A stretch of DNA of 63,869 nt, filler included. It is 13 parts of 13 records of this genome, joined end to end, with 100 filler letters (N's around TTAATTAATTAA, not from the genome) between each part and the next. Parts side by side here need not be neighbours in the genome. Positions count along the whole stretch, not along the records: positions 33,581 to 40,378 come from SRR7504441_17264; 12 more parts are not named here. The stretch is one strand, 5' to 3'. Below are positions 1-63,869 of the stretch, piece by piece (within the stretch, counting starts at the first letter, position 1; the number at the start of each line of letters is the position of its first letter). A model generated the notes under the pieces. It ran no database searches. It was given only the letters and a program-made list of their open reading frames with translations, and was not told the origin of the DNA. Position numbers and translations under genes: made by a program.

Positions 1-294
1 TTTGACAATTTTATCGCAGTGCGTTGACATAGATCGGACAAGTCGTTTACTTAATAATTAAAAGCCAAGGAGTGCTCATTTGTTGCCCCTAAGCCGCAGG
101 ATAATTGAATAATTGATCAAACATGATTATTAACTCGACGTGGTTTTATCAATCGATTCTTCAGTTTTAAGCGCGACTCATTCGGTTGGGTTGAGTCAAG
201 CATAGATCTATCCGCAATGATGAATGTAGATGAATGAATGGTATGTTGCACCATTGCTAAAAGGATGCGAGCGACATGCAGACTGGAGTTCTAA

Positions 295-2517
295 TCAGAT
301 CAAATAGAATGTTCTGACCCCTAACTGCACCACCTCTGACCAGTCACTGGGCTTGCTCCACTGGTTGCTGCCAATCTCGGCCCGCACACGGAACCGGTAC
401 GCCCCGCCCGAATGCAGTCTACTTATTGTACAGACTCTGCTCGTGTGTCCATCCACCACCTGTCCGGCCCATCAGCACAGCTGCTCGGGCCGCCTCTTGC
501 CTCTACTGCGCCATCGTCCTCCTCGGCGCCGGGGCTTTGCAGCATGTACTCCATCCGGTACCTTGGTATCGAATCTGGCCACGGGCTCGCCCCCGCCCTC
601 GCTCCAGTCCGCACCGGAAGGCCCTCGCGGGGCCGCGTCCCAGACCAGCGTGACGCTGTCCTTGGTGCACTTGACAGGGGTCGGCCGGGGGGGTGGCGGG
701 CCGTTAGGCTCCCAGCCGTGCTGCGCCGGGGCGGCCCGGATCGGGGACTTGAGCAGCGGCCTGCGCAGGCTTGACCGGATCCAGGCAGCGGGCACCGGGT
801 CGGGCTGGGCTGGGGGCTCTCGTTCGGCTGCTCTATGTACTGGGACATGGCTTGCCGGATCTCGGCAGCTACATGTGGCGAGATCTTGTCCATTATTGTC
901 TGCCGGCCCTGATCGGATCCGCTGAACGGCCAGGCACCTTGGCTGCTGTGATGTCGTCCTTCGTCGGGGTCTGCGAAGGGCTGCGCGGCTTGGACGCCCT
1001 GGGCAGGCTGCCGTGCGAGCTAAGCACCTGCCCTCAGCTCAGACGCGCTGGCCAGACCGCCGGCTGCCTGGAGCAGGCTTTTGTCCAGTACTGGCATCAG
1101 CCGCTGCAGGTTGGCGAGCGTGTTGCGCGACAGCCCGCCCGACGGCACCCGGAAGGCCCAGTCGCCCATCGCCGGCGACTCGGATATGACCTGCTGGTCG
1201 TCGGCCCGCACGATCGACTCGGCCACTCCGTAGGCCACGTCGGCTTGCGAGAGCGTGTCGCTCGTGTGGCGCATGTTGCTGTTGATTGCCTCAAGCTGCC
1301 TGGTGCACTCCTCCTCGACCTCAGCAAGGATCTCCTCCTCCCTCGCCAGCAGCGCCCGGTGCAGCGCCTCGAAGTGCTCCCTAGTCGTCTCCACTGACGC
1401 GTTCGCCGCGGCCACCACCGCTTGCGCGTCCGCCTCCAGCACCGCCTCCGCGTGCTTCACCCCCACAATCGTCTGCCGCAGCTTCCCCGACGCCTCCTGC
1501 GCCTCCAGCTTGGCGTCCGCCGCTCGCTTCCAGCCTGTGAAGCTGCCCCCTGCCGGCTGTCCCCCCATGAGCCCTGCCAGCTGCGCGGCGCACACCTGTC
1601 GAGGCTCACGGGCAGCCACCGGCGGCCGCTCAGCCGGCATGTAGCCTGGCAGCCCCGTGTTGGGCACACTGCCCGCCATCAGCGGGGCTCGGGACCGGGG
1701 GCACCTCTCGCGGTACCGCTGGCCTGCCTTCTCCATCGCCGGCAGCCTTGGCTCCGGTGGCGTGAGCACCAAGGCCTCAAGCGCCTCAGGGTAGAGGTTG
1801 TAGCTGCCCCGCCGGTGAGCCGAGCCCGCGGGCGCCGGCACCGCTCGCCCGGGGTGTTGGGCCTCCGGTTCTGGAGTGTGGCTGACGCCTGGTCGACCAG
1901 CTGCCTCGTGTTGTTGATCTGGAGCTGCCGGCGAAGGAACTCGTCCGACTCGCCCCACTGGTGCTCCCACGGCTGCGACTGGGGCGCGGCGTACGCCTGC
2001 TGGTCCTGCTTGTCGCACGCCAGCTTGAGCGACCTGCCCGGCCCTCGGCATCCCGCAGACCGCCCCCGCACTTGGTCTTTTCCTGCAGCTCGTCCAGCTG
2101 GGCGTTGAGCGAGCGCATCACCGCCTCCTGCACAGGGCTGAGCCAACCGGCGGGGCCAACCGCCACCGTCGGCGGCGAGGAGCCGTTTTCGGCCCCGAAT
2201 CCGGCGAGCGAGCTGGGCAGTCCGACATCTCGCATCTCTGTCGACAACAGCATCTCATGCAGTGGGCGGCCAGCCATCGGCTCCTGGGCGGGCGGCGGGG
2301 GCTCCGGGGTGTACGCCGGCTGGAAGCTCGGCCCGGCCCCGTGCGCGAAGGCCGCCCGGAACTCGTCCCGGTCGATCACGCCGTCCCGGTTGGTGTCGAT
2401 CGCCTCAAACTCTGATTCGACCGGCCCGACCGAACGGTCCAGCGCCGGCTCCCGGGAGGGCTCGCGCGCGTCCATCGCCGACTGGATCTCCTGGCGCAGC
2501 GCCTTCCACCGCCCCAT
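295..2517 (-). CDS. EF-hand + coiled-coil + C-terminal fibronectin type III protein (9 exons)
   Basis: EF-hand DTNRDGVIDRDEF; long coiled coil. After removing 8 introns of 35-41 nt (two GC-AG: 460-500, 1028-1067) the C-terminus reads SVTLVWD...YRMEY...LHSGGAYRFRVRAEIGSNQWSKPSDWS, an FN3 signature. Stop TGA 295-297. Start uncertain. Confidence 0.75.
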
Positions 2518-2622
2518 CTCGGCCCGCTTGGCGCACCACCGAGCCTGTCACGCTGTCTGCGCCAGCCTATCCACGCATTCTTGAACGAATCGTTTCCGTT
2601 GTTTTTGGGCCATGCAGGCGTG

Positions 2623-3471
2623 ATGCAGCGGCCCACTCCGGCGGAGGCCGCGGCGTACCTGCGGGACGGGGTGGTGCTGCTCAAGGCGGTGTTGGGCCCG
2701 GAGGAGCTGGAGCTGGCCGCCCGGGCCGTGGCCGGTGCTGTGGCCCGCCCAGGCCCGTTCGCTGAGTTCATCCAGCCCGGCCAGACCGGGGAGGAGGGCT
2801 GCACCGAGTGGGTGATGTTCCAGGACCAGTTCGCCTCGCGCCGGGTGCCCGAAATGGCCGCGCTCGCCCGCAGCTCCAGGCTGGCTGGGCTGATCGGTCG
2901 GCTGATGCGATCGGAGACCGCTTCCTTCTTCTATGACCACACGATTGTGAAACGGCCGAGCGGGCGGTCGGGCGGGTGCATCCCGTGGCACCAGGACCTG
3001 CCGTACTGGCGGATCGACGGGTCACAGGTCGGGTCGGTCTGGCTGCCGCTGGACCGTATGCCAGCCCAAGACGGGGTGCGATGGCTGATCGGATCGCACC
3101 GGTGGGGGCTGTTCAGGCCCAGGCACTTTGCGGACGCCTCGCCGTACGCCGGGACCGAGCAGATGCCCAGCATGCCGGACATCGACCGCATGATCGCGGC
3201 CGGCCAGGCGACTGCGGTCCAGTTTGAGGTTCAGCCGGGCGACCTGCTCGCATTTGACGCCCGGATTGTGCATGGCTCACGGGGCAACTCGAGCCGGGCC
3301 GAGCACCGGCGGGTGGCGCTCAGGTTTGGGGGAGACGACGCGGTGTACCGAGAGCGGGCTGGGGAGACGGCGATCCCTACGGCAGACGTGCAGCACGGGC
3401 GGCGAGACGGGGATCCGATCGGGTGCGAGGCTTTCCCGATTGTGTGGCGCAGCGCGCATGCCAAGCTATGA
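2623..3471 (+). CDS. Phytanoyl-CoA dioxygenase (PhyH) family Fe(II)/2OG oxygenase
   Basis: PWHQD (HxD), VWLPLD, GSHRWG, PGDLLAFDARIVHGS and RR motifs; intronless. Confidence 0.9.
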   Translation: MQRPTPAEAAAYLRDGVVLLKAVLGPEELELAARAVAGAVARPGPFAEFIQPGQTGEEGCTEWVMFQDQFASRRVPEMAALARSSRLAGLIGRLMRSETASFFYDHTIVKRPSGRSGGCIPWHQDLPYWRIDGSQVGSVWLPLDRMPAQDGVRWLIGSHRWGLFRPRHFADASPYAGTEQMPSMPDIDRMIAAGQATAVQFEVQPGDLLAFDARIVHGSRGNSSRAEHRRVALRFGGDDAVYRERAGETAIPTADVQHGRRDGDPIGCEAFPIVWRSAHAKL

Positions 3472-3502
3472 CGGTTGGTTAAATACTGTTATTTGAATTT
3501 AT

Positions 3503-4174
3503 TCAAGCTTGCTTTCGTTTGTTTGTTTGTACGAGTTTGTCAGGATCCATGTGTACTATCATTAAATGCCGATGGACACCGAACTGCCACTCCGGACTAG
3601 ATCTATACTTTGCGGAAGGTCTGAGCCGGCCACTGTTCCGCCTGGGGCCAGAGCCGCGAGGCCTGATGCCTGGAGCCCCGCGTGGCCTGCCTCCCCCCCA
3701 CACACCCCGGTGCACCGTCTCGTGGACAATCATCTAGACAATCATCCGCGGTCAGAAGCACTTCCTTTTGCCACTACTCTTGCCACTGCTCACCCTTCGC
3801 TTCGGAGTGTTCGGCTGCAACGCGCTGGTGGCCGGATGCTTAAACCAGCCGCCCTCAAACCAGCCACCCTCCGACTTGCTTCGCCGGTGCCGGGCCGGCT
3901 CCTCCGTCACCGCGGCCAGCTCTTGCCGCCCGACAGTCTGGGGCCAGTGGACAGACTTGCCGCCCCCACTGTTCGATCGCTCCCGGCCGCCATCGTCCGG
4001 CGCGAGCGACTCGCGCGGCGAGGTGCCGAGCGCCCTCTCGATCAGCTCTTCCCGAGCGCCAACGCCGCCCTGGCTCGCCCGCTTCCACACGCCGGCCAGT
4101 TCCTCTCTATCCCGGCCGCTCTGCTTCTCGGCCGATCGGTCCTTGGCTTTGCACGGGCACGGGTTGGCCCCCAT
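3503..4174 (-). CDS. Hypothetical protein, possibly N-myristoylated (MGANPCPC)
   Basis: Open frame from ATG 4174; a probable GT-AG intron joins it to the 3503-3733 frame; no recognisable domain. Confidence 0.35.
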
Positions 4175-4326
4175 CGACGGTGCCCCTCGAGCGCTACCCC
4201 CTCCGCAGGAAGGGGCCAGCCCTCCGCGGCGGCGAGATCGTCGGTTGGAAATCCTGCTTATGAAAAGTTCGACCAAACGGCTCGGCCTGTTCTGCGTCCA
4301 AATCGGTCGCCGAGCTCCGCAGCGGG

Positions 4327-4852
4327 ATGCCGGCGCGGGGCCGGTGCCGGGTGGGGGGGATGCAGCTGTCCTGGTCGCTGCCGGTGGACCTGGCCCCGAG
4401 CATCCGCGTGGGCGGCAAGGAGAAGTGCCCGGACCCGTTCGGGCGCGCGTTCGCCACCCGAGTGGACGGGCCGCTCCTCCGGTGCCCGCCCCAGCAGCCC
4501 CCACTGAGCCGGCCGCAGCCCTACCTTTGAATACGCCCCGCCGACCGACCAGAAACGGGTGTGGTCGCCGCTGGCTGCTGGGCCCAACCAGGGGGCAGAT
4601 TGCGGCCAAGAACGCCGACTTCTACTGCGCGCGCGGGTGCTGTTTGCCAACCAGAGCTGGAGCCGATTTAAAGAATCACTTCAAATCAAATTACAGACTG
4701 CAGCCATTGAGAACATTGACATCGAAGACAACTTCCCAGCCATTCCCCTAGCCCCGCCGAAGATTACAGCTGCGGAGAAGCCCTACCAAACCTCGCTTTG
4801 CTCATGGATGCGTGAGCACCGCGACTTCGATAATATTGAGCGGACCCGATGA
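4327..4852 (+). CDS. Small spliced hypothetical protein
   Basis: Two typical ~37-40-nt GT-AG introns join short frames; 3' end ambiguous (4751 or 4852). Confidence 0.3.
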
Positions 4853-4980
4853 TACGAACTTTGTGTTTGGCTAGCCTCTAGATATACTCTAAAATTGATA
4901 TTAAGTGAAATACAAACACGATTGTAACATTCATGCATTGATCTATGAATTCAATCATTCGACTTAATTCTGAACGAAGA

Positions 4981-6279
4981 TCAGTCAGGCGCCGCCACGC
5001 CTCGCACCGTACACATGACTCGCATCACTGGCGCAAACAGCTCAAACACCCGGTCGCTCGCCTCGCGCTCTCCAGTCAGTTCGAGTCCCGTAGCAATCAC
5101 GGTCCTGGCCTTGGCCTGTAGCACATGCCCCTCCATATGCTTCCCAAACCATTCCTCAAGCCAAAACGCCTCCGTGCGGATCCGCTCTTGCAATTCCGGG
5201 GCAGCCCGGCCGGCCCTCAGGCTGGATACGGCCTGGAGCAGCCACGCCCACCCGAGCAGTGCACAGAGCCAGTGCGTCGGTCCGCACGCCTCCCTGCACT
5301 CGGCCCGCAACTGCTCCAGCTCTCCATGGCTGGCTGGCAGCAGCCCGTTGGACACCCGGTCCAGCGGGCAGACGGCCAGCACCTTATCAGTGAGCCGCTG
5401 CTCGCGCTCTAACGGCATCCGCTCGGCGGTCCAGCTGCCACAGCTGGCCGCACACTGCCAGGTGAGCGGACTGGCCGCCTCAGAGTCGAGCTCGGACCCC
5501 AGCAGGCAAGCAGCCTCCGCGCCACAGCCCGGGCAGCGCAGCGTGCGCGACCGGTCGTGGGGGTGGACGCACCGGGCGCAGCAGCACACAAACCCATTAG
5601 CCTGCCAGCATTGCTCTCTTCTGATGTGCCGCGGTGCCATCCCCAATGCCGAGCTGAACAGTGCCTCGCTCATGTAACTCATGGTCACCGGCTCGCCGGG
5701 CTCAATCGGCCGGAGCGCCCAGTGCCGCACCCGCCCGCCCTCCGCCCGGAACCCGGTGTTGGGCGCGCAGCTGTGCTGCAGCCGGGCATGCTTCCCAAAC
5801 AGCTGCAGCCCGGTCTTGTTCTGCTCCACCGCCTTGATCGCCTCCACCAGCCGGTCTGCGCGCTCGTCCAGGCGCTCTGCCGCCAGCCAGGCCGCCAGCC
5901 CGCCGAGGTAGCCCTCCTCAGCCGGGAGCGCCTCGGGCAGCTGGCTCAGCCTGAGCACAGTCTCCCGCCGCTCGGCCGACAGCTCGACGAAGGCCTCGAC
6001 CATCTGCAGGTGCTCCCGCGGGGCCCCACCCGCCCCGTGCGCGCCCAGGCACCGGCGCAGACGAGCCGTCCGATCGGAGGGCACCACCGCCCCAAAGTCG
6101 AGCAGCAGCCGATCTTCGAGCACCAGCGCCCCCACCGGCCACCCCCGGCCGGATACCGTCTCCAGCCCGTGACTGGTGGTGGGCCGGAGCCACAGACCCG
6201 GCGCCAGCTCGCATCGGTGTGCCCGGCGCGCGAGCGGCGTCCCAAAGCGGCCGCCGCACCGATCGCAGGTGGTCACCAT
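4981..6279 (-). CDS. SET-domain (SMYD-like) lysine methyltransferase with post-SET Cys cluster
   Basis: ARLQHSCAPN, ALRPIEPGEPVTMSY, FVCCCARC and a CPGC...WQC zinc ribbon; N-terminal CxxC...RRAHRC. Confidence 0.85.
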   Translation of the reverse strand: MVTTCDRCGGRFGTPLARRAHRCELAPGLWLRPTTSHGLETVSGRGWPVGALVLEDRLLLDFGAVVPSDRTARLRRCLGAHGAGGAPREHLQMVEAFVELSAERRETVLRLSQLPEALPAEEGYLGGLAAWLAAERLDERADRLVEAIKAVEQNKTGLQLFGKHARLQHSCAPNTGFRAEGGRVRHWALRPIEPGEPVTMSYMSEALFSSALGMAPRHIRREQCWQANGFVCCCARCVHPHDRSRTLRCPGCGAEAACLLGSELDSEAASPLTWQCAASCGSWTAERMPLEREQRLTDKVLAVCPLDRVSNGLLPASHGELEQLRAECREACGPTHWLCALLGWAWLLQAVSSLRAGRAAPELQERIRTEAFWLEEWFGKHMEGHVLQAKARTVIATGLELTGEREASDRVFELFAPVMRVMCTVRGVAAPD

Positions 6280-6445
6280 GCAGACGGGCTGGCGGGTGTG
6301 CCCTGATAAAATAAAAATGTGGAGACCTGCAACCGCTGCATTTGATTTGTTTTGTGGGGGGACCCCGTTGCAAGATGGCAGGACTCCGGGAATGCGCGGT
6401 TCTGACTCTTGTCGCGGTCGCCGGGGCTCTGTCCCCAGATAGTGT

Positions 6446-6545
6446 NNNNNNNNNNNNNNNNNNNNNNNNNNNNNNNNNNNNNNNNNNNNTTAATTAATTA
6501 ANNNNNNNNNNNNNNNNNNNNNNNNNNNNNNNNNNNNNNNNNNNN
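6446..6545. other. Artificial contig spacer (first of 12)
   Basis: N44-TTAATTAATTAA-N44 (stops in all six frames). Others at 11058-11157, 18060-18159, 22073-22172, 26057-26156, 29873-29972, 33481-33580, 40379-40478, 46018-46117, 50008-50107, 54226-54325, 59270-59369. Confidence 0.99.
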
Positions 6546-6757
6546 ACCAGTGGGGTGAACGTGCACCTTGTGATTGCAAGCCCTGATTTGGTTGCATCAG
6601 ATTCTGCAGTCAGTCCATACATGTACATGTAAAGAAAATAAACACGATATCGATATAAGTGTACAATAGATTTATCGGGCCCAGATCGGACCTTCTAGAT
6701 GTACCTCGGGCGCAATTGTACCTTGTGCTATACCCGTGCGCTTGGTGCTTGTTCAAT

Positions 6758-7826
6758 TCATTCCTCTCCCACTTTCTCTTGTTCGCTATGCGGCGATTGC
6801 ACACTCAAAATTAAAATTGCCCGGTGTCCGGGGGTTTCCATGCCTGCTTTCTCGATCAGACGATCTAGCAAGATGCCGCCTGAATTCAGGTTGCAAGCCA
6901 CTTGCTGCATCAACTCCCAAGAAAGAGCCGCTGTTCCCAATACGCGTGTATACTGCGATAGCCCCAGTGGCTTTAATCTCGATGCAAGCTCAGGATCGAA
7001 GTCATCTCTGTCCTCGGGCTCTTGGGCAAGTTCGGTCATTGCTTGTCCCCAAGGCCTTGCTGCAAAATCCATGCACACCCCAGAACAGTATAGGAAGAGA
7101 CCGACTGCAATCAGTCCGAGTATCAACCCACTCACAGCGCACGCCTGCACCCTAAAGCTGTCCCAAGCCAGCACGTGACCCACTGCCTCCGTTATTATGC
7201 CCACCATCAGGAGTATAAACGTTGGTGGCCCGAGTGAATAGTGGATGAAAAACTGAGTACCGCACTCCATAAGAAAGGCCCGTCGCCTCAAGATAGGGAT
7301 ACTATGGATACTCAGAGTCGCGTAGACACAGGAACCGACAGCAATCAGGCAGGTGGGCGAGAGGGTACACCTGTGCAACCGGTAACCGCACAGATTCACA
7401 GCAGGATGACCAGCAAAACCACGAAATGCCATAAAGCGTGGTGCGGCCTGGGTTCATGCTACCGTCAATCATCGGCTCGCTGGTGTAAAAGTCTCTCCTG
7501 AGCGCAAACTCTGTAGCCATCACGCCAAGCAGTGCATAGTAGAGCGCAACCATGGTCAGATTCGAGTCGGTTAGGTCCACGATCCGATGTGCATCGTCGG
7601 GAAGCATATACCTATGTATACCTCTGTTCAGAGGGTGCAATCCTCCGAGAAGGAGCAACGCGGCCGTATACCAAACCCGGCCTGTTGGGTGCCACTCCCC
7701 TAGCGGCCTGCGTTCCAACTCACTAACCTTTGCATTCAGGCGCTGCTCCTGGCGGTCAGGTCCCGCCTCTGCCTCCTCGCAGCTGTCGACGTGATGCCGT
7801 CCGCGACAAGCAGCCAGCGAGATCAT
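6758..7826 (-). CDS. Multi-pass membrane protein with C-terminal SAM-like domain
   Basis: Several hydrophobic helices across two frames joined by a 40-nt GT-AG intron (~7371-7410); tail LKPLGLSQYTRVL...LIEKAGMETPGHRAILI resembles SAM. Confidence 0.6.
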
Positions 7827-7901
7827 CGGCACTGTCCGACCCACGGGGTGCCAGGATTGCCGTTGCCACTGCACACCACCCGGCCGACTCACCCGAAGAC
7901 A

Positions 7902-9377
7902 ATGAAGACTTGGGCCGTCTCTGGACTGCTCACTCTGCTGGCCGGGGCTGCCTCCGCCCTGGGCGGGCTCGACCTGACCCCGTTCGTCTTGGCCGGGGAC
8001 CACCAGGGCGGGCAGCAGGCCGCCAAGGTGCAGTTGCCTGGCGACCCGCTCGGGCTCAGCTCGTACGCCGGATTCGTAGAGACTTCCCCGGGCCGGCACA
8101 TGTTCATGTGGTACTTCCCGGCCCAGACCGGCGAGGCCGACGCCCCGCTCCTGATCTGGCTCCAGGGCGGACCGGGCGGGAGCTCGCTCTTTGGGTTGTT
8201 CTCCGAGATGGGCCCGTACTCGCTATCGCCGGAGCTCGGGTTGGTTGACCGGCCGTACAGCTGGAATAAGAAGTACGGGATGCTGTTCATCGACAACCCG
8301 GTGGGCGCCGGATTCTCGTATCCGGACGAGATCGACGGGCCGCGTGGCTACTGCACCGACACCAAGGGCTGCATCTCGGACAATTTGTACAGCCTGGTGC
8401 AAGCCTTTTATAAGATCTTCCCACAGCAGCTGAGCGTACCTCTCTTCATCACCGGCGAGAGCTATGGAGGACACTATGTCCCCGGGCTGGCACACAGGGT
8501 CCACAAAGCCAACTTTGCTCTTGGGCAATGTGCTCAAGATTCAGATTGCCCTGCCTCGTCCTACTGTGTCCGTCCGCACCCCCCGGAGCCGGGCATGTGT
8601 CACGGGGCGCGGGCGAGCAGTGGCGATCAGATTGTACCGCTGCGGGGGATAGCGGTGGGTGATGGCTGGATTGACCCGGTCAACATGATCCCAGGCTACC
8701 CAGACATGTTCTTCAACCAAGGGTTAGTCTCGCTTAAACAGAAGGCGGTCATCCAGGATTACTGCGACCGGTGCGTGGCCCAGATCAAGGCGGGCAACAT
8801 GACTGCCGCCTTTGAGATCTGGGACGTGATGCTGAACGGTGACATCTTCCCGTACCCCAATCTCTTCCACAACATGACGGGATCCAACGACTACGACAAC
8901 TTCCTTCGGACTGATGCACCCAAAGAGTTCAGCCTATTCGCCGCCTATGTCAATCAGTCGGCTGTTCGCGCCGCAATGCACACCGGCGACGTGCCCTTCG
9001 GGGCGGGCAGCCGGCAGTGTGAGATGCACTTGGTGCCAGACTTCCATGTGAGCCTTGCTGCTGAGCTAGTCGACCTGCTCGAGGCTGGCCTGTACCGGAA
9101 CTTCATCTACAGCGGGCAGCTGGACGTGATCATCGGCGCGGCGCTCACTGAGAGGTTCCTGAACCTGCTCCCGTGGGCGGGACTCGAGCAGTACCGCGCG
9201 GCCGACAGGAAGGTGTGGCGAGACCCGACGGCGGAGGACCCAGTGTCCGGGTACGTAATCGAGGCTGGAAACCTGACGCAGGTCCTGATTCGCGGGGCTG
9301 GGCACATTGCGCCCTACGATCAGCCGCGCCGCAGCCGGGACATGATAGATCACATGGTGCTCGGCACGCCGTTCTGA
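7902..9377 (+). CDS. Secreted serine carboxypeptidase (S10, CPVL-like)
   Basis: Signal peptide; WLQGGPGGSS, FIDNPVGAGFSY, TGESYGG (catalytic Ser), YSGQLD, GAGHIAPYDQP; intronless. Confidence 0.95.
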   Translation: MKTWAVSGLLTLLAGAASALGGLDLTPFVLAGDHQGGQQAAKVQLPGDPLGLSSYAGFVETSPGRHMFMWYFPAQTGEADAPLLIWLQGGPGGSSLFGLFSEMGPYSLSPELGLVDRPYSWNKKYGMLFIDNPVGAGFSYPDEIDGPRGYCTDTKGCISDNLYSLVQAFYKIFPQQLSVPLFITGESYGGHYVPGLAHRVHKANFALGQCAQDSDCPASSYCVRPHPPEPGMCHGARASSGDQIVPLRGIAVGDGWIDPVNMIPGYPDMFFNQGLVSLKQKAVIQDYCDRCVAQIKAGNMTAAFEIWDVMLNGDIFPYPNLFHNMTGSNDYDNFLRTDAPKEFSLFAAYVNQSAVRAAMHTGDVPFGAGSRQCEMHLVPDFHVSLAAELVDLLEAGLYRNFIYSGQLDVIIGAALTERFLNLLPWAGLEQYRAADRKVWRDPTAEDPVSGYVIEAGNLTQVLIRGAGHIAPYDQPRRSRDMIDHMVLGTPF

Positions 9378-9633
9378 TCTGTTTTGTACGAGAACGAGTC
9401 AGCATACACCGAGGCTGTCATAGCCATGGTCATAGCGTAGACCTAACATTAAAATTGACCATGTTATGAGACGACGTTACGACGTTATGAGCTGGCTGCA
9501 AAGTCGCTCATCGTCCTGCTGCGCCGTGTCAAGTACAACATGCAGTTGCCAGCTGGCCGCACGCGCTGAGTTCACGGGTGACTGATCTTGGTACCGCGGG
9601 AGCGTCGATCGCCAGGCCGAACCAGGAGTGGGC

Positions 9634-11057
9634 ATGTCTGGCGGCCTGCGGGAGGACCGGGTGGTGGAGGCGGTGCGCTTCCTCACCAATGACCAGGCAC
9701 TGCCCCGGACCGCGCCCCGCTTGTGAGCCGGCAGGCAGGTCCGGGCTGGTACCAGGGAGGACAAGTTGGCTTTTCTGCAGAAGAAGGGTCTCAGCCAGCT
9801 CGAGTGCGACGAGGCGTTTAGGCGGGCTGGACTGACGAGCAGCCCGGCGGCTAATAATACAACCGGTCCGTGGTCCAGCACCCAGCAGCACCGGCCCAGC
9901 CAGCCGGCCCAGTACGCTCCCCCGCAGGTACCCCACCACGGCGGTCGGCGGCTTATGTTCTCGGGGGCTCAGACGGTGCAATATGGGATGCTCCCGCTGC
10001 CACCGCCGCCCGAGGTGCGCCTGTGCCCCTGCAATTCTGACCCGATGGACAGCCGTCGCCCCCCGTCTGGCGAACCATGCTACTGGGCGTCGGGGCACTC
10101 GGTACCGTGGGCCTGGCCTTCGCAGCCGGCATGCGCTGGTGAGCCGGCGTGGGGGCGTGCTGGATGAGTGGTCGCGCAGGTTAGGGGAATGGAAGTCTGC
10201 TGACACGCAGAGCCCAGGCGACGACCAGCCGGGGGCGGAAGCTGCGGCGGCGCCGACTGAATCGGCACCCTGGAGGGGCAAGGGGGCTGAGGCCGAGCAG
10301 AACGGCAAGCTGGAGCAAGAGATCCAGGGGTACCTGGGCCCAGCTGGCCATTTGCGGCGGCGAGTGAGTGTGGGGCAGGTTGAAAGATCTGCTTAGAGAG
10401 CAGGCGAACGACTTCCGCGAGCAGATAAGGAGGCTGGAGACAGAAGCGGCGGCCAACAAGGCCGTGCAGGACGAGAGACACCGGTCTGCGGAGATGGCCG
10501 CACTTAAGGCCGCCGCCGCAGCCAAGGCCGAAGCCAAGGCCGAAGCGAAGGGCGAGTCTGCTGATGACAAGACAGTAGAGTCGAAGCGACCTTTCTCTAC
10601 AGCCCCGGGTAGCTGGCATTGCGCCAGCATAGGTCTGACTGATGCTGCTGTTCAGGTCGGACACTTGGACCGAGCGGCCGGGCCTGGCCATACTCAAAGC
10701 CGCTAGAACGGGCGCAGACTGCTCCTGCCGAGGTTGCAAACCAATCAGACATGCCAGCTGGGCCGGAGGCTGGGCAACAGCAACAGGAGCAGCCACAGCA
10801 GCCTCTCCCCGTCGTGCAGGAGCAACAGAATGGCTTCCAGCCGCAGCAGGCAGTGCAGCCGGCCCCGTTGGCTGAACAATCGCCTAATTCTGTCCAACCT
10901 TTAGAACAAGCAGCCCCAACTGTGCAGGCATATCGACCGCAGCAAGCAAACCCTTTCCAGCCACTGCAAGCTAGCCCTGCCCAACCGCAACAAACTAGCC
11001 CCGCCCAATTGCAGCAAGCTAGCCCCGCACAGCCCCAGGGGTATCAGCCTCAGCAAG
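9634..11057 (+). CDS. PEX14: Peroxin Pex14 (3' truncated at contig end)
   Basis: Spliced N-terminus MSGGLREDRVVEAVRFLTNDQ|VRAGTREDKLAFLQKKGLSQLECDEAF is the Pex14_N signature, followed by a TM segment, coiled coil and Q/P-rich tail. First intron 9697-9738 is GC-AG and contains an in-frame TGA. Confidence 0.9.
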
Positions 11058-11157
11058 NNNNNNNNNNNNNNNNNNNNNNNNNNNNNNNNNNNNNNNNNNN
11101 NTTAATTAATTAANNNNNNNNNNNNNNNNNNNNNNNNNNNNNNNNNNNNNNNNNNNN

Positions 11158-12037
11158 GAAGAAGAAGAAGAAGAAGAAGAAGAAGGAACAGCCGCGGGCC
11201 GAGCCGGCTTCCGCGGACTGCGTCGAGCCGAGTTGTGCGGAGCAGTCCGGGCCGGAGCCGGTGACCGGCAAGCCTGGCAAGCGCCTGCGCAAGCGGGACC
11301 GCTGGAACAAGCCCGAGCAGAGTGCCCGACGCCACCCGTTCGAGGCCGACATAACCGACCACGCTGAGACGCCCCAGTCGGCTTACCAGGACCTCGCGCC
11401 GCTGCTGCACCAGCTCGCCAGGGCCAGAGGGGTTACGGGCCGGGCGCTCCCGATTTGGGACCCGTACTACTGCGAAGGAAGCGTGGTCCGGCGGCTGGCC
11501 GGTCTAGGGTTCTGTGCCGTGATCAACAGGAATGTAGACTTCTACACTTCTCCAGCCCCGGCGCATGAGGTGATGGTGACCAACCCTCCCTTCTCGGGCG
11601 CCCACCTGCAGCGGATCGTACAGTTCTGCGCCGGCCGAGACACGCCGTTTGCGTTGTTGATGCCCTCGTTCGTGCTGGGCAAGCCCGTGTGGCAGAGCCT
11701 GGTGGGTCAGATGGATCCAAAGCCGTTCTACGTGGTGCCCCACCGCCGGTACAATTTCCTACCCCCCTCCTGGGCCATCCGCAGCCAGACTGGCGCGGCC
11801 AGCACCTCGCCGTTCGCCACCTTCTGGTATTGCTGGATGCCAAAGTCTGTTGACTTTCGGTCGACACAGTGGGACAAGAGCCGAGTGGCCACGTTCTGGT
11901 CGCTGGAGGCGGTGCCGTCTGAGCATCGGGACGTGACTGACGCAGCCAAGAAGCGGCCGAATCCCAAGATGAGGAAAAAGCTGGCAGCCAAGCGCAAGAA
12001 GCTAGCCGCTGGCTATGGGGGTCGACAGCAATGGTGA
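11158..12037 (+). CDS. NPPF-motif amino-(N6-adenine-type) methyltransferase-like protein (5' truncated)
   Basis: IWDPYYCEG (motif I-like), DFY, VMVTNPPFS (motif IV), PFALLMP; poly-Lys N-terminus from a (GAA)n run and a basic C-terminal tail. Confidence 0.75.
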
Positions 12038-12518
12038 GCCGGTGGTTAGAGTGTATACATGATTGTACGGTTGTACGAGTACGAGTGCAGTACTCTCCGT
12101 GCTACACATTGTGAAGCTCACGATTGAGATTTCGTGGACATCTACTACTCGTACTGTGGGAGTCAATAAATTTTATACAAGTAAACATTTTAGTTTGTGA
12201 TTGAGAATGAGATCTTGATTTCAAAATAACGTGCTTTCCACGGGTGGTTTCTCAACTTAGCCTGTCAAGTCCGGCTTCGTGATCATGGTGGGAAAGCTAT
12301 AGATTCCGGAGAAGTTTTTGTTCGTATGTGTTCGCGCCGGGAGCGCCGGGAGCAAAGATGGGAACAGGCCAGTTCCCGGAGATTCTGGACGCTCGCCCTC
12401 GGGAACCACTATTTCACATTCCCATGCGTCATTTACTGGAACATTCACTAGAACATTTATGGGAAAATTCAAGGAATTCGACAAGTCTGGACCCGGAGCG
12501 ATGCTCCCAACGGACAAA

Positions 12519-12880
12519 ATGCTCAGAGCACTGCGGCGGAGCCCAGTGGCCAAGGCCCCTCTGGGAGTGGGCGAGATGGTCGGCGGGCCAGGCGGGTGGC
12601 CAGCGAGCCCGGGCCAGGTCGTGATCGGGGTGGTGGCCGCGGTCATGCTTGGGGGGCCCAAGGCGGTCCGGGACAGCCGGGGGGCCGGGCGGCAGCGGGG
12701 GCTAGGTGTTGCCCAAGGTGGCCCAGTTCACAAAGAACCTCAAAGAGGCGGTGGAGGACGCCTCAAAGGCTGGCGCACCGCAGCAATCCGGGGTGAGCTC
12801 TTCGGCGCTCTGGGGCGAGCGGAGGGCAGGGGGCGGACGGAGCGGAGAAGCCTGGGGATAAGCCAGATTCGAAGACCTAG
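12519..12880 (+). CDS. TatA/TatB-family twin-arginine translocase subunit with putative mitochondrial presequence (4 exons)
   Basis: Exons 12519-12578, 12618-12662 (or 12665), 12706-12792, 12830-12880 give MLRALRRSPVAKAPLGVGEMVVIGVVAAVMLGGPK(A)VLPKVAQFTKNLKEAVEDASKAGAPQQSGGADGAEKPGDKPDSKT*: Glu-containing short TM, GP hinge, amphipathic helix. Alternative ATG at 12501. Confidence 0.75.
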
Positions 12881-13143
12881 CTGACGGGGGTATGAGGAGG
12901 GGCGGCATTGCGTGCCAGCTGGATAGCGCACACGGGTGCGGCGGAATATAGTGGACCATCACTGTACTATTACACTATCATATTGCATGTAATAAGTATT
13001 GCAATTCTTCCAGTGCGCTCATGTCGAGTTCGAGTACTTACAATACGTATGACTTTATCAACACCTCCACCCACCGGCACAGTACGCAGGTCCAGACGAT
13101 CCCGGACCGGCCTACTCGTGCGGCTACTTCTCCCCCAATAGCT

Positions 13144-13641
13144 CTACTCATCCTCGGGCTCGCTTTCATGCTCGCTTTGGACCAGGCAAAGCCGATGAAG
13201 CTCGTATGGAGCCCCGGGGACCAGCCACTCGCGCCGGTGCTCCAAACGGCCGTACCCTCGCACCGTCTCGATCCTGTGCTGCCCGAGATCGTCCGTTAGA
13301 TCGCTCCGCTTCCCGACCACCACCGCCAGTCCGTCCGGCCGCTCGTCCAGCCAGTCCGACACAGCCTCGGCCCACCACCCGCCGTCCCAGGGGGCAGGCC
13401 CCACCACGAGCAGCACGCTGCACTCGCCCGCGTACCGCCGCACCGCCGCCCCCGCCTCCAGCCGCTCCACCCCGGCCGCGGCTTGGAGGTCTGTAGCCCG
13501 CACGGTCAGCCCAAGCTCGTCCTGGATCGCAGCGGACAGCGCCCCGTCCCCGGCCCCACACTCGAGCAGGGCGCGGTCCGACGGTCGGATCTGCCGGCCG
13601 ACCGCCCTGAGCACCACCCGATGGGCCGAGGCGTTGCCCAT
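13144..13641 (-). CDS. Small class I SAM-dependent methyltransferase-like protein
   Basis: LLECGAGDGALS (motif I) and VRATD (motif II); 165 aa; intronless; ATG directly after the BBIP1 stop. Confidence 0.65.
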   Translation of the reverse strand: MGNASAHRVVLRAVGRQIRPSDRALLECGAGDGALSAAIQDELGLTVRATDLQAAAGVERLEAGAAVRRYAGECSVLLVVGPAPWDGGWWAEAVSDWLDERPDGLAVVVGKRSDLTDDLGQHRIETVRGYGRLEHRREWLVPGAPYELHRLCLVQSEHESEPEDE

Positions 13642-13830
13642 TTAGTTGGGTTCGGGAGGCTGCTGGGAGGCGAGGTTTGCGGCTACGGTCTCCATCTGCT
13701 CGATCTTCTGGAGGGTGACCGACTTGAGCGGCATGATCTTGGGCTTGCACAGCACCTCGCTCAGGTTGCCCTTCTCCGAGTACACCAGCCCCGCTTTTGG
13801 AAGCACCTCCGTCGGCTTGGCAGCATCCAT
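13642..13830 (-). CDS. BBIP1: BBSome-interacting protein 1 (BBS18/BBIP10)
   Basis: EVLPKAGLVYSE...VLCKPKIMPLKSVTLQKIEQM matches the BBIP10 core (EVLPKxG...VLCKPKLLPLKSLTLEKLE). Confidence 0.92.
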   Translation of the reverse strand: MDAAKPTEVLPKAGLVYSEKGNLSEVLCKPKIMPLKSVTLQKIEQMETVAANLASQQPPEPN

Positions 13831-13877
13831 GGATATCGGGCTTGTTGAGCTCAAAATAACGGAATTTTTTTGAGTCC

Positions 13878-15520
13878 ATGGCGCTGGTGGTCGACCTCTC
13901 CGCCCCTGCCGGCCCTGCGGCGGCGGCGGCCACGGGGCCGGGGCAGGCCCAGGCGCCCAGCCGGCCGGCCGACGAGTAGCCCCCGCTGCGGGGCTGGTCT
14001 CACCCGGCCGCAGGCTGGCCGCCAGCCAGGCTGACCTGTTTGTGGCCGTGTCGGAAGGCGACGCGCCCCGGATGCAGAAGGCGCTCGCCCTGCTCGGTGC
14101 CCGCCGGCCCCGGGCGCGGGCGAGCCGGCCGGCAGACTACCCAGTGGACTGCTTCAACCAGGACAGCATGAGCCCGCTGGCAGTGGCCGCAGTGTCGGGA
14201 CACCATAAGGCGCCCGGGCTGCCCGGGTGCCCCGCCGACGGGAGTCAGGTGATAGAGCGGCTCATTCGACCGTTCGGGACTAAGCCCGGGGCCGACGTGG
14301 ACACCCGGAACCGGGGCGGCGCCACCGCGCTGATGTTCGCCGGTGCGGCCGGCCTGGGGGTAGGCCGGGAGCAGGAGGGGCAGTGTGGCACGGGCGGCGG
14401 CAGTGCGCGCAGGCAGCGGGCGGGCGGGGAATGAATGAGTCTTGGGCAGGTGCTGTTGGACCACGGGGCCGACTGCCAGGCGGTGGATGAGGAGGGGATG
14501 ACCGCGCTCATGTGGGCGTTAACTGCAGAGCAGGAAGCCATAATCGAGGCGCGACCAATGCCCCCGACTGCTGGCGAGCGAGCGGGGCAGATGCTGCTCC
14601 CGTGGGACAAGGGCAGCCTCCAGACGGCCGCCGAGTGCGGGTACATCGAGATGGTCTCCGGTGCCCCGCGCTGCGGGCGCCCGGCTGACGAGCCGGCAGC
14701 GTTGCTGGATCGAGGGCTGGGCGTGGATAGTCTGGATGCCGAGGGGAACACAGCGCTGCTCCGGCTGGCCATGTCAACGCTTCATTTCGACCAAGAGGAC
14801 TGGGCCGAGGTGGAGACTAGCGGGGCGGTGGCAGAGCTGCTAGTGGCGGCGAACGCAAACCTTGAAGCGAGCGACCCTTTGTACGAACAGACGGCTCTCG
14901 GATGGGCGCTCAAGACGTGTAAGCCACGGCTGGCCGAGAGGCTGAGGCAGCTTGGGGCGGACGTTGAGGGACACGCAGCCCAGCGGTACAGGGTGCGCGG
15001 CCAGACAATGCTGATCAGCACTGTGACCGAGCTGCTGGAGCCGTCGACAGACTCCCCTTACGATGTAAGTGCTCTGCCCATAGTCTTGGCCAGACACCGG
15101 CCGCAGGTGTGGCCGCTCCCGCTCAGGGTGGTGGCCGAGAAGTACCTGCCAGGGCTGGTGGAGCAGCAGATTCGGATGGGAGCTCGTGTGGAGGAGATTG
15201 ACAGCGCAGGCCGGTCATGTCTGATGCATGCAGCGGCGCTCGGGGCTCAGGACGTTGTCGAAAAGCTCATTCAGTCGGCCCAGGTCGACTTGATGGACTT
15301 TGAGGGCCAGACGGCGCTGGTGTATGCCGCGCTGGAGGGGCACGAGAATGTGGTCGAGTTGTTGCTCTCTGCTGGGGCCAATCCAAGGGTGCGCGATCGT
15401 AACGGCAACCAGCTGTGGCAAGCGGCCGAATTAGCTGGCGAGTTCTCGGTGTCGCGGCTGATTCATGCAAATGCCGGGCTTGCGGACAAGAGTGCAGACG
15501 ACCCAGCGCATAGACGGTGA
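13878..15520 (+). CDS. Ankyrin repeat protein (8 exons)
   Basis: After splicing, canonical repeats appear, e.g. TALMFAVWHGRRQCAQVLLDHGAD and GQTALVYAALEGHENVVELLLSAGANP. Three introns are GC-AG (14210-14248, 14413-14449, 14549-14590). Confidence 0.9.
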
Positions 15521-16149
15521 GCGCGCTTCGATGCCGGCGTCTGTCCGGCCTCATGACCAAACTCAAATTTCGTGGCGATCATAATACGAGTACATGTACT
15601 AGAAAAGCTTAAGAGAACAGGCTGACACAGAAAGTCAGTTTGAAGAACTTTCTAGAGTTAAATAAAGTAACGCCGGCGTGGGTGATGGACCGTTGTCATT
15701 CATGATGGACAGTGGCTGCCCACGGAACCGGCACAAACTCCGCTTTCTGATCTACGGGCATGCGTTTGAACCCCTAACCTTAGACATTGATGAACCTAGC
15801 GTCACAAAAAAAACGCATCAATTGCTCATTCACGGCATGTTACTGCTGTTGCAGGGCGGCTTTGAGTACCGAACCTTTACGTAATCCGGGTTATATAGGT
15901 CTGTAAAAAAGAGAGACTGACCGGACCCTACCGACGCCGCCCACCAGCAGGCTTGATTTTTTCTTGGGCTTGTTTTATCTAGTACCCGTGGACCTAGACC
16001 TTGCCTCGTGTCTATGCTCGCTGAGAGGTCTGGCGGGTCCGCCATAGCTTCTGCTGAATTCAAGCTCTAAAAATAATCCACGAATGGGCCTGCGGCGGTC
16101 CCGGAGAGGTGCCCGCGCGGTGCCCCAGCGGATGCAGTGAGCTTCCAGC

Positions 16150-18059
16150 ATGACGGTGGCCGGCGCGTTCGGCGCACCTCCCTCCAAGCAGCCCAAGGCC
16201 AGTCAGGTGGCCCGCGGCCCGGCAGGTCTCTCACCCGCCGGCAGATGGACATCCCGGACCCCCTCGACCGCATCCTGCAGATCCGGAATATGGCCGACCA
16301 CACGCACAACATCTCCTCCACAGTGCCCATCACGCAGGCGCTGTTCCGCCCCAGCCCCCCCGAGGTTGCCCCCGGCTCTCCCGCCCCGGACTCATTCGGG
16401 CGCAGGTGATGTTCGACAGCTTCGAGCCGCTGCAGCGGTACGAGCAGACCCTCACGTTTAGAAACAACGACTCTGTCGGCCGGCGGCTGCGGGTGGTGCC
16501 CCCCAAGAACAGAGTCTTCTCGGTATCGGCTCCTCAATTCGCCGGTGGCAGCGAAAAGGCCAAAATCGCCCCTGGGATGGAGGTGCGCTCGCGGCCTGCC
16601 CCAGACCAACGCGGCGTCAGGTGTCGTATGTGGTCCGATTTGCGCCGGAGGAGCCGATCGACTACGCGTACGACCTGGAGTTTATCACCGAGCGCGAGCG
16701 TTTCCTGGTCCCTGTGCGAGGGTGGGGTCCACGCCCTCTGCTCCAGTTGCCAGACTCGTACGAGTTCGGGAACGTGGAGGCACGGTACTGCTCGGAGCGG
16801 ACTTTTCTGGCCAGGAATATAGGGAACAAAGCGGCCACAGTCCAGTTCAACGCCACGGAGCCGTTCTCCGTGCTGCCACGACAGATTGGGCTGCCGCCTG
16901 GCGACGCAGTTCAGGTGAGGCTCGGGTGCGAGCCTACGGCGCTCGGGGAGCACAGCGGGGAGCTGCTGGTGGAGTACGGTGCGGGGTCGGTGGTGGTGCC
17001 CCTCTCCGGGTGCGCGTTTGATGCCGAGATCATGACGGATAAGTCTGTCCTAGTGTGTGAGCCGACTTATGTCACACTCACTGCACAAAAGACTTTTAAG
17101 ATTAGGAACCGGTCAGAGGTGAAAGTGCGGTTCGAGCTCAAGGTGAACGCCAACGAGCAGGAGGATGACGACCACAGGCAGGATGAGCTGGCCAGACTAG
17201 AGGATTCTTACGAGCAGGAGCTCGCCGGGTTGACGGCGGCTGATCTCGAGCTTGACGACGAGTCGAGCGAGGACGAGGAGCTCGGGATGACGTTGTCGGG
17301 CGCGGCGCTCGAGCGCAAGTACGAGCGGCTGCGGAAACAGGTGGTGGAGGACCCTCAGCTGTTCACACACGACATCTTCGCGTGTGTGCCTCAGTCTGGG
17401 TTCATATATCCTGGAGGCGAGGCAGAGATTCTTGTGAGCTTCTCGCCGGCGATTGCAGTGGAGTATATAGCCTCAGTCTACTGCTATGTGGAGGGCCGCT
17501 GCACCCGGATACCTGTGCACATTAAGGGCCGCGGGATTGGGCCACGCGTGTGCTTCTCGTATGCGGGGTTGAACCTGGATGATCTCTACCTCAACACCGC
17601 TTACGAATACAAAGCGGAGCTCGAGAACCGAGGCGAGATCGAGGCCCGGTACCAGCTGAATCCTAGCAACAGCAGCTACGGCCAGGCGTTCAGCTTTGAG
17701 CCAGAGACCGGAGTGCTCCAGGTGGGCGAGACTCGCGTGATTAAAGTGTCCGTGCTTTCGCGAGAAGCCGGCCCATTTGGTGAGGACTTCAGTTGGACAA
17801 TACAGGGCTCGCCCAACGACCTGAAGATCCGGTTCCAGGGCCAATTTGTTGGACCGAGTGTTAGCTTTGATGCTGATATGCTCGATTTTGAGAATGTCTC
17901 CTTTGGGTTCATCAACTCAAAGATCTTCAGGCTGTGCAACGCCTCCCCTATTCCAGCCGCTTGGAGCCTGGCTGTGACCCACGACGGGCAGTTGCTCGAC
18001 AAGGAGTGGGACGTGGTGCCTAGCAACGGAGTGCTACTGCCTCATGGCAAGCAGAAAGT
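16150..18059 (+). CDS. HYDIN: Hydin, central-pair axonemal protein (N-terminal part, truncated)
   Basis: LFRPSPPEVMFDSFEP...LTFRNND, IAPGMEVSYVVRFAPEEPIDYAYDLEFITERERFLVPV and tandem ASH/Ig-like domains; introns 16365-16405 and 16583-16620. Confidence 0.9.
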
Positions 18060-18206
18060 NNNNNNNNNNNNNNNNNNNNNNNNNNNNNNNNNNNNNNNNN
18101 NNNTTAATTAATTAANNNNNNNNNNNNNNNNNNNNNNNNNNNNNNNNNNNNNNNNNNNNTCCGGAACAGGTTTCTTATGTGTACGTAGTTCCCTGCGTCT
18201 TAAGCT

Positions 18207-19013
18207 CTAGTCGATTGGGTACCTCCCTCGCATTGGGTACTCGTATTGGGTACTCCCTTGCATTGGGTACCTCCCTCGCAGCATGATCGCCGCGTTTGCG
18301 CTGTAGTTGTACCTCGTAGCCAGCTGTAGCGCTGTCGTCCCGTCCTGCCGGCCGCCAGCCTCAGTAACCCAGCCCAACGTATAGTCTCAGCCATTAGCAA
18401 CAGGCTTTTCTCTAAACTCTGGAGGCATCGGCGCGCACCTTGTCTTGGGCCTCCGGGTCGGCCATGGCCGCCACCAGCAGGTCTGCCGCCGCTGCCCCTC
18501 CGTCGTGGACTGCCACCTGATGCAGTGCCGTCCATCCGCCCTGATTTCAGCGAGATCTCAGCAGGCCGCGCTCTCTAGCGGGCGGCGGGCACCTTGGTCT
18601 TGGCATGCACATCCGCCTTGGCCTCTAGCAGCAGCTTTACCGCTCCGATGTGCCCGTGTACCGCGGCCTGGTGCAGCGGCGTGTACCCGTTCTGCCGCCC
18701 GTCTCAGGCCCCTCCCCCCAGCTGGCACCTCGTCCTGGGCACGCAAGTCAGCATTGGCCACCAGTAGCAGCGCTATTGTCCCCTCGTCCCCTTCATTCGC
18801 CGCCTCATGCAGCGCCGTGGCATTGTCCTGCCCCTGCGGTGAGCCGTGCGTCTGACTCGGCTCACGCACGCTATCCCGGGCCCTTAGAACTCGGCGGTGG
18901 AATCGTGGCCCTCGTTCGAGCATGCATCTCAGTCGGGTAGCGTTGCCATTGGCAGCGGCCTCGAGCACCTCCTCGTTGAACTCGCTGCCGCCGCTAGAGC
19001 TGCTAATGCACAT
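18207..19013 (-). CDS. Ankyrin repeat protein (about one repeat per exon)
   Basis: [11 protein letters not shown]...[47 protein letters not shown] introns between repeats. Confidence 0.85.
18214..18280. repeat. Short imperfect tandem repeat (ATTGGGTACCTCCCTCGC-like, ~4 copies)
   Basis: ATTGGGTAC recurs four times at 12-18-nt spacing at the 3' end of the ankyrin gene. Confidence 0.7.
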
Positions 19014-19087
19014 GCCTCTCTGGAGCACGCGGTCTTCAGGGGAGCCCCCTTCGACCCTTTGGTGTCAACGGCTGTGGTTGTACAAGC

Positions 19088-21916
19088 ATGTCACTGGCGC
19101 GGGTATTGACGGCCCTGCTGGTAGCTACCAGCCAGCAGCTTCCCGAGCCCTGGCCGCCGCTGCACCAGTTCAACGCCACCGGACTGCCCGCCCGCCCAGC
19201 CTCTCTGGACCCTCTGGTGCGGTACACCTGGCCCGGTGCGCCTGGTCCGCTGATGCAGACCTTCACCCAGCGGCCCAGCAGGGTGGTGGCCGCCCAGCCG
19301 GCGGGGGCGTTCAGCGGACTCCAGTCGGTGCTGGCCGGCGGGGCGTTGACAGTCCGCGGTCCGGCCAGCATCTGCCTGGACTTTGGGGTCGAGTTGGCGG
19401 GCTGGGTCGAATTCCACTCGCCCGACCTGGCCCAGCCCAGTGACTTGCTGGTCGGGATAGGCGAATACACCGGCACCGACAAGTACGCGGCCCCACAGGC
19501 GTTCGGTAACGGATCGTTCCTGGCCTGCTACCACGGCCCGTGTCCGGGTGCGGAACAGTACGGAGGGGTCAGGTTCGTGTGGCTTACAGTCACGACCGAT
19601 ACCCAAATCACTGTCCAAAACGTGACCGTAGTGGCCCAGGCCCGGCCTGTCTCATACACTGGGTCGTTCGTGTCCTCCAACCCGATGTTGGAAAAGATCT
19701 GGTACCAAGGCGCGTACGGGGTTCGGACCAATTTACACCCCAGCTCTCTTGGCTCGATACTATACGACAGGGGAGATCGCAAAGCCTTCCAGGGGGACAA
19801 TGCTATCGCCTCTGAGGTGGCGTTCGTGGTGTTCGGGGCGCAGGTCTTCCCGCTGGTGCTCGCGAATATCAACTCGACTGATTCTGGCTCGAAGAAAGGT
19901 CACGATGTGCATGACTCCAACCTTGTGCCGTACCCACTCTACTGGGTACAGACTGTTTGCGACTACTACTGGGCAACTAACCAAACCGCCGCGTTTGGCT
20001 GGTTCTTGGACGACATGCTGGACATTGTTAACTCGCACGCAGCTGTAGCAAACGACAACTGGCTCGAGGTGGAACTCAACTTTTTCGGATGGGACGACCG
20101 AGTCAGGATCGGCAGCGGCGAGAAGGGATATGACGTGGTAGGGCCGTATGCGGGCAAGGAGCCACAGCTAGCGTATGTTGCGCTGCTGATACAGACCTGC
20201 AACTATCTTGCTCAGTCGCTACAGCAAGCCGTCCCGGGGAGCACCCAGATAGGCTCAATTAGGCAGATTGGGGCTCACCTGTCGGATCAGCTGCGGGCGC
20301 GTGTGCCGCCCGCCGTGCCGGGGAGACACAGGCTTGGATGCCTCAAGTGCTGCGCCGAGCCGTTGCCCGACGGCACTTGCTGCTGCCGAGTCGACGGCTG
20401 TCCTCCGCTGCCCCCATCCTGCCCGCCATCACCGCCCCTCGACACTGCAGACACAGCAGAGTACTGGGAGGAGTATGGAGTACACGCTGCCGCAAACCTG
20501 GCGCTGGCAGAGGTGCCCACCACAGCTGAGCTAGCTAAAATCGCCGAGCACGTCTTTCGGGATCTACCGTCGATTTGTTCATACTCACCATTCAACACAA
20601 ATTTCATTCTTAAAGGGCTGGCTCGGACTCCTGGTGGCACTGCATACGCCACTGCTGCTGCGGAGTACTGCTGGAGCAACATGGTCGAGGATGGGCGCGG
20701 ATGCTTCTGGGAGAACAACAGCCCGATGTGGGGCAGCTTCATGCACGACGGCGACAAACCGCCTGGGAACCCATCCCTTTGTCACCCGTGGTCCTCTGGC
20801 GTGACTGCCTTCCTGAGCACTCACGTGCTGGGTGTAGTGGCGCTCTTGCCTGGGCATCAGGTGTGGGCGGCGACTCCATTTGTAAGTCAGCAGCTTAATG
20901 TTAGCGGGACTGTCCCCACTGCAAGTGGCCGGATCCATCTGTCGGCCAGTTGGTCCGGCACTGGGCTGTTGAGCGTAGAGCTCCATGCGCCCACTGCAGG
21001 CTATCTCGGGCTGCTTAGAGAGAAGATCATGGCCAGGCATTGGCGCTTGCTCTCCGTTGTTGTGGATGACCAGCCCCTGGCAGCCGAGGATTCCACAACA
21101 CCTGGGTTGCTATCTAATGGCCGCCTGAGTGCCTCGCAGCTGGGAGAGCATCGCTTCACCGATCTGTTGGCACCAGGCCGCCACCTGATTGTCGCCCGCT
21201 ACGATGCACCAGACCCGCCGGCCAGCGCACCGACCAACCAGTTACTGAGAAGTTTGACCCCGTTCCCAACGATAAATTATCGTGTGAACGTCTCGTATGA
21301 CACAGACACGAGGGGCGTTGGATGGGAGGCTACATATGGCTCCAGCGGCTGGGTGTTGTATGGTTACAGCCCTAACCGCACCACAGGGCGCGCGCAGACT
21401 CTGGCCAAGCTACCGGAGTTCATCCAGAACATCTCCTGGTCGCTCGGCTCCCCCGATCAGATCTTGTGCGTTTCGAGGGACTGTAGCTGCCCGCTGAATG
21501 ACACGCGCTGCCTGGAGAGCCCAGTGTCTGTGAGCACACCCCACCGAGCACTGGGCTTTGCCGAGGGCGCAGGTGGGATCGAGATCGTATCGCAGCTTGG
21601 AGCACACTATCGAGTCGCTATCTACTTTGTGGCAGCCCAAGCCTTTAAAAATTCTTCACTTACCGGCCCAGCGCCCCCGCAGCCACCAGTGCCATCTCAT
21701 CCAGCGCAGTTCTCCCTGAGAGTGGAAGACTTAAGCCCCGGCCCTGGCCATCTCAATCCCGTGGCACCCTCCATTCTGGTGAGGGATGGCTTGGAGACGG
21801 GCGTCTGGGTGGTGCTGGAGTCAGATCGACCGTTGCGCATTCGCCTGGAAGCGATGTACGATGATCCGAGCACTGGCTGGCAGGGAGGGACGTTCTCGGC
21901 GATCGCGTTCCACTAG
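19088..21916 (+). CDS. Secreted alpha-L-rhamnosidase-like glycoside hydrolase (GH78)
   Basis: Signal peptide; LDFGVELAG, YGGVRFV, LEKIWYQGAY, DRGDR, CFWE, SLCHPWSSG; intronless 942 aa. Confidence 0.85.
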   Translation: MSLARVLTALLVATSQQLPEPWPPLHQFNATGLPARPASLDPLVRYTWPGAPGPLMQTFTQRPSRVVAAQPAGAFSGLQSVLAGGALTVRGPASICLDFGVELAGWVEFHSPDLAQPSDLLVGIGEYTGTDKYAAPQAFGNGSFLACYHGPCPGAEQYGGVRFVWLTVTTDTQITVQNVTVVAQARPVSYTGSFVSSNPMLEKIWYQGAYGVRTNLHPSSLGSILYDRGDRKAFQGDNAIASEVAFVVFGAQVFPLVLANINSTDSGSKKGHDVHDSNLVPYPLYWVQTVCDYYWATNQTAAFGWFLDDMLDIVNSHAAVANDNWLEVELNFFGWDDRVRIGSGEKGYDVVGPYAGKEPQLAYVALLIQTCNYLAQSLQQAVPGSTQIGSIRQIGAHLSDQLRARVPPAVPGRHRLGCLKCCAEPLPDGTCCCRVDGCPPLPPSCPPSPPLDTADTAEYWEEYGVHAAANLALAEVPTTAELAKIAEHVFRDLPSICSYSPFNTNFILKGLARTPGGTAYATAAAEYCWSNMVEDGRGCFWENNSPMWGSFMHDGDKPPGNPSLCHPWSSGVTAFLSTHVLGVVALLPGHQVWAATPFVSQQLNVSGTVPTASGRIHLSASWSGTGLLSVELHAPTAGYLGLLREKIMARHWRLLSVVVDDQPLAAEDSTTPGLLSNGRLSASQLGEHRFTDLLAPGRHLIVARYDAPDPPASAPTNQLLRSLTPFPTINYRVNVSYDTDTRGVGWEATYGSSGWVLYGYSPNRTTGRAQTLAKLPEFIQNISWSLGSPDQILCVSRDCSCPLNDTRCLESPVSVSTPHRALGFAEGAGGIEIVSQLGAHYRVAIYFVAAQAFKNSSLTGPAPPQPPVPSHPAQFSLRVEDLSPGPGHLNPVAPSILVRDGLETGVWVVLESDRPLRIRLEAMYDDPSTGWQGGTFSAIAFH

Positions 21917-22446
21917 CTACCACCGTTGCGTAAACGTGTGGTCGCGTAATATGTAATTGCAAGCAATAATCTATTTTTCTTGGGAACAAGTATCTTGTAG
22001 TTTTGGCCTAGGTATTTTAGGCTTATCTCATTACAGCACAATACATGGTAATGGTAGCGATTTGGGTGGCTGNNNNNNNNNNNNNNNNNNNNNNNNNNNN
22101 NNNNNNNNNNNNNNNNTTAATTAATTAANNNNNNNNNNNNNNNNNNNNNNNNNNNNNNNNNNNNNNNNNNNNCTCAGTATTACAGTAGTATTAAACTATG
22201 GCGTATGTAGGATGAAGGAGGATAGAAGGAGGATATGCACTAAGTCTTGCGAGCAACACCACGCTAAGCCATCTCGTTTGACACACCGAGAACAGGAGCT
22301 GGCTCAAGGTTTGGTCTCGGGAGATGGCATCCCTGACTCGTTCCTGTCAGTAGTGGGCACCTCGCAAGGCCTCAGCACCACGCCGGCGTCAGCATTACGT
22401 CAGCACAGCAAAGAGATGTTATATGTGCCGTTAGGATGCCGGATTG

Positions 22447-25400
22447 ATGCCCCTCCGGTTGGGTTGCGTCCGGCAGCTGGTGTTCCCAGTGGACTGCCCG
22501 TCGGCGCACGACCCGTTCCTCTGGCGCCGGGCCTTCCGCCAGTTGGGCCGGGCCGGGCAGCTCCAATGGCTGATGGACAGCTGCCGGCTGGCTGGGCTGC
22601 GACCGCTGCTTGGGTCCGGGCTGAACATGACCGGCAGCTGGGTCCAGACCGCCGGCGGGGCCTGGATCCCGCTGGTGCTGCTGAGCCGGCCGGGCGGGGC
22701 CGACAGGCTGACGGTGGGTCTGCTGCCGGCGGGGTTGAGCTCCGGGCCAGGCGGTGTACTCGCACGGGAATGCGGAGGCGCTGGACAAGGCTCTCATAGA
22801 GCAGATGTCGCTGGTCGGGCTGCAGCTGGACGTTGACCTGCTGCTCTACGAGTACGCCGGCTACTCGTTCAGCCAGGACAGTCAATCCAACTACATCCAG
22901 TGCGCCGCTCCCGGTGCGGGCTTACTGGGGCCCAGTGGGCAGGCGAGTGAGCTCAGCTGCAACCAGAGTCTAGAGGCCGCGCTCGGTTGGATCCGGGCCC
23001 GCGGGCGCCAGCGGCTAGTGCTCTGGGGCCGCTCGCTCGGTACCGGGCCGGCCATCCATGCGGCGTGTGCTGAGCCTCCGGTGGCCGGGCTGCTGCTGTA
23101 CAGTCCGTTTGTGAGCGTGCTGAGGACAGTGATGACCGACAAGGCGCTGGGGTTGCTCCAGTCGATCAGCTGCGGCCGGCTGCGCGACATGTTTGACTCG
23201 ACCGGGCTGGGCGTGAAGGCCGGGCTGGTGCTGGTTGTGCATGGGACAGCCGATCGGGTGGTGCCATTCGAGAACGGACAGGCGCTTTGCCGGCAGATCG
23301 GGGCGGCCGGGGGGAAAGCGCGGCTGCTCCCGGTGATCGGGGCCAAGCACGACAACATGGAGCACCTGCTGGCCAAGCGACGCAAGCTCGGCTCGATCCG
23401 GAGGGCGCTGCACACAGCAGAGCTGCCAGAGCCTGCCCAGCCGCAACCAGCTCAGCTTGCGACTGGCCCGATGGTGACTGCAGGCCGGCTGGCCGGCTGG
23501 CTGGCGGTCTCGCCGCTGCTGGTCGCTCTGCTGCTCTTCTGCTCAGCCAGCGTCCTGTTCTGGCTCACGCTGCTGGTGCTGGGGCCGTATGGGCTGGCGC
23601 TTGTGCTCTCCAACCCGGGCGGGCCTGTGGCACGCTGCCTGCTGCTGCTCTTCCTCTGCGCGGCGCTGGTCCCGGCGGCGATGGCTGTCCTTGGACTGGC
23701 CAAGGCCGCCAGTTTGTTGCAGGCCCGGGCGCACCGCTCGCGCCACCGGATCGGTCAGCTTGAGGAGCTCGCTGCCCGGCTAGAGTGCCAACTGCCGGCC
23801 CCGCACCCCTCGCCCGACCCAGCCCTCTCGCTCTGGGCCCAGTGCGACCGGCTGCGGCACGCCGGCCCGATCCGGCGCGGCCCCGGCTGCCAGAAGGTCG
23901 AGCGCGAGCTGCGGGCTGCGAGGGCCAAGCTGAAACAGCTGGACGGAATGGACGAATGCAAGCTCGGGCGTCGGATCCGGTCGCTCAGCTGGGTGTGCTG
24001 GTGGGCCGTGTGGGTGGGGGTGAGCTACGCGGCCGGAGTGGTGCTGCTGCTGGTGCTCTGGAGCTATGTGGCCGGCCCGACGGAAGGACTTGCCAGGCAG
24101 GCCAAGCCGCTGGTGCAGGCAGGGCTGGTCAGCTGGTTGGTCTGTGCGCTGGTCTCGCTCCCGGGATGGGCCTGGCTCTGGGGGCGAGTCTCCAGCCCAA
24201 AGAGAGATGTGGCGCTCCCGTCCCAGTACGAAGCCAACCCGACCGCGTGGGCGGACGATGACGGGGTGTTCTATCACGCGAACGTGGCCAGCCGGGAGAC
24301 TGGGTACCGCGAGGAGTACTGGCAGGAGCTGAGGGTGCTCAGGGACGTGCTCAAGCCCAGGTTCGAGCAGTTCAAAGCCGAGCACGCCCCGAGCGCCGAG
24401 TTGAGCAACCGAACTGGCTGCACCGAATTTGTGCGCTCGCTTGACGAGAGTGGGATCCAGGCCGAAATAGCAGCGCAGTGGGAAGTAAGTCTAGAGCATG
24501 ATGGCAAGCCGGCCGGGCAGCCCAGCTGTCGGGTGGATCTGAGCTGGCTTGAGCATGTAGCCGGGCTGTATGCCGAGCCGGACAACACAATATGCTGGAA
24601 GCGCCTGTGGAGTGCAGTGCACGAGCGGTACCTACTCTCTGAGCTGTTCAGCGCCATCGATGCTGACGGCGACGGGTTGGTCTCGAGTGCAGACCTGGAT
24701 GGGCTGGCGGCAGGCACGGTAGGCCGGGCGCAGCTGGACCAATTCCGGACCCAGGCCGGGCTGCTGCTCCCACTGGGCCCGCTCGCGCCCAGTGGCCTGC
24801 CCCAGCCAGAGTTCACACACTGTGAGTCGCGCGGCCTGCCCTGACTGACGGCTGGCCAGGTCTGATGCAGATGAGGCATCGAGTGGATGAGTCGAGGCGA
24901 GCCTGGGAGCAGACTGTGCACCAGCTGGTTTTGCTGCTCTCGGACGCCGAGCTGGTTCTGGCTGGAATAGCTGAGTCTAGCGGCCCTGAGCTTACCCAGG
25001 CGCTCGTGCAGGACCCTATGGTACAGCACCGACTGATTCAGCTGCAGGCGGCTGGATACGCTAGCTGCGCCACTCTTGAGCTGCTCAGCCAGCCTTTTGA
25101 GTGGTTTGGGCTGCCGGCCACTCCCGCCATGGTGCAGCTGGCGCTCCAGTGCGAACTCGAGCTGCTGCATGTGCTCTCGATCCTGTCGGGGCAGCCGGAC
25201 TGCCGACCCGAGCAGCTGTACAAAGCGCTGCTGCTGCTGGAGCAGAGGCCGTGCACCTTTGCCCTGATGCCAACGGCTGCGAGCCAATCGGGTCAGCTGC
25301 GGCTCGAGCTGGACCAGCAGGGCGAGTGCCCCAGGCTGCGTCAGTTGCTCAAGCAAGCACACTCGGGGCCAGCAGCTGAGCATGCGCACCTGAAGGCTGG

Positions 25401-25509
25401 CCGGGTGCCGCAGATGGTGCGTTGCATAGAAAGCAAGGCACACCAAAGACCGGTGCCGGAGCCAGCCCAAGCAGATAATGTACGCCAGCTGCGCTGCTGC
25501 TGGGACTGA
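22447..25509 (+). CDS. ABHD17-like alpha/beta hydrolase fused to multi-TM region and EF-hand
   Basis: YSHGNAE, YEYAGY, WGRSLGTGP, VHGTADRVVP, GAKHDN; then 4-5 TM helices and IDADGDGLVSSADL; introns 22714-22750 and ~24822-24859. The 3' end may extend further. Confidence 0.75.
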
Positions 25510-26517
25510 GGTGTGCTCGTCTGTGGCAGGCGAAGTCCCTTGACCGGCGGGGTATGCTGCCGTCCCCGAGTGAGCTGCTCGTGTGCTATGTCTGGATCCC
25601 CACCCAAGAAGCGCCCAACACTGAGCCGCCCCCCACGGCGGCACCGGTCGAGCAGACCACTATCAGCATGCATTCATCGGTCGATTGATAGTATGCACGG
25701 GCATAATAAACTGTATGCAGCTACATTTATTCGAGTGGTTGAGTCTATGACGCCACATATGACCTACATATAACCCGGTTCGTGCTTAATAAACTATAAA
25801 CTAAACTATCGCACCGGTGTACCCATCGCAAAGGCCAGGCCATTTTTCCGCCGCAGCTACCTGTCAAAAGCCCCCAGGCTGGGGCAGCGCCGCATCCGCC
25901 CCAGTCCCAATCGCGGCCAGGTGCTGCGTACTGCGCTGGCCGGGTGGGGTGCATCCACAGCCGATTCGAGCCAGGCTCACTCACTGTGACCGTCACAACT
26001 CTGCCCCTGAAGGCCAGCCTCTGGTGTCAGATCGCCCCATCTCGGCACCTGCTGGCNNNNNNNNNNNNNNNNNNNNNNNNNNNNNNNNNNNNNNNNNNNN
26101 TTAATTAATTAANNNNNNNNNNNNNNNNNNNNNNNNNNNNNNNNNNNNNNNNNNNNGCGATTAAAGTGTCCTCTCGATTAAAAAAAAGAAGCTTGAGTTA
26201 AGCTAGGTTATATTAATGAGTTAGATATAAGATAGATTTGAAATAAATTTTTTTATACTGATTTAAAAAAAAAAAAATATCATTACAAGTAAATTCAAAT
26301 AAAGGCGAATCACTAGCGATCGTTGCATGCGGTATGCATCTGTACATCAGTGACTCCGTATGAATCGGAGAGCTTTGTGTTCTCGCCTTGCTCCAGTCTC
26401 TCTCTAGTCTACTCCACGAGGGATTGGTGCTCAGACATGCCTCTCGCCCGGACACCCTGCATAAAGGTTATCTCGACCACCACAATTGCGGCCTAACGCA
26501 CAGCAGTCTACTCATAG

Positions 26518-29500
26518 TCACAAAGCAAAGGCAGTTTCTCGCAAATTAAAGAACGTGCTTACCAACTCTGGGTCGCCATGATTTGATACGGCCTGCCCGA
26601 ACGAGGCATCGTCTCTATTTGCCATCTCGACTTCAGTATTCGGAAGTCTGCCAAACTCAACCCGGCTGTTCTTGCATCGCCGTTGGCACCAATATACTAT
26701 CAGAAGCACTGCATAGCATCCACATGTCAGCTTTACGACCGCTGGGCAAGCTTGCTACCGAGGAGCACACTCAGCACAGCACCGGCTAGCAACCCAAGCA
26801 AAGACGGGACCGACAATAGAACAGATGGCTCGGCTGAAGAAGCCTCTACGAATGGACTAGTGGTAGCTGTGAGCACAGCTAGTGGAGCTGTAATCGCTAT
26901 TCCCCGCTGTTCTGCACTATCCACCAGCTGGGCGGCGAATCCGTCCTCCGACCTTTTTGCTATTTGAGAACGAATCTGGTCAAAGCCCATCGCCGGCTCA
27001 GAGACAACTCCAAATTCCTGCACATCAGTGAGCAGCTGGTGCCCTGGCGCCACTTACCACGCTCACTCTTGAGGACCTCCGAGCAGGGTTGATGTGAATG
27101 ATGTACACTGCGTTGGTTTTAAGCCCACATATGCGGGCAAAGGCTTCAACGAGGGACGCTTTCATCTTGTCAGATTCGGCAAGCTCGAATGAAAGGCTTA
27201 CTTCTACCAGGAACGTGTGAAGGGTCTCCCTCAGTGCCGGAGTTGGACTACTACTTGTTTTCGCTGTTTGGCCTGGTGCAGAACTAGGCGGAGCTGTACC
27301 TGTTGGAATTGAAGGTGTAGGCAGGTTTGTGGGTGCTCCTGTAGGATCTACAGTCGGTTGAGATGTGGGCGTGACTGTGGGGTCTCTTGTTGGTGTCCTG
27401 GTGGGAGCCGTTGTTGGCGTCCTGGTGGGAGCTGCAGTCTGGTGTGTGGTCGGCTTCCTTGTGGGAGTGCCTGTCGGGCGAGCTGTTGGATGCTTGGTGG
27501 GAGTTGCTGATGGAGAAGAAGGTGATAATGTGGGTGTCTTAGTCGGTAGCATTCTAGAGGGTTCCAGCGGAGCTGGGAAAGTATTGCTTGTTGCCGAGGC
27601 CTCATGTTCAACTTCGACACAAGCCACTGAAGAACTCCAAGCAAGACTACCATGGACCTGCCAAGCCTTAACTTAGACGGCGGCCTGCCCAAATCCCTAT
27701 GCAAGACAGCTGAGCACATGATGGTCTCCCACACTCATCTGCCAGCCTGCATTGGTTCTCGCATTTGCCACGTGTGACTGTGGCCTGAATGCTGGATGCG
27801 CATCTGTCCTCGATTCAGCCCCACAGCCTGGGCCAGCACGCTACCACGATGCGTTTGACCCCAGTTTTGATCAACTGTGGCCATAGCAACGTAAAGATAC
27901 ACAGATGGTCTGGCTGGCATTGTCAAAGCTAACTCTGTCAACAAATATAAATCAGCTACGAGCTGGACACAGTCGAGCTACCAAATTGCCTTGGTGACGG
28001 ACTGTCAGAGAGCTTGTGCCTAAAAGACCTAATAAATACAGCGCATGGTTGAGCAATACCCGTTGCCACCACTAAGCACAGCAGAAGACTCCGCGCTTTC
28101 GGCGTCCAGATACGCCACTGCTGCTTCCGCTGTCCAAGGTGGTCAGAAAAGTGGTAAACATAATAGATACCGGTAGATGCGCGACATGAATCAATGTCGC
28201 CTTTCCAAGCTGTCCAGCGGAGCTTGGTCGAGTCTACATTGAGGGCACCACCCACGACCCACTGCACATTCACCTATCGCGGCCCAGTTGGTTTCTGGGC
28301 GCTCTGTATCGCGGATACCCGTGTTCCGGGTCGTATGCTGGCTGCCTGGCTGCCTGCATCTCGGTACTGGAAGTACACATATGGTTGCACCATTTCGCTG
28401 GTACCACCAGGCTTACATTCATGCCAAGGGCCGCTTACATGCCTAATCAGGGCGCAAAGGCGCATATTCCTCGGAATGTGCCCGTCGCCAGCCGCAGAAG
28501 TGCTGGTCCATCCATGGCTCATTCCTAAGGTCGCCTGCAAGGAGCTTGCCAGCAGTCCTGGCAGGCGAGGGCACCGATGGAGGTGTCTTAGCGTCCGCAG
28601 TCTCCACCAAAAAGTTAAAGGTTCGGAGCATCGCCGACGTGTACCGTGTTTTGTCAGCACTGACACATTTGATCAGCCCAGCAAGACAGCTGGCCAACCT
28701 GTAAGTACCGTGCTCAGGAAACGTCCTTGGAGTGCACGGTTGCGAAGCGGGACCATACCTGTACGTATACTAACCCAGCGGTTGACTGGGCACTACTTAC
28801 GATCCTGGAGTTGTATCCCATGATGCAGCGTATGCCCAGTCCTCCATGCCACCTGCTCGTGCTGGCCTGGCCTGCTTTCACTAAGGTCACCGTGCACAGG
28901 ATAAACCAAGTCGTTCAGCCGCTTGTGGGGGTAAGCCGACCCCCTAAAACTGTCCAATATCCGCTCAATCGCGTTAGCGCACAGGGCTACCTTCCAGCAT
29001 ACTGGCTCATTGCAGTCCCCAACAGTTGTTGCGCTGTCTCATCTGGACTGCAACCCCAGAGCCCTTGGCACGGCTTACAGGCTAGCAGGGGCGCCTGATC
29101 CTCTGCTTGTCTGGTATGTGTACGTTCCGGTTTCCAAGGTGGTTGAACGACCCCCATTCGTACGCAATTGCCTGCATCCCGCCGTGGAATGTTATGGCCA
29201 GCTGGAAAATATTCCGGCGCCACTGCCCACCCTCAGCCCCTGCAGCACCCAGCGTAGGAACCAGTTCGTTCAGCGCCCGGGCTGCGGTGGTTTGCATGCA
29301 CTGGCTCGGGTCCTGGTCGTACCTGGGCCACATTCAGCGGCACAGGCTGCTGCTCGCACCCAAAGTCTCGGTTCGGATCAATCCCGCGCTCAGCTCGCTG
29401 GTTCTGAAAATACCCCAACGCATTGGCCGACGGAACAATCCACACCTACTGCTGGCTGGCCGCGATCGGGCCTGCTCGAGTCACCTCGCGTCGATCCACC

Positions 29501-29872
29501 AGCTCGGCCAGCCATTGAGACCGGCTGGTGGCCGGGGCGCCGTAGTTGCCCACCAGCGCCCGAGCAAACTCGGTCACCTGCCCGCTGCATCCGCCCAGGG
29601 CCGCTCCCAGGGCGACTCACAGTGGTGGGGCCCACGCGTTCGTTGCCGTGCAGACAGCCGCTGAGCATCACCTGCGGCCTGCGGCCCTGGGCAGCCGGCA
29701 GCGACGGCTCGTGGGTGATCCGGGCGATCCACTGCTTGCATGGCCCGTCGCTCCCGCAAGATCCCGGCGAGGGCACCCCGAAGGCCTCCTGGGCGGTGTA
29801 GAGCTCGACCAGGTCCGGCCGGGCGGCCTCCAGCTGCTGCAGCGTGCGCACGATCGCCCCGTAGTCCAGGTA
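26518..29872 (-). CDS. Zinc carboxypeptidase (M14) with Thr/Pro-rich stalk and C-terminal TM anchor (5' truncated)
   Basis: HGNE, DPNRDF, ITFHGG...AYEWG motifs; PTxxPT repeats at ~27300-27550; terminal hydrophobic helix; many small introns including GC-AG 29048-29094. Continuity of the middle exons was not fully traced. Confidence 0.8.
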
Positions 29873-29972
29873 NNNNNNNNNNNNNNNNNNNNNNNNNNNN
29901 NNNNNNNNNNNNNNNNTTAATTAATTAANNNNNNNNNNNNNNNNNNNNNNNNNNNNNNNNNNNNNNNNNNNN

Positions 29973-31210
29973 GTCTCGAGCGTGGCGGCAAGCTGGCTGG
30001 TCGAGATCGCGAGCAGCAGAGGCTCCGGGGCGCGCAGCTTGGCCAGAACCTGCGGGGTGCTCCCGGGCGGCAGCGCGTTCAGTTGGGCCTCCAGCCGGGC
30101 CAATTGGAGCACAGGCTCAGCAAGCTCGGCCCCAGCCAGCTGCACAGAGAGCTGCACCCGACTCAACCAGCCCCAGCAGCCAGCAGGCACCGTCGGCTGG
30201 GCCAGCTCGAGCCTGATCTGGTCCCCGCAGCCGCAGTCGGACGAGCAGTCTACCGCCAGCCTCCCGATCCCGGCTGCAATCGTGGCGTGCTCACTCTGGA
30301 GCTCTAGCTCGACCTGCCCAAGCTCCGAGATGCAGCCGGGGGGCAGACCTTGCCCACGCGCAGCTCGATGCTCGGGAACCAACTGGGCACCTCCAGCCGA
30401 CCATCCGGCTTGGGTCGCTTGGCCGGGCTGGGCGGCGGGAGAGACTTTGTGATGGAGAGGATCAGCTCTGCAGGCAGTGCCAGCCGGCAGCCAGACCAGT
30501 CGAGCCCCACCCGGGAGAGCTGCATATGCTCGAGGGCGAGCTGGGCCGAGCAGCTGAGCGGCGCCAGGCAAGCTAGCTCGCGCCCTCCCGACACGAGAGA
30601 GATCGGTTCAGCCGACACAGAAAGCTCACCGGCAGACCACTCAGCCGAGAGCCGCGGGACCGCGAGCGAGGCCTCCAACCGGCCGGTCACCGCCAGCTTG
30701 GTGTCCAGGAGCACCACGGCCAGCCGGGGCAGCCGGCCGAGCAAGCTCAGCAACCAGCCCGGCGGCCCACCCGATTTCTGGGGCGGCTGCTTCTGCTCGA
30801 CAACCGGACCGGGCGGGGACGGGACTGGCGGGATCGAGGATACGGCCAGCCCGCTGATCCTGAGGCAGACAGCCGCCCGCGGGTGCTCAGGCGCCGGGTT
30901 TATCCTGCCCAGCGCTCGCCAAACCGGCGGCGGGCGGCACCATCGGAAGCGGAGCTCGAGGCAGGCCAACTCGGCGCACAGGTCCCCGGAGAGCTGCCCG
31001 CCCATAAGCCAGCCAGCCCGGCCGGCGCACCGGGATTGGAGCGTAGAGCGAAATTCGGCGAATGGACAGCGGCGGGAAGATCCGGCCGACCCGGAGCTTG
31101 AGCTTGCCGCCCGAGAGCGCCGAGACCGCGAGCCCGATCGCCGCGGCCACGAGGACCGGGAGCGCAGGGAGCACGACACATAGTACGAGCACCCAGCCCG
31201 CCCAGCCCAT
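29973..31210 (-). CDS. N-terminal-TM, beta-rich protein resembling FMP27/BLTP2 (Hobbit) lipid-transfer N-terminus (truncated)
   Basis: N-terminal TM then LRVGRIFPPLSIRRISL and long alternating beta strands; two small introns. Family guess from architecture only. Confidence 0.45.
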
Positions 31211-31462
31211 TGGGTGAGCAAGCCGGCGCCAGCGTCCGTTGGTTTTGGTGGTTGGTATATGGCTCTCCGGCGGACTCGCCCGTGCATATATATCAGATGG
31301 ATGGTTGACCAACTTCAATCACTTTCGCGGGAGGATATACAAGCCAAGAGAGAATATATTGGAGCTAGCTGCCAAATGTCCGGACTAAGAGCCATTCGGC
31401 TTGAACTAGCGGAATACTGGGCACTGGTATACTGATAGATTAACTTTGGCACGACGTCTTGA

Positions 31463-32547
31463 TTAGTTGGCTGGGAGGTGGCTCCAGTGGTCGGCGTCGT
31501 ACTGCTTGTGGTAGTCCTCCAGGATCTGCAGGTCGTCCAAGTAGCTCTGCTTGTGCCGCTCCAGCCGATGTCTGTTGAGCACGGTCTCCTCGTACTCTAG
31601 CGGCTGCCCGCGCGGCGTCTGGTGAGAGAACCCAAAGTAGTACTCGGACGGGTACTTGCTCGCGGTCATCCGGCGGTATTCGTTCTCCGACTCCTGGAGC
31701 AACTTCTTGCGCTCCATCAGGAACTGCTCGTGCTCGTTCTCAGCCTGCGATCCATTCAGCTCTAGCCGGGCATCAGCGCACCGCTGCCAGCTCGGCCTCG
31801 CGCTGGAGCAGCTCTTGCTGCCGGAGCTCGGCCTTGGCCACGATGTCCTCGCGCTTCTCCAGGTATCTGGCCCGACTCGCGCCTGCCAGCTGCGGGCGGG
31901 AGACCTCTTGTGCTCGTATTCTGCGTGCGAGGAGAGCTGGTCTTGGTAGTACTTGGCGTACGAGGTGTTGAACCCGAGCACCGGGTGCGGCACCCCCATC
32001 CCGCGCCACATCGGGCCGACCGCCTCCTCCATCTGGCTGACCGCCTCTGGCTCGTTGAGCAGGGCCTTGTCCAACGTCTCCTTGTCCACACCAGGGAAAA
32101 GATCCAGCTGCACCCGCTCTTAGCCAACGCTCCGGGACCCCACTCACCCAGCTCGCTCCCTCCGCAATCTCCTTGGGCGGCGGCGGCACCAGCCCGAATG
32201 GCGGCAGCCCGCCCTTGATCCGCGCGGCCGGCGGGATCGCGTGCGCCGAATGCCTGGCCAAACTTAGCTTGGGCGCGAGCGGGGCAGGCACCAGCTGGGG
32301 CCGACCCAGCCCGGTCCGAACACCGGGGGCGCCACCGGGGGCGCCACCGGGGCGGGCGGCTCGACGTACGGCTGGGCCGGGAGCGGGGCGGGCGGGGTAG
32401 CCACGTACGGCGCCCGAGTCTCGACCATCTCGCGCAGCTTGGCGTTGACCGCCTTGACCGCCTTGTTCTCGGCGTTGAGCAGCCTGGGCCCCGGTTGGTT
32501 TGCGGGCGGGTTGGACCGCACCGGTTCTTCTCGCTCATGGTGTCCAT
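31463..32547 (-). CDS. Spliced hypothetical Pro-rich/coiled-coil protein
   Basis: GC3-rich frames joined by several 37-40-nt GT-AG introns; no recognised domain. Confidence 0.6.
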
Positions 32548-33172
32548 GGCCGACTGAACCCGGTCGCTCTCGACTCGGGCCCGCTTGACCTCCTCCGAGA
32601 TAAACTTGGCCTTCTCGCTCGGCGTGCCCAGCGCAGTCCGGTACGACCTACCACCCCGCTAGCCACCCCGACCCCCAAGCCGGCCACCTCCGGGCGCCAG
32701 CCCAGCCAACAGCGGGGTCGCTTATCGAGGCCATCTTTCTCGCAACGGTGAATTGCCTTCGTCGGGAAGCTGCTTTGGTTGTTTTTATTCATCGATTCAT
32801 CGATTCATGTGCACTGACAGTGATGCAGACCGCCGAGACCGCGCGCCGTAGAGCGTTGCTATGCGGCTGCCACCGGGCGTTAGCCTAGTGCTGCCGCCCG
32901 GATTTAACGCGGCGCGAAACAAGCCAATGACTTATGTGCGCGATCTGTCGCGTCGACGTCGGCTCGTCGGCTCTCTCAGCGCATCGAAAAAGCACTAGGT
33001 CTCTTCATGTAACTAGAGGTGTACATGAACATACAAAGTTATGAAATACAGGAATGCCTATTAGCTCTTATTCTCTAGATCTACTACGATTCATCATGAA
33101 CTACTCGAATCAAGAATCAGGAGAAGTCATTGAATTCTGTGCGATCGATCACGCGCGAATAAACGGTGTGGC

Positions 33173-33480
33173 ATGGGGAACTCGAACTCCCCGACCCACA
33201 AGTCGCTGGAGGAGCATGGCAGCCCGACCTTGAAGCCGACGGTCCGGGGCAAGCAGCCAGTCGAGTATGGGCTGACGGTGCGCCCGCGGCCGGCGCTCGG
33301 CCGATCGGAAGGCGCAGGTGGTAACCGATCCGCGGAGCGGGGTGCCAGCGGGTGCCGGCGGCCGGCTGCCCCACAAGCTGATCTTCCGGTGGCTTGGCCC
33401 CATTGAGGGGGGCAAGCGAGGGGGCAGGCTGACACCGTCGCACTGTGAGTTCTGGAAGGTGCGCAAGAACGGGCTGCGGG
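33173..33480 (+). CDS. Hypothetical protein N-terminus, myristoylation-like MGNSNS (truncated)
   Basis: ATG 33173, one 40-nt GT-AG intron, runs into the spacer. Confidence 0.5.
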
Positions 33481-33580
33481 NNNNNNNNNNNNNNNNNNNN
33501 NNNNNNNNNNNNNNNNNNNNNNNNTTAATTAATTAANNNNNNNNNNNNNNNNNNNNNNNNNNNNNNNNNNNNNNNNNNNN

Positions 33581-35778
33581 AGTAGGTTGATTGGACTCCG
33601 CCAAACTTGGTGCTGCGAGTCGGCTTGTCAGTCGAGTAATCCTCCGGCATCTTGTCCACACCAGCCCACCTGCATATGCTGAGCAGCTGGCTGGCTCACT
33701 GGGCTCACCACCACGTGTGCTCAGCCACGCAAGGGTACAGGCACCAGATGTCTGTATCATAGGCGACCACTGCAGCCGACGAAGGTGTGTGCGGGATCGT
33801 GCCATGCATGTGCCGCACGGACCACTCGCACCTGTCGGTGTCCAACACATATGCGTAGTCGTATCCTGAGTCAAACGTGCATCCGTCTCCTTTAAACGCC
33901 TTCGACGGCTTGTCTTTTAGCCACCCGCCTGTGAGCCAGATGGATCGACCGACCACCACAGTTTGGAAGTTTGTCATCGGTGGAGGCGGCTTCCCATCCA
34001 CGGGTGGCCTGATCCAATAGCTCCCACCCTGCCTCTTGTGCTTATCTTTGAGCATTGACCACATCTCGTCCATGGGCTCATCCGTCGGCGGGCCTTGGGC
34101 TAACACCTGCAGCCTACATTCAGCCACTAGCGTGGACCGAGCCACCTGGCTGATCCTGAGGCCAGTAGAGAGCAGCCGCACTTGCACCCCGGCCTCAGAC
34201 GACTCGAAAACCCAAATTTCGTCGTCCATGAACACACCGGTGCACTCACCCGGGCCTGGTGCCCCAGGGGCCGCATCCTGCGCTTCGAGCGCGACTTGGC
34301 TCCACTGGCCAAAATCATCTTTCTCTTCGCTCCCCTCTGTCGGCTCGCCAACCAGTAGCGAGATCGCCGTCGTGTCCAGCACCCGGGCGTGCCCCCAGCC
34401 GAGCTCGGGGGACAGCAGCCAGATCTGAGCTCCAATCATCCCCTGCCGCACTCTCAACCTTTTGACTCACATGCGATCCGCACCACTATCACGCTACTCA
34501 GGTCGCACTCGGGCCACAGGCTGTCGCCGGTGTAGTCGAGCGGCCAAGACTCCATGTTGAGCGGGTCGATGCGGAGCAGCTTCTTACACTCCTTGTCTAC
34601 CCCACCGAGCACGTACAACTTGCCCAGCCCGCTCACTGCCTTGGCAGGAGGCGCGTGGGCCACGATCTCGGCATCGGGCGACAGCCGCGGATCCTGCAGC
34701 ACCTGGCGGGTAAAGTGGGCCTGCTCGGTGTCGAAGCAGGTGATGATACGCTCGGTCGGAGTCACTTTGTCCGACGTGTCGAACAGAAGGAAAATCTGCC
34801 GGCCCGGTCAGCGCTGCGACAGCGTGCCAAGCTGCCTTTGGGCCGACATTCACGGCGGCATAGCGGTCCAGCTGGCACCAGCCCTTGGCAAGCAGCACTG
34901 CCGCCTTGTGGTCGGTGGTCTTGGCCGTCGGGGGGGGATTAGTCTGGTTGGTGCTCGGCTCTACCCATTCCGCCACTGCAGCACAGTCTGCCGCCACCCC
35001 TCGCAGCTGCCCCCCGCTCAAGCCAGCTCCATGGCGGTCAGCGCACCCGGCGCCGTTTCAGCGTCAGCGCGCTCTCGGCTTCCTCTTTGGAAATCAGCGG
35101 GTCGGGCGGGGGTGCCTCTTTGACTGGTTTTTCCTCTCCTTCCTCCACTTCCTCTTCCTCCTCCTCCTCCTCTTCCTCGTCGCCCAGATCGTCAGCCATC
35201 CCCTCCATCAAGCTGAACCCGCGGATCCCGTACACTGGGGCCGGCCCGTTTTCGAGCGTGAGCCTGTAATCGTCCAGTCTAATCACCTCCCCCACCATCG
35301 CCGCGCTGTCCATGCCCTCTCCCGTCCGCCCTGCCCACCGCTCGCCCAGCCCCGGATGGCCGGCGCACTGTCGCCCAGGAACGCCTCCTGCGAGAAGTCG
35401 GTTGTATCCCGCAGGAACAGTTTCATGGCCGGAGTCGACACCACCGCCAGCACCTCGTGCCGGCCGTCGGTCACATCCAGGGCCAACCGGTCGCCTGCTG
35501 GCGGCTCAACCGGCCTGATCCAGCAAGGCAGACCGTCGAGCCGACCGGCCTGGATCCTGACCAGCCGCGGGGCGCACTCGGGCCGCTTGCCCTGGCGGAT
35601 CAGAGCCTCCTGTCTCTCCCGCTCGTCCTGTCCAGAGCGTGGGCCGGGCTGGGCCGGGCTGGGACCTGCTCCCCAAGCAGCACGCGGAGCACGTCGTCGC
35701 GGATCCACGGCTCGAAGCTGGTGTCTGGCCCACCCGCTCGGGCCCCAGCAGCCCGGAGCCGCAGCCGGCACCTGCCAT
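33581..35778 (-). CDS. TPP1/Est3-like OB fold + acidic tract + Kelch-repeat protein (3' truncated)
   Basis: Spliced N-terminus FEPWIRDDVL...LDVTDGRHEVLAVVS...GEVIRLDDY...IRGFSL; poly-Glu; Kelch blades GKLYVLGG, GRSIWLTGG...VLDTDRCEWS. Linking introns 35007-35046 (GT-AG) and 34796-34835 (GC-AG). Confidence 0.7.
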
Positions 35779-36210
35779 CGAGGTCTAAATTTACAACCCG
35801 CACTCGACCAGCCTACAGCTGTACGAGTAGCCAGGTACAAAGCCGACTGTCTGTACCTAGTATTGGAGTCCAACATTTAGTCCCGCGGAGATTGTTTGGG
35901 CATGGAAAGCCTGTGCGCGATAGTACCTAAGGTACCCAATCTACCTAAGGGTCCCAGATGAAGGTCGTGAAGGTTTCTAATCGGATTTGTGCCAACTCGG
36001 CCGGCGCTTGAGCAGGCTTGCTGAGCCCGGCCAAGAACCCTCCCAGATCTCCTCCTGGGCCGCCCCCGGCTCTGTCTCCTCGGGCAGCATCCGCTCCTCG
36101 AGTGCGGCCGACACCATCGCCGGCCCGCCCCCTCTCAGGCCCGGCTCAAGAGCCTCGCCCCGAATGTTCTTCCGTTATTCCGACCGGTGCGAAGAGCCAT
36201 CAGTTGGAGG

Positions 36211-37921
36211 ATGTCGACTTTTGTGCCGCTCGAGAGCAAGCCCGACGGCGAGGAGGAGACCGAGCTGGATCCCGGGGTGCCCTCGACTGCCACCCCCCGC
36301 TCCAGGACCGGCAGCCTAGCCGCCGAGCTCCCGACCGCCGGTGCGCCAAGCCGCGGGGTGCCGCCGACGGATGGTTAGAGTTGCCGCCGAGCCGGCTGTG
36401 CATCAAGGCGGCGCTGTGCGCCTCGCTCAACTCGATCCTGCTGGGCTACGATATCGGGATCATCTCGGCGGTGGTGGTGCTCCTAGAAGACGACATGGTG
36501 TGCACCCGGCTCCGGGGAGCTGAGCGGCCGGGGCAGGGCCTGAGCCATATCGAGACCGAAATCTTCGTGGCCTCGCTCAATTTCATCGCCATCCCCGGCG
36601 CGATGATCTCCGGCAAGGTGTCCGACGCCTTCGGGCGGACCCGCACGCTGGCGGCGGCCTCTCTGCTGTTTCTGGTGGGTAATCTGATGATGGCGATCGC
36701 CCCTGGGCTGCTGCTGCTCATGATTGGACGGTCCATCACTGGTGCGGCCGGGCTGGTGGCGCGGTCTGACCCGGGGCAGGACTTGGGGTGGGCTGCGGGC
36801 TATCGATCGACCCACTTTACATCTCGGAGATCTCACCGCCGGCTCACAGGGGTAAAATGGTCACATTCTCGGAGACCTCGATCAACATCGGGATCCTGCT
36901 CGGGTTTATAATCGGTTTCGCGCTGTCCGGGCTGCCGATCGGGCTAGGCTGGAGAGTGATGCTCGCAGTAGGAGGGATAGTGCCTGCGGTGATGGTCTAT
37001 CTCGCGCTGTACGTGATGCCCGAGACTCCGCGCTGGCTGCTCTGCCAGGGGCTGAACGACCGGGCCGAGCAAGTCTTGGATGGGCTGTGCAACACTGAGG
37101 CGGAGAAACTTGCAACGATGGCCGACATAGAGATGAACATCGAGCTGGACATGCAGGCGGCCGCCAAGGGCTGGCGTGCGATCTGCTGCCCGACTCCCGG
37201 GGTCCGGCTGATGCTTGTGGTGGTGATTGGTGTGGCGGTCTCCCAGCAGACCTGTGGGATCGAGGCGCTCATGTACTACTCGCCGGCGATTCTCGAATCA
37301 TCCGGTTTCGAGACTACGTCGGAGCAGCTCGGGATCACGATGGTGATGGGCTTCATCAAGACAGGCGTGATCGTGGCCGCCGCCGCGCTGCTGGATGGGT
37401 ACGGCCGCCGACCGCTGCTGTTGTGGAGTCTGCTAGGGCTAGTGGTGGCTGAGATCATCGAAGGGTTGGGATTCGCTTACGGGCAGGCCTCACTCAATGT
37501 GATCGGACTTTTCCTGTTTGTGATTGCGTTCTCGTTCGGGATCGGCCCGATCTGCTGGCTGTTCAGCGCCGAGATCCTGCCGCTTGAGATCAGGGCGCGC
37601 GGAATGATGCTGGCCTGCAGTCTGAACCGGCTCACTAGTGGGGTTATAGCGGTAAGCTTCTTGTCTGTGGTCGAGGCGATCGGCGAGGCGGCGACCTTCT
37701 TTATGTTCGCGGGGATCACGGCGGTCTCGCTGCTGTTTGTTTATGTGTATGTGCCCGAAACTAAGGGGAGGACGCTCGAGGAGATGGAGGGCTTCTTTGC
37801 CGAGCTGGCGCAGGGCAGTAGCAAGTCACAGAGGCACCAGCTTGTCGATGAGGTCTCCCAACAAGCCGTGGAGCCAGACTTGTCTTTTAGGTCCAGGCCG
37901 GCCCCAGAGCGAAGGGAGTGA
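36211..37921 (+). CDS. MFS sugar porter (polyol/inositol/hexose transporter family)
   Basis: LLGYDIG, SDAFGR, YISEISP, PETPRWL, QQTCGI, DGYGRRP, SAEILP, PETKGRTLEE; three 38-39-nt introns. Confidence 0.95.
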
Positions 37922-38132
37922 TACCATCAACCGTCCTGATTTAATCTTGGCCGACTGTACTTGCAAGATGGGACTACCACGCGGCCTGCGGCCGCGCAAG
38001 GAGCGCCGTAGGATTGGATCTGCGTGCGGCAGTGGGACTTGGACAAGTTAAACTATTTACGAGCAAGTACTAGTATTAATAGTTGAAGCCTGGATTTAAT
38101 TTGACGTCATGAGGGATTTGTACGAGTACATT

Positions 38133-38163
38133 CATTGACGTTACATTGACGTTACATTGACGT
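38133..38163. repeat. Intergenic tandem repeat (CATTGACGTTA) x~3
   Basis: cattgacgttacattgacgttacattgacgt. Confidence 0.75.
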
Positions 38164-38395
38164 CTCGAGGGATTATTCATGAATTGTACGTGAATCAATT
38201 TATTGTTAGAGAAGTCAATCAGTGAGTCAGATCACTTGAGAGTTCTCAGTTATGAGTTATTGTACGAGTAGCTTAGCGACCAATTATGACATTGTGACCA
38301 ATTAGACTAGATAGACCTGTGCTAGATAGGAAGTAGATAGGATGTCCTTCTGACCAAGTAACTGAATGTGCACGCTGAAATTGATCTTGAACTCA

Positions 38396-40288
38396 TCATA
38401 TGAGATTCAAAATATCGTCGAGCGAGGTCTCTTGGTTACACACGCTTGCATCGCTAGGCTCTAGATTGAGGACAAATGAGCCTTGCAAACTCGTATCCAT
38501 ACCGTCCGGGTCTGCACCAAAGTGCGGCTGCTCATCGGGCTCTGTCACAAACAGATCCCCTAAATCGTCCAGCAGATCTGCTGTCGCCACATATTCATCG
38601 GTGCCTTGAGTACTCGTAGCATTCAATTGGTCAAAAATGTCATCCCCAAACATTCCCTCGTCCAACTGGGCCGTCCCATTCACAGCCTGGCTCGAATCCA
38701 TGTACTCTGCAACTGTGGGAGTGGCGCCCATCAACAAATCGTCCTCTTCCTCGTCACTCTCAATGTTAAGCAAATTATCTGGTTCTTCAGCTGGCCCGGA
38801 GTCCTCACTCTCTTCCTCCGGCTCAGCAGGCTCCGACGGCGCCGGCTCATCTTCCGCCTCCTCGAGCTGGTATACTTGCTCCCGCTCGCCCTGGTCCCAC
38901 ACGCTGGACTTGCCCACCGCGAATGCCGTTGTGTGGATTGGGTCGAGCTCGTCGGAGAAGTTCTTCTTGAGCTTGTAATCAATCACCTCCTTGGCGTTCT
39001 TCAGCTGCATCATCAACTTATCCCCGCTATCAAGCCGGTTGTGCAAGTTGTAAACGTCAATCGCAGCCTTCTCAAACGCCGTGCTGCTAGATTTGTGAAA
39101 CAAGTGCGGCCTCTCCTCGACCCATTGCCTGTACATCTGGGATGCCCCAAATGCCCTAATAAAATCATTTGAGCTCCCGGAGTGCGATTCAGCAAACCGC
39201 TCCTCGTCAAATAACGGCAATTTACCCTTGATCCTTCGCATGAACAGCCGATAGCCGCCAAACAGGTCCACAAAGAACTGCAGGAAGCACTTGGCAATCA
39301 TCGGTGAGCTGAATTTGCGTGCTCTTCGGAACCCTCGGATCGTGTCCACCAGTGTTTCCTGCAGCTTAGCAGCAAACCGGCCGGGCAGCTCGATCGTGCA
39401 CGCGTCCAGATTTTCAAACTTCCGGCGGTCGAGGTCCACGAAGACGACTTGCTCGATCGGAAGCTTCTTCACCCGCGGGATGTCTGCTGAGAGAACGCCG
39501 AACAGGAACGGCATCGGGGCGCAGCACATGTCTAGCATCTTGTGTGGCACCACCGGCACGAACAGGTGCTGCCAGAAGAAGGGGAATATGAGCGCGAGCG
39601 AGGCCTGGGTGCACGAAGAGAGCAGCCCCAAGTTGGCGGAGTGCATGATTACCCGGCACTCGCCCAGCAGACATCCGAGCAGCTTTAGCACGTCGCACAC
39701 GTCCAGCTGTCTGAACAGGGGCAGAAAGTCCGGGTCAGAGAAGAGCATGTTGGTGCCCTGCACCCCCTGGGTGCCCCGGTAGCCCTGGTCGTCCGGCCGG
39801 ACAAAGTCGTGCCTCCGGCCGTCGACAGTCACTGTGATGGCCTGCCCCGGCATCGGGAAGGGCTGGAGCACAATGTCTTGGAGCAGAACGCTGATCTGCT
39901 GGGTGCCCCTGGCCCTGTAGAGCAGCAGCACCTCCACGATCTTGGAGAAGAGCGAGAACCAGGGGTACGAGGACACGATCACTACACACTCACGGTACTG
40001 GGCGCCCTGCTTGGCCACTGTATACCGCCTGCACAGCCCGTACTTCTTGCCCCCGAGCGAGTCGGTCATGACGAACGAGTGCGACTGGACCTTGGAGGAG
40101 GTGGCCGGCGCGGCGGCTGCCTGCAGGTCAGCGGCTTCGGGGAAGGCGAACATGGGCGTGTTGTCCGGGGGCCGGTCGCCCTGGGTGGAGAACTGATGGA
40201 CCGGCTGGACCCCAGCCGACGAGTACGAGTAGAGCAGGCAGTGGTCGAACAGTGGTAGCCTGCCGTCCTCCGTGCTGCTCCCTTCCAT
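38396..40288 (-). CDS. DENN-domain Rab GEF (DENND1/2-like)
   Basis: uDENN FAFP/HSFVMTD...YGLCRR, cDENN PFFWQHLFVPV...CAPMPFLFG, dDENN FVDLFGGYR...SQMY; acidic tail with clathrin-box-like LLNIE; intronless. Confidence 0.92.
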   Translation of the reverse strand: MEGSSTEDGRLPLFDHCLLYSYSSAGVQPVHQFSTQGDRPPDNTPMFAFPEAADLQAAAAPATSSKVQSHSFVMTDSLGGKKYGLCRRYTVAKQGAQYRECVVIVSSYPWFSLFSKIVEVLLLYRARGTQQISVLLQDIVLQPFPMPGQAITVTVDGRRHDFVRPDDQGYRGTQGVQGTNMLFSDPDFLPLFRQLDVCDVLKLLGCLLGECRVIMHSANLGLLSSCTQASLALIFPFFWQHLFVPVVPHKMLDMCCAPMPFLFGVLSADIPRVKKLPIEQVVFVDLDRRKFENLDACTIELPGRFAAKLQETLVDTIRGFRRARKFSSPMIAKCFLQFFVDLFGGYRLFMRRIKGKLPLFDEERFAESHSGSSNDFIRAFGASQMYRQWVEERPHLFHKSSSTAFEKAAIDVYNLHNRLDSGDKLMMQLKNAKEVIDYKLKKNFSDELDPIHTTAFAVGKSSVWDQGEREQVYQLEEAEDEPAPSEPAEPEEESEDSGPAEEPDNLLNIESDEEEDDLLMGATPTVAEYMDSSQAVNGTAQLDEGMFGDDIFDQLNATSTQGTDEYVATADLLDDLGDLFVTEPDEQPHFGADPDGMDTSLQGSFVLNLEPSDASVCNQETSLDDILNLI

Positions 40289-40478
40289 GCCGCGCTCACT
40301 GGCCGGCTCACTGCCAATTGGCAGCTTGACCAAGCTGGGGTTTTTGCTGTTGTCTCAGACGGCGCTATCGGGCAGTCTNNNNNNNNNNNNNNNNNNNNNN
40401 NNNNNNNNNNNNNNNNNNNNNNTTAATTAATTAANNNNNNNNNNNNNNNNNNNNNNNNNNNNNNNNNNNNNNNNNNNN

Positions 40479-41706
40479 CCGATCGACCGCTCCAGCCGCT
40501 CCTGCACCTGGCGCGCCTGCGCTTTCTTCCGCCGATCCGTGCTCTTCTCTGCTGGAACGGGCCGCTCTCGCGCTGTGCTCGGCCAGGGCTCGGGGGTGCT
40601 CTGGCCGCGGTGTTTGCTACTGAGAGAGCTCTGCGTCTTATGCAGCTCGCCGGCCCTCCACGGCGACACTGACCCGCCCGACGCGCGGCGCTGAGCCCTG
40701 GGTCCGGAGCGCTGCTGGCTGGTGGGTGTCCTCCACGGCGACTGGTTCGGAGTGAACTGCCGCCTCGAGTGCCGCTCCGCGTGCCGCGCAAACGCCGACC
40801 TGCCCGCGCCCGGTCAGCTAGACGGCCTGCCCGGCCCGGTACTTGGCTCGTGGGGTCCTGTCCGGCCGGTCCGGAGTCGCACAGCCGCCAGCCATCATCT
40901 GCTTCCACCTTCCGAACGGCTCAGCCACTGCGCGGCCCAGGCTGCCCACCTGACCAGTTTAATACGGGCGGCCTGCGTGACTGCATCGGACTCAGCCGCC
41001 TCGATCGCCCTGTCCACCCGCCGCATGCATCTATTGACAAACTCGCTGAATTCTTCCAGAGTGAAGGTATCCCTCCGGTCCTCGAGCTCCGGCCCCGACC
41101 ACTCGCCCGGACTGCCCGGCCGCTGCCGCCGACCGACCGCCAGGTTGAGCTGCACGAAATACTCTTTGAGGTCGGCCACTCGGCTGAACATGATCGGGAT
41201 CTGCCCGGCGCTTGCCACGGCCAGCCCGCCCGGCTACCAGTCCATGCTCCCGAGCCAGCTTGCAGAGCTCCCCAAAGTCCATCTGCCGGTTGGCCGCAGC
41301 GATCTGGTCAAAGCTGCCCCCGACGGCTCGCCCGGCCCCAGCCACCGGTCGCCTGCCCCGTCTGGTCGAACGGCCTGCGAATTCCCGGAATAGACGACCG
41401 ACCGGCCCACGCGCCGCCCGTCTGCGGGGCTGGGGCGCTGGGCAGAGTGCCCGGCAGCGCGATCCGGTGCTGTGCCGCAGCTCGGGCTCGAGCGCCAGCC
41501 GTACCTGCCGGCGAGTCGGCGTGCTGGGGCCAGCGGCGAACCAGCCGGGCGCCGCCCGAGACGAGACGGAACCCGCGGACGAGGTCGAAGATCTGGAAGG
41601 CGCCCACCACGTGCTGGACGCTGAGCGCCGCCTGGTCGCCCTCGGAGAGCAGCAGGATGCAGACCACATGGTCGCTCAGCCGCCGCCAGACCTCATTGCC
41701 CAACAT
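40479..41706 (-). CDS. Spliced hypothetical protein with EF-hand-like helices (truncated)
   Basis: GC3-rich minus-strand frames (MDFGELCKLA, FTLEEFSEFV) separated by small introns; exon structure only partly resolved. Confidence 0.45.
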
Positions 41707-41988
41707 GTGAATTCGCAAAATTCCGTTTTTGATGAGCTCCAGGCTCTGCAGGGTGCGGCGCGTAGCAGAGCTTGAGTCTAGGACTCTAGGTTTGTACTAG
41801 ACAAACATTGGACGGCGCCGAAACAGATGGAAACGGACGAAAGGATATGGCGCAGTCGTCAGACGGCGGCATTGGACTACTCGTGATCTATCAAAACGCT
41901 GGAGCTGAAAAGCACTCCAAAAGTACTCCAAAAGTACTCCAAAAGCGCGAGCAAGAGGCAATACATGTTTTAAAAAGCTCATAAATTT

Positions 41989-43368
41989 TCAAACGTGCAC
42001 GATTGCATCAGTGTTACTGTACACCTCGAAGGTGCAGTTGTCCTGCCACTTGATGGGCTGTATGCGGCCGTGGTCGTCAAACTCCAGCCGTATCCATGTC
42101 TGGCCCTCGTGACCCTTGACCTGGTCGGGGGCCTGCTGCCAGCGGTCCCCGGTCCACAGGTACTGGCTAAGCTGCGGCGCGGGCCGGGGCACCGTGATGA
42201 CGTAGTTCTGCTGTGCGCGGACGGTGCTGACCTCCGCACGGGACTTGTAGAGGCAGCCCTGGCCCGGCGTCGGCGCGCCGCCGAATCCGCTGCTGCCGCT
42301 GCGGCCCATGACGGGCGTTCTAACAATATCCCAAGGCATTCCATGATCGCCGCCACCGTCACCAGCAGCGGTGCATGCCAGATCGCCGTTCGGCGCCAGG
42401 CACCCGGTCTTGGCAGCCGGCACCACGTCGCTGCACTGCGGCCGCCAGGGGCCAAGTGGGTGCGGCGCCGTATATACCATGACTCCGCTGCCCTGGTAGC
42501 AGAAGCAGCAGCAGTGGCCGAACAGGGCATAGAAGGTTCCGTTGCGGTGGAAAAAGGCCGGCGCCTCCACAAAGTACTCCGGGAAGGTCGTCCCCCCGAA
42601 CACTCCGCCGACCACCGTCGCGTTCGTGCCGGCCCCGGCGCTGTCGAGGTAGTCCGGAGTAAGCCGCTCGATCCCCATGTAGAAATTGCACCCGTAGATG
42701 ATGTAGCCCGCGCCGTCGGCCGGGTCCACGATGACGTCGAAGTCGCCGCAGCCGCCCTGCGCGGCCCCGCACGCGCCGCCCCGGGGCGTCAGCGGTCCTG
42801 GGCACAGGCGAGTGAGGGCCATCTGCTGGGTGCGCAGCGTAAAAGGGCCCGCTGGATGCGGCGCAGTAAAGACGGCGTTGCCGCCGTAGCCGCCGCCGGC
42901 CTTTTCGACGTAATTGACGAACAGGACCCACAGCTTCGTCGCCGGGTTGTAGACCACGTGTGGCCGGTACAGGATCCCGCAGTTCGGGATGTCGGTGGCG
43001 CACCGGGCGGCGTGGCCCACAAACTCCCACGACCGGCTCGCCAGGGTCCTGGACCGCCAGATGCTCACATTGTGGTCGGCCTGGAATCCGCAGTGGCCCG
43101 GCGCGGGATACGGCGGGCCGACTGGGCCGGGCGTCTGGTCGCACCCGTTCCTGGCCGGCTCCTTGCACCGGCCGTACTCAGCGCCGTGGTAGTAGTAGTA
43201 GCCATCCGGCGCCCGCACATAGGTGCCGTCGTGGGCGTCGACGATCTCGCCCGTGCTGGAGAGCTTCGGGGCGGTGTTGGAGACCGTGACTTGGGTCGCG
43301 GCAGCGGTCCAAATGGCGGCGGCGCAGAGGCAGCAGGACCAAGCGGTTAGAGCAGATCGCGGTGTCAT
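41989..43368 (-). CDS. Secreted GH43-like beta-propeller glycosidase (exo-beta-1,3-galactanase-like)
   Basis: Signal peptide; VDAHDG, YYYYHG, RPHVVYNPATKLWVL, GDFD, EAPAFFHRNGTFY, AQQNYV, WTGDRW; intronless. Confidence 0.85.
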   Translation of the reverse strand: MTPRSALTAWSCCLCAAAIWTAAATQVTVSNTAPKLSSTGEIVDAHDGTYVRAPDGYYYYHGAEYGRCKEPARNGCDQTPGPVGPPYPAPGHCGFQADHNVSIWRSRTLASRSWEFVGHAARCATDIPNCGILYRPHVVYNPATKLWVLFVNYVEKAGGGYGGNAVFTAPHPAGPFTLRTQQMALTRLCPGPLTPRGGACGAAQGGCGDFDVIVDPADGAGYIIYGCNFYMGIERLTPDYLDSAGAGTNATVVGGVFGGTTFPEYFVEAPAFFHRNGTFYALFGHCCCFCYQGSGVMVYTAPHPLGPWRPQCSDVVPAAKTGCLAPNGDLACTAAGDGGGDHGMPWDIVRTPVMGRSGSSGFGGAPTPGQGCLYKSRAEVSTVRAQQNYVITVPRPAPQLSQYLWTGDRWQQAPDQVKGHEGQTWIRLEFDDHGRIQPIKWQDNCTFEVYSNTDAIVHV

Positions 43369-43540
43369 TTGCGGGATGTCCGTTAGATTGGCGTTTGACG
43401 TCCAAGACGTCTGGAAGCTCTGAAGGTGACTGCGCCGCCGTGCTCTTGGTGCTCTCTTCAACTGGGCCCTCGGCTTCGAGCCAATCGGTCCGGGTCTTGG
43501 GCGAGAGCTCCAGGTCGAATTCCACACGCGGGAGAGGAGG

Positions 43541-44575
43541 ATGACTGTGCCGACCAGGGCGCAGACTGACTGCCGGTGGTTTTGCTGGGCGCTGTTGGTG
43601 TCAGTGCTGTGTGGCTGCCGGGCGGCCGAGTTCACCGTGTCGGGGCACAGCTCGGGGGCGGTGATGGCCTCCAACCACTTCATGGCCTTCTCGGACCGTA
43701 TCAAGGGCCACGGCCACCTAGAGTCTGTTTGCTACGGCGGCGGCCGGCGGCGCACCGCCTCCCCGCCGAAGCTCGCTCCGCCTCCAGCTGCTGACGGGCT
43801 GGCCGGACTGGTGGCCTACACCAAGGCTGCGGCCGCGGCTGGGCTGATTGCTGGGCTGGGCAATCTGAGCCACACGCCGATCTTTTTATACGGAGGTTCG
43901 CTCGATCAATTCTCCAAGTTCGAGAAAGGGTGCGCTCAATATTACTCGCAGTTTTCGTCGCAGGTGCTGTTCCATGGGCTAGTCGAGGGCGCACAGCATG
44001 GGTTCATCGTCGATCACAACATTTCGAACGTGAGCACCCCTTGCAGTGAGCCCAACCGGCTCTACATCCTCAACTGCGGCTGGGATGCGGCTGGGGCCAT
44101 GCTGGCGCACCTATATGGCCCGCTCACGCCGAGAGCTCCGCTGGTGCAGCAGCATATCTGGGCGATCAACCAGTCGCTGTTCTTTGCTCCTGGGCAATCC
44201 ACGTGGCAGCAGACCGGCATGGCCGAGACCGGCTTTGCATATGTTCCTGCGGGCTGCTTAGCTCCTGGCATGGCCCAAAAGTGTAGGATTCATGTCGTTT
44301 ATCATGGCTGCGGGTGCACTGAAGATGGTGGGGGGCCTGTTGGCATGGCCATTGTCACCTACGCTGGCTACAATGAATGGGGCGAGAGCAACGACATCAT
44401 CATCATATATCCACAGCTCGCGATCGAGCTAGGGTGCTGGGAGGGTGCAGGAGGCACCATCCCAAACCAGACTGAGATCGAGGCACAGAATTACGATTCG
44501 CGGCTCGGGCGTGACTTTCTGATTGTCAACCGGATGGTGGACTGGGTGGCAGCTGGTGGCCTCGGGTCAGACTAG
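43541..44575 (+). CDS. Secreted poly(3-hydroxybutyrate) depolymerase-like esterase
   Basis: Signal peptide; VSGHSSGAVMA lipase box, CRIHVVYHGC, GYNEWGESNDIIIIYPQ, GCW, as in extracellular PHB depolymerases; intronless. Confidence 0.8.
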   Translation: MTVPTRAQTDCRWFCWALLVSVLCGCRAAEFTVSGHSSGAVMASNHFMAFSDRIKGHGHLESVCYGGGRRRTASPPKLAPPPAADGLAGLVAYTKAAAAAGLIAGLGNLSHTPIFLYGGSLDQFSKFEKGCAQYYSQFSSQVLFHGLVEGAQHGFIVDHNISNVSTPCSEPNRLYILNCGWDAAGAMLAHLYGPLTPRAPLVQQHIWAINQSLFFAPGQSTWQQTGMAETGFAYVPAGCLAPGMAQKCRIHVVYHGCGCTEDGGGPVGMAIVTYAGYNEWGESNDIIIIYPQLAIELGCWEGAGGTIPNQTEIEAQNYDSRLGRDFLIVNRMVDWVAAGGLGSD

Positions 44576-44918
44576 GCGCAAGTAGAGCAAAGCTTGCGTT
44601 GTACTAGCGTTGTACCACTCTGCTAACCGGCCACAGTCGCATAATAGTGGCACAATCGGAACCAGGTCGGACACTAGAATTGGACCGTACAGTAATGGTA
44701 GTCTAAGAGAGGGTTGGAGGTCCTTAAGATTACGATAAGATTACGATGGTTGAAATACATGATCGCGATTCATGTGTTTAAAATTTTAATATTCATGACT
44801 TCAGATTCTAGACCGAGTCTGCTCAAGGATCTTATAAATGGCATCTACTGTATGAATTGGTGCTAATTGATGAGCGCTGGTGAGACGTTTTTGGTCTCAC
44901 CGGTGCGTCAGTTGGCCC

Positions 44919-46017
44919 TTAGTTTGCAGTTAGTTGCGTGTAGCAATCCAACACAACGTCATAGCTGTATGGACGGGATTCAAAGTAATGGCTAAATATC
45001 GAGGAAAAGTCTTTACCGTACTCATCGATTCCAACCAGCAGAAGCTCAATGTCGTCGTCTTCAAGAATTGTATCAAGAATAGGCACATCGAACTCGTCAT
45101 CAGACTGGTCATAAGGCCCTTTGTACAGGTCGTCATCGATAGGTGTCTTCAGTGGAACTCCAGCTTGGTCGTCGAGGTCATCCTCTTTGTATAGTGCGCG
45201 TTTATCGCGAGATTGCTTTGCCGCGTCCATGTAATCCTCTTTCCAATGCTGTTGCTGGGCAAAGTCATTCATCTCGACGTCTACAGCTAGATCGACCTTG
45301 CCCTTAGAAATCATCATCATGTCCCACAGTTGATTATCGAACACCTGTGTCAGGATGTGGTCTAAAGAGCTCATTACCTGTTCGGTTCTGACCACCACCT
45401 ATCAAGGTCAGATCGAGGTCGTTCTGCAGGACCTTTTCAGAGTCCATTTTTTTATTTGTAGCGTGAATGTTACCAGCTTCAGCTTGTTCTTGCCCTGCTG
45501 GGTCGGTCCAGGCGAGAGCAACACGGAGGGGAACTTTGTTTGAGATTATGCTGAAATCGCGTCCATAATAGGCTTCGGTAGTGTTGTCACCCCAAGGAAG
45601 CACAAGTATCTCGACCTTGTTTATCTGGGCCCAGATGAAGAAGCTGTTTATAAAGGGCTCATTGCTCATATCGATTGGTACATCCTTGTAGAAGTTATGA
45701 GGCAGATGCACAGTCGTGCTGCTCGGAGGGCAAGTTGCAGTGCCATTGATGTCTCCCAGAGCCAAGCAGTCACAACCAACTGGCGAAGGCAGAAAGCCCT
45801 CGCTTCTGGACCAGTCCAGCTGTCACCCATTTCACCGGTGCCATTTTGCTGAGCCATGTTGAAACTTGATGGACTAGGTTGGCTGGAGCTGTTGCCACGA
45901 GCTTCTCCGCTGATGAAGCAGTCACAATTATCCCAGCATTCTCGTTCCAGTGCAGCGTCCAGAGTCCTTGCGTCCATTCGTCCGCGGTGCTGCCAGGGAA
46001 TACCGGCACGCAGCCGA
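44919..46017 (-). CDS. C-terminal fragment with subtilase (KP-43/TagC-type) beta-domain motifs and Myb/SANT-like tail
   Basis: PLRVALAWTDPAG...LQNDLDLTL; tail DDIELLLVGIDEYGKDFSSI; two frame changes explainable by 46- and ~60-nt introns. Confidence 0.5.
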
Positions 46018-46117
46018 NNNNNNNNNNNNNNNNNNNNNNNNNNNNNNNNNNNNNNNNNNNNTTAATTAATTAANNNNNNNNNNNNNNNNNNNNNNNNNNN
46101 NNNNNNNNNNNNNNNNN

Positions 46118-47956
46118 GCGGAGGCCAGCCTGCCGGCCCCTTCGCTGGTGCCCTACGAGTTGGCGTTGAGCGGCGCCGGCTGCACGTACGTCAATGGCGA
46201 GTATGAGCGGATAGGGGAATACAACGGCATGCCCCACTACGTTTGCGCGGAGAGCGACCTCCAGATCTGGTTCAACCATGGCGAATGGCGGGTGGGCAGC
46301 ACTAACGATTACTTCTACACCTGCTCGGCTCAGACCGCCGTCCCCACCTCGAGCGCCAGCACCAAGTGGACAGTGAGCTCGCACCACCGGAACCCGGACG
46401 CGGTGCTCCCGGCCCCTGCGGTGACGCTGGTCGGTCAGTCGATCCCAGCGGCGCCCAGCGTGCCAATCGGCTCGGCTAGCCTGGACGGCCCTCTGTTTGG
46501 CTGGCCGCCCGAGCGGGTCTGGGTGTTCATTGCCGGGTTTTCTACCTTCGAGGGCGACGCGGCCGCCACCTGGAGTCAAGATTCTCGGCTGGACGTTCAG
46601 ATTGCAGAGCACTTCACCTCAGTCCGTGGCGTGCCTCAATCCAACCTCGTCTGTCTGACCGACCAGCAGGGTACAGTTGCCAACTGCAAGCAAGCGCTGG
46701 CCGGGCTCTGCAGCGCGGCCGGCCCGGGTGATGGGCTGTTCATTTACTGGGGTTCGCATGGATCCAACTGCATCGGTGAGGGGTTCTCTAATTGGAGCAC
46801 CAAGGCGTTTGATGGCTGGGTGTATGGGACTGAGTTACTCGATCTGATCGAGCAGAGCCGGTTCCAAGGGAGCGCGTTCATGGCGCTCGACTCGTGCTAC
46901 TCGGGCTCGATGGTCAAGCTGGTGGAGCAGCGGCCGGTGGCTGGGGTTGACATTGCTGCCTTGTCGTCGACAGCGCCCTGGCAAACCGCCTGGTGCCACA
47001 TTGGCCTGGCTAGCTCACTGGGGGGATAGGTCTCAGTGGCGGTTTGCCAACGCCGTCCTGCGCGGGCTTACGGGCAACGCCTGCGTGAGCAGTGCACCGC
47101 TAGCGTTTGGCCAATTCTGCGAGTATGTGAAGAGCGAGGTTGCACTCGAGTCGATAAGATCACTACTCACCGGGCTACAGGTCGCTTTCTTGTGTGACGG
47201 GCACCCCGAATACTTCCTAGGGCACAATTGGGGCCGCAGGGCCGCCTACTCCGGCCGGTCGCAGCTAGAGCACGAGAGGGTCCGGCTCCAGAACGCGACA
47301 AATCAGCGAGGGATGGTGCCCGGGCTTGCCGGCCTCGACTGACGAACCATGCAGGTGATAGACAGACTGAGCGGCGGCAGAGTTCTCCTGGAGCGGGGCA
47401 ACTATTCGAGTTCTAGCACGTTTGAAGCGTCCGAGCACGAGCTGTCGCCATTCACATGGCGGCAGTTTCAACTCAACCAGAAAGTCGAATTCAAGTTCAT
47501 GAACTGGTCGGAGTGGAAGGACGCTGTCGTGGTCGACAGGTCTGGTTCTGCAGTCTAAACTGAATCTAGCCTGAGTCGTGGGCTGACTGTCCAGGTTTGA
47601 GCACCTCTATCAGCTCGCATTCGCACCGCACTGGCAGAGTGGGGCAATGTGGGCCTCGGGCGATTGTCTTCGGATGCCTGGAGAAGCTGTCAGAGGTTTG
47701 GTGGTGCAAGGGGCCGGCTGCAGCACAGTGAATGGGATATACAAGGAATCTGGCGCATTCAACGGGCAACCGCTGTACGAATGTGATCAGAGTCGGCTGC
47801 AGATCTGGTTCAACGGAACGTGGCGCTTGGGTAAGACGAATGACTACGTACTATTACATGTCCTCGAGTGCCCCAGCCGATAACAATTGGTCTGTGGCAA
47901 CGTTTCAGGCCAACCCAGCGGCTAGAGATCCACCGCCTACGGTTTACTTCAGTTGA
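46118..47956 (+). CDS. Clan CD (caspase/legumain-like) cysteine peptidase flanked by a duplicated beta domain (5' truncated; frameshift near the end)
   Basis: LFIYWGSHG and ALDSCYSG His/Cys dyad; GAGC..VNG.Y...G..NG.P.Y...LQIWFN..WR.G.TNDY occurs at both ends; Tudor/Agenet-like segment; four GT-AG introns. Confidence 0.75.
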
Positions 47957-48157
47957 ACAACAACGCCGACTATAGGCAGACCATAGGTCGACACACGGTT
48001 GATTAGCATCTTTAGGTAGCGTTCACAATCAATCATGTACTTATTGTGCTGTACAATCATAGTGCGAAAAGTTTTTCAATTCATCAAGGAGACTACCTAG
48101 TGCGACCACGACACAATTTTGTGTGAACGATAGTTGTTTATTTCAATAATAGGATTG

Positions 48158-49462
48158 CTACCGGTAGGGAATGTAGTTGTCTTGTAAGAAGCGCATCGTC
48201 TTGTACAATTCTGAGTCCACAGGTATAGACTCATTAACACCCGGATTCTTTCGAGTTTCGTTATTGTAAGCTTCAACAAGTTTGAGTGCTTTGCTAACAT
48301 TCTGCGCGATTGCTGCCTGCTTTAGTTTCTCCTCGGTGCGGCTCACATTGGCCCGGATCGCCTCTTGCGCATAGTACTGCTCTGCCTCCTCGTCTCGCTT
48401 AGCGTAAATTGCCTCAGCTTTGTTCATTTGCTCCTCCGCAACCAGCTTACCTTCTGGGGATGCCTTGAATTCTAATTCTTTCTTTTTAGCTTCAGCCCTC
48501 TTGTCGTTTGCAACACTTTTCTCTAATCTCTCTCTCTGGTACTGTTTAGTCTTCACCCCACGCTCAGCTCTCGTTTCGCTGGACATTTCATCCACAATTT
48601 TTTGCTTTTTAATACGCTCTGCCTTCACCATCAGCTTGATATTGTGCTGCTTAATTATCTTTGCTTTTCGCTCTTTGAACCAGATGGCAGCTTTATCCTT
48701 GCGCTCCTTAGCCACCAGAACCTTACTAGCAGCGTCCTGCAACAGAGCACAATCAGGATCAAACCCTTGTAACCAGCCTGACATTACGATCCAAATGCAC
48801 TATATTGCACACCTCTTTGCTTTCGGCCACCTCTCGCAGCTCTTTGTTCAAGAAGCTGTCTCTGCGCGCGGTCAGGCTGACCAACTCTGCAGTGGTCAAG
48901 TCAGTCACGGCCGGGATGTTTGGCCCAAAGTCTGTCTTTGGAAGAGCTGTGCGCGCCTCAGGCGGCTGCCCGCAGCCTTTTTTTGGAGGCGAGTCGGGCT
49001 GTTTAATAAAAGTGGATCCGTGCTTCCACGCCTTCATTTGCACCTTCCCGCCAGGAAATTTCGTCTTGGGTATGATCCAGCACTCGGCACCCTTATCGGC
49101 CTGGTTGGTCTCCACATAACCCAGGCAATCAGCACTTCCGCTGCACTTAGTTTTGCAACGCGATGTCTCCATCTGTGTGGCGTTGCCAATCCGACCTGGG
49201 TAGGTCTTTTCCTTTTCGGTCATGATGGGATACGTATCCATAGCACTATGCTCAATGTAGGTCGGCCCAGTCACGCAGTCCTCGTAAGGCGGAGGGTGGG
49301 TGGCTGGAGGCATCTTGGCACTAATCTGATCAGCGCCTCGCGACAGCTCCGCGCACAGGCCAACTGCCACCGGCTCGCCGCGGCGGGGGCGGGGCAGGCC
49401 GCACCCTGCAGCCAGGCCAGCAGCACCATCCGACGCCCTCCCGGCCGCACCCCGGGCCGCAT
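48158..49462 (-). CDS. Secreted protein with Cys-rich PAN/apple-like module and long coiled coil
   Basis: Signal peptide after a 41-nt intron; CKTKCSGSADCLGY...ECW; a 76-nt intron joins it to a Lys/Glu coiled coil. Confidence 0.6.
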
Positions 49463-50346
49463 CACTCACCCCGCTGGCAGGATCTGTATCTCATCTCATC
49501 ACCATTCGGCGAAAACTTGGGGGTTCCGGATGGCCATGGAGCATGAGAGGAGCAGCCCGGTCCGAATGCCAGCGCGGCGGGGCTAGCGGCCGTGGCAAGC
49601 GTAACTGGAGTGGTCGGGATACCGCGATCGATCCAGCTCGCCGTCCCTGTGGTCGCGAGGTGTGGCACGCCCGGGCTGCGCTCGCTGACGGCCCCGCAGG
49701 TGCCTCGCTACCCCGGGCCGCTGGGGAGCCTCCGCGCCTCCGCCCTCCGGCCAGATCTAGGCCAGATCCATGCAAATCGATCCTAAATCGATCCGTTGCT
49801 CGGGCCGCTCGGGCCCAATAGAAAGAGGAGCGTGAGCCAGGCCAACCAGCACTGATCACCGCTGTGAGGAGCGTGAGCTCACTTACGAATGCCGCTGCGC
49901 CAAAGCGCACCTTGCCTATGCCAGGAACATTAATTTTATTACTTGTCGTGATTTTATAATAGTAGGCAGTCAATTGGTTAGCTCGCATGACACGCAATTG
50001 TACATCANNNNNNNNNNNNNNNNNNNNNNNNNNNNNNNNNNNNNNNNNNNNTTAATTAATTAANNNNNNNNNNNNNNNNNNNNNNNNNNNNNNNNNNNNN
50101 NNNNNNNTTTTATTTGCTTGTTTTATCAATTGTAAACACTGCCCCGATTTTCGGAATCGATGCATTATACATAGGTGGCGCACCCGCCACCTCAGGGCGC
50201 ATGCACTATGACTCTACTATGACTCACACACATCCAATCATAACAAATATGAATAGACACATTGAAGCGAAGCACGTCGGTGCAAGGTAATAAGTACCAA
50301 TATGTGGCGACCAATGATCAATCAGTGATCAGGTGTAGATCCCGGA

Positions 50347-53300
50347 TCAGTTGCCCAACTGCCACACAGAAGAGTCTAGTTCAAGCGCTTGGTGGATCCT
50401 GTCGACAGTCGCCGGCATCTCTAATTGGAATTCGGGAGATAAGCCCCGTTCCTTCCTAGAGGCAGCAATTGCATACCGAACAGCACTGAATGCTGAGAGT
50501 GCAAGCAGGACCGGCGGCTCGCCAATAGCTTTGGATCCTCGGACTGCAAGTTCCAACCCTAATCACAGTAAGGGATCAGAGTCCTGCTAGATCTGCTTTG
50601 AGCCCACCGAATGGTGAATCTGGGAGAAGTTCCACATTGAATTCGATTGGTATATCCCTGCATTGGGGCATGAGCTCTAACCTGTTGCGGCAGAAGCAAC
50701 CTATTCAGGCATGGTTTGTATTCCCATGTATCATGGGAGTTGTTGTGGCCAGTGTTTGGATCTATCATAACTTCTTCTTGGAGATAAAAGCCCAGCCCGA
50801 TCACAAACCCTACAAGCCAGGATTACAAAATGCTCTGTGAGCAAGCGTAGACCCACCGCCCTCGGCCTGCCCAATGTCAATCTGAGGGTTGAGTGAGTGT
50901 CCACAATCTTGTACAAGTGTCGCTCGATTAATTGTTTTCACACCTACGAGTTTGGCTTAGGGTGAGGTACACGTGGAGCCTGATTCAAGTGATCACGCTT
51001 TCTACTGGGTTTCAATAGTACCTGTTAATAAATCAATTTCGACCTCAGTCACGGATGCGCCAGTAGAGAAATAATCTGTTATCCTGTACAAGCAGCATCA
51101 TAATGGATAAAGCTCTGGCTGCTGAGATTACCCGTGACCAATCCCAACGCTCTTCCCTGCCAGAATGTCTTGCGGTGTCCTTCCTCGAGGCTGATGGGTG
51201 GCCGCCGCAGAGAGATTGACATGCATCGCATCAGGCGTGAATAACCCAGCGCCACCACCTCCATCATATTCAGAGGTCAGCCCATTGAGAGGATGGTCCG
51301 ATATCCCACACAAGGGCTCTGCAGTGTTCGAAAAAGCACAGAGTTCCCTCCAAGTTGGTTGCTTGCCATTTTTGTCAGCCATGTGCTGACGTACCGGAGC
51401 TAGCCGCTCCAGGAGCATGTCGCATGCCATCTCAGCTGCACTTACGCAGCATTCTGAGGTAGTAGAGCCACCAGTGATCATACCATTTGGGGTCACCTGA
51501 ATTCTAGCAATTAGTCCATTGGCGTGATAGTACAGGCATTGTTACCTGTGTATTGACTTCCATCACAGATACGGTCGAAGCGTCGATTCCAAACTTTTGC
51601 GCTATGGCTCCAGTCACCTGTAAACACTAGGAGTAAGGAACCCAAGCAACAAGCAAGCACATGCTTATGTGTTTCAAGCACATGCTTATGTTCTTGAGTA
51701 AAGGGTGCTAGCATGGGCTAAATAGCGCACCTTTGTGAACAATCCCTGGCCAATCTCGCATCCGGTGGTCCATGCAGACACAGAGCCGTCAGATGCTGAT
51801 ATATTCACTAAGGCTGACTGCCCCTGGCTGAATCCGTGCGTGTGCGCAAACCTGTCAATACAACTTGAACAGTAGCTCGGGCTGCCGCGAATACCGTAGT
51901 GGCATGAGACCGATCCCGCGTTTAGTCCATTTATGTGTGCTGTTATATTCATCGATCGCTGCTTTCCGCTGCTCAAGCTCAGTTTTCGCCTGTTCTCACA
52001 ATTCAAGGATGGCACGGCTTTAGATTTACCAAGATGTACTCAACAATTTTGTGGACATTGTACTCGGGAATCTTCGCCTGTACAGTGGCATCAACAATTG
52101 AGTGGATATCAAGGCTGCAACCTCAAGACAGGTCTTGTTATTTTCGGCAGTCATCAAGTTCTTGAGCCGAAAGTCCACTGGGTCGTCGCCATGTTTGGCA
52201 GCGACTGCCTCAACGATATGTTCTCCAATCGCAGCTGCCTCTACCAGTCCTACCCAAATAAAGTGACACCACGCTATGCTGGATCAAAGCCTACGCACCA
52301 GGGCCGCGGAACGCAGTGTTGGAGGCTGTATTCGTGCGATTCACACAAACCTTGTTTCTGAAGTTTGGGATCAAGTACGAACCTACGCCATTTGAGTCAA
52401 ATTCTAACAAAGGAATTAGCATACCCTCGACATTGTACATGACTTCTTCCGCAACAAAATCAGAATAGTCGGTGGTACAGCCTGAGTCTACTGCAGTCCA
52501 TACATCCACCCCTTGCAGTAGGCCCTGTGCGTCACAGCCTGCCTTGAATTTGACAAGCATCGGGTCTCTACAATTTCCCATGAAGTGCATGTCAGTGCCA
52601 ATGCTGTTTTGAATTTTAACTGTCGCACCAGATATCCTGGCACAAAGGATTGCTGCACAGCTATTGAAATAGCTTCGAGTGCACTTGCTGCCAAAGCCTC
52701 CTCCAACCCTCTTATTTCTGACAGTAACCTTATCCTTACCAAGGCCAAGCGTTGCTGCAGCACGAATATGGGTGTCGTCAGGCTGCTGTGTAGAAGCAAT
52801 AACTACATAACGTCCACCCTCTTCTGGAATGCATGTGGTGGTCTGCCTCTCAATGGTGAAGTGCGATTGACCTCCTAGGAGGCACTCGCCTTCAACAACT
52901 GTTGCACACCTGTCCCACACCGAATCTGCTATCCCTTTGAGCTCACAGCCAGCGGTCCCATTTGGATTCGTTTCACCAAGCCGAACCTCTCCATATACAG
53001 TGTTACCATCATTCTCTACCCCAGCGTGGTGCCAAGCAGAGACGAGGTCCTTGAAAGCAGGTAATACGATGTGCTGATCTGTGGATGGAGTCTCGCTTGA
53101 TTCTGATATTGCAACCACTTGATCAATGCCGTATACCCCAGTAGACCCGGGTACATCTTCATAAATCACCTCGTGAGCTGCAACAGCGGCGGCTTCTTCT
53201 GCTTCCCGTCGAGTATTTGCTAGCACTATTGCAACTATTTGTCCAACATACAAAGTGGTGCTTCCTATTGGAGCAACTAGAGGCTCCTCGCCACGGACAA

Positions 53301-54225
53301 ACGCGGCCTGACCATTGTCGAAGTTTCCAGCCAATGCAGTAGCGTCAACAAAATGGTTAACTCCAGGCATCGAGAGCGCGGTTTCTGATGGGATCTGTGA
53401 CAGGGGTTAGTATAAAGCAGTCTTTGCAGGTTGACCTTGACGATCTTGGCTGGTGCACGGAGACAAGGCACAGCGGCTCCATAGAGGGTCCCAAAGGTGG
53501 GTGGTGTGTCATTAGCAAACTTGCACTCACCAGATGCTAACTGTACTGCATCCGGCTTCGTAGTGGGATATTTGCCTGGGTGATCATCTGGGAACGCGGT
53601 CAGCGACCCAATACTGATAGTTACTACGACCACTAATACTAATACTACTACCACTACTAACCTGGGAGGTTGGTAAGCCACAGCTGAGACCCAGATCCAG
53701 CAGGTCGGTGCTTCAGAGCACTACGTGGATCTCCTGGAGATTCGTTGTCGCTGTTGGTTAGCTGAGTCAAGAACATGAGCATGATCGATTCAAGCAGACC
53801 AGCTCGGTACTTGTCCTTGCCTGCACACAAATGGTCACCTATCTGATGTTTTCATATTTGAATTACAAGTATTCATGTTTGTCTGAAAAGGTTACTGCAC
53901 AGCACGAACAAGTTAGCCCACCTTCTGGCTGCATCGTTGTATGATATTGCATCTCTGGGTGTAATTCAACTTGACGTATGATTGCAAGAACTCCCTGGAG
54001 AGTTGCAGTGTCCAGGGCTTTGCCAGTGAGGTAGCTCTCTACAGCAGGGATAGATATGGGCCCTTGGGCACTCGCAGCCCCCAGCACCAGGGAACACTTC
54101 TCAATGGTATTGTCTGCGCCAATTGTTGCACGCAGTCCAGCGTTAAGGAGTGCATGAGCATTCGTGGACCGCAGGGCCTGTTCAAACAACCAGAATAAGC
54201 GCAGTCAACAAGATCAAAGAGAACG
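50347..54225 (-). CDS. Xanthine dehydrogenase/aldehyde oxidase family molybdo-flavoenzyme (5' truncated)
   Basis: LGGQSHFTIE, RVGGGFGSK, TAFRGPG, GCEIGQGLFTK, GGSTTSE, GSKAIGEPP, MPAT; many GT-AG introns. Confidence 0.92.
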
Positions 54226-54406
54226 NNNNNNNNNNNNNNNNNNNNNNNNNNNNNNNNNNNNNNNNNNNNTTAATTAATTAANNNNNNNNNNNNNNNNNNN
54301 NNNNNNNNNNNNNNNNNNNNNNNNNAACCTACGTCGTAGTTCTGCGGTTTGAGAGTATAAGCTTACGAGTATATCAATTCAAGCGTTTATAGTTAGTCAA
54401 AGTACA

Positions 54407-55276
54407 TTATAAAATAGTACAACACCTAGTCTTTTTGCTCGTCTTATAAAAGGCGAGCGATCCGGTCGACAGATCATCCGACTTTTGCATGATAGACTCG
54501 AGGCTTTGCCCTCGTGTGATCACCTGGTCGATCGTCTTGTAGAGCACCTTCTTGGTGTCCTCGATCTGACCGTGCAGCTGCGGCAGCTTCTCGGCCGCGG
54601 CCGGGTCCTGATACTTTGCTAAATATTCCGCCAGCAGCGGGAACTCGACCGCTTGGTCTTCGGTCGGCATGCTGCCCAGCAGCGCACTATGCTGATCTGC
54701 GAACTTAGCCAGCAGCTGGTGCAGGAGCCTGTAGACGATCTTGGGCGGGTAGTCCGGCGCCGCCACCATCGTGGCCACCAGCCGGCCCTGCCTGGCGCTG
54801 CAGCCGTGGATGCAAAAGTCGAGCTTCGAGTGCTCCTCGTCCGGTAGTATGGTCTCTCCGGCAGCCTCCTTGAGGTGCTGAGCCACCTGCCGACTGCCGA
54901 ACCGGAGGAATTCGCCCGCCTGCGTCCTGTACCACCAGCTGAACTGGTCGAGCCGCTCGCAGGTGCACAGCACCACCGCCCGCTCGCCCTCTCGCAGGTA
55001 AATGGTGGCCGCGATCAGAGGGGTGTCCGATGCGCACTTGGCGGCGGGCGTGGCGTTGCTCGCCGCGGCGGGCGTGGCTGCACCGGTCACCTGCGGCTGC
55101 CGGCTGGGCTTGCGGCTGCCGGGCATGCCCGAGAGCTCCTCCAGGAAGTCTAGGTTGCGGCCCCCGAACGGCTGATCGGCCGGGTCGAGCGGTTCGGCCT
55201 CCTCCGCCGCCGCTGGCTCCGGGGAGCCCGGGCCGGCGAACCAGCCGTTATAAACGGTTCCGAGACAGTTCCACAT
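54407..55276 (-). CDS. YKT6: Ykt6-like longin R-SNARE with N-terminal extension
   Basis: Longin domain (DYPPKIVYRLL, YLAKYQDP), SNARE helix TIDQVITRGQSLESIMQKSDDLS, C-terminal CCTIL prenylation motif, no TM; intronless. Confidence 0.85.
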   Translation of the reverse strand: MWNCLGTVYNGWFAGPGSPEPAAAEEAEPLDPADQPFGGRNLDFLEELSGMPGSRKPSRQPQVTGAATPAAASNATPAAKCASDTPLIAATIYLREGERAVVLCTCERLDQFSWWYRTQAGEFLRFGSRQVAQHLKEAAGETILPDEEHSKLDFCIHGCSARQGRLVATMVAAPDYPPKIVYRLLHQLLAKFADQHSALLGSMPTEDQAVEFPLLAEYLAKYQDPAAAEKLPQLHGQIEDTKKVLYKTIDQVITRGQSLESIMQKSDDLSTGSLAFYKTSKKTRCCTIL

Positions 55277-55631
55277 GACCCGCACAGCCCTTGAGCCTGC
55301 GCCCAGGTCCGCGTGTGGTTCCCGGAGTTTGTTGCCAAACCCTTCTCCACGATTCAGCAAGTCGGTCGGCCGCGGTCAGCGCTAGCTGCACGTGAGCTGC
55401 AACAGTCGTCACACACACTCCGTGGCACCGAAGCTGGTCGAGCTGATCGGATGAGCTGACGAGACTCCGAACGTTCCTTCGAGTAAATTTTTATTTTGAT
55501 TTCCGGATTTCTAGGACATGATTGTTACACAAGTGCAGCAATTGGCATAGCTCGCGGTAGCTAATTGCACATTGCGGCCTACAATGTTCAAGTCCTATCG
55601 GCATGCCGACAGACGACGTAGTTACCCTGGC

Positions 55632-56993
55632 CTAACGCTGACCAATGTGAATGACGCTAACGAGACAACAAGTCAACGACGCAGCAAATCCTTGAGCAAC
55701 GCCGGCTCCCTTGAACATCTGCTTGTCGAAGATGACCGTGCAAGTGGTGGACCACGATTGGGCCAACGGCAGGCTGGCGCTGTTGATCGCCAGAGGCACA
55801 CGGGATCGCGAAGTGAACGGCAACCGGAGATAACTTGGATGCTGGTTGTGCTGCTCATAGCAAAGTCCGAAAAACGGTCCATCACTCACATCCGCCTGCA
55901 CATGCTCATGCAAGCTGCTCGGCAGCCGCCTAGCCCACTCCCAGCCTGTAACGTCCGCCCATCGCAGCCCAGCCCTGCAGAGTGCTAGCAGCGGCACAGT
56001 GCCATCTTGCAATGCGCTCGAGTCTCTCAGTTGCACCGAAGCCACATCCAGCGCCTCCAGCCCGCTGGCAGACCCCAGCGCGACCAGCGTGTCGGCTGTC
56101 ACCGCAGGTACCGAGGCCAGACCTACTCGCTTCAGAAACGGCAAGCCTCGCAGGCTTTTGTTCAGCAGAGCCGAGTCCCTGATCGGACAGCATGCCAGGT
56201 CAAGCTCAGTGAGCGTTCTGCCGTTCAGCACTCGACCCAAATCATCGGCGGTCCGGATCCCGGCGCAGCTGCGCAGCTCGAGCGTCCTCAGCGGGCACTG
56301 AGCCAGCACAGGCACTGGCTGGCTCGAGTCCCACCAATGGGACAGTCGGAGCACAGCCAGCCGAGGCAGTGCCTCAACCAGCCGACTGAGTGCGTCGGCG
56401 CTCCACGGCCGGCTCCGCTGGGAGCTCGAGCTGAGATCTAGCTCCTCCAGCTCGCGTAACCCGGCCAGCGCCCCGAGGCTGACGTCGCTGAGCAAACTCA
56501 ACTCGCTAAGGTCGATTCGTCGGAGCCCCGGGAAGCAGCAAGCCAGCTGTCGGATCGACTCGTCCTTCACTGCCCGGCCGGGGACGGCGACCCTCTCCTG
56601 GCGCCGCCTGACCGCCCGCACGGCCCCGCAGAGCGGCGGGCTCGCGGCTGCAATCTTAGCTTGCTCACGGGGCAGGCAGCCGGCCCAGCTGACGATGCGC
56701 TGGAGCAGATCATCCGGGATCGCTGCCAGCCGCCCCCCACCGGCCGGCCTCCTGCGTACAAGTCCGGCCGGGGCCAGCGCTCTGAGGTACACCCGTGTGT
56801 CCGGTCTGCCCGGCTTGGCGCGCCGTTCGGGGACCGCCGCCGTTTGCTCAGACACCATGGTCGGCGGTGGCTGGCTGCCTTGTACTGGAGGCGAGTGGAG
56901 CGGGCCTTGTCGGTGCCGCTGGCCCAGCTGGCGCTTCAGCCTGTCCACCCGCCGCCCCCGCCGGTCCATTCGTGTTTGCGTCTCAAAGTCCAT
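55632..56993 (-). CDS. F-box/leucine-rich repeat protein
   Basis: LAAIPDDLLQRIVSW F-box-like segment; repeats LRRIDLS, LEELDLS, LRTLELRSC, LTELDLACC. Confidence 0.75.
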   Translation of the reverse strand: MDFETQTRMDRRGRRVDRLKRQLGQRHRQGPLHSPPVQGSQPPPTMVSEQTAAVPERRAKPGRPDTRVYLRALAPAGLVRRRPAGGGRLAAIPDDLLQRIVSWAGCLPREQAKIAAASPPLCGAVRAVRRRQERVAVPGRAVKDESIRQLACCFPGLRRIDLSELSLLSDVSLGALAGLRELEELDLSSSSQRSRPWSADALSRLVEALPRLAVLRLSHWWDSSQPVPVLAQCPLRTLELRSCAGIRTADDLGRVLNGRTLTELDLACCPIRDSALLNKSLRGLPFLKRVGLASVPAVTADTLVALGSASGLEALDVASVQLRDSSALQDGTVPLLALCRAGLRWADVTGWEWARRLPSSLHEHVQADVSDGPFFGLCYEQHNQHPSYLRLPFTSRSRVPLAINSASLPLAQSWSTTCTVIFDKQMFKGAGVAQGFAASLTCCLVSVIHIGQR

Positions 56994-57110
56994 CGTACTG
57001 GACGCACTGATCCGCCTCCATTGATCCGTTACGAGTGGTCGTTTGTGTTCGGGTGCTGACAGCCTTCTTGAGCGTGAAGCCCTGCGTCCAAGCCTGGGCG
57101 GCCTGCGGCA

Positions 57111-59269
57111 ATGCAGGCAACGGGCCGGCTCGAGCCGACGGGAGTCCGTTTAGACATGTCCGGGCACCAGAGCCGCGCTTTGCTCGAGCAGGCGCTTGCG
57201 GCCGAGCGCGGCCGGTCAGCGGAGCTCTCGTCCCGGCTGCACCACGCCGGGTTGCAGCTCCGGCGGGAAGCTTCCAACATCAAAGAGAGCGTGCAGGTGG
57301 GAACCCTGCCGGTTGTACTGGCCCACCGGTCCGGCCAGGCGTTGCAGGCCCAGAAGCGGTCGGTGGCCTGCACCATGCTGCTGGCCGTCTCGCGCGGCTC
57401 GCGCAACCTGCACTTCTCTCAGCTGCTCGCCGCATGGAGCAGGGCCAAAGACGCCGCCGCTCTGGACGCTTCCCGCGCGCTGTGCGACCGGCTGTTCACC
57501 GGGGTGCCATATGGGGCCTCGCTCGACACCACCCCGGCCGCCAGCCCTCTGGTGCCCCACCGTCCTAGCTGCGGACTGAGCCATGCGCAGAGCGCTGTGC
57601 TGTGCGATAGCTTTGCGCGGTTCGAGCGGCAGGAGAAGCCGGCCCGCTGGCGCCCTGCCGTGCCCGAGCTCCTGTGTGTGCTGAGGTGGCAGCAGGCGTG
57701 CTCACGCGCAGTGACGACTCAGGGCCGGCGGGAGCTGGCTGGTCTGCAGGCCCGGCTGTGTGAGCTGCAGGGGATGCTGAGCATCGAGCGGCGCTGGCAG
57801 GCCGACCAGCAGGAGGACCGGCAGCAGAGCATCCAGCTGAGCCGTGAGCTGGGAGAGGCGGGTGAGCGAGAGAGAAATCTCCAGAGGCAGCTCGAGCAGG
57901 CGTTGGCGGTTCAACCAGCGGCCGATCCAGCGAGCAGCGGGATGCAGCTGGTGGTGTCGGAGCTGGAGCAGCTCCGGCTGCGGAACGGGCAGCTTCAGCG
58001 CGCGCTAGATCAGCTGGCAGAGGAGAAGGAGCTGCTAGTGTCAGTTGTAGAGCGCGAGCAAGCGCAGCCTGACGACCTGCTGGATCAGGAGAGGATGCGG
58101 GCCGAGCGACTGCAGGCCCGGCTGGCTGCGATGGCCGAGGAGAAGGCCCAGCTGGAATCGGCGCTGGAGCGATTGGAATCGCAGCAGCACGATTTGGCAG
58201 CGGCTGAGAAGCGCGATGCGGAAGCGGCCAGCGAGGTGCAGCAGGCCAGCGCTCGGTCGGCCCGGCTGGAGACCCGGCTTGCGGCGATGACCGAGCATCT
58301 TGAGGCGGCGCTCGAGGAGAAAGTGCAGCTGGAGTCAGCGCTAGAGCAACTCAGGCTGAGACTGGCCGACACTGAGCAAGGACTGGATGAGGTTCAAGCC
58401 CAGTTGCTGCAAGCGGAGCCGGTGGGGACGTCTGTCAAACTCGAGACTCAGCTTGAGCAGGCGGCAGCGGAGCAGCGCGAGCTGAAGCGCGAGCTGGCTA
58501 AGAGCACTAACAGGGAGCGCCGGATGCAACAAGCTCTGGACGAAGCAGCCGAGGTACAAGAGAACCTAAGGGGCCGAGTGGAGGCAGCCGCCGGGATGCT
58601 GTACAGATGCATGCGGCTGGCGCTGCTGTTTGCTACGGTAGATGTGGATGGCTCGGGCACGGTTGAACCTGGCGAGCTTCTGCAGCTCGGGCGGACGAGG
58701 AGGACTCTTGGGCACCAGGCAGATGCGTGGACTGAGCAGCGGAATGCGTCGTTGGTGGCCGAGCTAGACATGGACCGGGACGGGGCCGTTAGCATGGTCG
58801 AGTTCGTGCGAAGGTTCGAGCCCGAGCTTCCACGGGAGCGCGCAGAGTTTGACCTGCTGACTGAGAAATTGATCGAGGCTGCTCAGGTCTGCAGGCAGGC
58901 CAAGTCCAAAGACGGGAGCTGGTGAGTGTTGGCTCGGCGGGGGACTGATGGCGGCGCAGGGGCGGTGAGGTGCAGCTTGGTGCTCTCAGGGACGGGCTGG
59001 CGGTACAAGGGCAAAGCTTGAGTGACTTGGCAGCGTACCTGAGTGGGGTTGAAAGTGTGCTGAACGAGACCCAACCAAGGCTCGCCGAGTTGCTACGAGG
59101 CTGTAACCAAGAGCTGCCGCCCCGGAGCGCAGCTGTGGTTGAAGGGGATACTAGATTGGACGGCAGTGCAGGCAGCCTGGGGCGAGTGACGAGCCCCAAG
59201 AGCCCTGGCAGCCCCAGCAGGAGGAAGGCAGAGGAGGCAGCTGCAGCGGTGGCTGCCAAAGCAGCAGAG
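57111..59269 (+). CDS. Long coiled-coil protein with an EF-hand pair (truncated)
   Basis: Heptad-rich region; VDVDGSGTVEPGEL and LDMDRDGAVSMVEF; continues after a GT-AG intron at ~58922-58969. Confidence 0.7.
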
Positions 59270-59369
59270 NNNNNNNNNNNNNNNNNNNNNNNNNNNNNNN
59301 NNNNNNNNNNNNNTTAATTAATTAANNNNNNNNNNNNNNNNNNNNNNNNNNNNNNNNNNNNNNNNNNNN

Positions 59370-60399
59370 CGGCGAGATGCTCTACGAGCTGTTCCAGAAC
59401 TTCAACTGCAAACCAGACGAGCACCTGTGTTCAACCGGGTGCCAAAAGAAGGAGTGCGTCGATTATCAGAATCTCATTGCAAACATGAGCTCTGCTGACA
59501 TCGACAAGAAGTACTGCCCCGATTTTGTCGCCCCCCCGCACGCCCCCAACAAAACGGCCGTGTGCGCCTGCTACGGCAAGACCGACGGCGTATGCAAACC
59601 CGAATTCCCCTCCCGTGGACACGGATTTGCCAACTTTGTCAATGGTGCTGGCTCGGACAAGAAGCCGGCCAGCGGCAGGAAGCAGATCATCGCCGACCTG
59701 CAGGCCACCACAAGCTGGGGAGGGCAGCTGATCGGGTACATGCGTGACTCTGATGGCGCGAACCCGACCGGGAAGCAACAGTATGCGCCGCATCCACTGA
59801 AACAAATTTACGAGGATCAGCGTCCCAGCAATACGGTGGACAAACCTGTCCCAGTTTGCGAGTGGGAATTGTGCGGCTGCACCATCCGGACGGCGATCGA
59901 CTCATCCGGACCCATCGGGAACTGTAGCCAGCGAACGTCGAAGCAGATCTGGGCCAAGTTCTACGAAATTTGGCAGGAGTCGAACACTGACGAGCCAAAA
60001 ACCGCCCCGACTTGCAAGCAGCTGGCGGCCAAAGGCGCCATCTGCGACTGCGGAGGGACTAACTACGGCCCATGCCTCCCCGCGTTCGATGGAGCTGGGC
60101 TTGGGTTTGCAAACTTCCTCAACTCTATCATTCCGCACCAATCATCTGCTTGGGTGAGCGATCATCTGATCGCTCACCCAGTGCTGACCACCACCACGGG
60201 CGGGCAACCGGTCGGGTTCATGACCGAGGCCTTCCTCGAGCCTGCCGTGGGCGGATCCGGCGTTGGGCGTCCCGACTGCGTTAACATGTATGGAAAAGAT
60301 GTCCCATGCGAGGCCACGATCCTCGCTCCTCGCAAGCCCAAGCACGGAAAGAGCCCAACTCCCGCCACCAATGTCCGTGCCAAGCCATCGAAGCCATGA
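59370..60399 (+). CDS. Cys-rich, probably secreted protein with an internal domain duplication (5' truncated)
   Basis: Two copies of CxCxG...GxCxPxF...GxGFANF...TTxxGGQxxGxM. Confidence 0.65.
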
Positions 60400-60678
60400 C
60401 CAACGCCTTCCTGGCCACGCGCAGCGGGTACGCCCTCACTATTGATCAATACGACACATAGCTAGCCATTCGTCGTCTATGCTATGCATATGCGAAGTAC
60501 AACACCATATATAAAAGCATTGCTTTGTATTGGGATTATTATACGGTCTACGTAATATTCGAAGGATGCAAATGTTCAATAGGGTTCGGAAGGGATTATT
60601 ATACTTACGGTCTACGTATCTTTGCTTTGACCCTATAGCTTGCGCCGGTTTCATACTGCCTCGCCCAAAGCGGCCGCC

Positions 60679-61197
60679 CTAGTGCCTCCAGGCGGGCAAG
60701 CTCCAGTCCTGCGTCACCCCAGCGGTTCTCTTGCGCTCGGGCAGCTCTTTCGATCGAGTCCTGTAGTCCGGGCGCGCACAGCGGGCAGGCGGCTCGGTGC
60801 CCACCCATTGGGCCTCCGGGTCCATCGCCTCGAGCAGCCGGCGGTGGAGCGAGCCAAGGTCACCGGCCGGGGCTGGGCCGACCAGCGCCTCCACCGGGCT
60901 TGCGGAGCCCCGCGGCGGGTGGAGGTGGTGGGTCTGGGCGAGACGGTCGGCCGCCGGATCCCAGCGCCACAAGGTGGGATGGTCCACCCGTGTGGGGCTC
61001 GTGAGCTCAATCGTATCGATGGCCGGTTGTCCCATCGCCAAGCGGCGACTGTGCTGGTGCCGGGCAGCCGCTTGCTGCAGTGCTCGGCGCTGAGTGGTCT
61101 TCGACGCCGCCTGGATGAACGGGGCGGGCCGGCCCGTCGGCCGATACCGCCCGAGCGTCGTGTGCAGACGCGGCTGGGGCGGCCGTGGGGCGTGCAT
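60679..61197 (-). CDS. Hypothetical protein
   Basis: 172-codon ORF, divergent from the OS-9-like gene and ending in an AT-rich intergenic region; no motif recognised. Confidence 0.35.
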   Translation of the reverse strand: MHAPRPPQPRLHTTLGRYRPTGRPAPFIQAASKTTQRRALQQAAARHQHSRRLAMGQPAIDTIELTSPTRVDHPTLWRWDPAADRLAQTHHLHPPRGSASPVEALVGPAPAGDLGSLHRRLLEAMDPEAQWVGTEPPARCARPDYRTRSKELPERKRTAGVTQDWSLPAWRH

Positions 61198-61330
61198 CTC
61201 GTCCCGGAGGGAGCCAGCCCAGGCCTGCCCGGATGATGCGGTGTGTCCGCTCAAACCGCCAATCACTCTCGGCATTGTCCTCAACCGCCAACAGCTTTTT
61301 GTGGGCCGCGAGTCGTCGCTGGCGAGCCGC

Positions 61331-62840
61331 ATGCTGGCCGGGGCGGCCGCGTGGCTGGTGGCCGGGCTCTGGCTGGCGGCCGGGTCGGGGCTGGGGGGCG
61401 TCCCGCAGGCCAGTGTGCTCGAGCCGGCCTATGAGGCGCCCGTGCGCTTGGGGCGGGCCGCGAGCCGGGGCAGATCCACCTGAACCCAAACCGGTCGGCC
61501 AGCCCTGGCGCCGAGGCTCGGTGCCCCACCCGCTGAGCCGCAGCCCACTCCTCGCCAGGTGGCCAGCGCCGCACTACCGCGCGCTCGGCATGACCAGCCA
61601 GACTGGCCAGCGGTTCGCCTGCTTCACACCGTCGGTCGCGGTGCGCCCGACCCGCCAGACCGGGCCCAGCCGGCGCAGTTCAACCAATCGGCGATCGAGC
61701 AGGCCGCAGTGGTCGGGCTGCCATCGGTGCCCGAACAGACGAGCAAGCTGCTCGGAGAGTGTTCGCTCTTCCGCGAGCGGGGGGACTTCTGGCAGTACGA
61801 GCTGTGCCACGGGAACAAAGTGGTTCAGTTCCACCAGCAAGATCCAATCTCGCCTCGCACACAGGCCCGCCAGCCGGTCGAGCGGGGGCGAGCTGGTGGC
61901 AGGTGAATCTGCTCGGAATTTACCTCAAGAAGACTGTCGAGCGTGATGGGACCATCAGGCACGAGTACCAGACCGGGTCCGGCTGCGTTCTGCCTAACGG
62001 GAAAATCCAGACAAGAAGCACCACGGTCCGGATGGTCTGCTCTGCGGCGTACAAAAAGGCCTCCCGGGCCCGGCTGCTGGCGGCGCAGCGCGATCCGGCC
62101 TCCAAAGGTCACATCGCAGACCTGCAGGAGCCCCGGCCCTGCTCGTACACTGTCTTGTTCTACACACCATTGGCCTGCTCGTGGTCGCCCGCCAAAGTAG
62201 CGGCCAGCTCGGCCGGCGGCTCGGCCAGCAGCCTGCTGCAGCGGTGCGGGCGTGTGATCTGAGGGCCTCAGGCAGGGCAGGCTGGCCAAGAGCTGTGTGC
62301 ACCTGATGGATACCTGGTGGACTTACGAGCTCTGCTTTGGCTCCCATCTTCGCCAATTCCGGGCCGAGAACCAAAAGGCATTAACCAGCAGCCTGGCCTG
62401 GGCTCAACCGGCCGGCAGGTCGTGGCCCAATTCTTCCTCGGGAACGCTACTCAGCAGAATTTCGTCACTAGCAAGGACGATATCCAATTCGATCAGGTGA
62501 GCAAGAAGCCGTTCCTGCTCCAGCACTACACCAACGGTGCCAGCCGAGCGAGGACTGGCCAATCCGGGCCAGGCTCGACTTGTGACTTGAGTGGCGTCCG
62601 GCGGACCACGGAGGTGCGGTTTGTATGCACCAAGGCGAGCGAGCAGCTGGCCACACTTGATATGGTCAAAGAGCTGGCCACTTGCAGCTACATGGCAGTG
62701 GTCTCCTCGCACTTACTGTGTCAGCACAAGGTGCCAGCTGGCTAGGTGCCGCTACTGAGCCTCGATCTCAGATGTTCCAAGAGCGAACACGCGAGAAGCG
62801 TGGAGTGTATTGCGTGCCCCAAATGTTGGGAGAATCTTAA
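61331..62840 (+). CDS. ER lectin with two MRH/PRKCSH domains (OS-9/ERLEC1-like), 9 exons
   Basis: Signal peptide; FWQYELCHG..VVQFH...YQTGSGC...RSTTVRMVC...EPRPCSY, and WWTYELCFG..LRQF...YTNGSTCDLSGVRRTTEVRFVC...ELATCSY. GC-AG introns 61865-61902 and 62378-62418 (probably also 61436-61473). Confidence 0.9.
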
Positions 62841-63173
62841 GCTATAGAGATTCAATGCACTTTAATTTTAAGCTTAGATGCCTTCCTAGCAAATTTGACG
62901 TGTAGTGCTCACAATAAAGAATTATAGCGTACAATTCTGATTGTATGTGTATGTGTATAAAAAGGTGTATAGGGGTAATATAGAGGTCTATCTAGACATA
63001 ATCTCAAGTGATTGCATTAATCAAATAATTATCTTCCAAGTGATCGTAATTTTCTAAGCTTGATTTGAAATCATTCAAGCACTTTAAATTTACTTTGGCC
63101 CTGCTCATAAATTTAATGCGGATATAAGTGCGGAAACATAATGCGGACACAATCGCTGCGTCACGAATCATGG

Positions 63174-63844
63174 TCACGTGCAATCGTTCCAGTTAGTTGC
63201 AGTTGCCTTCGGGGCCGGAAACGTCTTGGCAAGCTCACCGTTTGCAAATTGAGAGAGCTCAGCTCCATAAGCCCAGCCGGCTGTGTAGAAGACGGCTGGC
63301 TCGCCGAACTTGACTTCGGCATCAAAGTACTCGCCTTTGCTCTCATACTTGTCTGCTTCATGCCAGAGCCGAGTCCAGTTGCCCGCGGGAAGGTAAGCCT
63401 TGACCGTGGCGTAGGCATACTCTACTGTCCCAATAACCGGGACGGATCGCTTGTACTGGATTGTTTTAGAGAGCACCGGCACGATCATCAGATTCTGGCC
63501 AAACAAGAACTGCGTGTTCATCTCCCAGGTGTTTTTGTCCTTGGGATAGTGGAACAGCACTGGTCGGATCAGCGGATAGCCGAGAGTGGCCGCTTGCTCC
63601 ATCAGCGTCTGCCGGTACGGCTGCATGAACCTGAACAGCCGCGCGAACCGAGCAAAGTGGCCCATCGTGTCGCTGTCAGTAAACACCTGCCGCCCATAAG
63701 CCGCGAGCCGAGCGAGCCGGCTGCCTGAATGTTGGTGTTAGGCGCGTTCCCAAGGTGGGTCCGGAACACTGGCGAGAACACGTTCATCTCGGCCCATCGC
63801 ATCAGCAGGTTCTTGCTCCGGCAGATCTGCCCCAAGACCGTCAG
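63174..63844 (-). CDS. GH31 glycosidase, YihQ/sulfoquinovosidase-like (C-terminal part)
   Basis: RSKNLLMRWAEMNVFSPVFRTHLGNAP..NIQ|VFTDSDTMGHFARF...PLIRPVLFHYP...QFLFG, compared from memory with YihQ RSKELLLRW...MRTHEGN...TIAHFAR; GC-AG intron 63687-63724. Confidence 0.85.
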
Positions 63845-63869
63845 CCCCCCCCCCCCCCCCCCCCCCCCC

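Follow-up and report, generated by a model that had tools for sequence, protein, structure and literature searches.

Very short GC-AG introns, with GC donors only after exonic AG, in contigs of a GC-rich eukaryote bin

Known GC-AG and mini-intron systems

Introns of a very narrow length class are found in mini-intron genomes such as those of Paramecium and the chlorarachniophyte nucleomorphs, and dinoflagellate-type splice sites comprise GT, GC and GA donors. The introns of Porospora cf. gigantea have a mode of 28 nt and a branch-type A at -6, as described in the available sections of the paper (PMC9250747). In animals and plants, GC-AG introns of the U2 type amount to 0.4-0.9% and are removed by the major spliceosome, and the GC 5' splice sites of model organisms have a stronger exonic and intronic consensus which offsets the U1 mismatch at +2 (PMC1557818, available sections). 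For Emiliania huxleyi, whose genome is 65% GC, the accessible text reports GC-AG at 56% of 241 curated junctions, nine of them checked by RT-PCR; its authors credit base composition for the donor shift and find that gene finders which expect GT mispredict junctions (PMC4028052). Among the pelagophytes, GC-AG introns make up 14-17% in Aureococcus anophagefferens and about 14% in Pelagomonas calceolata, which is ascribed to high genomic GC, and only 0.32% in the low-GC Aureoumbra (10.1101/2024.10.30.620910, available sections). The elevated GC-AG rates given for haptophytes and pelagophytes in the original prediction, made from the sequence alone, are therefore on record for Emiliania huxleyi, Aureococcus and Pelagomonas, as far as these partial texts go.

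The window analyzed here is the whole stretch of 63,869 nucleotides, in which 13 short contigs, binned as a GC-rich eukaryote and possibly from more than one organism, are separated by N spacers. Its G+C varies from 0.50 to 0.66, it carries no lineage marker gene, and its introns are spliceosomal and 36-42 nt long. As in Emiliania huxleyi, high G+C is combined with GC donors and canonical AG acceptors, but in that alga GC is the majority donor (56-61%) versus about 14-20% here, and it has a few GA donors while the window has none; neither introns of 36-42 nt nor an AG-only context is mentioned in the available sections of the paper (PMC4028052). The pelagophytes have a similar GC-AG share (about 14-17%), whereas their introns have mean lengths of 103-177 bp and number 0.19-0.9 per gene, compared with 36-42 nt and up to nine in a gene of about 2 kb in the window. 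The GC donors of animals and plants are compensated at +3 to +6 too (PMC1557818), whereas compensation here is exonic only (AG in 10/10), with a purine at +3 in 9/10. The window resembles Porospora in its very narrow length class and in a conserved branch-type A whose short distance from the 3' end is fixed, but its mode is 38 nt rather than 28 nt and its A lies at -11 to -13 rather than at -6; the term GC-AG is absent from the main text of the Porospora paper (PMC9250747). No description of a lineage with GC-rich introns of about 38 nt or with GTGCG donors was found in the open-access literature searched. A high GC-AG share is thus already known in GC-rich algae, and the window, with its high G+C and a GC-donor share above about 10%, clearly adds another instance.

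GC-AG introns and the evidence for them

We regarded an intron as proven when its spliced product was colinear without gaps with uninterrupted, cDNA-like orthologues or with solved structures. The orthologues are 45-63% identical, and the splicing reported here is predicted from these comparisons. Eight GC-AG introns are proven in this sense (those at 460, 1028, 14210, 14413, 14549, 61865, 62378, and 63687) and with 61436 added nine junctions rest on orthologues or PDB chains. These features, along with a micro-exon and a GT-AG intron of the ankyrin gene, are as follows (a slash marks an exon boundary):

460..500, minus strand: GC-AG intron of 41 nt, phase 0, gag/GC...ACAG/gtg, EF-hand/FN3 gene
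1028..1067, minus strand: GC-AG intron of 40 nt, phase 0, cag/GC...GCAG/gtg, orthologues P0122 and P0123
14210..14248, plus strand: GC-AG intron of 39 nt, phase 0, aag/GC...TCAG/gtg, ankyrin gene
14384..14412, plus strand: micro-exon of 29 nt, after GT intron 14343-14383 and before GC intron 14413-14449
14413..14449, plus strand: GC-AG intron of 37 nt, phase 0, cag/GC...GCAG/gtg
14549..14590, plus strand: GC-AG intron of 42 nt, in frame and without a stop, gag/GC...GCAG/atg
15065..15106, plus strand: GT-AG intron of 42 nt with a canonical GTAAGT donor, in frame and without a stop
61436..61473, plus strand: GC-AG intron (GC donor favored) of 38 nt, phase 0, gag/GC...GCAG/atc, two-MRH-domain gene
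61865..61902, plus strand: GC-AG intron of 38 nt, phase 0, cag/GC...GCAG/gtg, within MRH domain 1
62378..62418, plus strand: GC-AG intron of 41 nt, phase 0, aag/GC...GCAG/gtc, within MRH domain 2
63687..63724, minus strand: GC-AG intron of 38 nt, phase 0, cag/GC...GCAG/gtg, GH31 (YihQ-like) gene

At the tested junctions, either retention of the intron or the best GT-AG alternative always scored lower, and the boundaries can slide only inside a repeated AG or G, which leaves the mRNA identical. The spliced product of the EF-hand/FN3 gene aligns without gaps to P0122 and P0123 across ...GAVE/VVDG... at 460..500 (retention, -419 score units; best GT-AG alternative, -28) and across LLQ/VLSSHGSLPRAS at 1028..1067 (-1010 and -30, respectively), and the gene model ends in the same C-terminus as the orthologues, RTFYLI and stop.

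The ankyrin gene has gap-free junctions at 14210..14248 (SGHHK/VIERLI against P0002, P0003, and P0005; retention -56, best GT-AG alternative -70), at 14413..14449 (QCAQ/VLLDHGAD against three orthologues; -2872 and -35) and at 14549..14590 (EAIIE/MLLPWD, also against three orthologues; retention -63); at the last of these, GT-AG alternatives that keep the frame are absent within 21 nt. The donor dinucleotide at 14549-14550 is unchanged in X1, a DNA contig from another run (188 nt, 6 differences). The micro-exon codes for (V)WHGRRQCAQ, which is colinear with AWHGHRQCVQ and its equivalents in the three orthologues, and the GT-AG intron at 15065..15106 would, if unspliced, be a 14-residue insertion that is missing in all three (retention, -72). 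Genomic DNA of relatives for a comparison of intron positions was sought twice: a metagenome scan with the ankyrin alignment returned the 1499-nt contig of P0002 itself and an unrelated ankyrin contig, and a scan of genome contigs returned none. For gene finding, we observe that ORF logic misses one intron altogether and that one exon is just 29 nt long.

The two-MRH-domain gene is gap-free against P0125, P0126, and P0127 at 61436..61473 (PAYE/IHLN), where the orthologues favor the GC donor over a 32-nt GT alternative, 61442-61473, which scores 32 units lower and has an intron-model score of 3.3 versus 10.0 for GC. Within its first MRH domain, the junction PRTQ/VNLLGIY at 61865..61902 is gap-free against P0124-P0127 (retention, -1020; best GT-AG alternative, -42) and a PRKCSH profile match (1-28) stops just 5' of the intron. 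Within the second, ENQK/VVAQFFLGN at 62378..62418 is gap-free against P0125 and P0126, and no GT-AG alternative that keeps the frame lies within 21 nt. Each of the two domains holds a GC-AG intron at approximately the same domain position. A homologue search among longer proteins with the MRH exon 61903-62259 gave no match. The GH31 intron at 63687..63724 was placed by structure: residues 7-48 of its upstream exon match 492-533 of 6pnr_A and residues 2-74 of its downstream exon match 535-607, with equally exact contiguity of residue numbers in 5ohs_A, 8r56_A, and 5aed_A (four solved GH31 chains in total).

Doubtful sites were scored with an intron model whose training set consisted of the 20 proven introns only. 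Four candidates were judged in this manner:

9697..9738, plus strand: probable GC-AG intron of 42 nt with an in-frame stop inside, PEX14 N-terminal domain
34796..34835, minus strand: probable GC-AG intron of 40 nt, phase 0, aag/GC...GCAG/att, Kelch-repeat gene
12663..12705, plus strand: intron with its donor at GC 12663 (43 nt) or GT 12666 (40 nt), both in frame
29048..29094, minus strand: unsupported GC-AG candidate of 47 nt, phase 2

The model makes the first two probable. That at 9697 scored 6.1 versus -5.7 for a 33-nt GT alternative (9723-9755), and its downstream exon corresponds from the first residue to 18-46 of the Pex14_N profile and also matches PEX14 PDB chains; the upstream exon alone had no match in Pfam or PDB because it is too short. 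That at 34796 scored 7.3 versus 0.2 for an in-frame 52-nt GT alternative (34796-34847) and connects two open frames, 74 and 113 residues long, whose coding scores are positive. The GC donor at 12663 and the GT donor of 12666-12705 are tied (6.7 versus 6.8). The candidate at 29048 scored -1.2 and breaks the pattern found in the other 11, in which the intron is in phase 0 and exon 2 begins with RT, and Pfam searches of the surrounding ORFs gave only a weak, sub-threshold Peptidase_M14 match, in an upstream ORF.

All 13 segments listed in the original prediction are indeed GC...AG on the strand given, 37-47 nt long and preceded by an exonic AG. Eight of these are proven and three more (61436, 9697, and 34796) are favored, while 12663 is a tie and 29048 is unsupported; GT alternatives exist, as had been predicted, at both 12663 and 61436, and in the latter case the GC donor outscores its GT rival. 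The total of about 80 introns was irreproducible, as our gene models give about 56 (45 GT and 14 GC introns, with three of the GC calls discounted). The 11 credible GC donors among these, a count for this window and not genome-wide, confirm the GC-AG observation at the level of sequence comparison and support the claim that such donors are frequent: roughly 14-20%, or about one in six, of the modeled introns on the 13 binned contigs appear to be GC-AG. The share is 8/24 in three fully resolved genes, the two genes richest in GC introns having been picked for testing because they had candidates.

Gene finding gave a second line of evidence. Allowing GC in addition to GT added 10 introns and 107.5 score units, whereas a third dinucleotide on top of these two (14 others, each in turn) added 0-3 introns and at most 12.6 units. 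GC is the sole second donor class in the window; GA as the third added one intron and a gain of 0.5, and the donor set is thus not of the dinoflagellate type. This control supersedes a substitution of decoys for GC, in which intron counts overlapped (0-12 versus 12 for GC) although the score gain was 98.0 for GC versus at most 64.0 for the decoys. Tests of the motif alone were less discriminating: a PWM-only scan of all 16 donor dinucleotides found GT self-enriched and GC no different from CG or TG, counts of AG/XY...CAG/RT were only weakly enriched for GC (22 versus 5-19 for other dinucleotides), and a frame-switch test requiring 25 open codons per side, underpowered because the exons are short, did not separate GC from decoys.

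Donor context and intron architecture

An exonic AG precedes 10/10 GC donors and only 1/14 proven GT donors (p = 5.6e-6), as expected from the original prediction that every GC donor follows AG. Among the modeled GT donors it is present in 10/45 and absent in 35/45, and as a result about half of the donors after AG are GC and none of the donors after anything else. All 10 GC introns are in phase 0 and all 10 are followed by an exon 2 that begins with RT, the latter being true of 4/14 proven GT introns; modeled AG/GT introns are intermediate (phase 0 in 6/10, RT in 5/10). The proven GT introns are found in all three phases and have CG before the donor in 10/14, their consensus being mostly CG/GTGCS (+3 G in 12/14, +4 C in 10/14). 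The proposed degeneracy of GC donors from +3 to +6 holds in part, in that +4 to +6 do not match AGT and the remainder is only G/C-rich, but +3 is a purine in 9/10.

In other respects, GT and GC introns are alike, sharing their length range, 3' architecture and a G+C of 77-78%. The narrow length class predicted from the sequence was borne out, with 36-42 nt in 20/20 proven introns and a mode of 38 nt. The common layout begins with a donor G/GYRSS and ends in CAG; a branch-type A lies 11-13 nt upstream of the 3' end, and a G-rich tract occupies the usual place of the polypyrimidine tract. At each position from -9 to -4, between 31 and 45 of the 58 introns have G and no more than 12 have T. The U12-type donor GCATCC was found in 0/13 candidates, and the GC introns are therefore not U12-type. 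A search for introner elements among 58 introns found no near-identical copies, the mean best-neighbor score of their interiors (approximately 26 nt) being 6.55, compared with 4.20 for shuffled sequences, and the highest score 9.

Recognition and origin of the GC donors

We consider it probable that these are ordinary U2-type introns, removed by the major spliceosome of a GC-rich marine protist, in which GC at the donor is tolerated after AG and has spread by GC-biased drift. The very short introns would be removed by intron definition, and C would replace U at +2 in about one-sixth of them, being tolerated only after an exon-final AG. The need for -2A and -1G in combination with +2 C is what is expected from the canonical U1 5' end, as pairs at -2 and -1 would offset the lost pair at +2, and U5 contacts with the exon may contribute too. 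AG dependence is thus the classical compensation for a U1 mismatch at +2 and argues for ordinary U2-type splicing and not for altered snRNAs. The high rate would most likely be due to GC-biased mutation or gene conversion pushing the only splice-site position that is capable of drift, a cause also proposed for Emiliania and the pelagophytes. In keeping with U2-type splicing, one proven intron (15065-15106) has a perfect GTAAGT. Less easily accommodated are the missing +3 to +6 compensation seen in the GC donors of model organisms, the GTGC preference of the GT donors, which at +4 is not explained by the canonical U1 5' end, and the phase 0 and exon-2 RT of the GC introns, which simple U1 compensation does not predict.

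Two intron populations that differ in origin or age are a possible but rather unlikely alternative. Under this proposal the phase-0 AG/GY...AG/RT introns would occupy classical proto-splice sites, their donors having changed from GT to GC by drift, and the CG/GTGCS introns would be a separate and perhaps younger set. The uniform phase and exon-2 start of the GC introns, the in-between position of the modeled AG/GT introns, the CG context and mixed phases of the proven GT introns and the matching intron positions in the two MRH domains are all consistent with it. Against this, near-identical intron copies are absent and both sets are equal in length, 3' architecture and composition.

An altered spliceosome, in which changes in U1, U5, or U6 make donor choice depend mainly on exonic AG and a length ruler, we regard as improbable. 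The deviation of the CG/GTGCS consensus from GTRAGT, the GC donors without intronic compensation, the replacement of the polypyrimidine tract and the restricted lengths could be read in this manner. However, canonical U1 already predicts the AG dependence, a GTAAGT donor is in use, and AG is missing before 35 of the 45 modeled GT donors, showing that exonic AG is not a general selector; moreover, narrow lengths are common in mini-intron genomes, for example Porospora with its 28-nt mode (PMC9250747, available sections). No snRNA gene was matched by Rfam within the window. The altered U1, U5, or U6 recognition suggested by the original prediction is thus unsupported, since the AG compensation fits canonical U1, GTAAGT is present and base composition is held responsible elsewhere.

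A more elaborate proposal, which we view as quite doubtful, is a 5' splice-site code with two grammars, CG/GUGCS being read by a GC-adapted recognition sequence in U1 or U6 and AG/GC mainly through exon contacts, with the G-rich tract in place of polypyrimidine; if true, it would mean co-evolved snRNA and U2AF recognition, beyond mere tolerance of a mismatch. Finally, it is highly improbable that the GC-AG calls stem from open frames arising by chance in GC-rich DNA, from errors of assembly or from C-to-U editing. Although the motif-only tests and decoy substitution failed to part GC from decoys, nine junctions are pinned residue by residue by independent proteins, decoys gained few introns once GC was kept allowed, DNA from another strain retains GC at 14549 in its contig, and editing would need +2 as its target in one of six introns.

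The source of the window would be a third, apparently independent, GC-rich marine protist with many GC donors. A gene finder limited to GT donors and introns of ordinary length would break or frame-shift a large proportion of the genes of this organism. The unusually clean rule that GC occurs only after AG gives the idea that GC content drives GC-AG a testable form, namely which contacts at the 5' splice site may replace the +2 pair.

Introns placed by orthologues and solved structures

All thirteen segments named in the original prediction read GC...AG on the strand assigned to them, measure 37-47 nt and are preceded by exonic AG (13/13). An intron is called proven here where its boundaries are fixed by colinearity with orthologues or solved structures; homology searches used single exons, and spliced products were compared in scripts. 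The features concerned are as follows.

13878-15520 (+), ankyrin gene, from exon search and orthologue alignment
14384-14412 (+), 29-nt micro-exon between GT intron 14343-14383 and GC intron 14413-14449, colinear with three orthologues
15065-15106 (+), eighth ankyrin intron, 42 nt, in frame, without stop, canonical GTAAGT donor
P0002, ankyrin orthologue, 432 aa, ORF 63-1358 of contig L001 (1499 nt)
P0003, ankyrin orthologue, 413 aa on 1562 nt
P0005, ankyrin orthologue, EukProt Trinity transcript
~297-2517 (-), EF-hand/FN3 gene, orthologues P0122 and P0123 at 56% identity
61115-62745 (+), gene with two MRH domains, representatives P0124-P0127
Contig end to 63174 (-), GH31 gene, exons flanking 63687-63724 aligned to solved chains

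The exon search returned ankyrin orthologues with 59-63% identity, as uninterrupted ORFs on short contigs. Against P0002, P0003 and P0005 the seven-intron ankyrin model has no gap at any junction, and it includes the GC-AG introns 14210-14248, 14413-14449 and 14549-14590. One GT intron was re-set to 14343-14383 by the orthologue alignment, from which the micro-exon follows. The eighth intron is detectable solely as a 14-residue insertion relative to the orthologues, and ORF logic also misses introns 14210 (39 nt) and 14549 (42 nt). A 188-nt DNA contig from X1, an aquatic metagenome run, spans 14433-14620 (+) and is identical to the window at the GC donor 14549-14550. Since it has six differences from the window, one of them inside the intron at 14569, it represents another strain or allele, so that a related form keeping the GC donor is present in public data.

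P0122 and P0123 are gap-free across GC-AG introns 1028-1067 and 460-500, and the EF-hand/FN3 model has the same C-terminus as both. Similarly, P0124-P0127 are gap-free over 61436-61473, 61865-61902 and 62378-62418. Each MRH domain of this plus-strand gene carries a GC-AG intron (61865-61902 and 62378-62418), and the two lie at roughly equivalent points of the domain, a few residues past position 28 of the PRKCSH profile. The GH31 exons around 63687-63724 map to consecutive residues of four YihQ-type chains with solved structures; on 6pnr_A, for instance, the upstream exon reaches residue 533 and the downstream one continues from 534. Among solved structures, the GH31 fragment (63174-63868, -) is nearest to YihQ-type sulfoquinovosidases (6pnr, 5ohs, 5aed, 8r56) and not to glucosidase II alpha. 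P0005 and P0126 both start with MCIRDS, which we take to be typical of translated library adapters; this suggests an origin in low-input transcriptomes of a relative that is uncultured or hard to grow.

For every intron, the two boundaries were shifted by up to 21 nt with the frame kept, and the alignment was re-scored. For the nine GC introns, retention cost 56-2872 alignment units and the best GT-AG alternative 28-93; no in-frame GT-AG alternative exists within 21 nt of 14549 or 62378. Ties arose only by sliding inside a repeated AG or G, which leaves the mRNA identical. Non-canonical shifts (AA-GT, GA-GG) scored 9-12 units above GC-AG at 14210 and 14549, and were set aside as conservative residue swaps.

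The remaining candidates were scored with a signal model trained on the 20 proven introns alone. Intron 9697-9738 scored 6.1, versus -5.7 for a 33-nt GT alternative, and contains an in-frame stop. The first residue of the downstream exon aligns with position 18 of the Pex14_N profile, and this exon also matches PEX14 chains; the upstream exon, searched alone, gave no match, being too short. Intron 34796-34835 scored 7.3, versus 0.2 for a 52-nt GT alternative, and has AG before the donor, phase 0 and RT opening exon 2. The GC reading 12663-12705 (6.7) tied with GT 12666-12705 (6.8), and 29048-29094 scored -1.2 and obeys the AG rule only. The ORFs around the latter (29085-29872, -) resemble zinc carboxypeptidase (M14), with a Pfam hint below threshold (E = 0.013); the gene finder built no model there, and the introns of that contig lie outside our census. 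Judged from these comparisons, the predicted GC-AG introns hold at 11 of the 13 sites, nine being proven and two probable, with one tie (12663) and one unsupported (29048).

Census and comparison with chance

Our best gene models hold 45 GT and 14 GC introns. Three GC calls (16188, 17936 and 41314) were discounted, as none has AG before it and 17936 scores -10.6; introns 15065-15106 and 1557-1595 are absent from the models. With the three discounted calls removed and these two introns considered, we count ~56-58 introns in the window, fewer than the roughly 80 first proposed. The 11 credible GC-AG introns are ~19% of this total, or 14% if the denominator of ~80 is right. Eight of the 24 introns are GC-AG in the three genes fully resolved by orthologues, which were chosen for having candidates.

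Splice signals alone do not show GC donors beyond chance: GC was not set apart from decoy dinucleotides in a PWM scan, in a frame-switch test or in a pattern count (22 matches, versus 5-19 for other dinucleotides). When an exon-chaining gene finder was run with decoys in place of GC, decoys gave 0-12 "introns" and GC 12, with the top score gain for GC (98.0 versus ≤64.0). Under a further control, GC stayed allowed and each of 14 decoys was added as a third donor. At penalty 10 these decoys yielded 0-3 introns and scores ≤12.6, versus 10 introns and 107.5 for GC added to GT; at penalty 8 the values were 0-6 and ≤13.2, versus 13 and 128.6. In these gene-finder runs the donor-flank matrix, applied to GC and decoys alike, had been derived from the very GC candidates under test. 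The homology evidence is independent of these tests.

Intron anatomy and exon context

The narrow intron length proposed originally was borne out, with all 20 proven introns at 36-42 nt. Across 58 modelled or proven introns, A is found at -12 in 30, -13 in 20 and -11 in 15; positions -9 to -4 have G in 31-45 introns each and T in at most 12, and -3 is C in 53/58. These counts describe a branch-like A (-11 to -13) and a G-rich stretch between it and the terminal CAG, with no polypyrimidine tract. Introns of both classes are 77-78% G+C and ~10% T. The layout of the GC-AG segments is U2-type, with no U12-type donors. Comparison of the 58 introns revealed no nearly identical pair, and therefore no introner-type family is seen.

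Proven GT donors follow the consensus CG|GTGCS, with CG before the donor in 10/14, G at +3 in 12/14 and C at +4 in 10/14; the exonic CG is not accounted for by the canonical U1 5' end.

14097, 14343, 14661, 61521, 61641, 62244, 62537, 575 and 1804, examples of GT donors with the CG|GTGC(C/G) consensus

GC donors follow AG|GCR (+3 being A in six, G in three and C in one) and are merely G/C-rich at +4 to +6. The proposed dependence on exonic AG stands: AG precedes 10/10 GC donors versus 1/14 proven GT donors (p = 5.6e-6) and 10/45 modelled ones (p = 6.3e-6). GC makes up about half of AG-preceded donors and none of the others. All 10 GC introns are in phase 0, versus 4/14 proven GT introns (p = 5.8e-4), and exon 2 opens with RT after all 10 (GT in eight, AT in two), versus 4/14.

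Origin of the window and possible causes

The window comprises 13 contigs of 3.5-6.9 kb rather than one locus, and looks like a fragmented bin.

6446-6545 and 11 more, filler spacers between contigs (N44-TTAATTAATTAA-N44)

Most 4-kb stretches have a G+C of 0.56-0.66, falling to 0.50-0.54 at ~44-56 kb. The bin may not be uniform, because contigs at ~46-54 kb are both lower in G+C and poor in predicted introns. Long open frames have eukaryotic Pfam matches (CFAP65/hydin-type Ig, DENN, PEX14, GH31, ankyrin, sugar transporter and others). Rfam models gave zero matches, so the window is without an snRNA gene. Words sampled from 7000-16999 were absent from RNA runs, and 8% were present in a pair of DNA metagenome runs, from an aquatic and a seawater source.

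A C at +2 would cost one base pair with the U1 5' end, and the required -2A and -1G would give two back; PMC1557818 describes compensation of this kind for the GC-AG introns of model organisms. The ends of such short, uniform introns are presumably recognised across the intron. Of the four terminal bases, only +2 would tolerate replacement by G or C; in introns with 77% G+C, GC-biased mutation or conversion may therefore push +2 to C where exon context makes the change nearly neutral. We infer that GC pressure is most likely the cause of the GC-AG share here, as base composition is proposed to be for E. huxleyi (PMC4028052) and pelagophytes (10.1101/2024.10.30.620910).

U1 compensation with GC pressure leaves the phase-0 limit, exon-2 RT, C at +4 of GT donors and the G-rich 3' tract unaccounted for, and two rivals stay in play because these lie outside it. 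The same features would fit AG|GY and CG|GT introns that differ in origin or age, which we regard as possible but rather doubtful. They would also fit the altered snRNAs originally suggested, which we think quite unlikely, since both the dependence on exonic AG and the GTAAGT donor in use at 15065-15106 speak against them and the GC-AG introns do not need them.

GC-AG introns make up 0.4-0.9% in model animals and plants (PMC1557818), 14-17% in Aureococcus and ~14% in Pelagomonas (10.1101/2024.10.30.620910), and 56% of 241 curated and 61% of Cufflinks junctions in E. huxleyi, where nine were confirmed by RT-PCR (PMC4028052). Introns of Aureococcus and Pelagomonas average 103-177 bp at <1 per gene (10.1101/2024.10.30.620910), whereas the window's proven introns are 36-42 nt; mini-intron genomes are known, e.g., that of Porospora, where the mode is 28 nt (PMC9250747). 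We found no description in the open-access literature searched of ~38-nt introns, ~15-20% GC donors and the AG-context rule together. An elevated GC-AG share is already known elsewhere, and a genome paper for the window's own group could exist; it is a few unexplained details of these GC-AG introns that deserve a genome-wide look.

Follow-up and report, generated by a model that had tools for sequence, protein, structure and literature searches.

The locus at 12519-12880 on the plus strand raises the question of whether a small gene, split by very short introns, encodes a TatA/TatB-family membrane protein and, if so, in which compartment of a eukaryotic cell its product would work. The locus belongs to a window (the whole stretch of DNA that was analysed) of 63,869 bases, which consists of 13 contigs, each 3.5-6.9 kb long, strung together with spacers. 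As the contigs are separate, gene linkage from one to another is meaningless. The parts of the window needed for orientation are the following:

6446-6545, 11058-11157, 18060-18159 and ten more: spacers, N44 + TTAATTAATTAA + N44, in which the runs of N flank a six-frame stop
11158-18059: contig carrying the Tat-like gene

Along the contigs the GC content ranges from about 0.47 to 0.68 (in 2-kb steps), and the contig with the Tat-like gene has 62% GC. The Pfam domains found in the window include HYDIN/CFAP65 Ig, ankyrin repeats, DENN, SET, S10 carboxypeptidase, EF-hands, sugar porter, PhyH, GH43, GH31, synaptobrevin, and Kelch, and a C13 hydrolase gene is also present beside those for GH43, GH31 and S10. 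The Pfam-positive ORFs are long and mostly unbroken. The host is a flagellated, intron-poor, GC-rich marine eukaryote, since HYDIN/CFAP65 and the other domains occur in long ORFs of this mostly unbroken kind. The sequencing runs that match the contig are two marine-metagenome DNA runs (0.06 of words), with no RNA run among them. Searches of the window for rRNA, tRNA and Rfam families gave no matches, and neither TGTAA nor AATAAA forms a consistent signal after its stop codons.

The contig of the Tat-like gene also carries HYDIN-like and ankyrin genes, as recognized by Pfam. The first of these, at 16409-18059 on the plus strand and running off the contig end, encodes a HYDIN-like protein of the axoneme, of which it covers the N-terminal portion. 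The fragment shares 62% identity with one metagenome protein and no more than 38% with any of the best 150 among 1,740 library matches; ten of these matches were checked by name, and the named ones are a prasinophyte, two birds, and a EukProt entry that bears a gene-model label only. This divergence suggests a lineage without close reference genomes, and the low identity serves as a lead against a well-sampled alga. Elsewhere in the window, the best named relatives of the sugar-porter gene (36012-37918, plus strand) are chlorarachniophytes (Chlorarachnion, Lotharella, and Amorphochlora) and Tetraselmis, at 42-47% identity, which may be taken as a weak lead to the lineage, or else to a gene of green-algal origin.

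Other genes of the window show features of their own. The S10 serine carboxypeptidase gene at 7704-9374 (plus strand) has mixed matches in the protein atlas, where its nearest cluster is half viral by label (Nucleocytoviricota), a label that probably reflects the labelling of metagenome bins and not biology. The ORF at 54410-55375 (minus strand) stops inside its synaptobrevin domain, covering profile positions 3-58 of 89, and the exon for the membrane anchor must lie downstream, behind a further intron, near the contig end. Adjoining the Tat-like gene is an ORF of 292 amino acids (11159-12034, plus strand) with an NPPF motif of the kind seen in N6-adenine or glutamine methyltransferases and with no Pfam match at E<=1; a run of Lys codons stands at the contig start, directly before it.

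Short GC-rich introns, on which the Tat-like gene model depends, are real in this organism. The sugar-porter gene shifts frame at 36742-36779 (plus strand), where the excision of these 38 nt, bounded by GT..AG, restores a conserved motif and gives a join that aligns without gaps to homologues of 44-52% identity. Likewise, the HYDIN-like gene contains a 38-nt GT..AG intron at 16583-16620 (plus strand), whose join is gapless against the metagenome protein of 62% identity. Six further introns, all of 37-38 nt and on the minus strand, were predicted from coding potential, as GT..AG segments that change the frame between two stretches where this potential is high:

41201-41237, minus strand: predicted intron
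35331-35368, minus strand: predicted intron
31867-31904, minus strand: predicted intron
31745-31781, minus strand: predicted intron
2034-2071, minus strand: predicted intron
32484-32521, minus strand: predicted intron

Three of these predicted introns, 37-38 nt long, apparently belong to a single gene at 31466-32647 (minus strand), which has a strong coding bias and no Pfam match. Introns would thus cluster in some genes of this genome, as they do in the Tat-like gene.

Taken as controls, the eight introns (two confirmed by homologues and six predicted) run from GT to AG over 37-38 nt, have a GC content of 0.62-0.82, and often start with GTGCG. Near their 3' end they hold an A, at position -12 in six of the eight and at -11 in the remaining two. 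The three introns of the Tat-like gene are of the same style, with 37-40 (or 43) nt, a GC content of 0.73-0.86, and an A at -12 in every one of them. Among the GT..AG segments of the window with 37-40 nt and a GC content of at least 0.7, an A at -12 is found in 63 of 304, so that three out of three would be expected by chance about once in 100. We know of no described lineage with such a narrow class of 37-38-nt GC-rich introns, and a literature search for short GC-rich introns of this kind returned nothing usable. A fixed distance between the branch point and the 3' end is, according to the accessible text of one study, a known trait of intron-poor eukaryotes (PMC2483917).

The Tat-like gene (12519-12880, plus strand) consists of four exons and three introns, all of phase 0, with a coding sequence of 243 nt and a spliced product of 80 or 81 amino acids, depending on whether intron 2 begins at a GC or at a GT donor. 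Its parts, all on the plus strand, are:

12459-12518, plus strand: possible 5' extension, with in-frame ATGs at 12459 and 12501, no stop before 12519, GC 0.51
12519-12578, plus strand: exon 1, with start codon, 14-aa basic leader, and the beginning of the membrane helix with its Glu
12579-12617, plus strand: intron 1, 39 nt, GT..AG, GC 0.85, A at -12, in frame and stop-free
12618-12662, plus strand: exon 2, with the remaining membrane helix and the Gly-Gly-Pro-Lys hinge, possibly reaching 12665 (one more Ala)
12663-12705, plus strand: intron 2 as chosen in the initial annotation, 43 nt, GC..AG, A at -12
12666-12705, plus strand: intron 2, alternative form, 40 nt, GT..AG, same 3' end, giving an extra Ala after the hinge Lys
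12706-12792, plus strand: exon 3, with the Leu-Pro motif and the amphipathic helix, followed by the first part of the tail
12793-12829, plus strand: intron 3, 37 nt, GTGAGC..CAG, A at -12
12830-12880, plus strand: exon 4, with a charged tail rich in Gly, Asp, Lys, and Pro; stop codon TAG at 12878-12880

The initial annotation had described a protein of about 80 amino acids hidden by three introns of 37-43 nt, and this has been borne out: the junctions are present, the spliced construct comes out on top of 176,914 constructs built from the window (described below), and the unspliced pieces have no Pfam match. At E<=10, Pfam finds no family in any of the three unspliced translations, nor in any of the seven further open frames that the locus holds on its two strands. 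Because the unspliced translations have no Pfam match, the protein stays hidden in a track of ORFs.

One junction may need revision. The 3' end of intron 2 at 12705 holds, but its donor may be the GT at 12666 and not the GC at 12663 that had been assigned to it. The combined profile gives 19.9 bits to the 43-nt GC form and 19.0 to the 40-nt GT form, and a TatB-only profile favours the former by 3.9 bits; the 40-nt form is nevertheless rated at least as likely because all eight control introns start with GT and measure 37-38 nt.

The beginning of the gene can be placed at more than one codon. The reading frame upstream is open from 12303, and the segment 12459-12518 has an in-frame coding log-odds of +0.22 per codon, so coding potential leaves the start codon undecided. 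The ATG at 12519 has an A at -3. Depending on the ATG used, the leader would comprise 14 (12519), 20 (12501), or 34 amino acids (12459), and the segment 12459-12518 is either a 5' UTR or part of a longer leader.

Coding signal was measured with a table of codon log-odds trained on 12 long ORFs of the window. In every exon of the Tat-like gene the predicted frame is the best of the three, with log-odds per codon of 0.18, 0.55, 0.41, and 0.43 in exons 1 to 4 and a GC3 of 0.93 in exon 2. The exons together reach 30.6, that is, 0.38 per codon, as compared with 0.32-0.44 in the confirmed genes of the window. For introns 1 and 3 the coding log-odds are about zero (-0.06 per codon in intron 1). The gene coincides with an island of high GC (0.60-0.78), and the flanks on either side are richer in AT. 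Short metagenome DNA contigs cover 12564-12856 without splicing, and they differ from the window at one base, a G>A at 12611 that lies in intron 1; the other 150 bases of the first metagenome read match, and the second read (12706-12856) shows no differences. This cover may come from the source sample itself and gives no independent support.

The family assignment was approached with a profile made for the purpose. Of 81 genomes sampled from a single bacterial phylum, 77 had TatA/B genes that PF02416 could locate, and 60 TatA and TatB ORFs, taken from 30 of those loci and from E. coli, went into a custom TatA/TatB profile. The spliced product scores 19.9 bits against it (E 4.5e-8 for one sequence), a value of the custom profile, to be kept apart from the curated cut-off of Pfam PF02416, which is 21 bits and belongs to a different model. 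Profile positions 4-53 align to residues 15-61, in register over 47 residues, and the alignment extends from the hydrophobic helix with its polar Glu through the Gly-Pro hinge and the Leu-Pro motif to the amphipathic helix. Against a profile built solely from 80 gammaproteobacterial TatA sequences the spliced product scores just 3.5 bits; the match therefore depends on TatB and on more diverse TatA sequences.

How often such a match arises by free choice of junctions was assessed over the whole window, on both strands, with stop-free two-intron constructs that combine GT or GC donors with AG acceptors, introns of 30-60 nt, and a middle exon of 30-75 nt (n=176,914). Under default filters 13 constructs passed, all 13 at the Tat-like locus. 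With the filters off, 159,649 were scored, and the junctions of the initial annotation ranked first with 20.6 bits, 8.7 bits above the best other locus at 11.9 bits, which is also the 99.99th percentile. Retention of intron 1 lowers the score to 11.8 bits and that of intron 2 to 10.8, while the fully unspliced sequence is left with 2.4; given this loss, introns 1 and 2 must each be removed for the match to appear. Intron 3 falls outside the profile match, to which it is neutral, and is backed by its intron style and by the coding bias of exon 4. The locus is very probably a real gene of the Tat family.

The layout of the product is that of the family, as had been proposed. In addition to the profile match of 19.9 bits in register, it comprises a membrane helix with Glu, a hinge, an amphipathic helix, and a charged tail. 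Residues 15-33 are hydrophobic, with a Kyte-Doolittle mean of up to 3.1, and Glu19, near the N-terminal end of this helix, aligns to the conserved polar column of the TatA/B profile. The Gly-Gly-Pro-Lys hinge and the Leu-Pro motif are in register with the Tat family. Residues 38-55 are amphipathic: their hydrophobic moment is 0.46, while 2000 shuffles average 0.20 and 1.35% of them reach the observed value. The last 25 residues are polar and charged. Ahead of the Tat helix, residues 1-14 have a net charge of +4, no acidic residue, and no hydrophobic signal peptide, in keeping with the Arg-rich, acid-free leader that the initial annotation had recognized. The amphipathic moment of this leader, whose start codon is itself uncertain, is not above chance, as 46% of shuffles reach the same value.

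Bacterial TatB, TatA, and TatE (PF02416, TatA_B_E) share the domain layout of the product, which matches them over residues 15-61; in contrast to these bacterial proteins, the gene is here a nuclear one with spliceosomal introns, and the product has a 14-aa basic N-terminal extension. The best single matches, with 19.2 and 18.8 bits, are bacterial (proteobacterial) TatB proteins of 161 and 130 aa, encoded by the second gene of their operon, and the words IGVVA and LPKVA are common to them and to the product. The TatB-only profile gives 17.8 bits, compared with 13.1 for the TatA-only one, a small difference when true members of either class lie more than 50 bits apart between the two sub-profiles. 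Median lengths in the reference set are 75 aa (TatA) and 114.5 aa (TatB). To judge from these features, the product stands between the two classes, with a TatB-like helix and hinge and a TatA-like length.

Close relatives and partners were looked for in several collections. A protein word search with the in-frame piece of exon 1, intron 1, and exon 2 yielded eight candidates, none at E<=10, and a protein atlas search with a 48-aa piece gave no usable match. A degenerate DNA pattern of exon 2 met one match in metagenome contigs, a false positive; as an orthologue it was rejected, being an unrelated polytopic membrane protein. When Tat reference sequences were sought for comparing plastid with mitochondrial types, a tblastn search of plasmids returned only Acinetobacter and rhizobial TatB, with E near 1, and a scan of genome contigs met gammaproteobacteria only. 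A working mitochondrial Tat system, as supposed in the initial annotation, would require TatC; it was not found among the six-frame ORFs of the window, where the best score is 3.8 bits, a result that applies to these 64 kb only.

The location of the gene is nuclear: its introns have the style of those in two verified nuclear genes, and its contig carries the HYDIN-like and ankyrin genes. The reading we favour, with moderate confidence, is that of a nuclear gene for a TatA/B-type subunit that works as a component of a mitochondrial Tat system. A mitochondrial compartment is plausible, and it is preferred because the leader is short, basic, and acid-free, because a signal or transit peptide of usual length is lacking, and because nuclear genes for mitochondrial TatB provide a precedent. 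Counting against this reading are the modest score on the custom profile and the presence of three introns in a coding sequence of 243 nt, which are many for a genome in which most long ORFs are unbroken.

The main competitor places the protein in a plastid, as a thylakoid TatA (Tha4) or TatB (Hcf106) of an alga, or as a protein targeted to both plastid and mitochondrion, where it would work with plastid TatC in moving folded lumenal proteins. To our knowledge, every plastid-bearing eukaryote has nuclear TatA/B-family genes for its plastid. The genes for Tha4 (cpTatA) and Hcf106 (cpTatB) are nuclear, their proteins likewise combine a Glu in the helix with a Gly-Pro hinge and an amphipathic helix, and mature Tha4 is close in size to the Tat-like product, all of which speaks for a plastid protein. 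So does the sugar transporter, with three chlorarachniophytes (algae) and Tetraselmis as its best named relatives at 42-47% identity, and so does the dual targeting reported for plant TatA in the available text of a preprint (bioRxiv 10.1101/2020.04.06.026997). However, a plastid protein of this kind would be expected to bear a transit peptide or bipartite leader of usual length, and none is seen here. The leader has no more than 14 aa when translation starts at 12519; from the ATG at 12459 it would have 34 aa, three of them acidic. It is too short for most primary transit peptides, and it is not preceded by the signal peptide that a secondary plastid would need. The HYDIN-like fragment, at most 38% identical to its best 150 representatives, argues against a well-sampled algal class, and none of the Pfam-scanned ORFs of the window is plastid-related, a weak point given the small sample. 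A plastid or dual location is unlikely, though it deserves to be carried along as a serious candidate.

A different objection grants a real spliced gene and questions its family: the product might be a small single-pass membrane protein with another role, Tat-like only by composition and layout, that is, by a short Gly/Val/Ala-rich helix, a Pro, and an amphipathic helix. The modest 19.9 bits, the tendency of GC-rich codons to favour stretches of Gly, Ala, Val, and Pro, and the lack of an orthologue in the protein word search or atlas and of a Pfam family for the unspliced pieces would all agree with this, and the chance of such a match at the level of one window, about 1 in 400, is not negligible over the very many windows scanned. 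Yet the profile match, in register along 47 residues, includes the conserved polar position together with hinge, Leu-Pro motif, and amphipathic helix; the sequences that match best individually are bacterial TatB proteins, with which the product shares the words IGVVA and LPKVA; and every other locus of the window, however its junctions are chosen, falls more than 8 bits short, which makes a mere lookalike improbable. Least credible, and very improbable in our judgement, is a non-functional sequence, whether arranged so by chance or left over as a decayed copy within a GC-rich island between genes. The protein collection holds no similar annotated or predicted protein and no RNA run was matched, as such a sequence would have it; against this, the locus is open from start to stop once three segments with the length, the ends, and the A at -12 of host introns are removed, the coding bias is in the right frame in all four exons, and the profile score is an outlier.

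For the favoured mitochondrial reading, the following course of events may be proposed. The protein would be synthesized in the cytosol and then imported into the mitochondrion by means of its Arg-rich, acid-free N-terminus. Once inserted into the inner membrane, it would have both its amphipathic helix and its tail facing the matrix, and its partner would be a TatC encoded in mitochondrial DNA. Beside TatC, it might act as a TatB-like receptor partner, as a TatA-like oligomer that thins the membrane, or as both.

Organellar Tat subunits encoded by nuclear genes are well known, and the unusual point here is the TatA-like size. In the available text of the studies concerned, nuclear genes for a mitochondrial TatB with the glutamate in its transmembrane helix are described from plants, stramenopiles, and cryptists, always beside a TatC encoded in mitochondrial DNA (PMC6251230), and from jakobids (PMC7050145). 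The view of the initial annotation that a nuclear TatB is mainly described in plants thus stands as far as plants are concerned, but not in its "mainly". The role presumed for nuclear mitochondrial TatB is the insertion of the Rieske Fe-S protein together with the mtDNA-encoded TatC (PMC6251230, PMC7050145, PMC8662606, PMC13456617), and in plant mitochondria TatBC is reported to insert the Rieske subunit (PMC13456617, PMC8662606).

The gene studied here is likewise a nuclear TatA/B-family gene with a Glu in the helix of its product, a comparison made by description. Nuclear mitochondrial TatB is, however, described as longer than prokaryotic TatB and as having a long amphipathic helix (PMC13456617, PMC6251230), as in Arabidopsis mTatB (At5g43680), with 232 aa (PMC13456617); TatA/B of Ectocarpus has 170 aa (PMC3097184). 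The present product, in contrast, has 80-81 aa and an amphipathic helix of about 18 residues. Small size is also a feature of the TatA encoded in the mitochondrial DNA of jakobids, cryptophytes, and some ochrophytes, which is presumed to work with mitochondrial TatC (PMC6251230, PMC8662606); that gene lies in mitochondrial DNA, whereas the one described here lies on a nuclear-type contig of 62% GC and has spliceosomal introns. An identification of the product as an mtDNA-encoded TatA was ruled out by the 62% GC, the nuclear genes, and the spliceosomal introns of the contig.

The small size invites a more specific proposal, which we put forward as a tentative suggestion and consider rather doubtful: in this lineage of marine flagellates, which lacks a reference genome, the gene for a mitochondrial Tat subunit of TatA type and TatA size would have been transferred to the nucleus. 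As far as its accessible text goes, the 2018 survey found only TatB, and never TatA, of the mitochondrial Tat system in nuclear genomes and called the reason a mystery (PMC6251230). In the full-text literature searched, no later report of a dedicated nuclear mitochondrial TatA was found besides the preprint on dual targeting in plants.

The finding has consequences at several levels. GC-rich introns of 37-40 nt conceal small genes when metagenome bins such as this one are annotated by their ORFs, and the rules that these introns follow (GT..AG, 37-40 nt, and an A at -12 or -11) are usable for the re-annotation of the bin. If the protein is mitochondrial, a further, so far unsampled lineage keeps the bacterial export of folded proteins, instead of or beside Bcs1, and the small size of the subunit bears on which Tat subunits can move to the nucleus. 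If a minimal nuclear subunit of 80 aa truly works alone with TatC, it would be a counter-example to the 2018 survey, and a nuclear TatA-sized subunit together with TatC would represent a fourth arrangement of the mitochondrial Tat system.

Follow-up and report, generated by a model that had tools for sequence, protein, structure and literature searches.

The stretch of DNA analysed here (the window; 63,869 nt, G+C = 0.60) consists of 13 short contigs joined by 12 linkers (N44 + TTAATTAATTAA + N44). The contig at positions 33581-40378 carries a minus-strand gene that starts at 35778 and is cut by the contig end at 33582; it has nine exons, and its eight introns measure 38-47 nt each (Table 1). 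The spliced product is 625 aa long, its frame of 625 codons still open where the contig stops. The gene is real and spliced, is expressed in poly-A RNA, and is conserved as one open reading frame (ORF).

Words of DNA from the window occur in small shares in 17 public sequencing runs from 12 studies, labelled as marine, estuary, aquatic, seawater or air metagenomes; these small shares are evidence of habitat only as far as the runs' own 'marine/aquatic metagenome' labels go. Two of the 17 runs are oligo-dT RNA libraries. An Rfam scan of the whole window returned no RNA family, and Pfam, applied to 25 long ORFs of the window, named no telomere family at E <= 1e-5. On another contig of the window, an ORF at 16462-18057 encodes Ig domains of the CFAP65/HYDIN type (Pfam).

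Table 1. Features of the minus-strand gene, listed in the direction of transcription.
Feature	Position	Strand	Description
Exon 1	35772..35778	-	ATG, GCA and first base of codon 3 (M-A-); predicted
Intron 1	35771-35725	-	47 nt, GT-AG; predicted
Exons 2-5, up to ...MEGMADDLG	35182..35724	-	N-terminal OB-like domain of ~135 aa
Intron 2	35665-35628	-	38 nt, GT-AG
Intron 3	35533-35495	-	39 nt, GT-AG; position common to relatives L006/L007
Intron 4	35368-35331	-	38 nt, GT-AG; confirmed by RNA contig X14
Poly-Glu tract (DEEEEEEEEEEVEEGEE)	35131..35181	-	Within the acidic motif MEGMADELG.DEEEEEE, invariant in the family
KRRR basic patch, end of exon 5	35047..35058	-	Family consensus L-[TS]-x-[KR]-R-[RH]-x-V-R
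Intron 5	35007..35046	-	40 nt, GTGCGC...GGGCAG, phase 0; third in-frame codon is TGA (GTG CGC TGA)
Exons 6-8	33709..35006	-	Pre-propeller segment and Kelch beta-propeller
Intron 6	34835-34796	-	40 nt, GC-AG; confirmed by RNA contig X10
Intron 7	34483-34443	-	41 nt; predicted
Intron 8	33708-33670	-	39 nt; predicted, chosen for colinearity with relatives
Exon 9 (...WAGVDKMPEDYSTDKPTRSTKFGGVQSTY)	33582..33669	-	Cut by the contig end

Splicing of the gene

Three of the eight introns (introns 4, 5 and 6) are confirmed by poly-A RNA contigs from two runs. RNA contig X14 skips the 38 nt of intron 4, giving an exon 4/5 junction in which ...FLGD is joined to RRTGEGMDSAAMVGEV... At intron 5, the match of a second X10 contig ends at 35042 and is followed by 16 letters identical to 34986-35001; this contig joins 35042 to 35001, so that the segment spliced out behind KRRR is exactly 40 nt long. 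These letters fit a canonical GT-AG intron 5 only if position 35006 is G rather than C in that strain, which turns Leu into Val; Val is the residue found at this position in all seven relatives (alignment A1). A version of intron 6 with a GT donor after ...DRYA was ruled out by the RNA. Among the predicted introns, intron 7 was placed where it is because the 41-nt version restores residues that align colinearly with the relative P0014 (...CDFSKAVVGMFGAELW); versions of 50 or 68 nt with the donor GTGATA were dropped. The start of the frame has its counterpart in the relatives, which likewise begin MA.., followed by ..FE.W[IV]R.

A first-pass annotation, made from the letters of the window alone, had outlined much of this structure. 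The spliced N-terminus that it quoted is obtained by removing introns 1 to 3, the exon 4/5 junction that it did not spell out is the one given by X14, and the poly-Glu tract, the KRRR patch and the 40-nt intron with its in-frame TGA are all present. It had also described an in-frame passage from this intron into Kelch repeats, and this is borne out: the intron is spliced in RNA and the downstream exons are Kelch-like. Two of its proposals did not hold. The gene is not confined to 33581..35778, as its ninth exon runs off the contig end. A second, OB-only isoform produced by retention of intron 5 has no special basis, because retention would give a premature stop for seven of the eight introns, only intron 3 staying open; the sole RNA contig that spans intron 5 has it removed, and coverage by this single contig is too thin to speak on retention.

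Relatives and domain order

The product belongs to a small, unnamed protein family of uncultured marine protists, no member of which carries a name from any source searched. It is colinear with P0014 (753 aa, encoded without introns in a single ORF of a 2.3-kb contig), with 53% identity over 658 columns, a likeness well outside what chance would produce; identity is 37-46% to six longer family proteins and 52% to the 302-aa fragment P0015. The alternative that the locus holds two separate genes was rejected because the product is colinear with the single, uninterrupted ORFs of its relatives. Within the locus itself, RNA-confirmed splices join the N-terminal domain (N-domain), the acidic tract and the Kelch region, so that the single gene of the first-pass annotation is upheld.

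We searched for the family with several queries. When the last long exon of the window was compared by HMMER with 1.84 billion representatives, eight proteins were retrieved at E <= 0.001, comprising three family members and five weak generic Kelch matches. A word-indexed search with the best of these relatives, P0001, as query gave seven proteins at E <= 1e-5, every one with precomputed matches to both PF24681 (Kelch) and PF05186 (Dpy-30). Matches to a profile of the N-domain were confined to the family (seven longer proteins and nine short exon fragments); six of these seven longer proteins carry Kelch and Dpy-30, and the other is the 302-aa fragment. In metagenome contigs, 340 pattern matches yielded seven confirmed N-domain loci. 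Three of them (L001, L002 and L005) encode a complete protein, from Met to stop and free of introns, on contigs of mRNA size (2.2-2.3 kb), and introns are present in L006, L007 and the window gene, with one position (before RL.L..DGRH) common. The dinoflagellate spliced-leader motif was not found on five mRNA-sized contigs.

The full-length relatives show the complete order of domains. From N- to C-terminus it is an OB-like domain of ~135 residues, an acidic motif with poly-Glu, a basic patch, a Kelch propeller and a Dpy-30 motif. The acidic motif is invariant at columns M130-E147 in all seven relatives (alignment A1) and is followed by a conserved helix-like segment that ends in the basic consensus given in Table 1; some members have long acidic or Ala-rich insertions inside the propeller (alignment A1). 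The first-pass annotation had suggested that the same fusion be sought in related genomes. It was found in the relatives, together with the C-terminal Dpy-30 motif, which had not been foreseen and was invisible in the window because the contig ends first. As exon 9 runs off a contig end lying 5' of this motif, the window copy lacks the Dpy-30 exon and, with it, about 100 C-terminal residues, whereas the relatives extend for another ~70-100 aa that contain PF05186; a Dpy-30 piece was looked for elsewhere in the window and not found.

Pfam assigns the Kelch region to PF24681, which covers propellers of the KLHDC2/KLHL20/DRC7 type and has a cut-off of 50 bits. The last long exon of the window on its own scores 34.1 bits (E 2.2e-8), below this cut-off; the full-length relatives P0014, P0009 and P0012 score 50.5, 65.1 and 47.4 bits, the third falling just under it. 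PF05186 (cut-off 22 bits) matches the extreme C-terminus of the three full-length relatives with 25.4, 36.8 and 49.7 bits. Nothing else was found by Pfam in these three proteins; in particular, they have no BTB, BACK or Cul-box family, lack the DNA-binding OB domains A-C of RPA, and give no match at E <= 1 in their N-terminal part. Against the PDB, the family profile matched DPY30 (E 6.8e-10), LZTR1 (9.8e-7) and KLHDC2 (1.4e-5), and also, more weakly than DPY30, the NME5 and AK7 chains of axoneme structures. No other Kelch protein in the PDB matched better than LZTR1 and KLHDC2, but both resemblances are weak (E 1e-5 to 1e-6), and the family showed neither a BTB/BACK nor a Cul2-box region. At the level of sequence profiles, these matches show the presence of Kelch and Dpy-30 by way of the relatives.

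Among the papers listed by our literature search, none describes Dpy-30 with Kelch and an OB fold, a DPY30 domain with Kelch, or a TPP1 OB fold with Kelch, and the combination of OB-like, Kelch and Dpy-30 domains occurs in no named protein of the searched collections. The first-pass annotation likewise knew of no description of its OB-Kelch architecture. We consider both the architecture and the OB-like sequence family to be new; the kinds of domain that make up the protein are known.

Fold of the N-terminal domain

Profile searches returned no family for the N-domain. None of the four N-domains scanned with Pfam matched any family at E <= 10 (PF10341, PF07404 and PF04057 included), an N-domain profile matched no PDB sequence at E <= 10, and Pfam scans of single exon translations gave only chance-level rows for this domain. 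The Atlas feature search was run on the N-domains of P0014 (residues 1-138) and P0009 (residues 1-155), two members that are 46% identical. Here the nearest clusters were Rep-A_N (13 hits) and TEBP_beta/TPP1 (7 hits). Every one of these hits stood at 0.94 and had 194-201 of 256 features in common with the query, a level to be read against the 4-10% of shuffled proteins that reach 0.9 and against a calibration made on whole proteins, not parts. Weaker rows were HROB, BRCA2 OB1 and HIN.

Two AlphaFold (AF2) models of the domain were built, both of low confidence. Model 1, from a 3-row alignment, has a pLDDT of 42.8 and a pTM of 0.34; model 2, from 22 rows that include exon fragments, has a pLDDT of 49.0 and a pTM of 0.44. 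In both models a helix, three strands and a second helix are followed by more strands. With Foldseek, the top rows for model 1 were unrelated proteins, for example TadA/CpaF and Roadblock/Ragulator, and showed no preference for OB folds. For model 2, OB folds dominated (HIN, Stn1-Ten1, TPP1, Est3 and RPA70N), and some rows, MITF among them, were of other kinds; no row reached E <= 0.001. When model 2 was compared in an unbiased search with 48,161 chains by VIA-align, nearly all of the best 50 were OB folds by title, and the Z differences between RPA70N and other OB folds were below 1, which by the aligner's own criterion is a tie.

The low confidence of both models bears on whether the domain is an OB fold at all. 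Instead, this part of the protein might be partly disordered, or might be an alpha/beta domain peculiar to the lineage (of Roadblock or longin type, for instance), its likeness to OB folds then being an artefact of poor models. The Roadblock/LC7, Ragulator and TRAPP rows of model 1 and the nil support for OB from sequence profiles are in keeping with this, and an element order of helix, strands, helix, strands and helix suits several small alpha/beta folds. However, an OB fold is indicated independently by the language-model (Atlas) features of two members and by the searches with model 2 by two aligners, and the Roadblock rows have TM values of 0.2-0.3 at E about 1; we consider a non-OB domain quite unlikely. 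On the modelled structures and feature similarities, the N-domain is probably an OB fold, and most likely one of the protein-binding RPA70N/TPP1/TEBP-beta structural class. Within that class, any lean is slight and goes to RPA70N over TPP1, with structural Z scores tied. Where the first-pass annotation had an OB fold fused to a Kelch propeller, the fusion is confirmed and the OB part has moderate support from the Atlas clusters and the structural search.

The same annotation had gone further and identified the domain as TPP1/Est3-like. The N-domain would then be this lineage's TPP1/Est3/TEBP-beta-type OB fold, and the protein a telomerase-recruiting, shelterin-like subunit with a Kelch (and Dpy-30) C-terminus. 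The presence of TEBP_beta/TPP1 among the nearest Atlas clusters of two family members is consistent with this identity, as is a PWIR..VL-type N-terminal motif, which resembles the human TPP1 motif as given in the first-pass annotation. The searches do not bear the identity out, as PF10341 and PF07404 are among the families without a match in all four N-domains and in no search were these proteins the best match. The C-terminal architecture is also a different one: in this family the OB-like domain is followed by poly-Glu, Kelch and Dpy-30, and no paper found combines these domains with TPP1. TPP1 itself has POT1- and TIN2-binding regions and a telomerase-binding surface, the TEL patch, and flanking helices are typical of the OB barrel in TPP1/Est3. 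The described TPP1, Est3 and TEBP-beta proteins are not known to contain Kelch or Dpy-30. Membership of shelterin is very unlikely, and this analysis found no telomere link for the family. Also very unlikely is that the protein is the missing TPP1/TEBP-beta-type telomerase-recruitment factor of an uncultured marine flagellate lineage, dimerised through Dpy-30 and with Kelch in place of the POT1/TIN2-binding tail, which would make it a shelterin-like subunit with an entirely new architecture. The family would be relevant to telomere biology only if the TPP1 identity were true, and at present it is not evidence for a shelterin subunit in protists.

A putative docking adaptor

Dpy-30 motifs pair up as homodimers and clamp an amphipathic helix between them, for example that of ASH2L in COMPASS. 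Since such motifs dimerise and clamp a helix in this way, the protein is best seen as a putative modular, dimeric docking adaptor built of OB-like, Kelch and Dpy-30 parts, a role that we somewhat favour. The usual four-helix-bundle homodimer would form through the Dpy-30 motif and would bind an amphipathic helix belonging to some larger assembly, leaving two OB domains and two Kelch propellers exposed for binding ligands or proteins. The relatives' Dpy-30 motif, above the Pfam cut-off, is shared with known docking proteins (DPY30/Sdc1 of COMPASS and the axonemal RSP2, NME5/RSP23 and AK7), and the chains matched by the family profile come from solved COMPASS and axoneme structures. None of these docking proteins is known to carry a Kelch or OB-like domain, judging from PDB names and lengths. 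The C-terminal Dpy-30 motif speaks for docking to an amphipathic helix and not for shelterin. For axonemal radial spokes, one paper (PMC12399478) describes the binding of Dpy-30-domain proteins to helix AH-D of RSP3.

A role away from the axoneme, as an RPA70N-like nuclear adaptor in DNA replication, repair or chromatin, would give the OB domain the part of a basic-cleft peptide-binding module. The acidic-hydrophobic tail (YMEGMADELG and poly-Glu) could fill this cleft in cis or imitate the peptides that bind there, and substrate recruitment would fall to the Kelch propeller, as it does in ubiquitin-ligase receptors of the Kelch type. RPA70N has the most look-alikes in the Atlas search and is of similar size (~120 aa), and the family has a ..RL.L..DG.H...-type hairpin motif that we take to resemble the one in RPA70N. 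By the titles of fusion structures, RPA70N binds acidic amphipathic peptides, and this family has its invariant acidic tail beside the N-domain. The best Kelch matches in the PDB, LZTR1 and KLHDC2, are ligase receptors, and Dpy-30 is itself a subunit of a chromatin complex, with COMPASS entries among the PDB matches. However, the Rep-A_N family PF04057 gave no match at E <= 10, and the structural similarity to RPA70N is weak and tied with that to other OB folds. The ligase-type regions missing from the full-length relatives tell against a substrate receptor of this kind, and where RPA70 has DNA-binding OB domains after its N-domain, the family has Kelch and Dpy-30. We regard this nuclear role as unlikely.

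If the OB assignment is true, the protein would combine a protein-binding OB domain of the RPA70N/TPP1 class with a Kelch propeller and with a Dpy-30 motif for docking, and the OB superfamily would gain a new sequence family. The dimeric docking adaptor favoured above would then also offer a way into an unknown complex of abundant, uncultured marine protists. Its docking target may be the axoneme, chromatin or another assembly. If the bin is coherent, the CFAP65/HYDIN-type ORF elsewhere in the window suggests a flagellate host, in which an axonemal site would be possible; a nuclear site would be equally in line with the poly-Glu tract and the KRRR-like patch.

Conserved and variable parts of the family proteins

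All seven family relatives of alignment A1, proteins whose overall identity is only 42-83%, share the acidic motif MEGMADELG.DEEEEEE without variation (columns about 150-175; window 35131-35209). Conservation of this stretch exceeds what a mere linker would need. Within the Kelch propeller, long insertions, Ala/Glu-rich or of other composition, are present in some members of the family and absent from others (see table); the copy of the gene in the window carries the second insertion, of the type found in the relative P0014. Another relative, P0001, is seemingly truncated at its N-terminus because the start of its N-domain lies in a different frame from the remaining ORF on its contig, L004; this change of frame looks like a frameshift, and the frameshift is probably an assembly error.

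Introns of the OB-like/Kelch gene

Each of the gene's eight introns is 38-47 nt long with a G+C fraction of 0.56-0.83, and most start with GTGC and end with CAG. They form a tiny, GC-rich class of unusual uniformity, and one of them is of the GC-AG type.

Composition of the window and its other genes

Linkers of the form N44-TTAATTAATTAA-N44 connect the 13 short contigs that make up the window, and features close to these linkers are truncated; contigs that lie side by side imply neither genomic adjacency nor a single source organism. If the bin is coherent, the long ORF with HYDIN/CFAP65-type domains suggests that the source organism builds cilia or flagella. Two genes share a contig with the OB-like/Kelch gene, and we see no functional link between either of them and that gene.

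Coordinates of features in the window and in family relatives
Feature	Position	Strand	Remarks
Linkers, first six	6446-6545, 11058-11157, 18060-18159, 22073-22172, 26057-26156, 29873-29972		
Linkers, last six	33481-33580, 40379-40478, 46018-46117, 50008-50107, 54226-54325, 59270-59369		
Long ORF, HYDIN/CFAP65-type Ig-like domains	16462-18057	+	PF22544, E 1e-35; PF24507
GC-AG intron, 40 nt	34796-34835	-	Confirmed by poly-A RNA contig
Sugar/MFS transporter gene	36200-37921	+	PF00083, E 3.7e-73; contig of OB-like/Kelch gene
uDENN-DENN domain protein gene	38399-40354	-	PF02141, E 1.3e-39; contig of OB-like/Kelch gene
Propeller insertions	P0014 residues about 405-455 and 510-550; P0012 about 405-460		Alignment A1 columns 410-550
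N-domain start (..VWEEWIRKDVLGFFCPGYSPDDPTVV..)	L004:1-130		Contig of P0001
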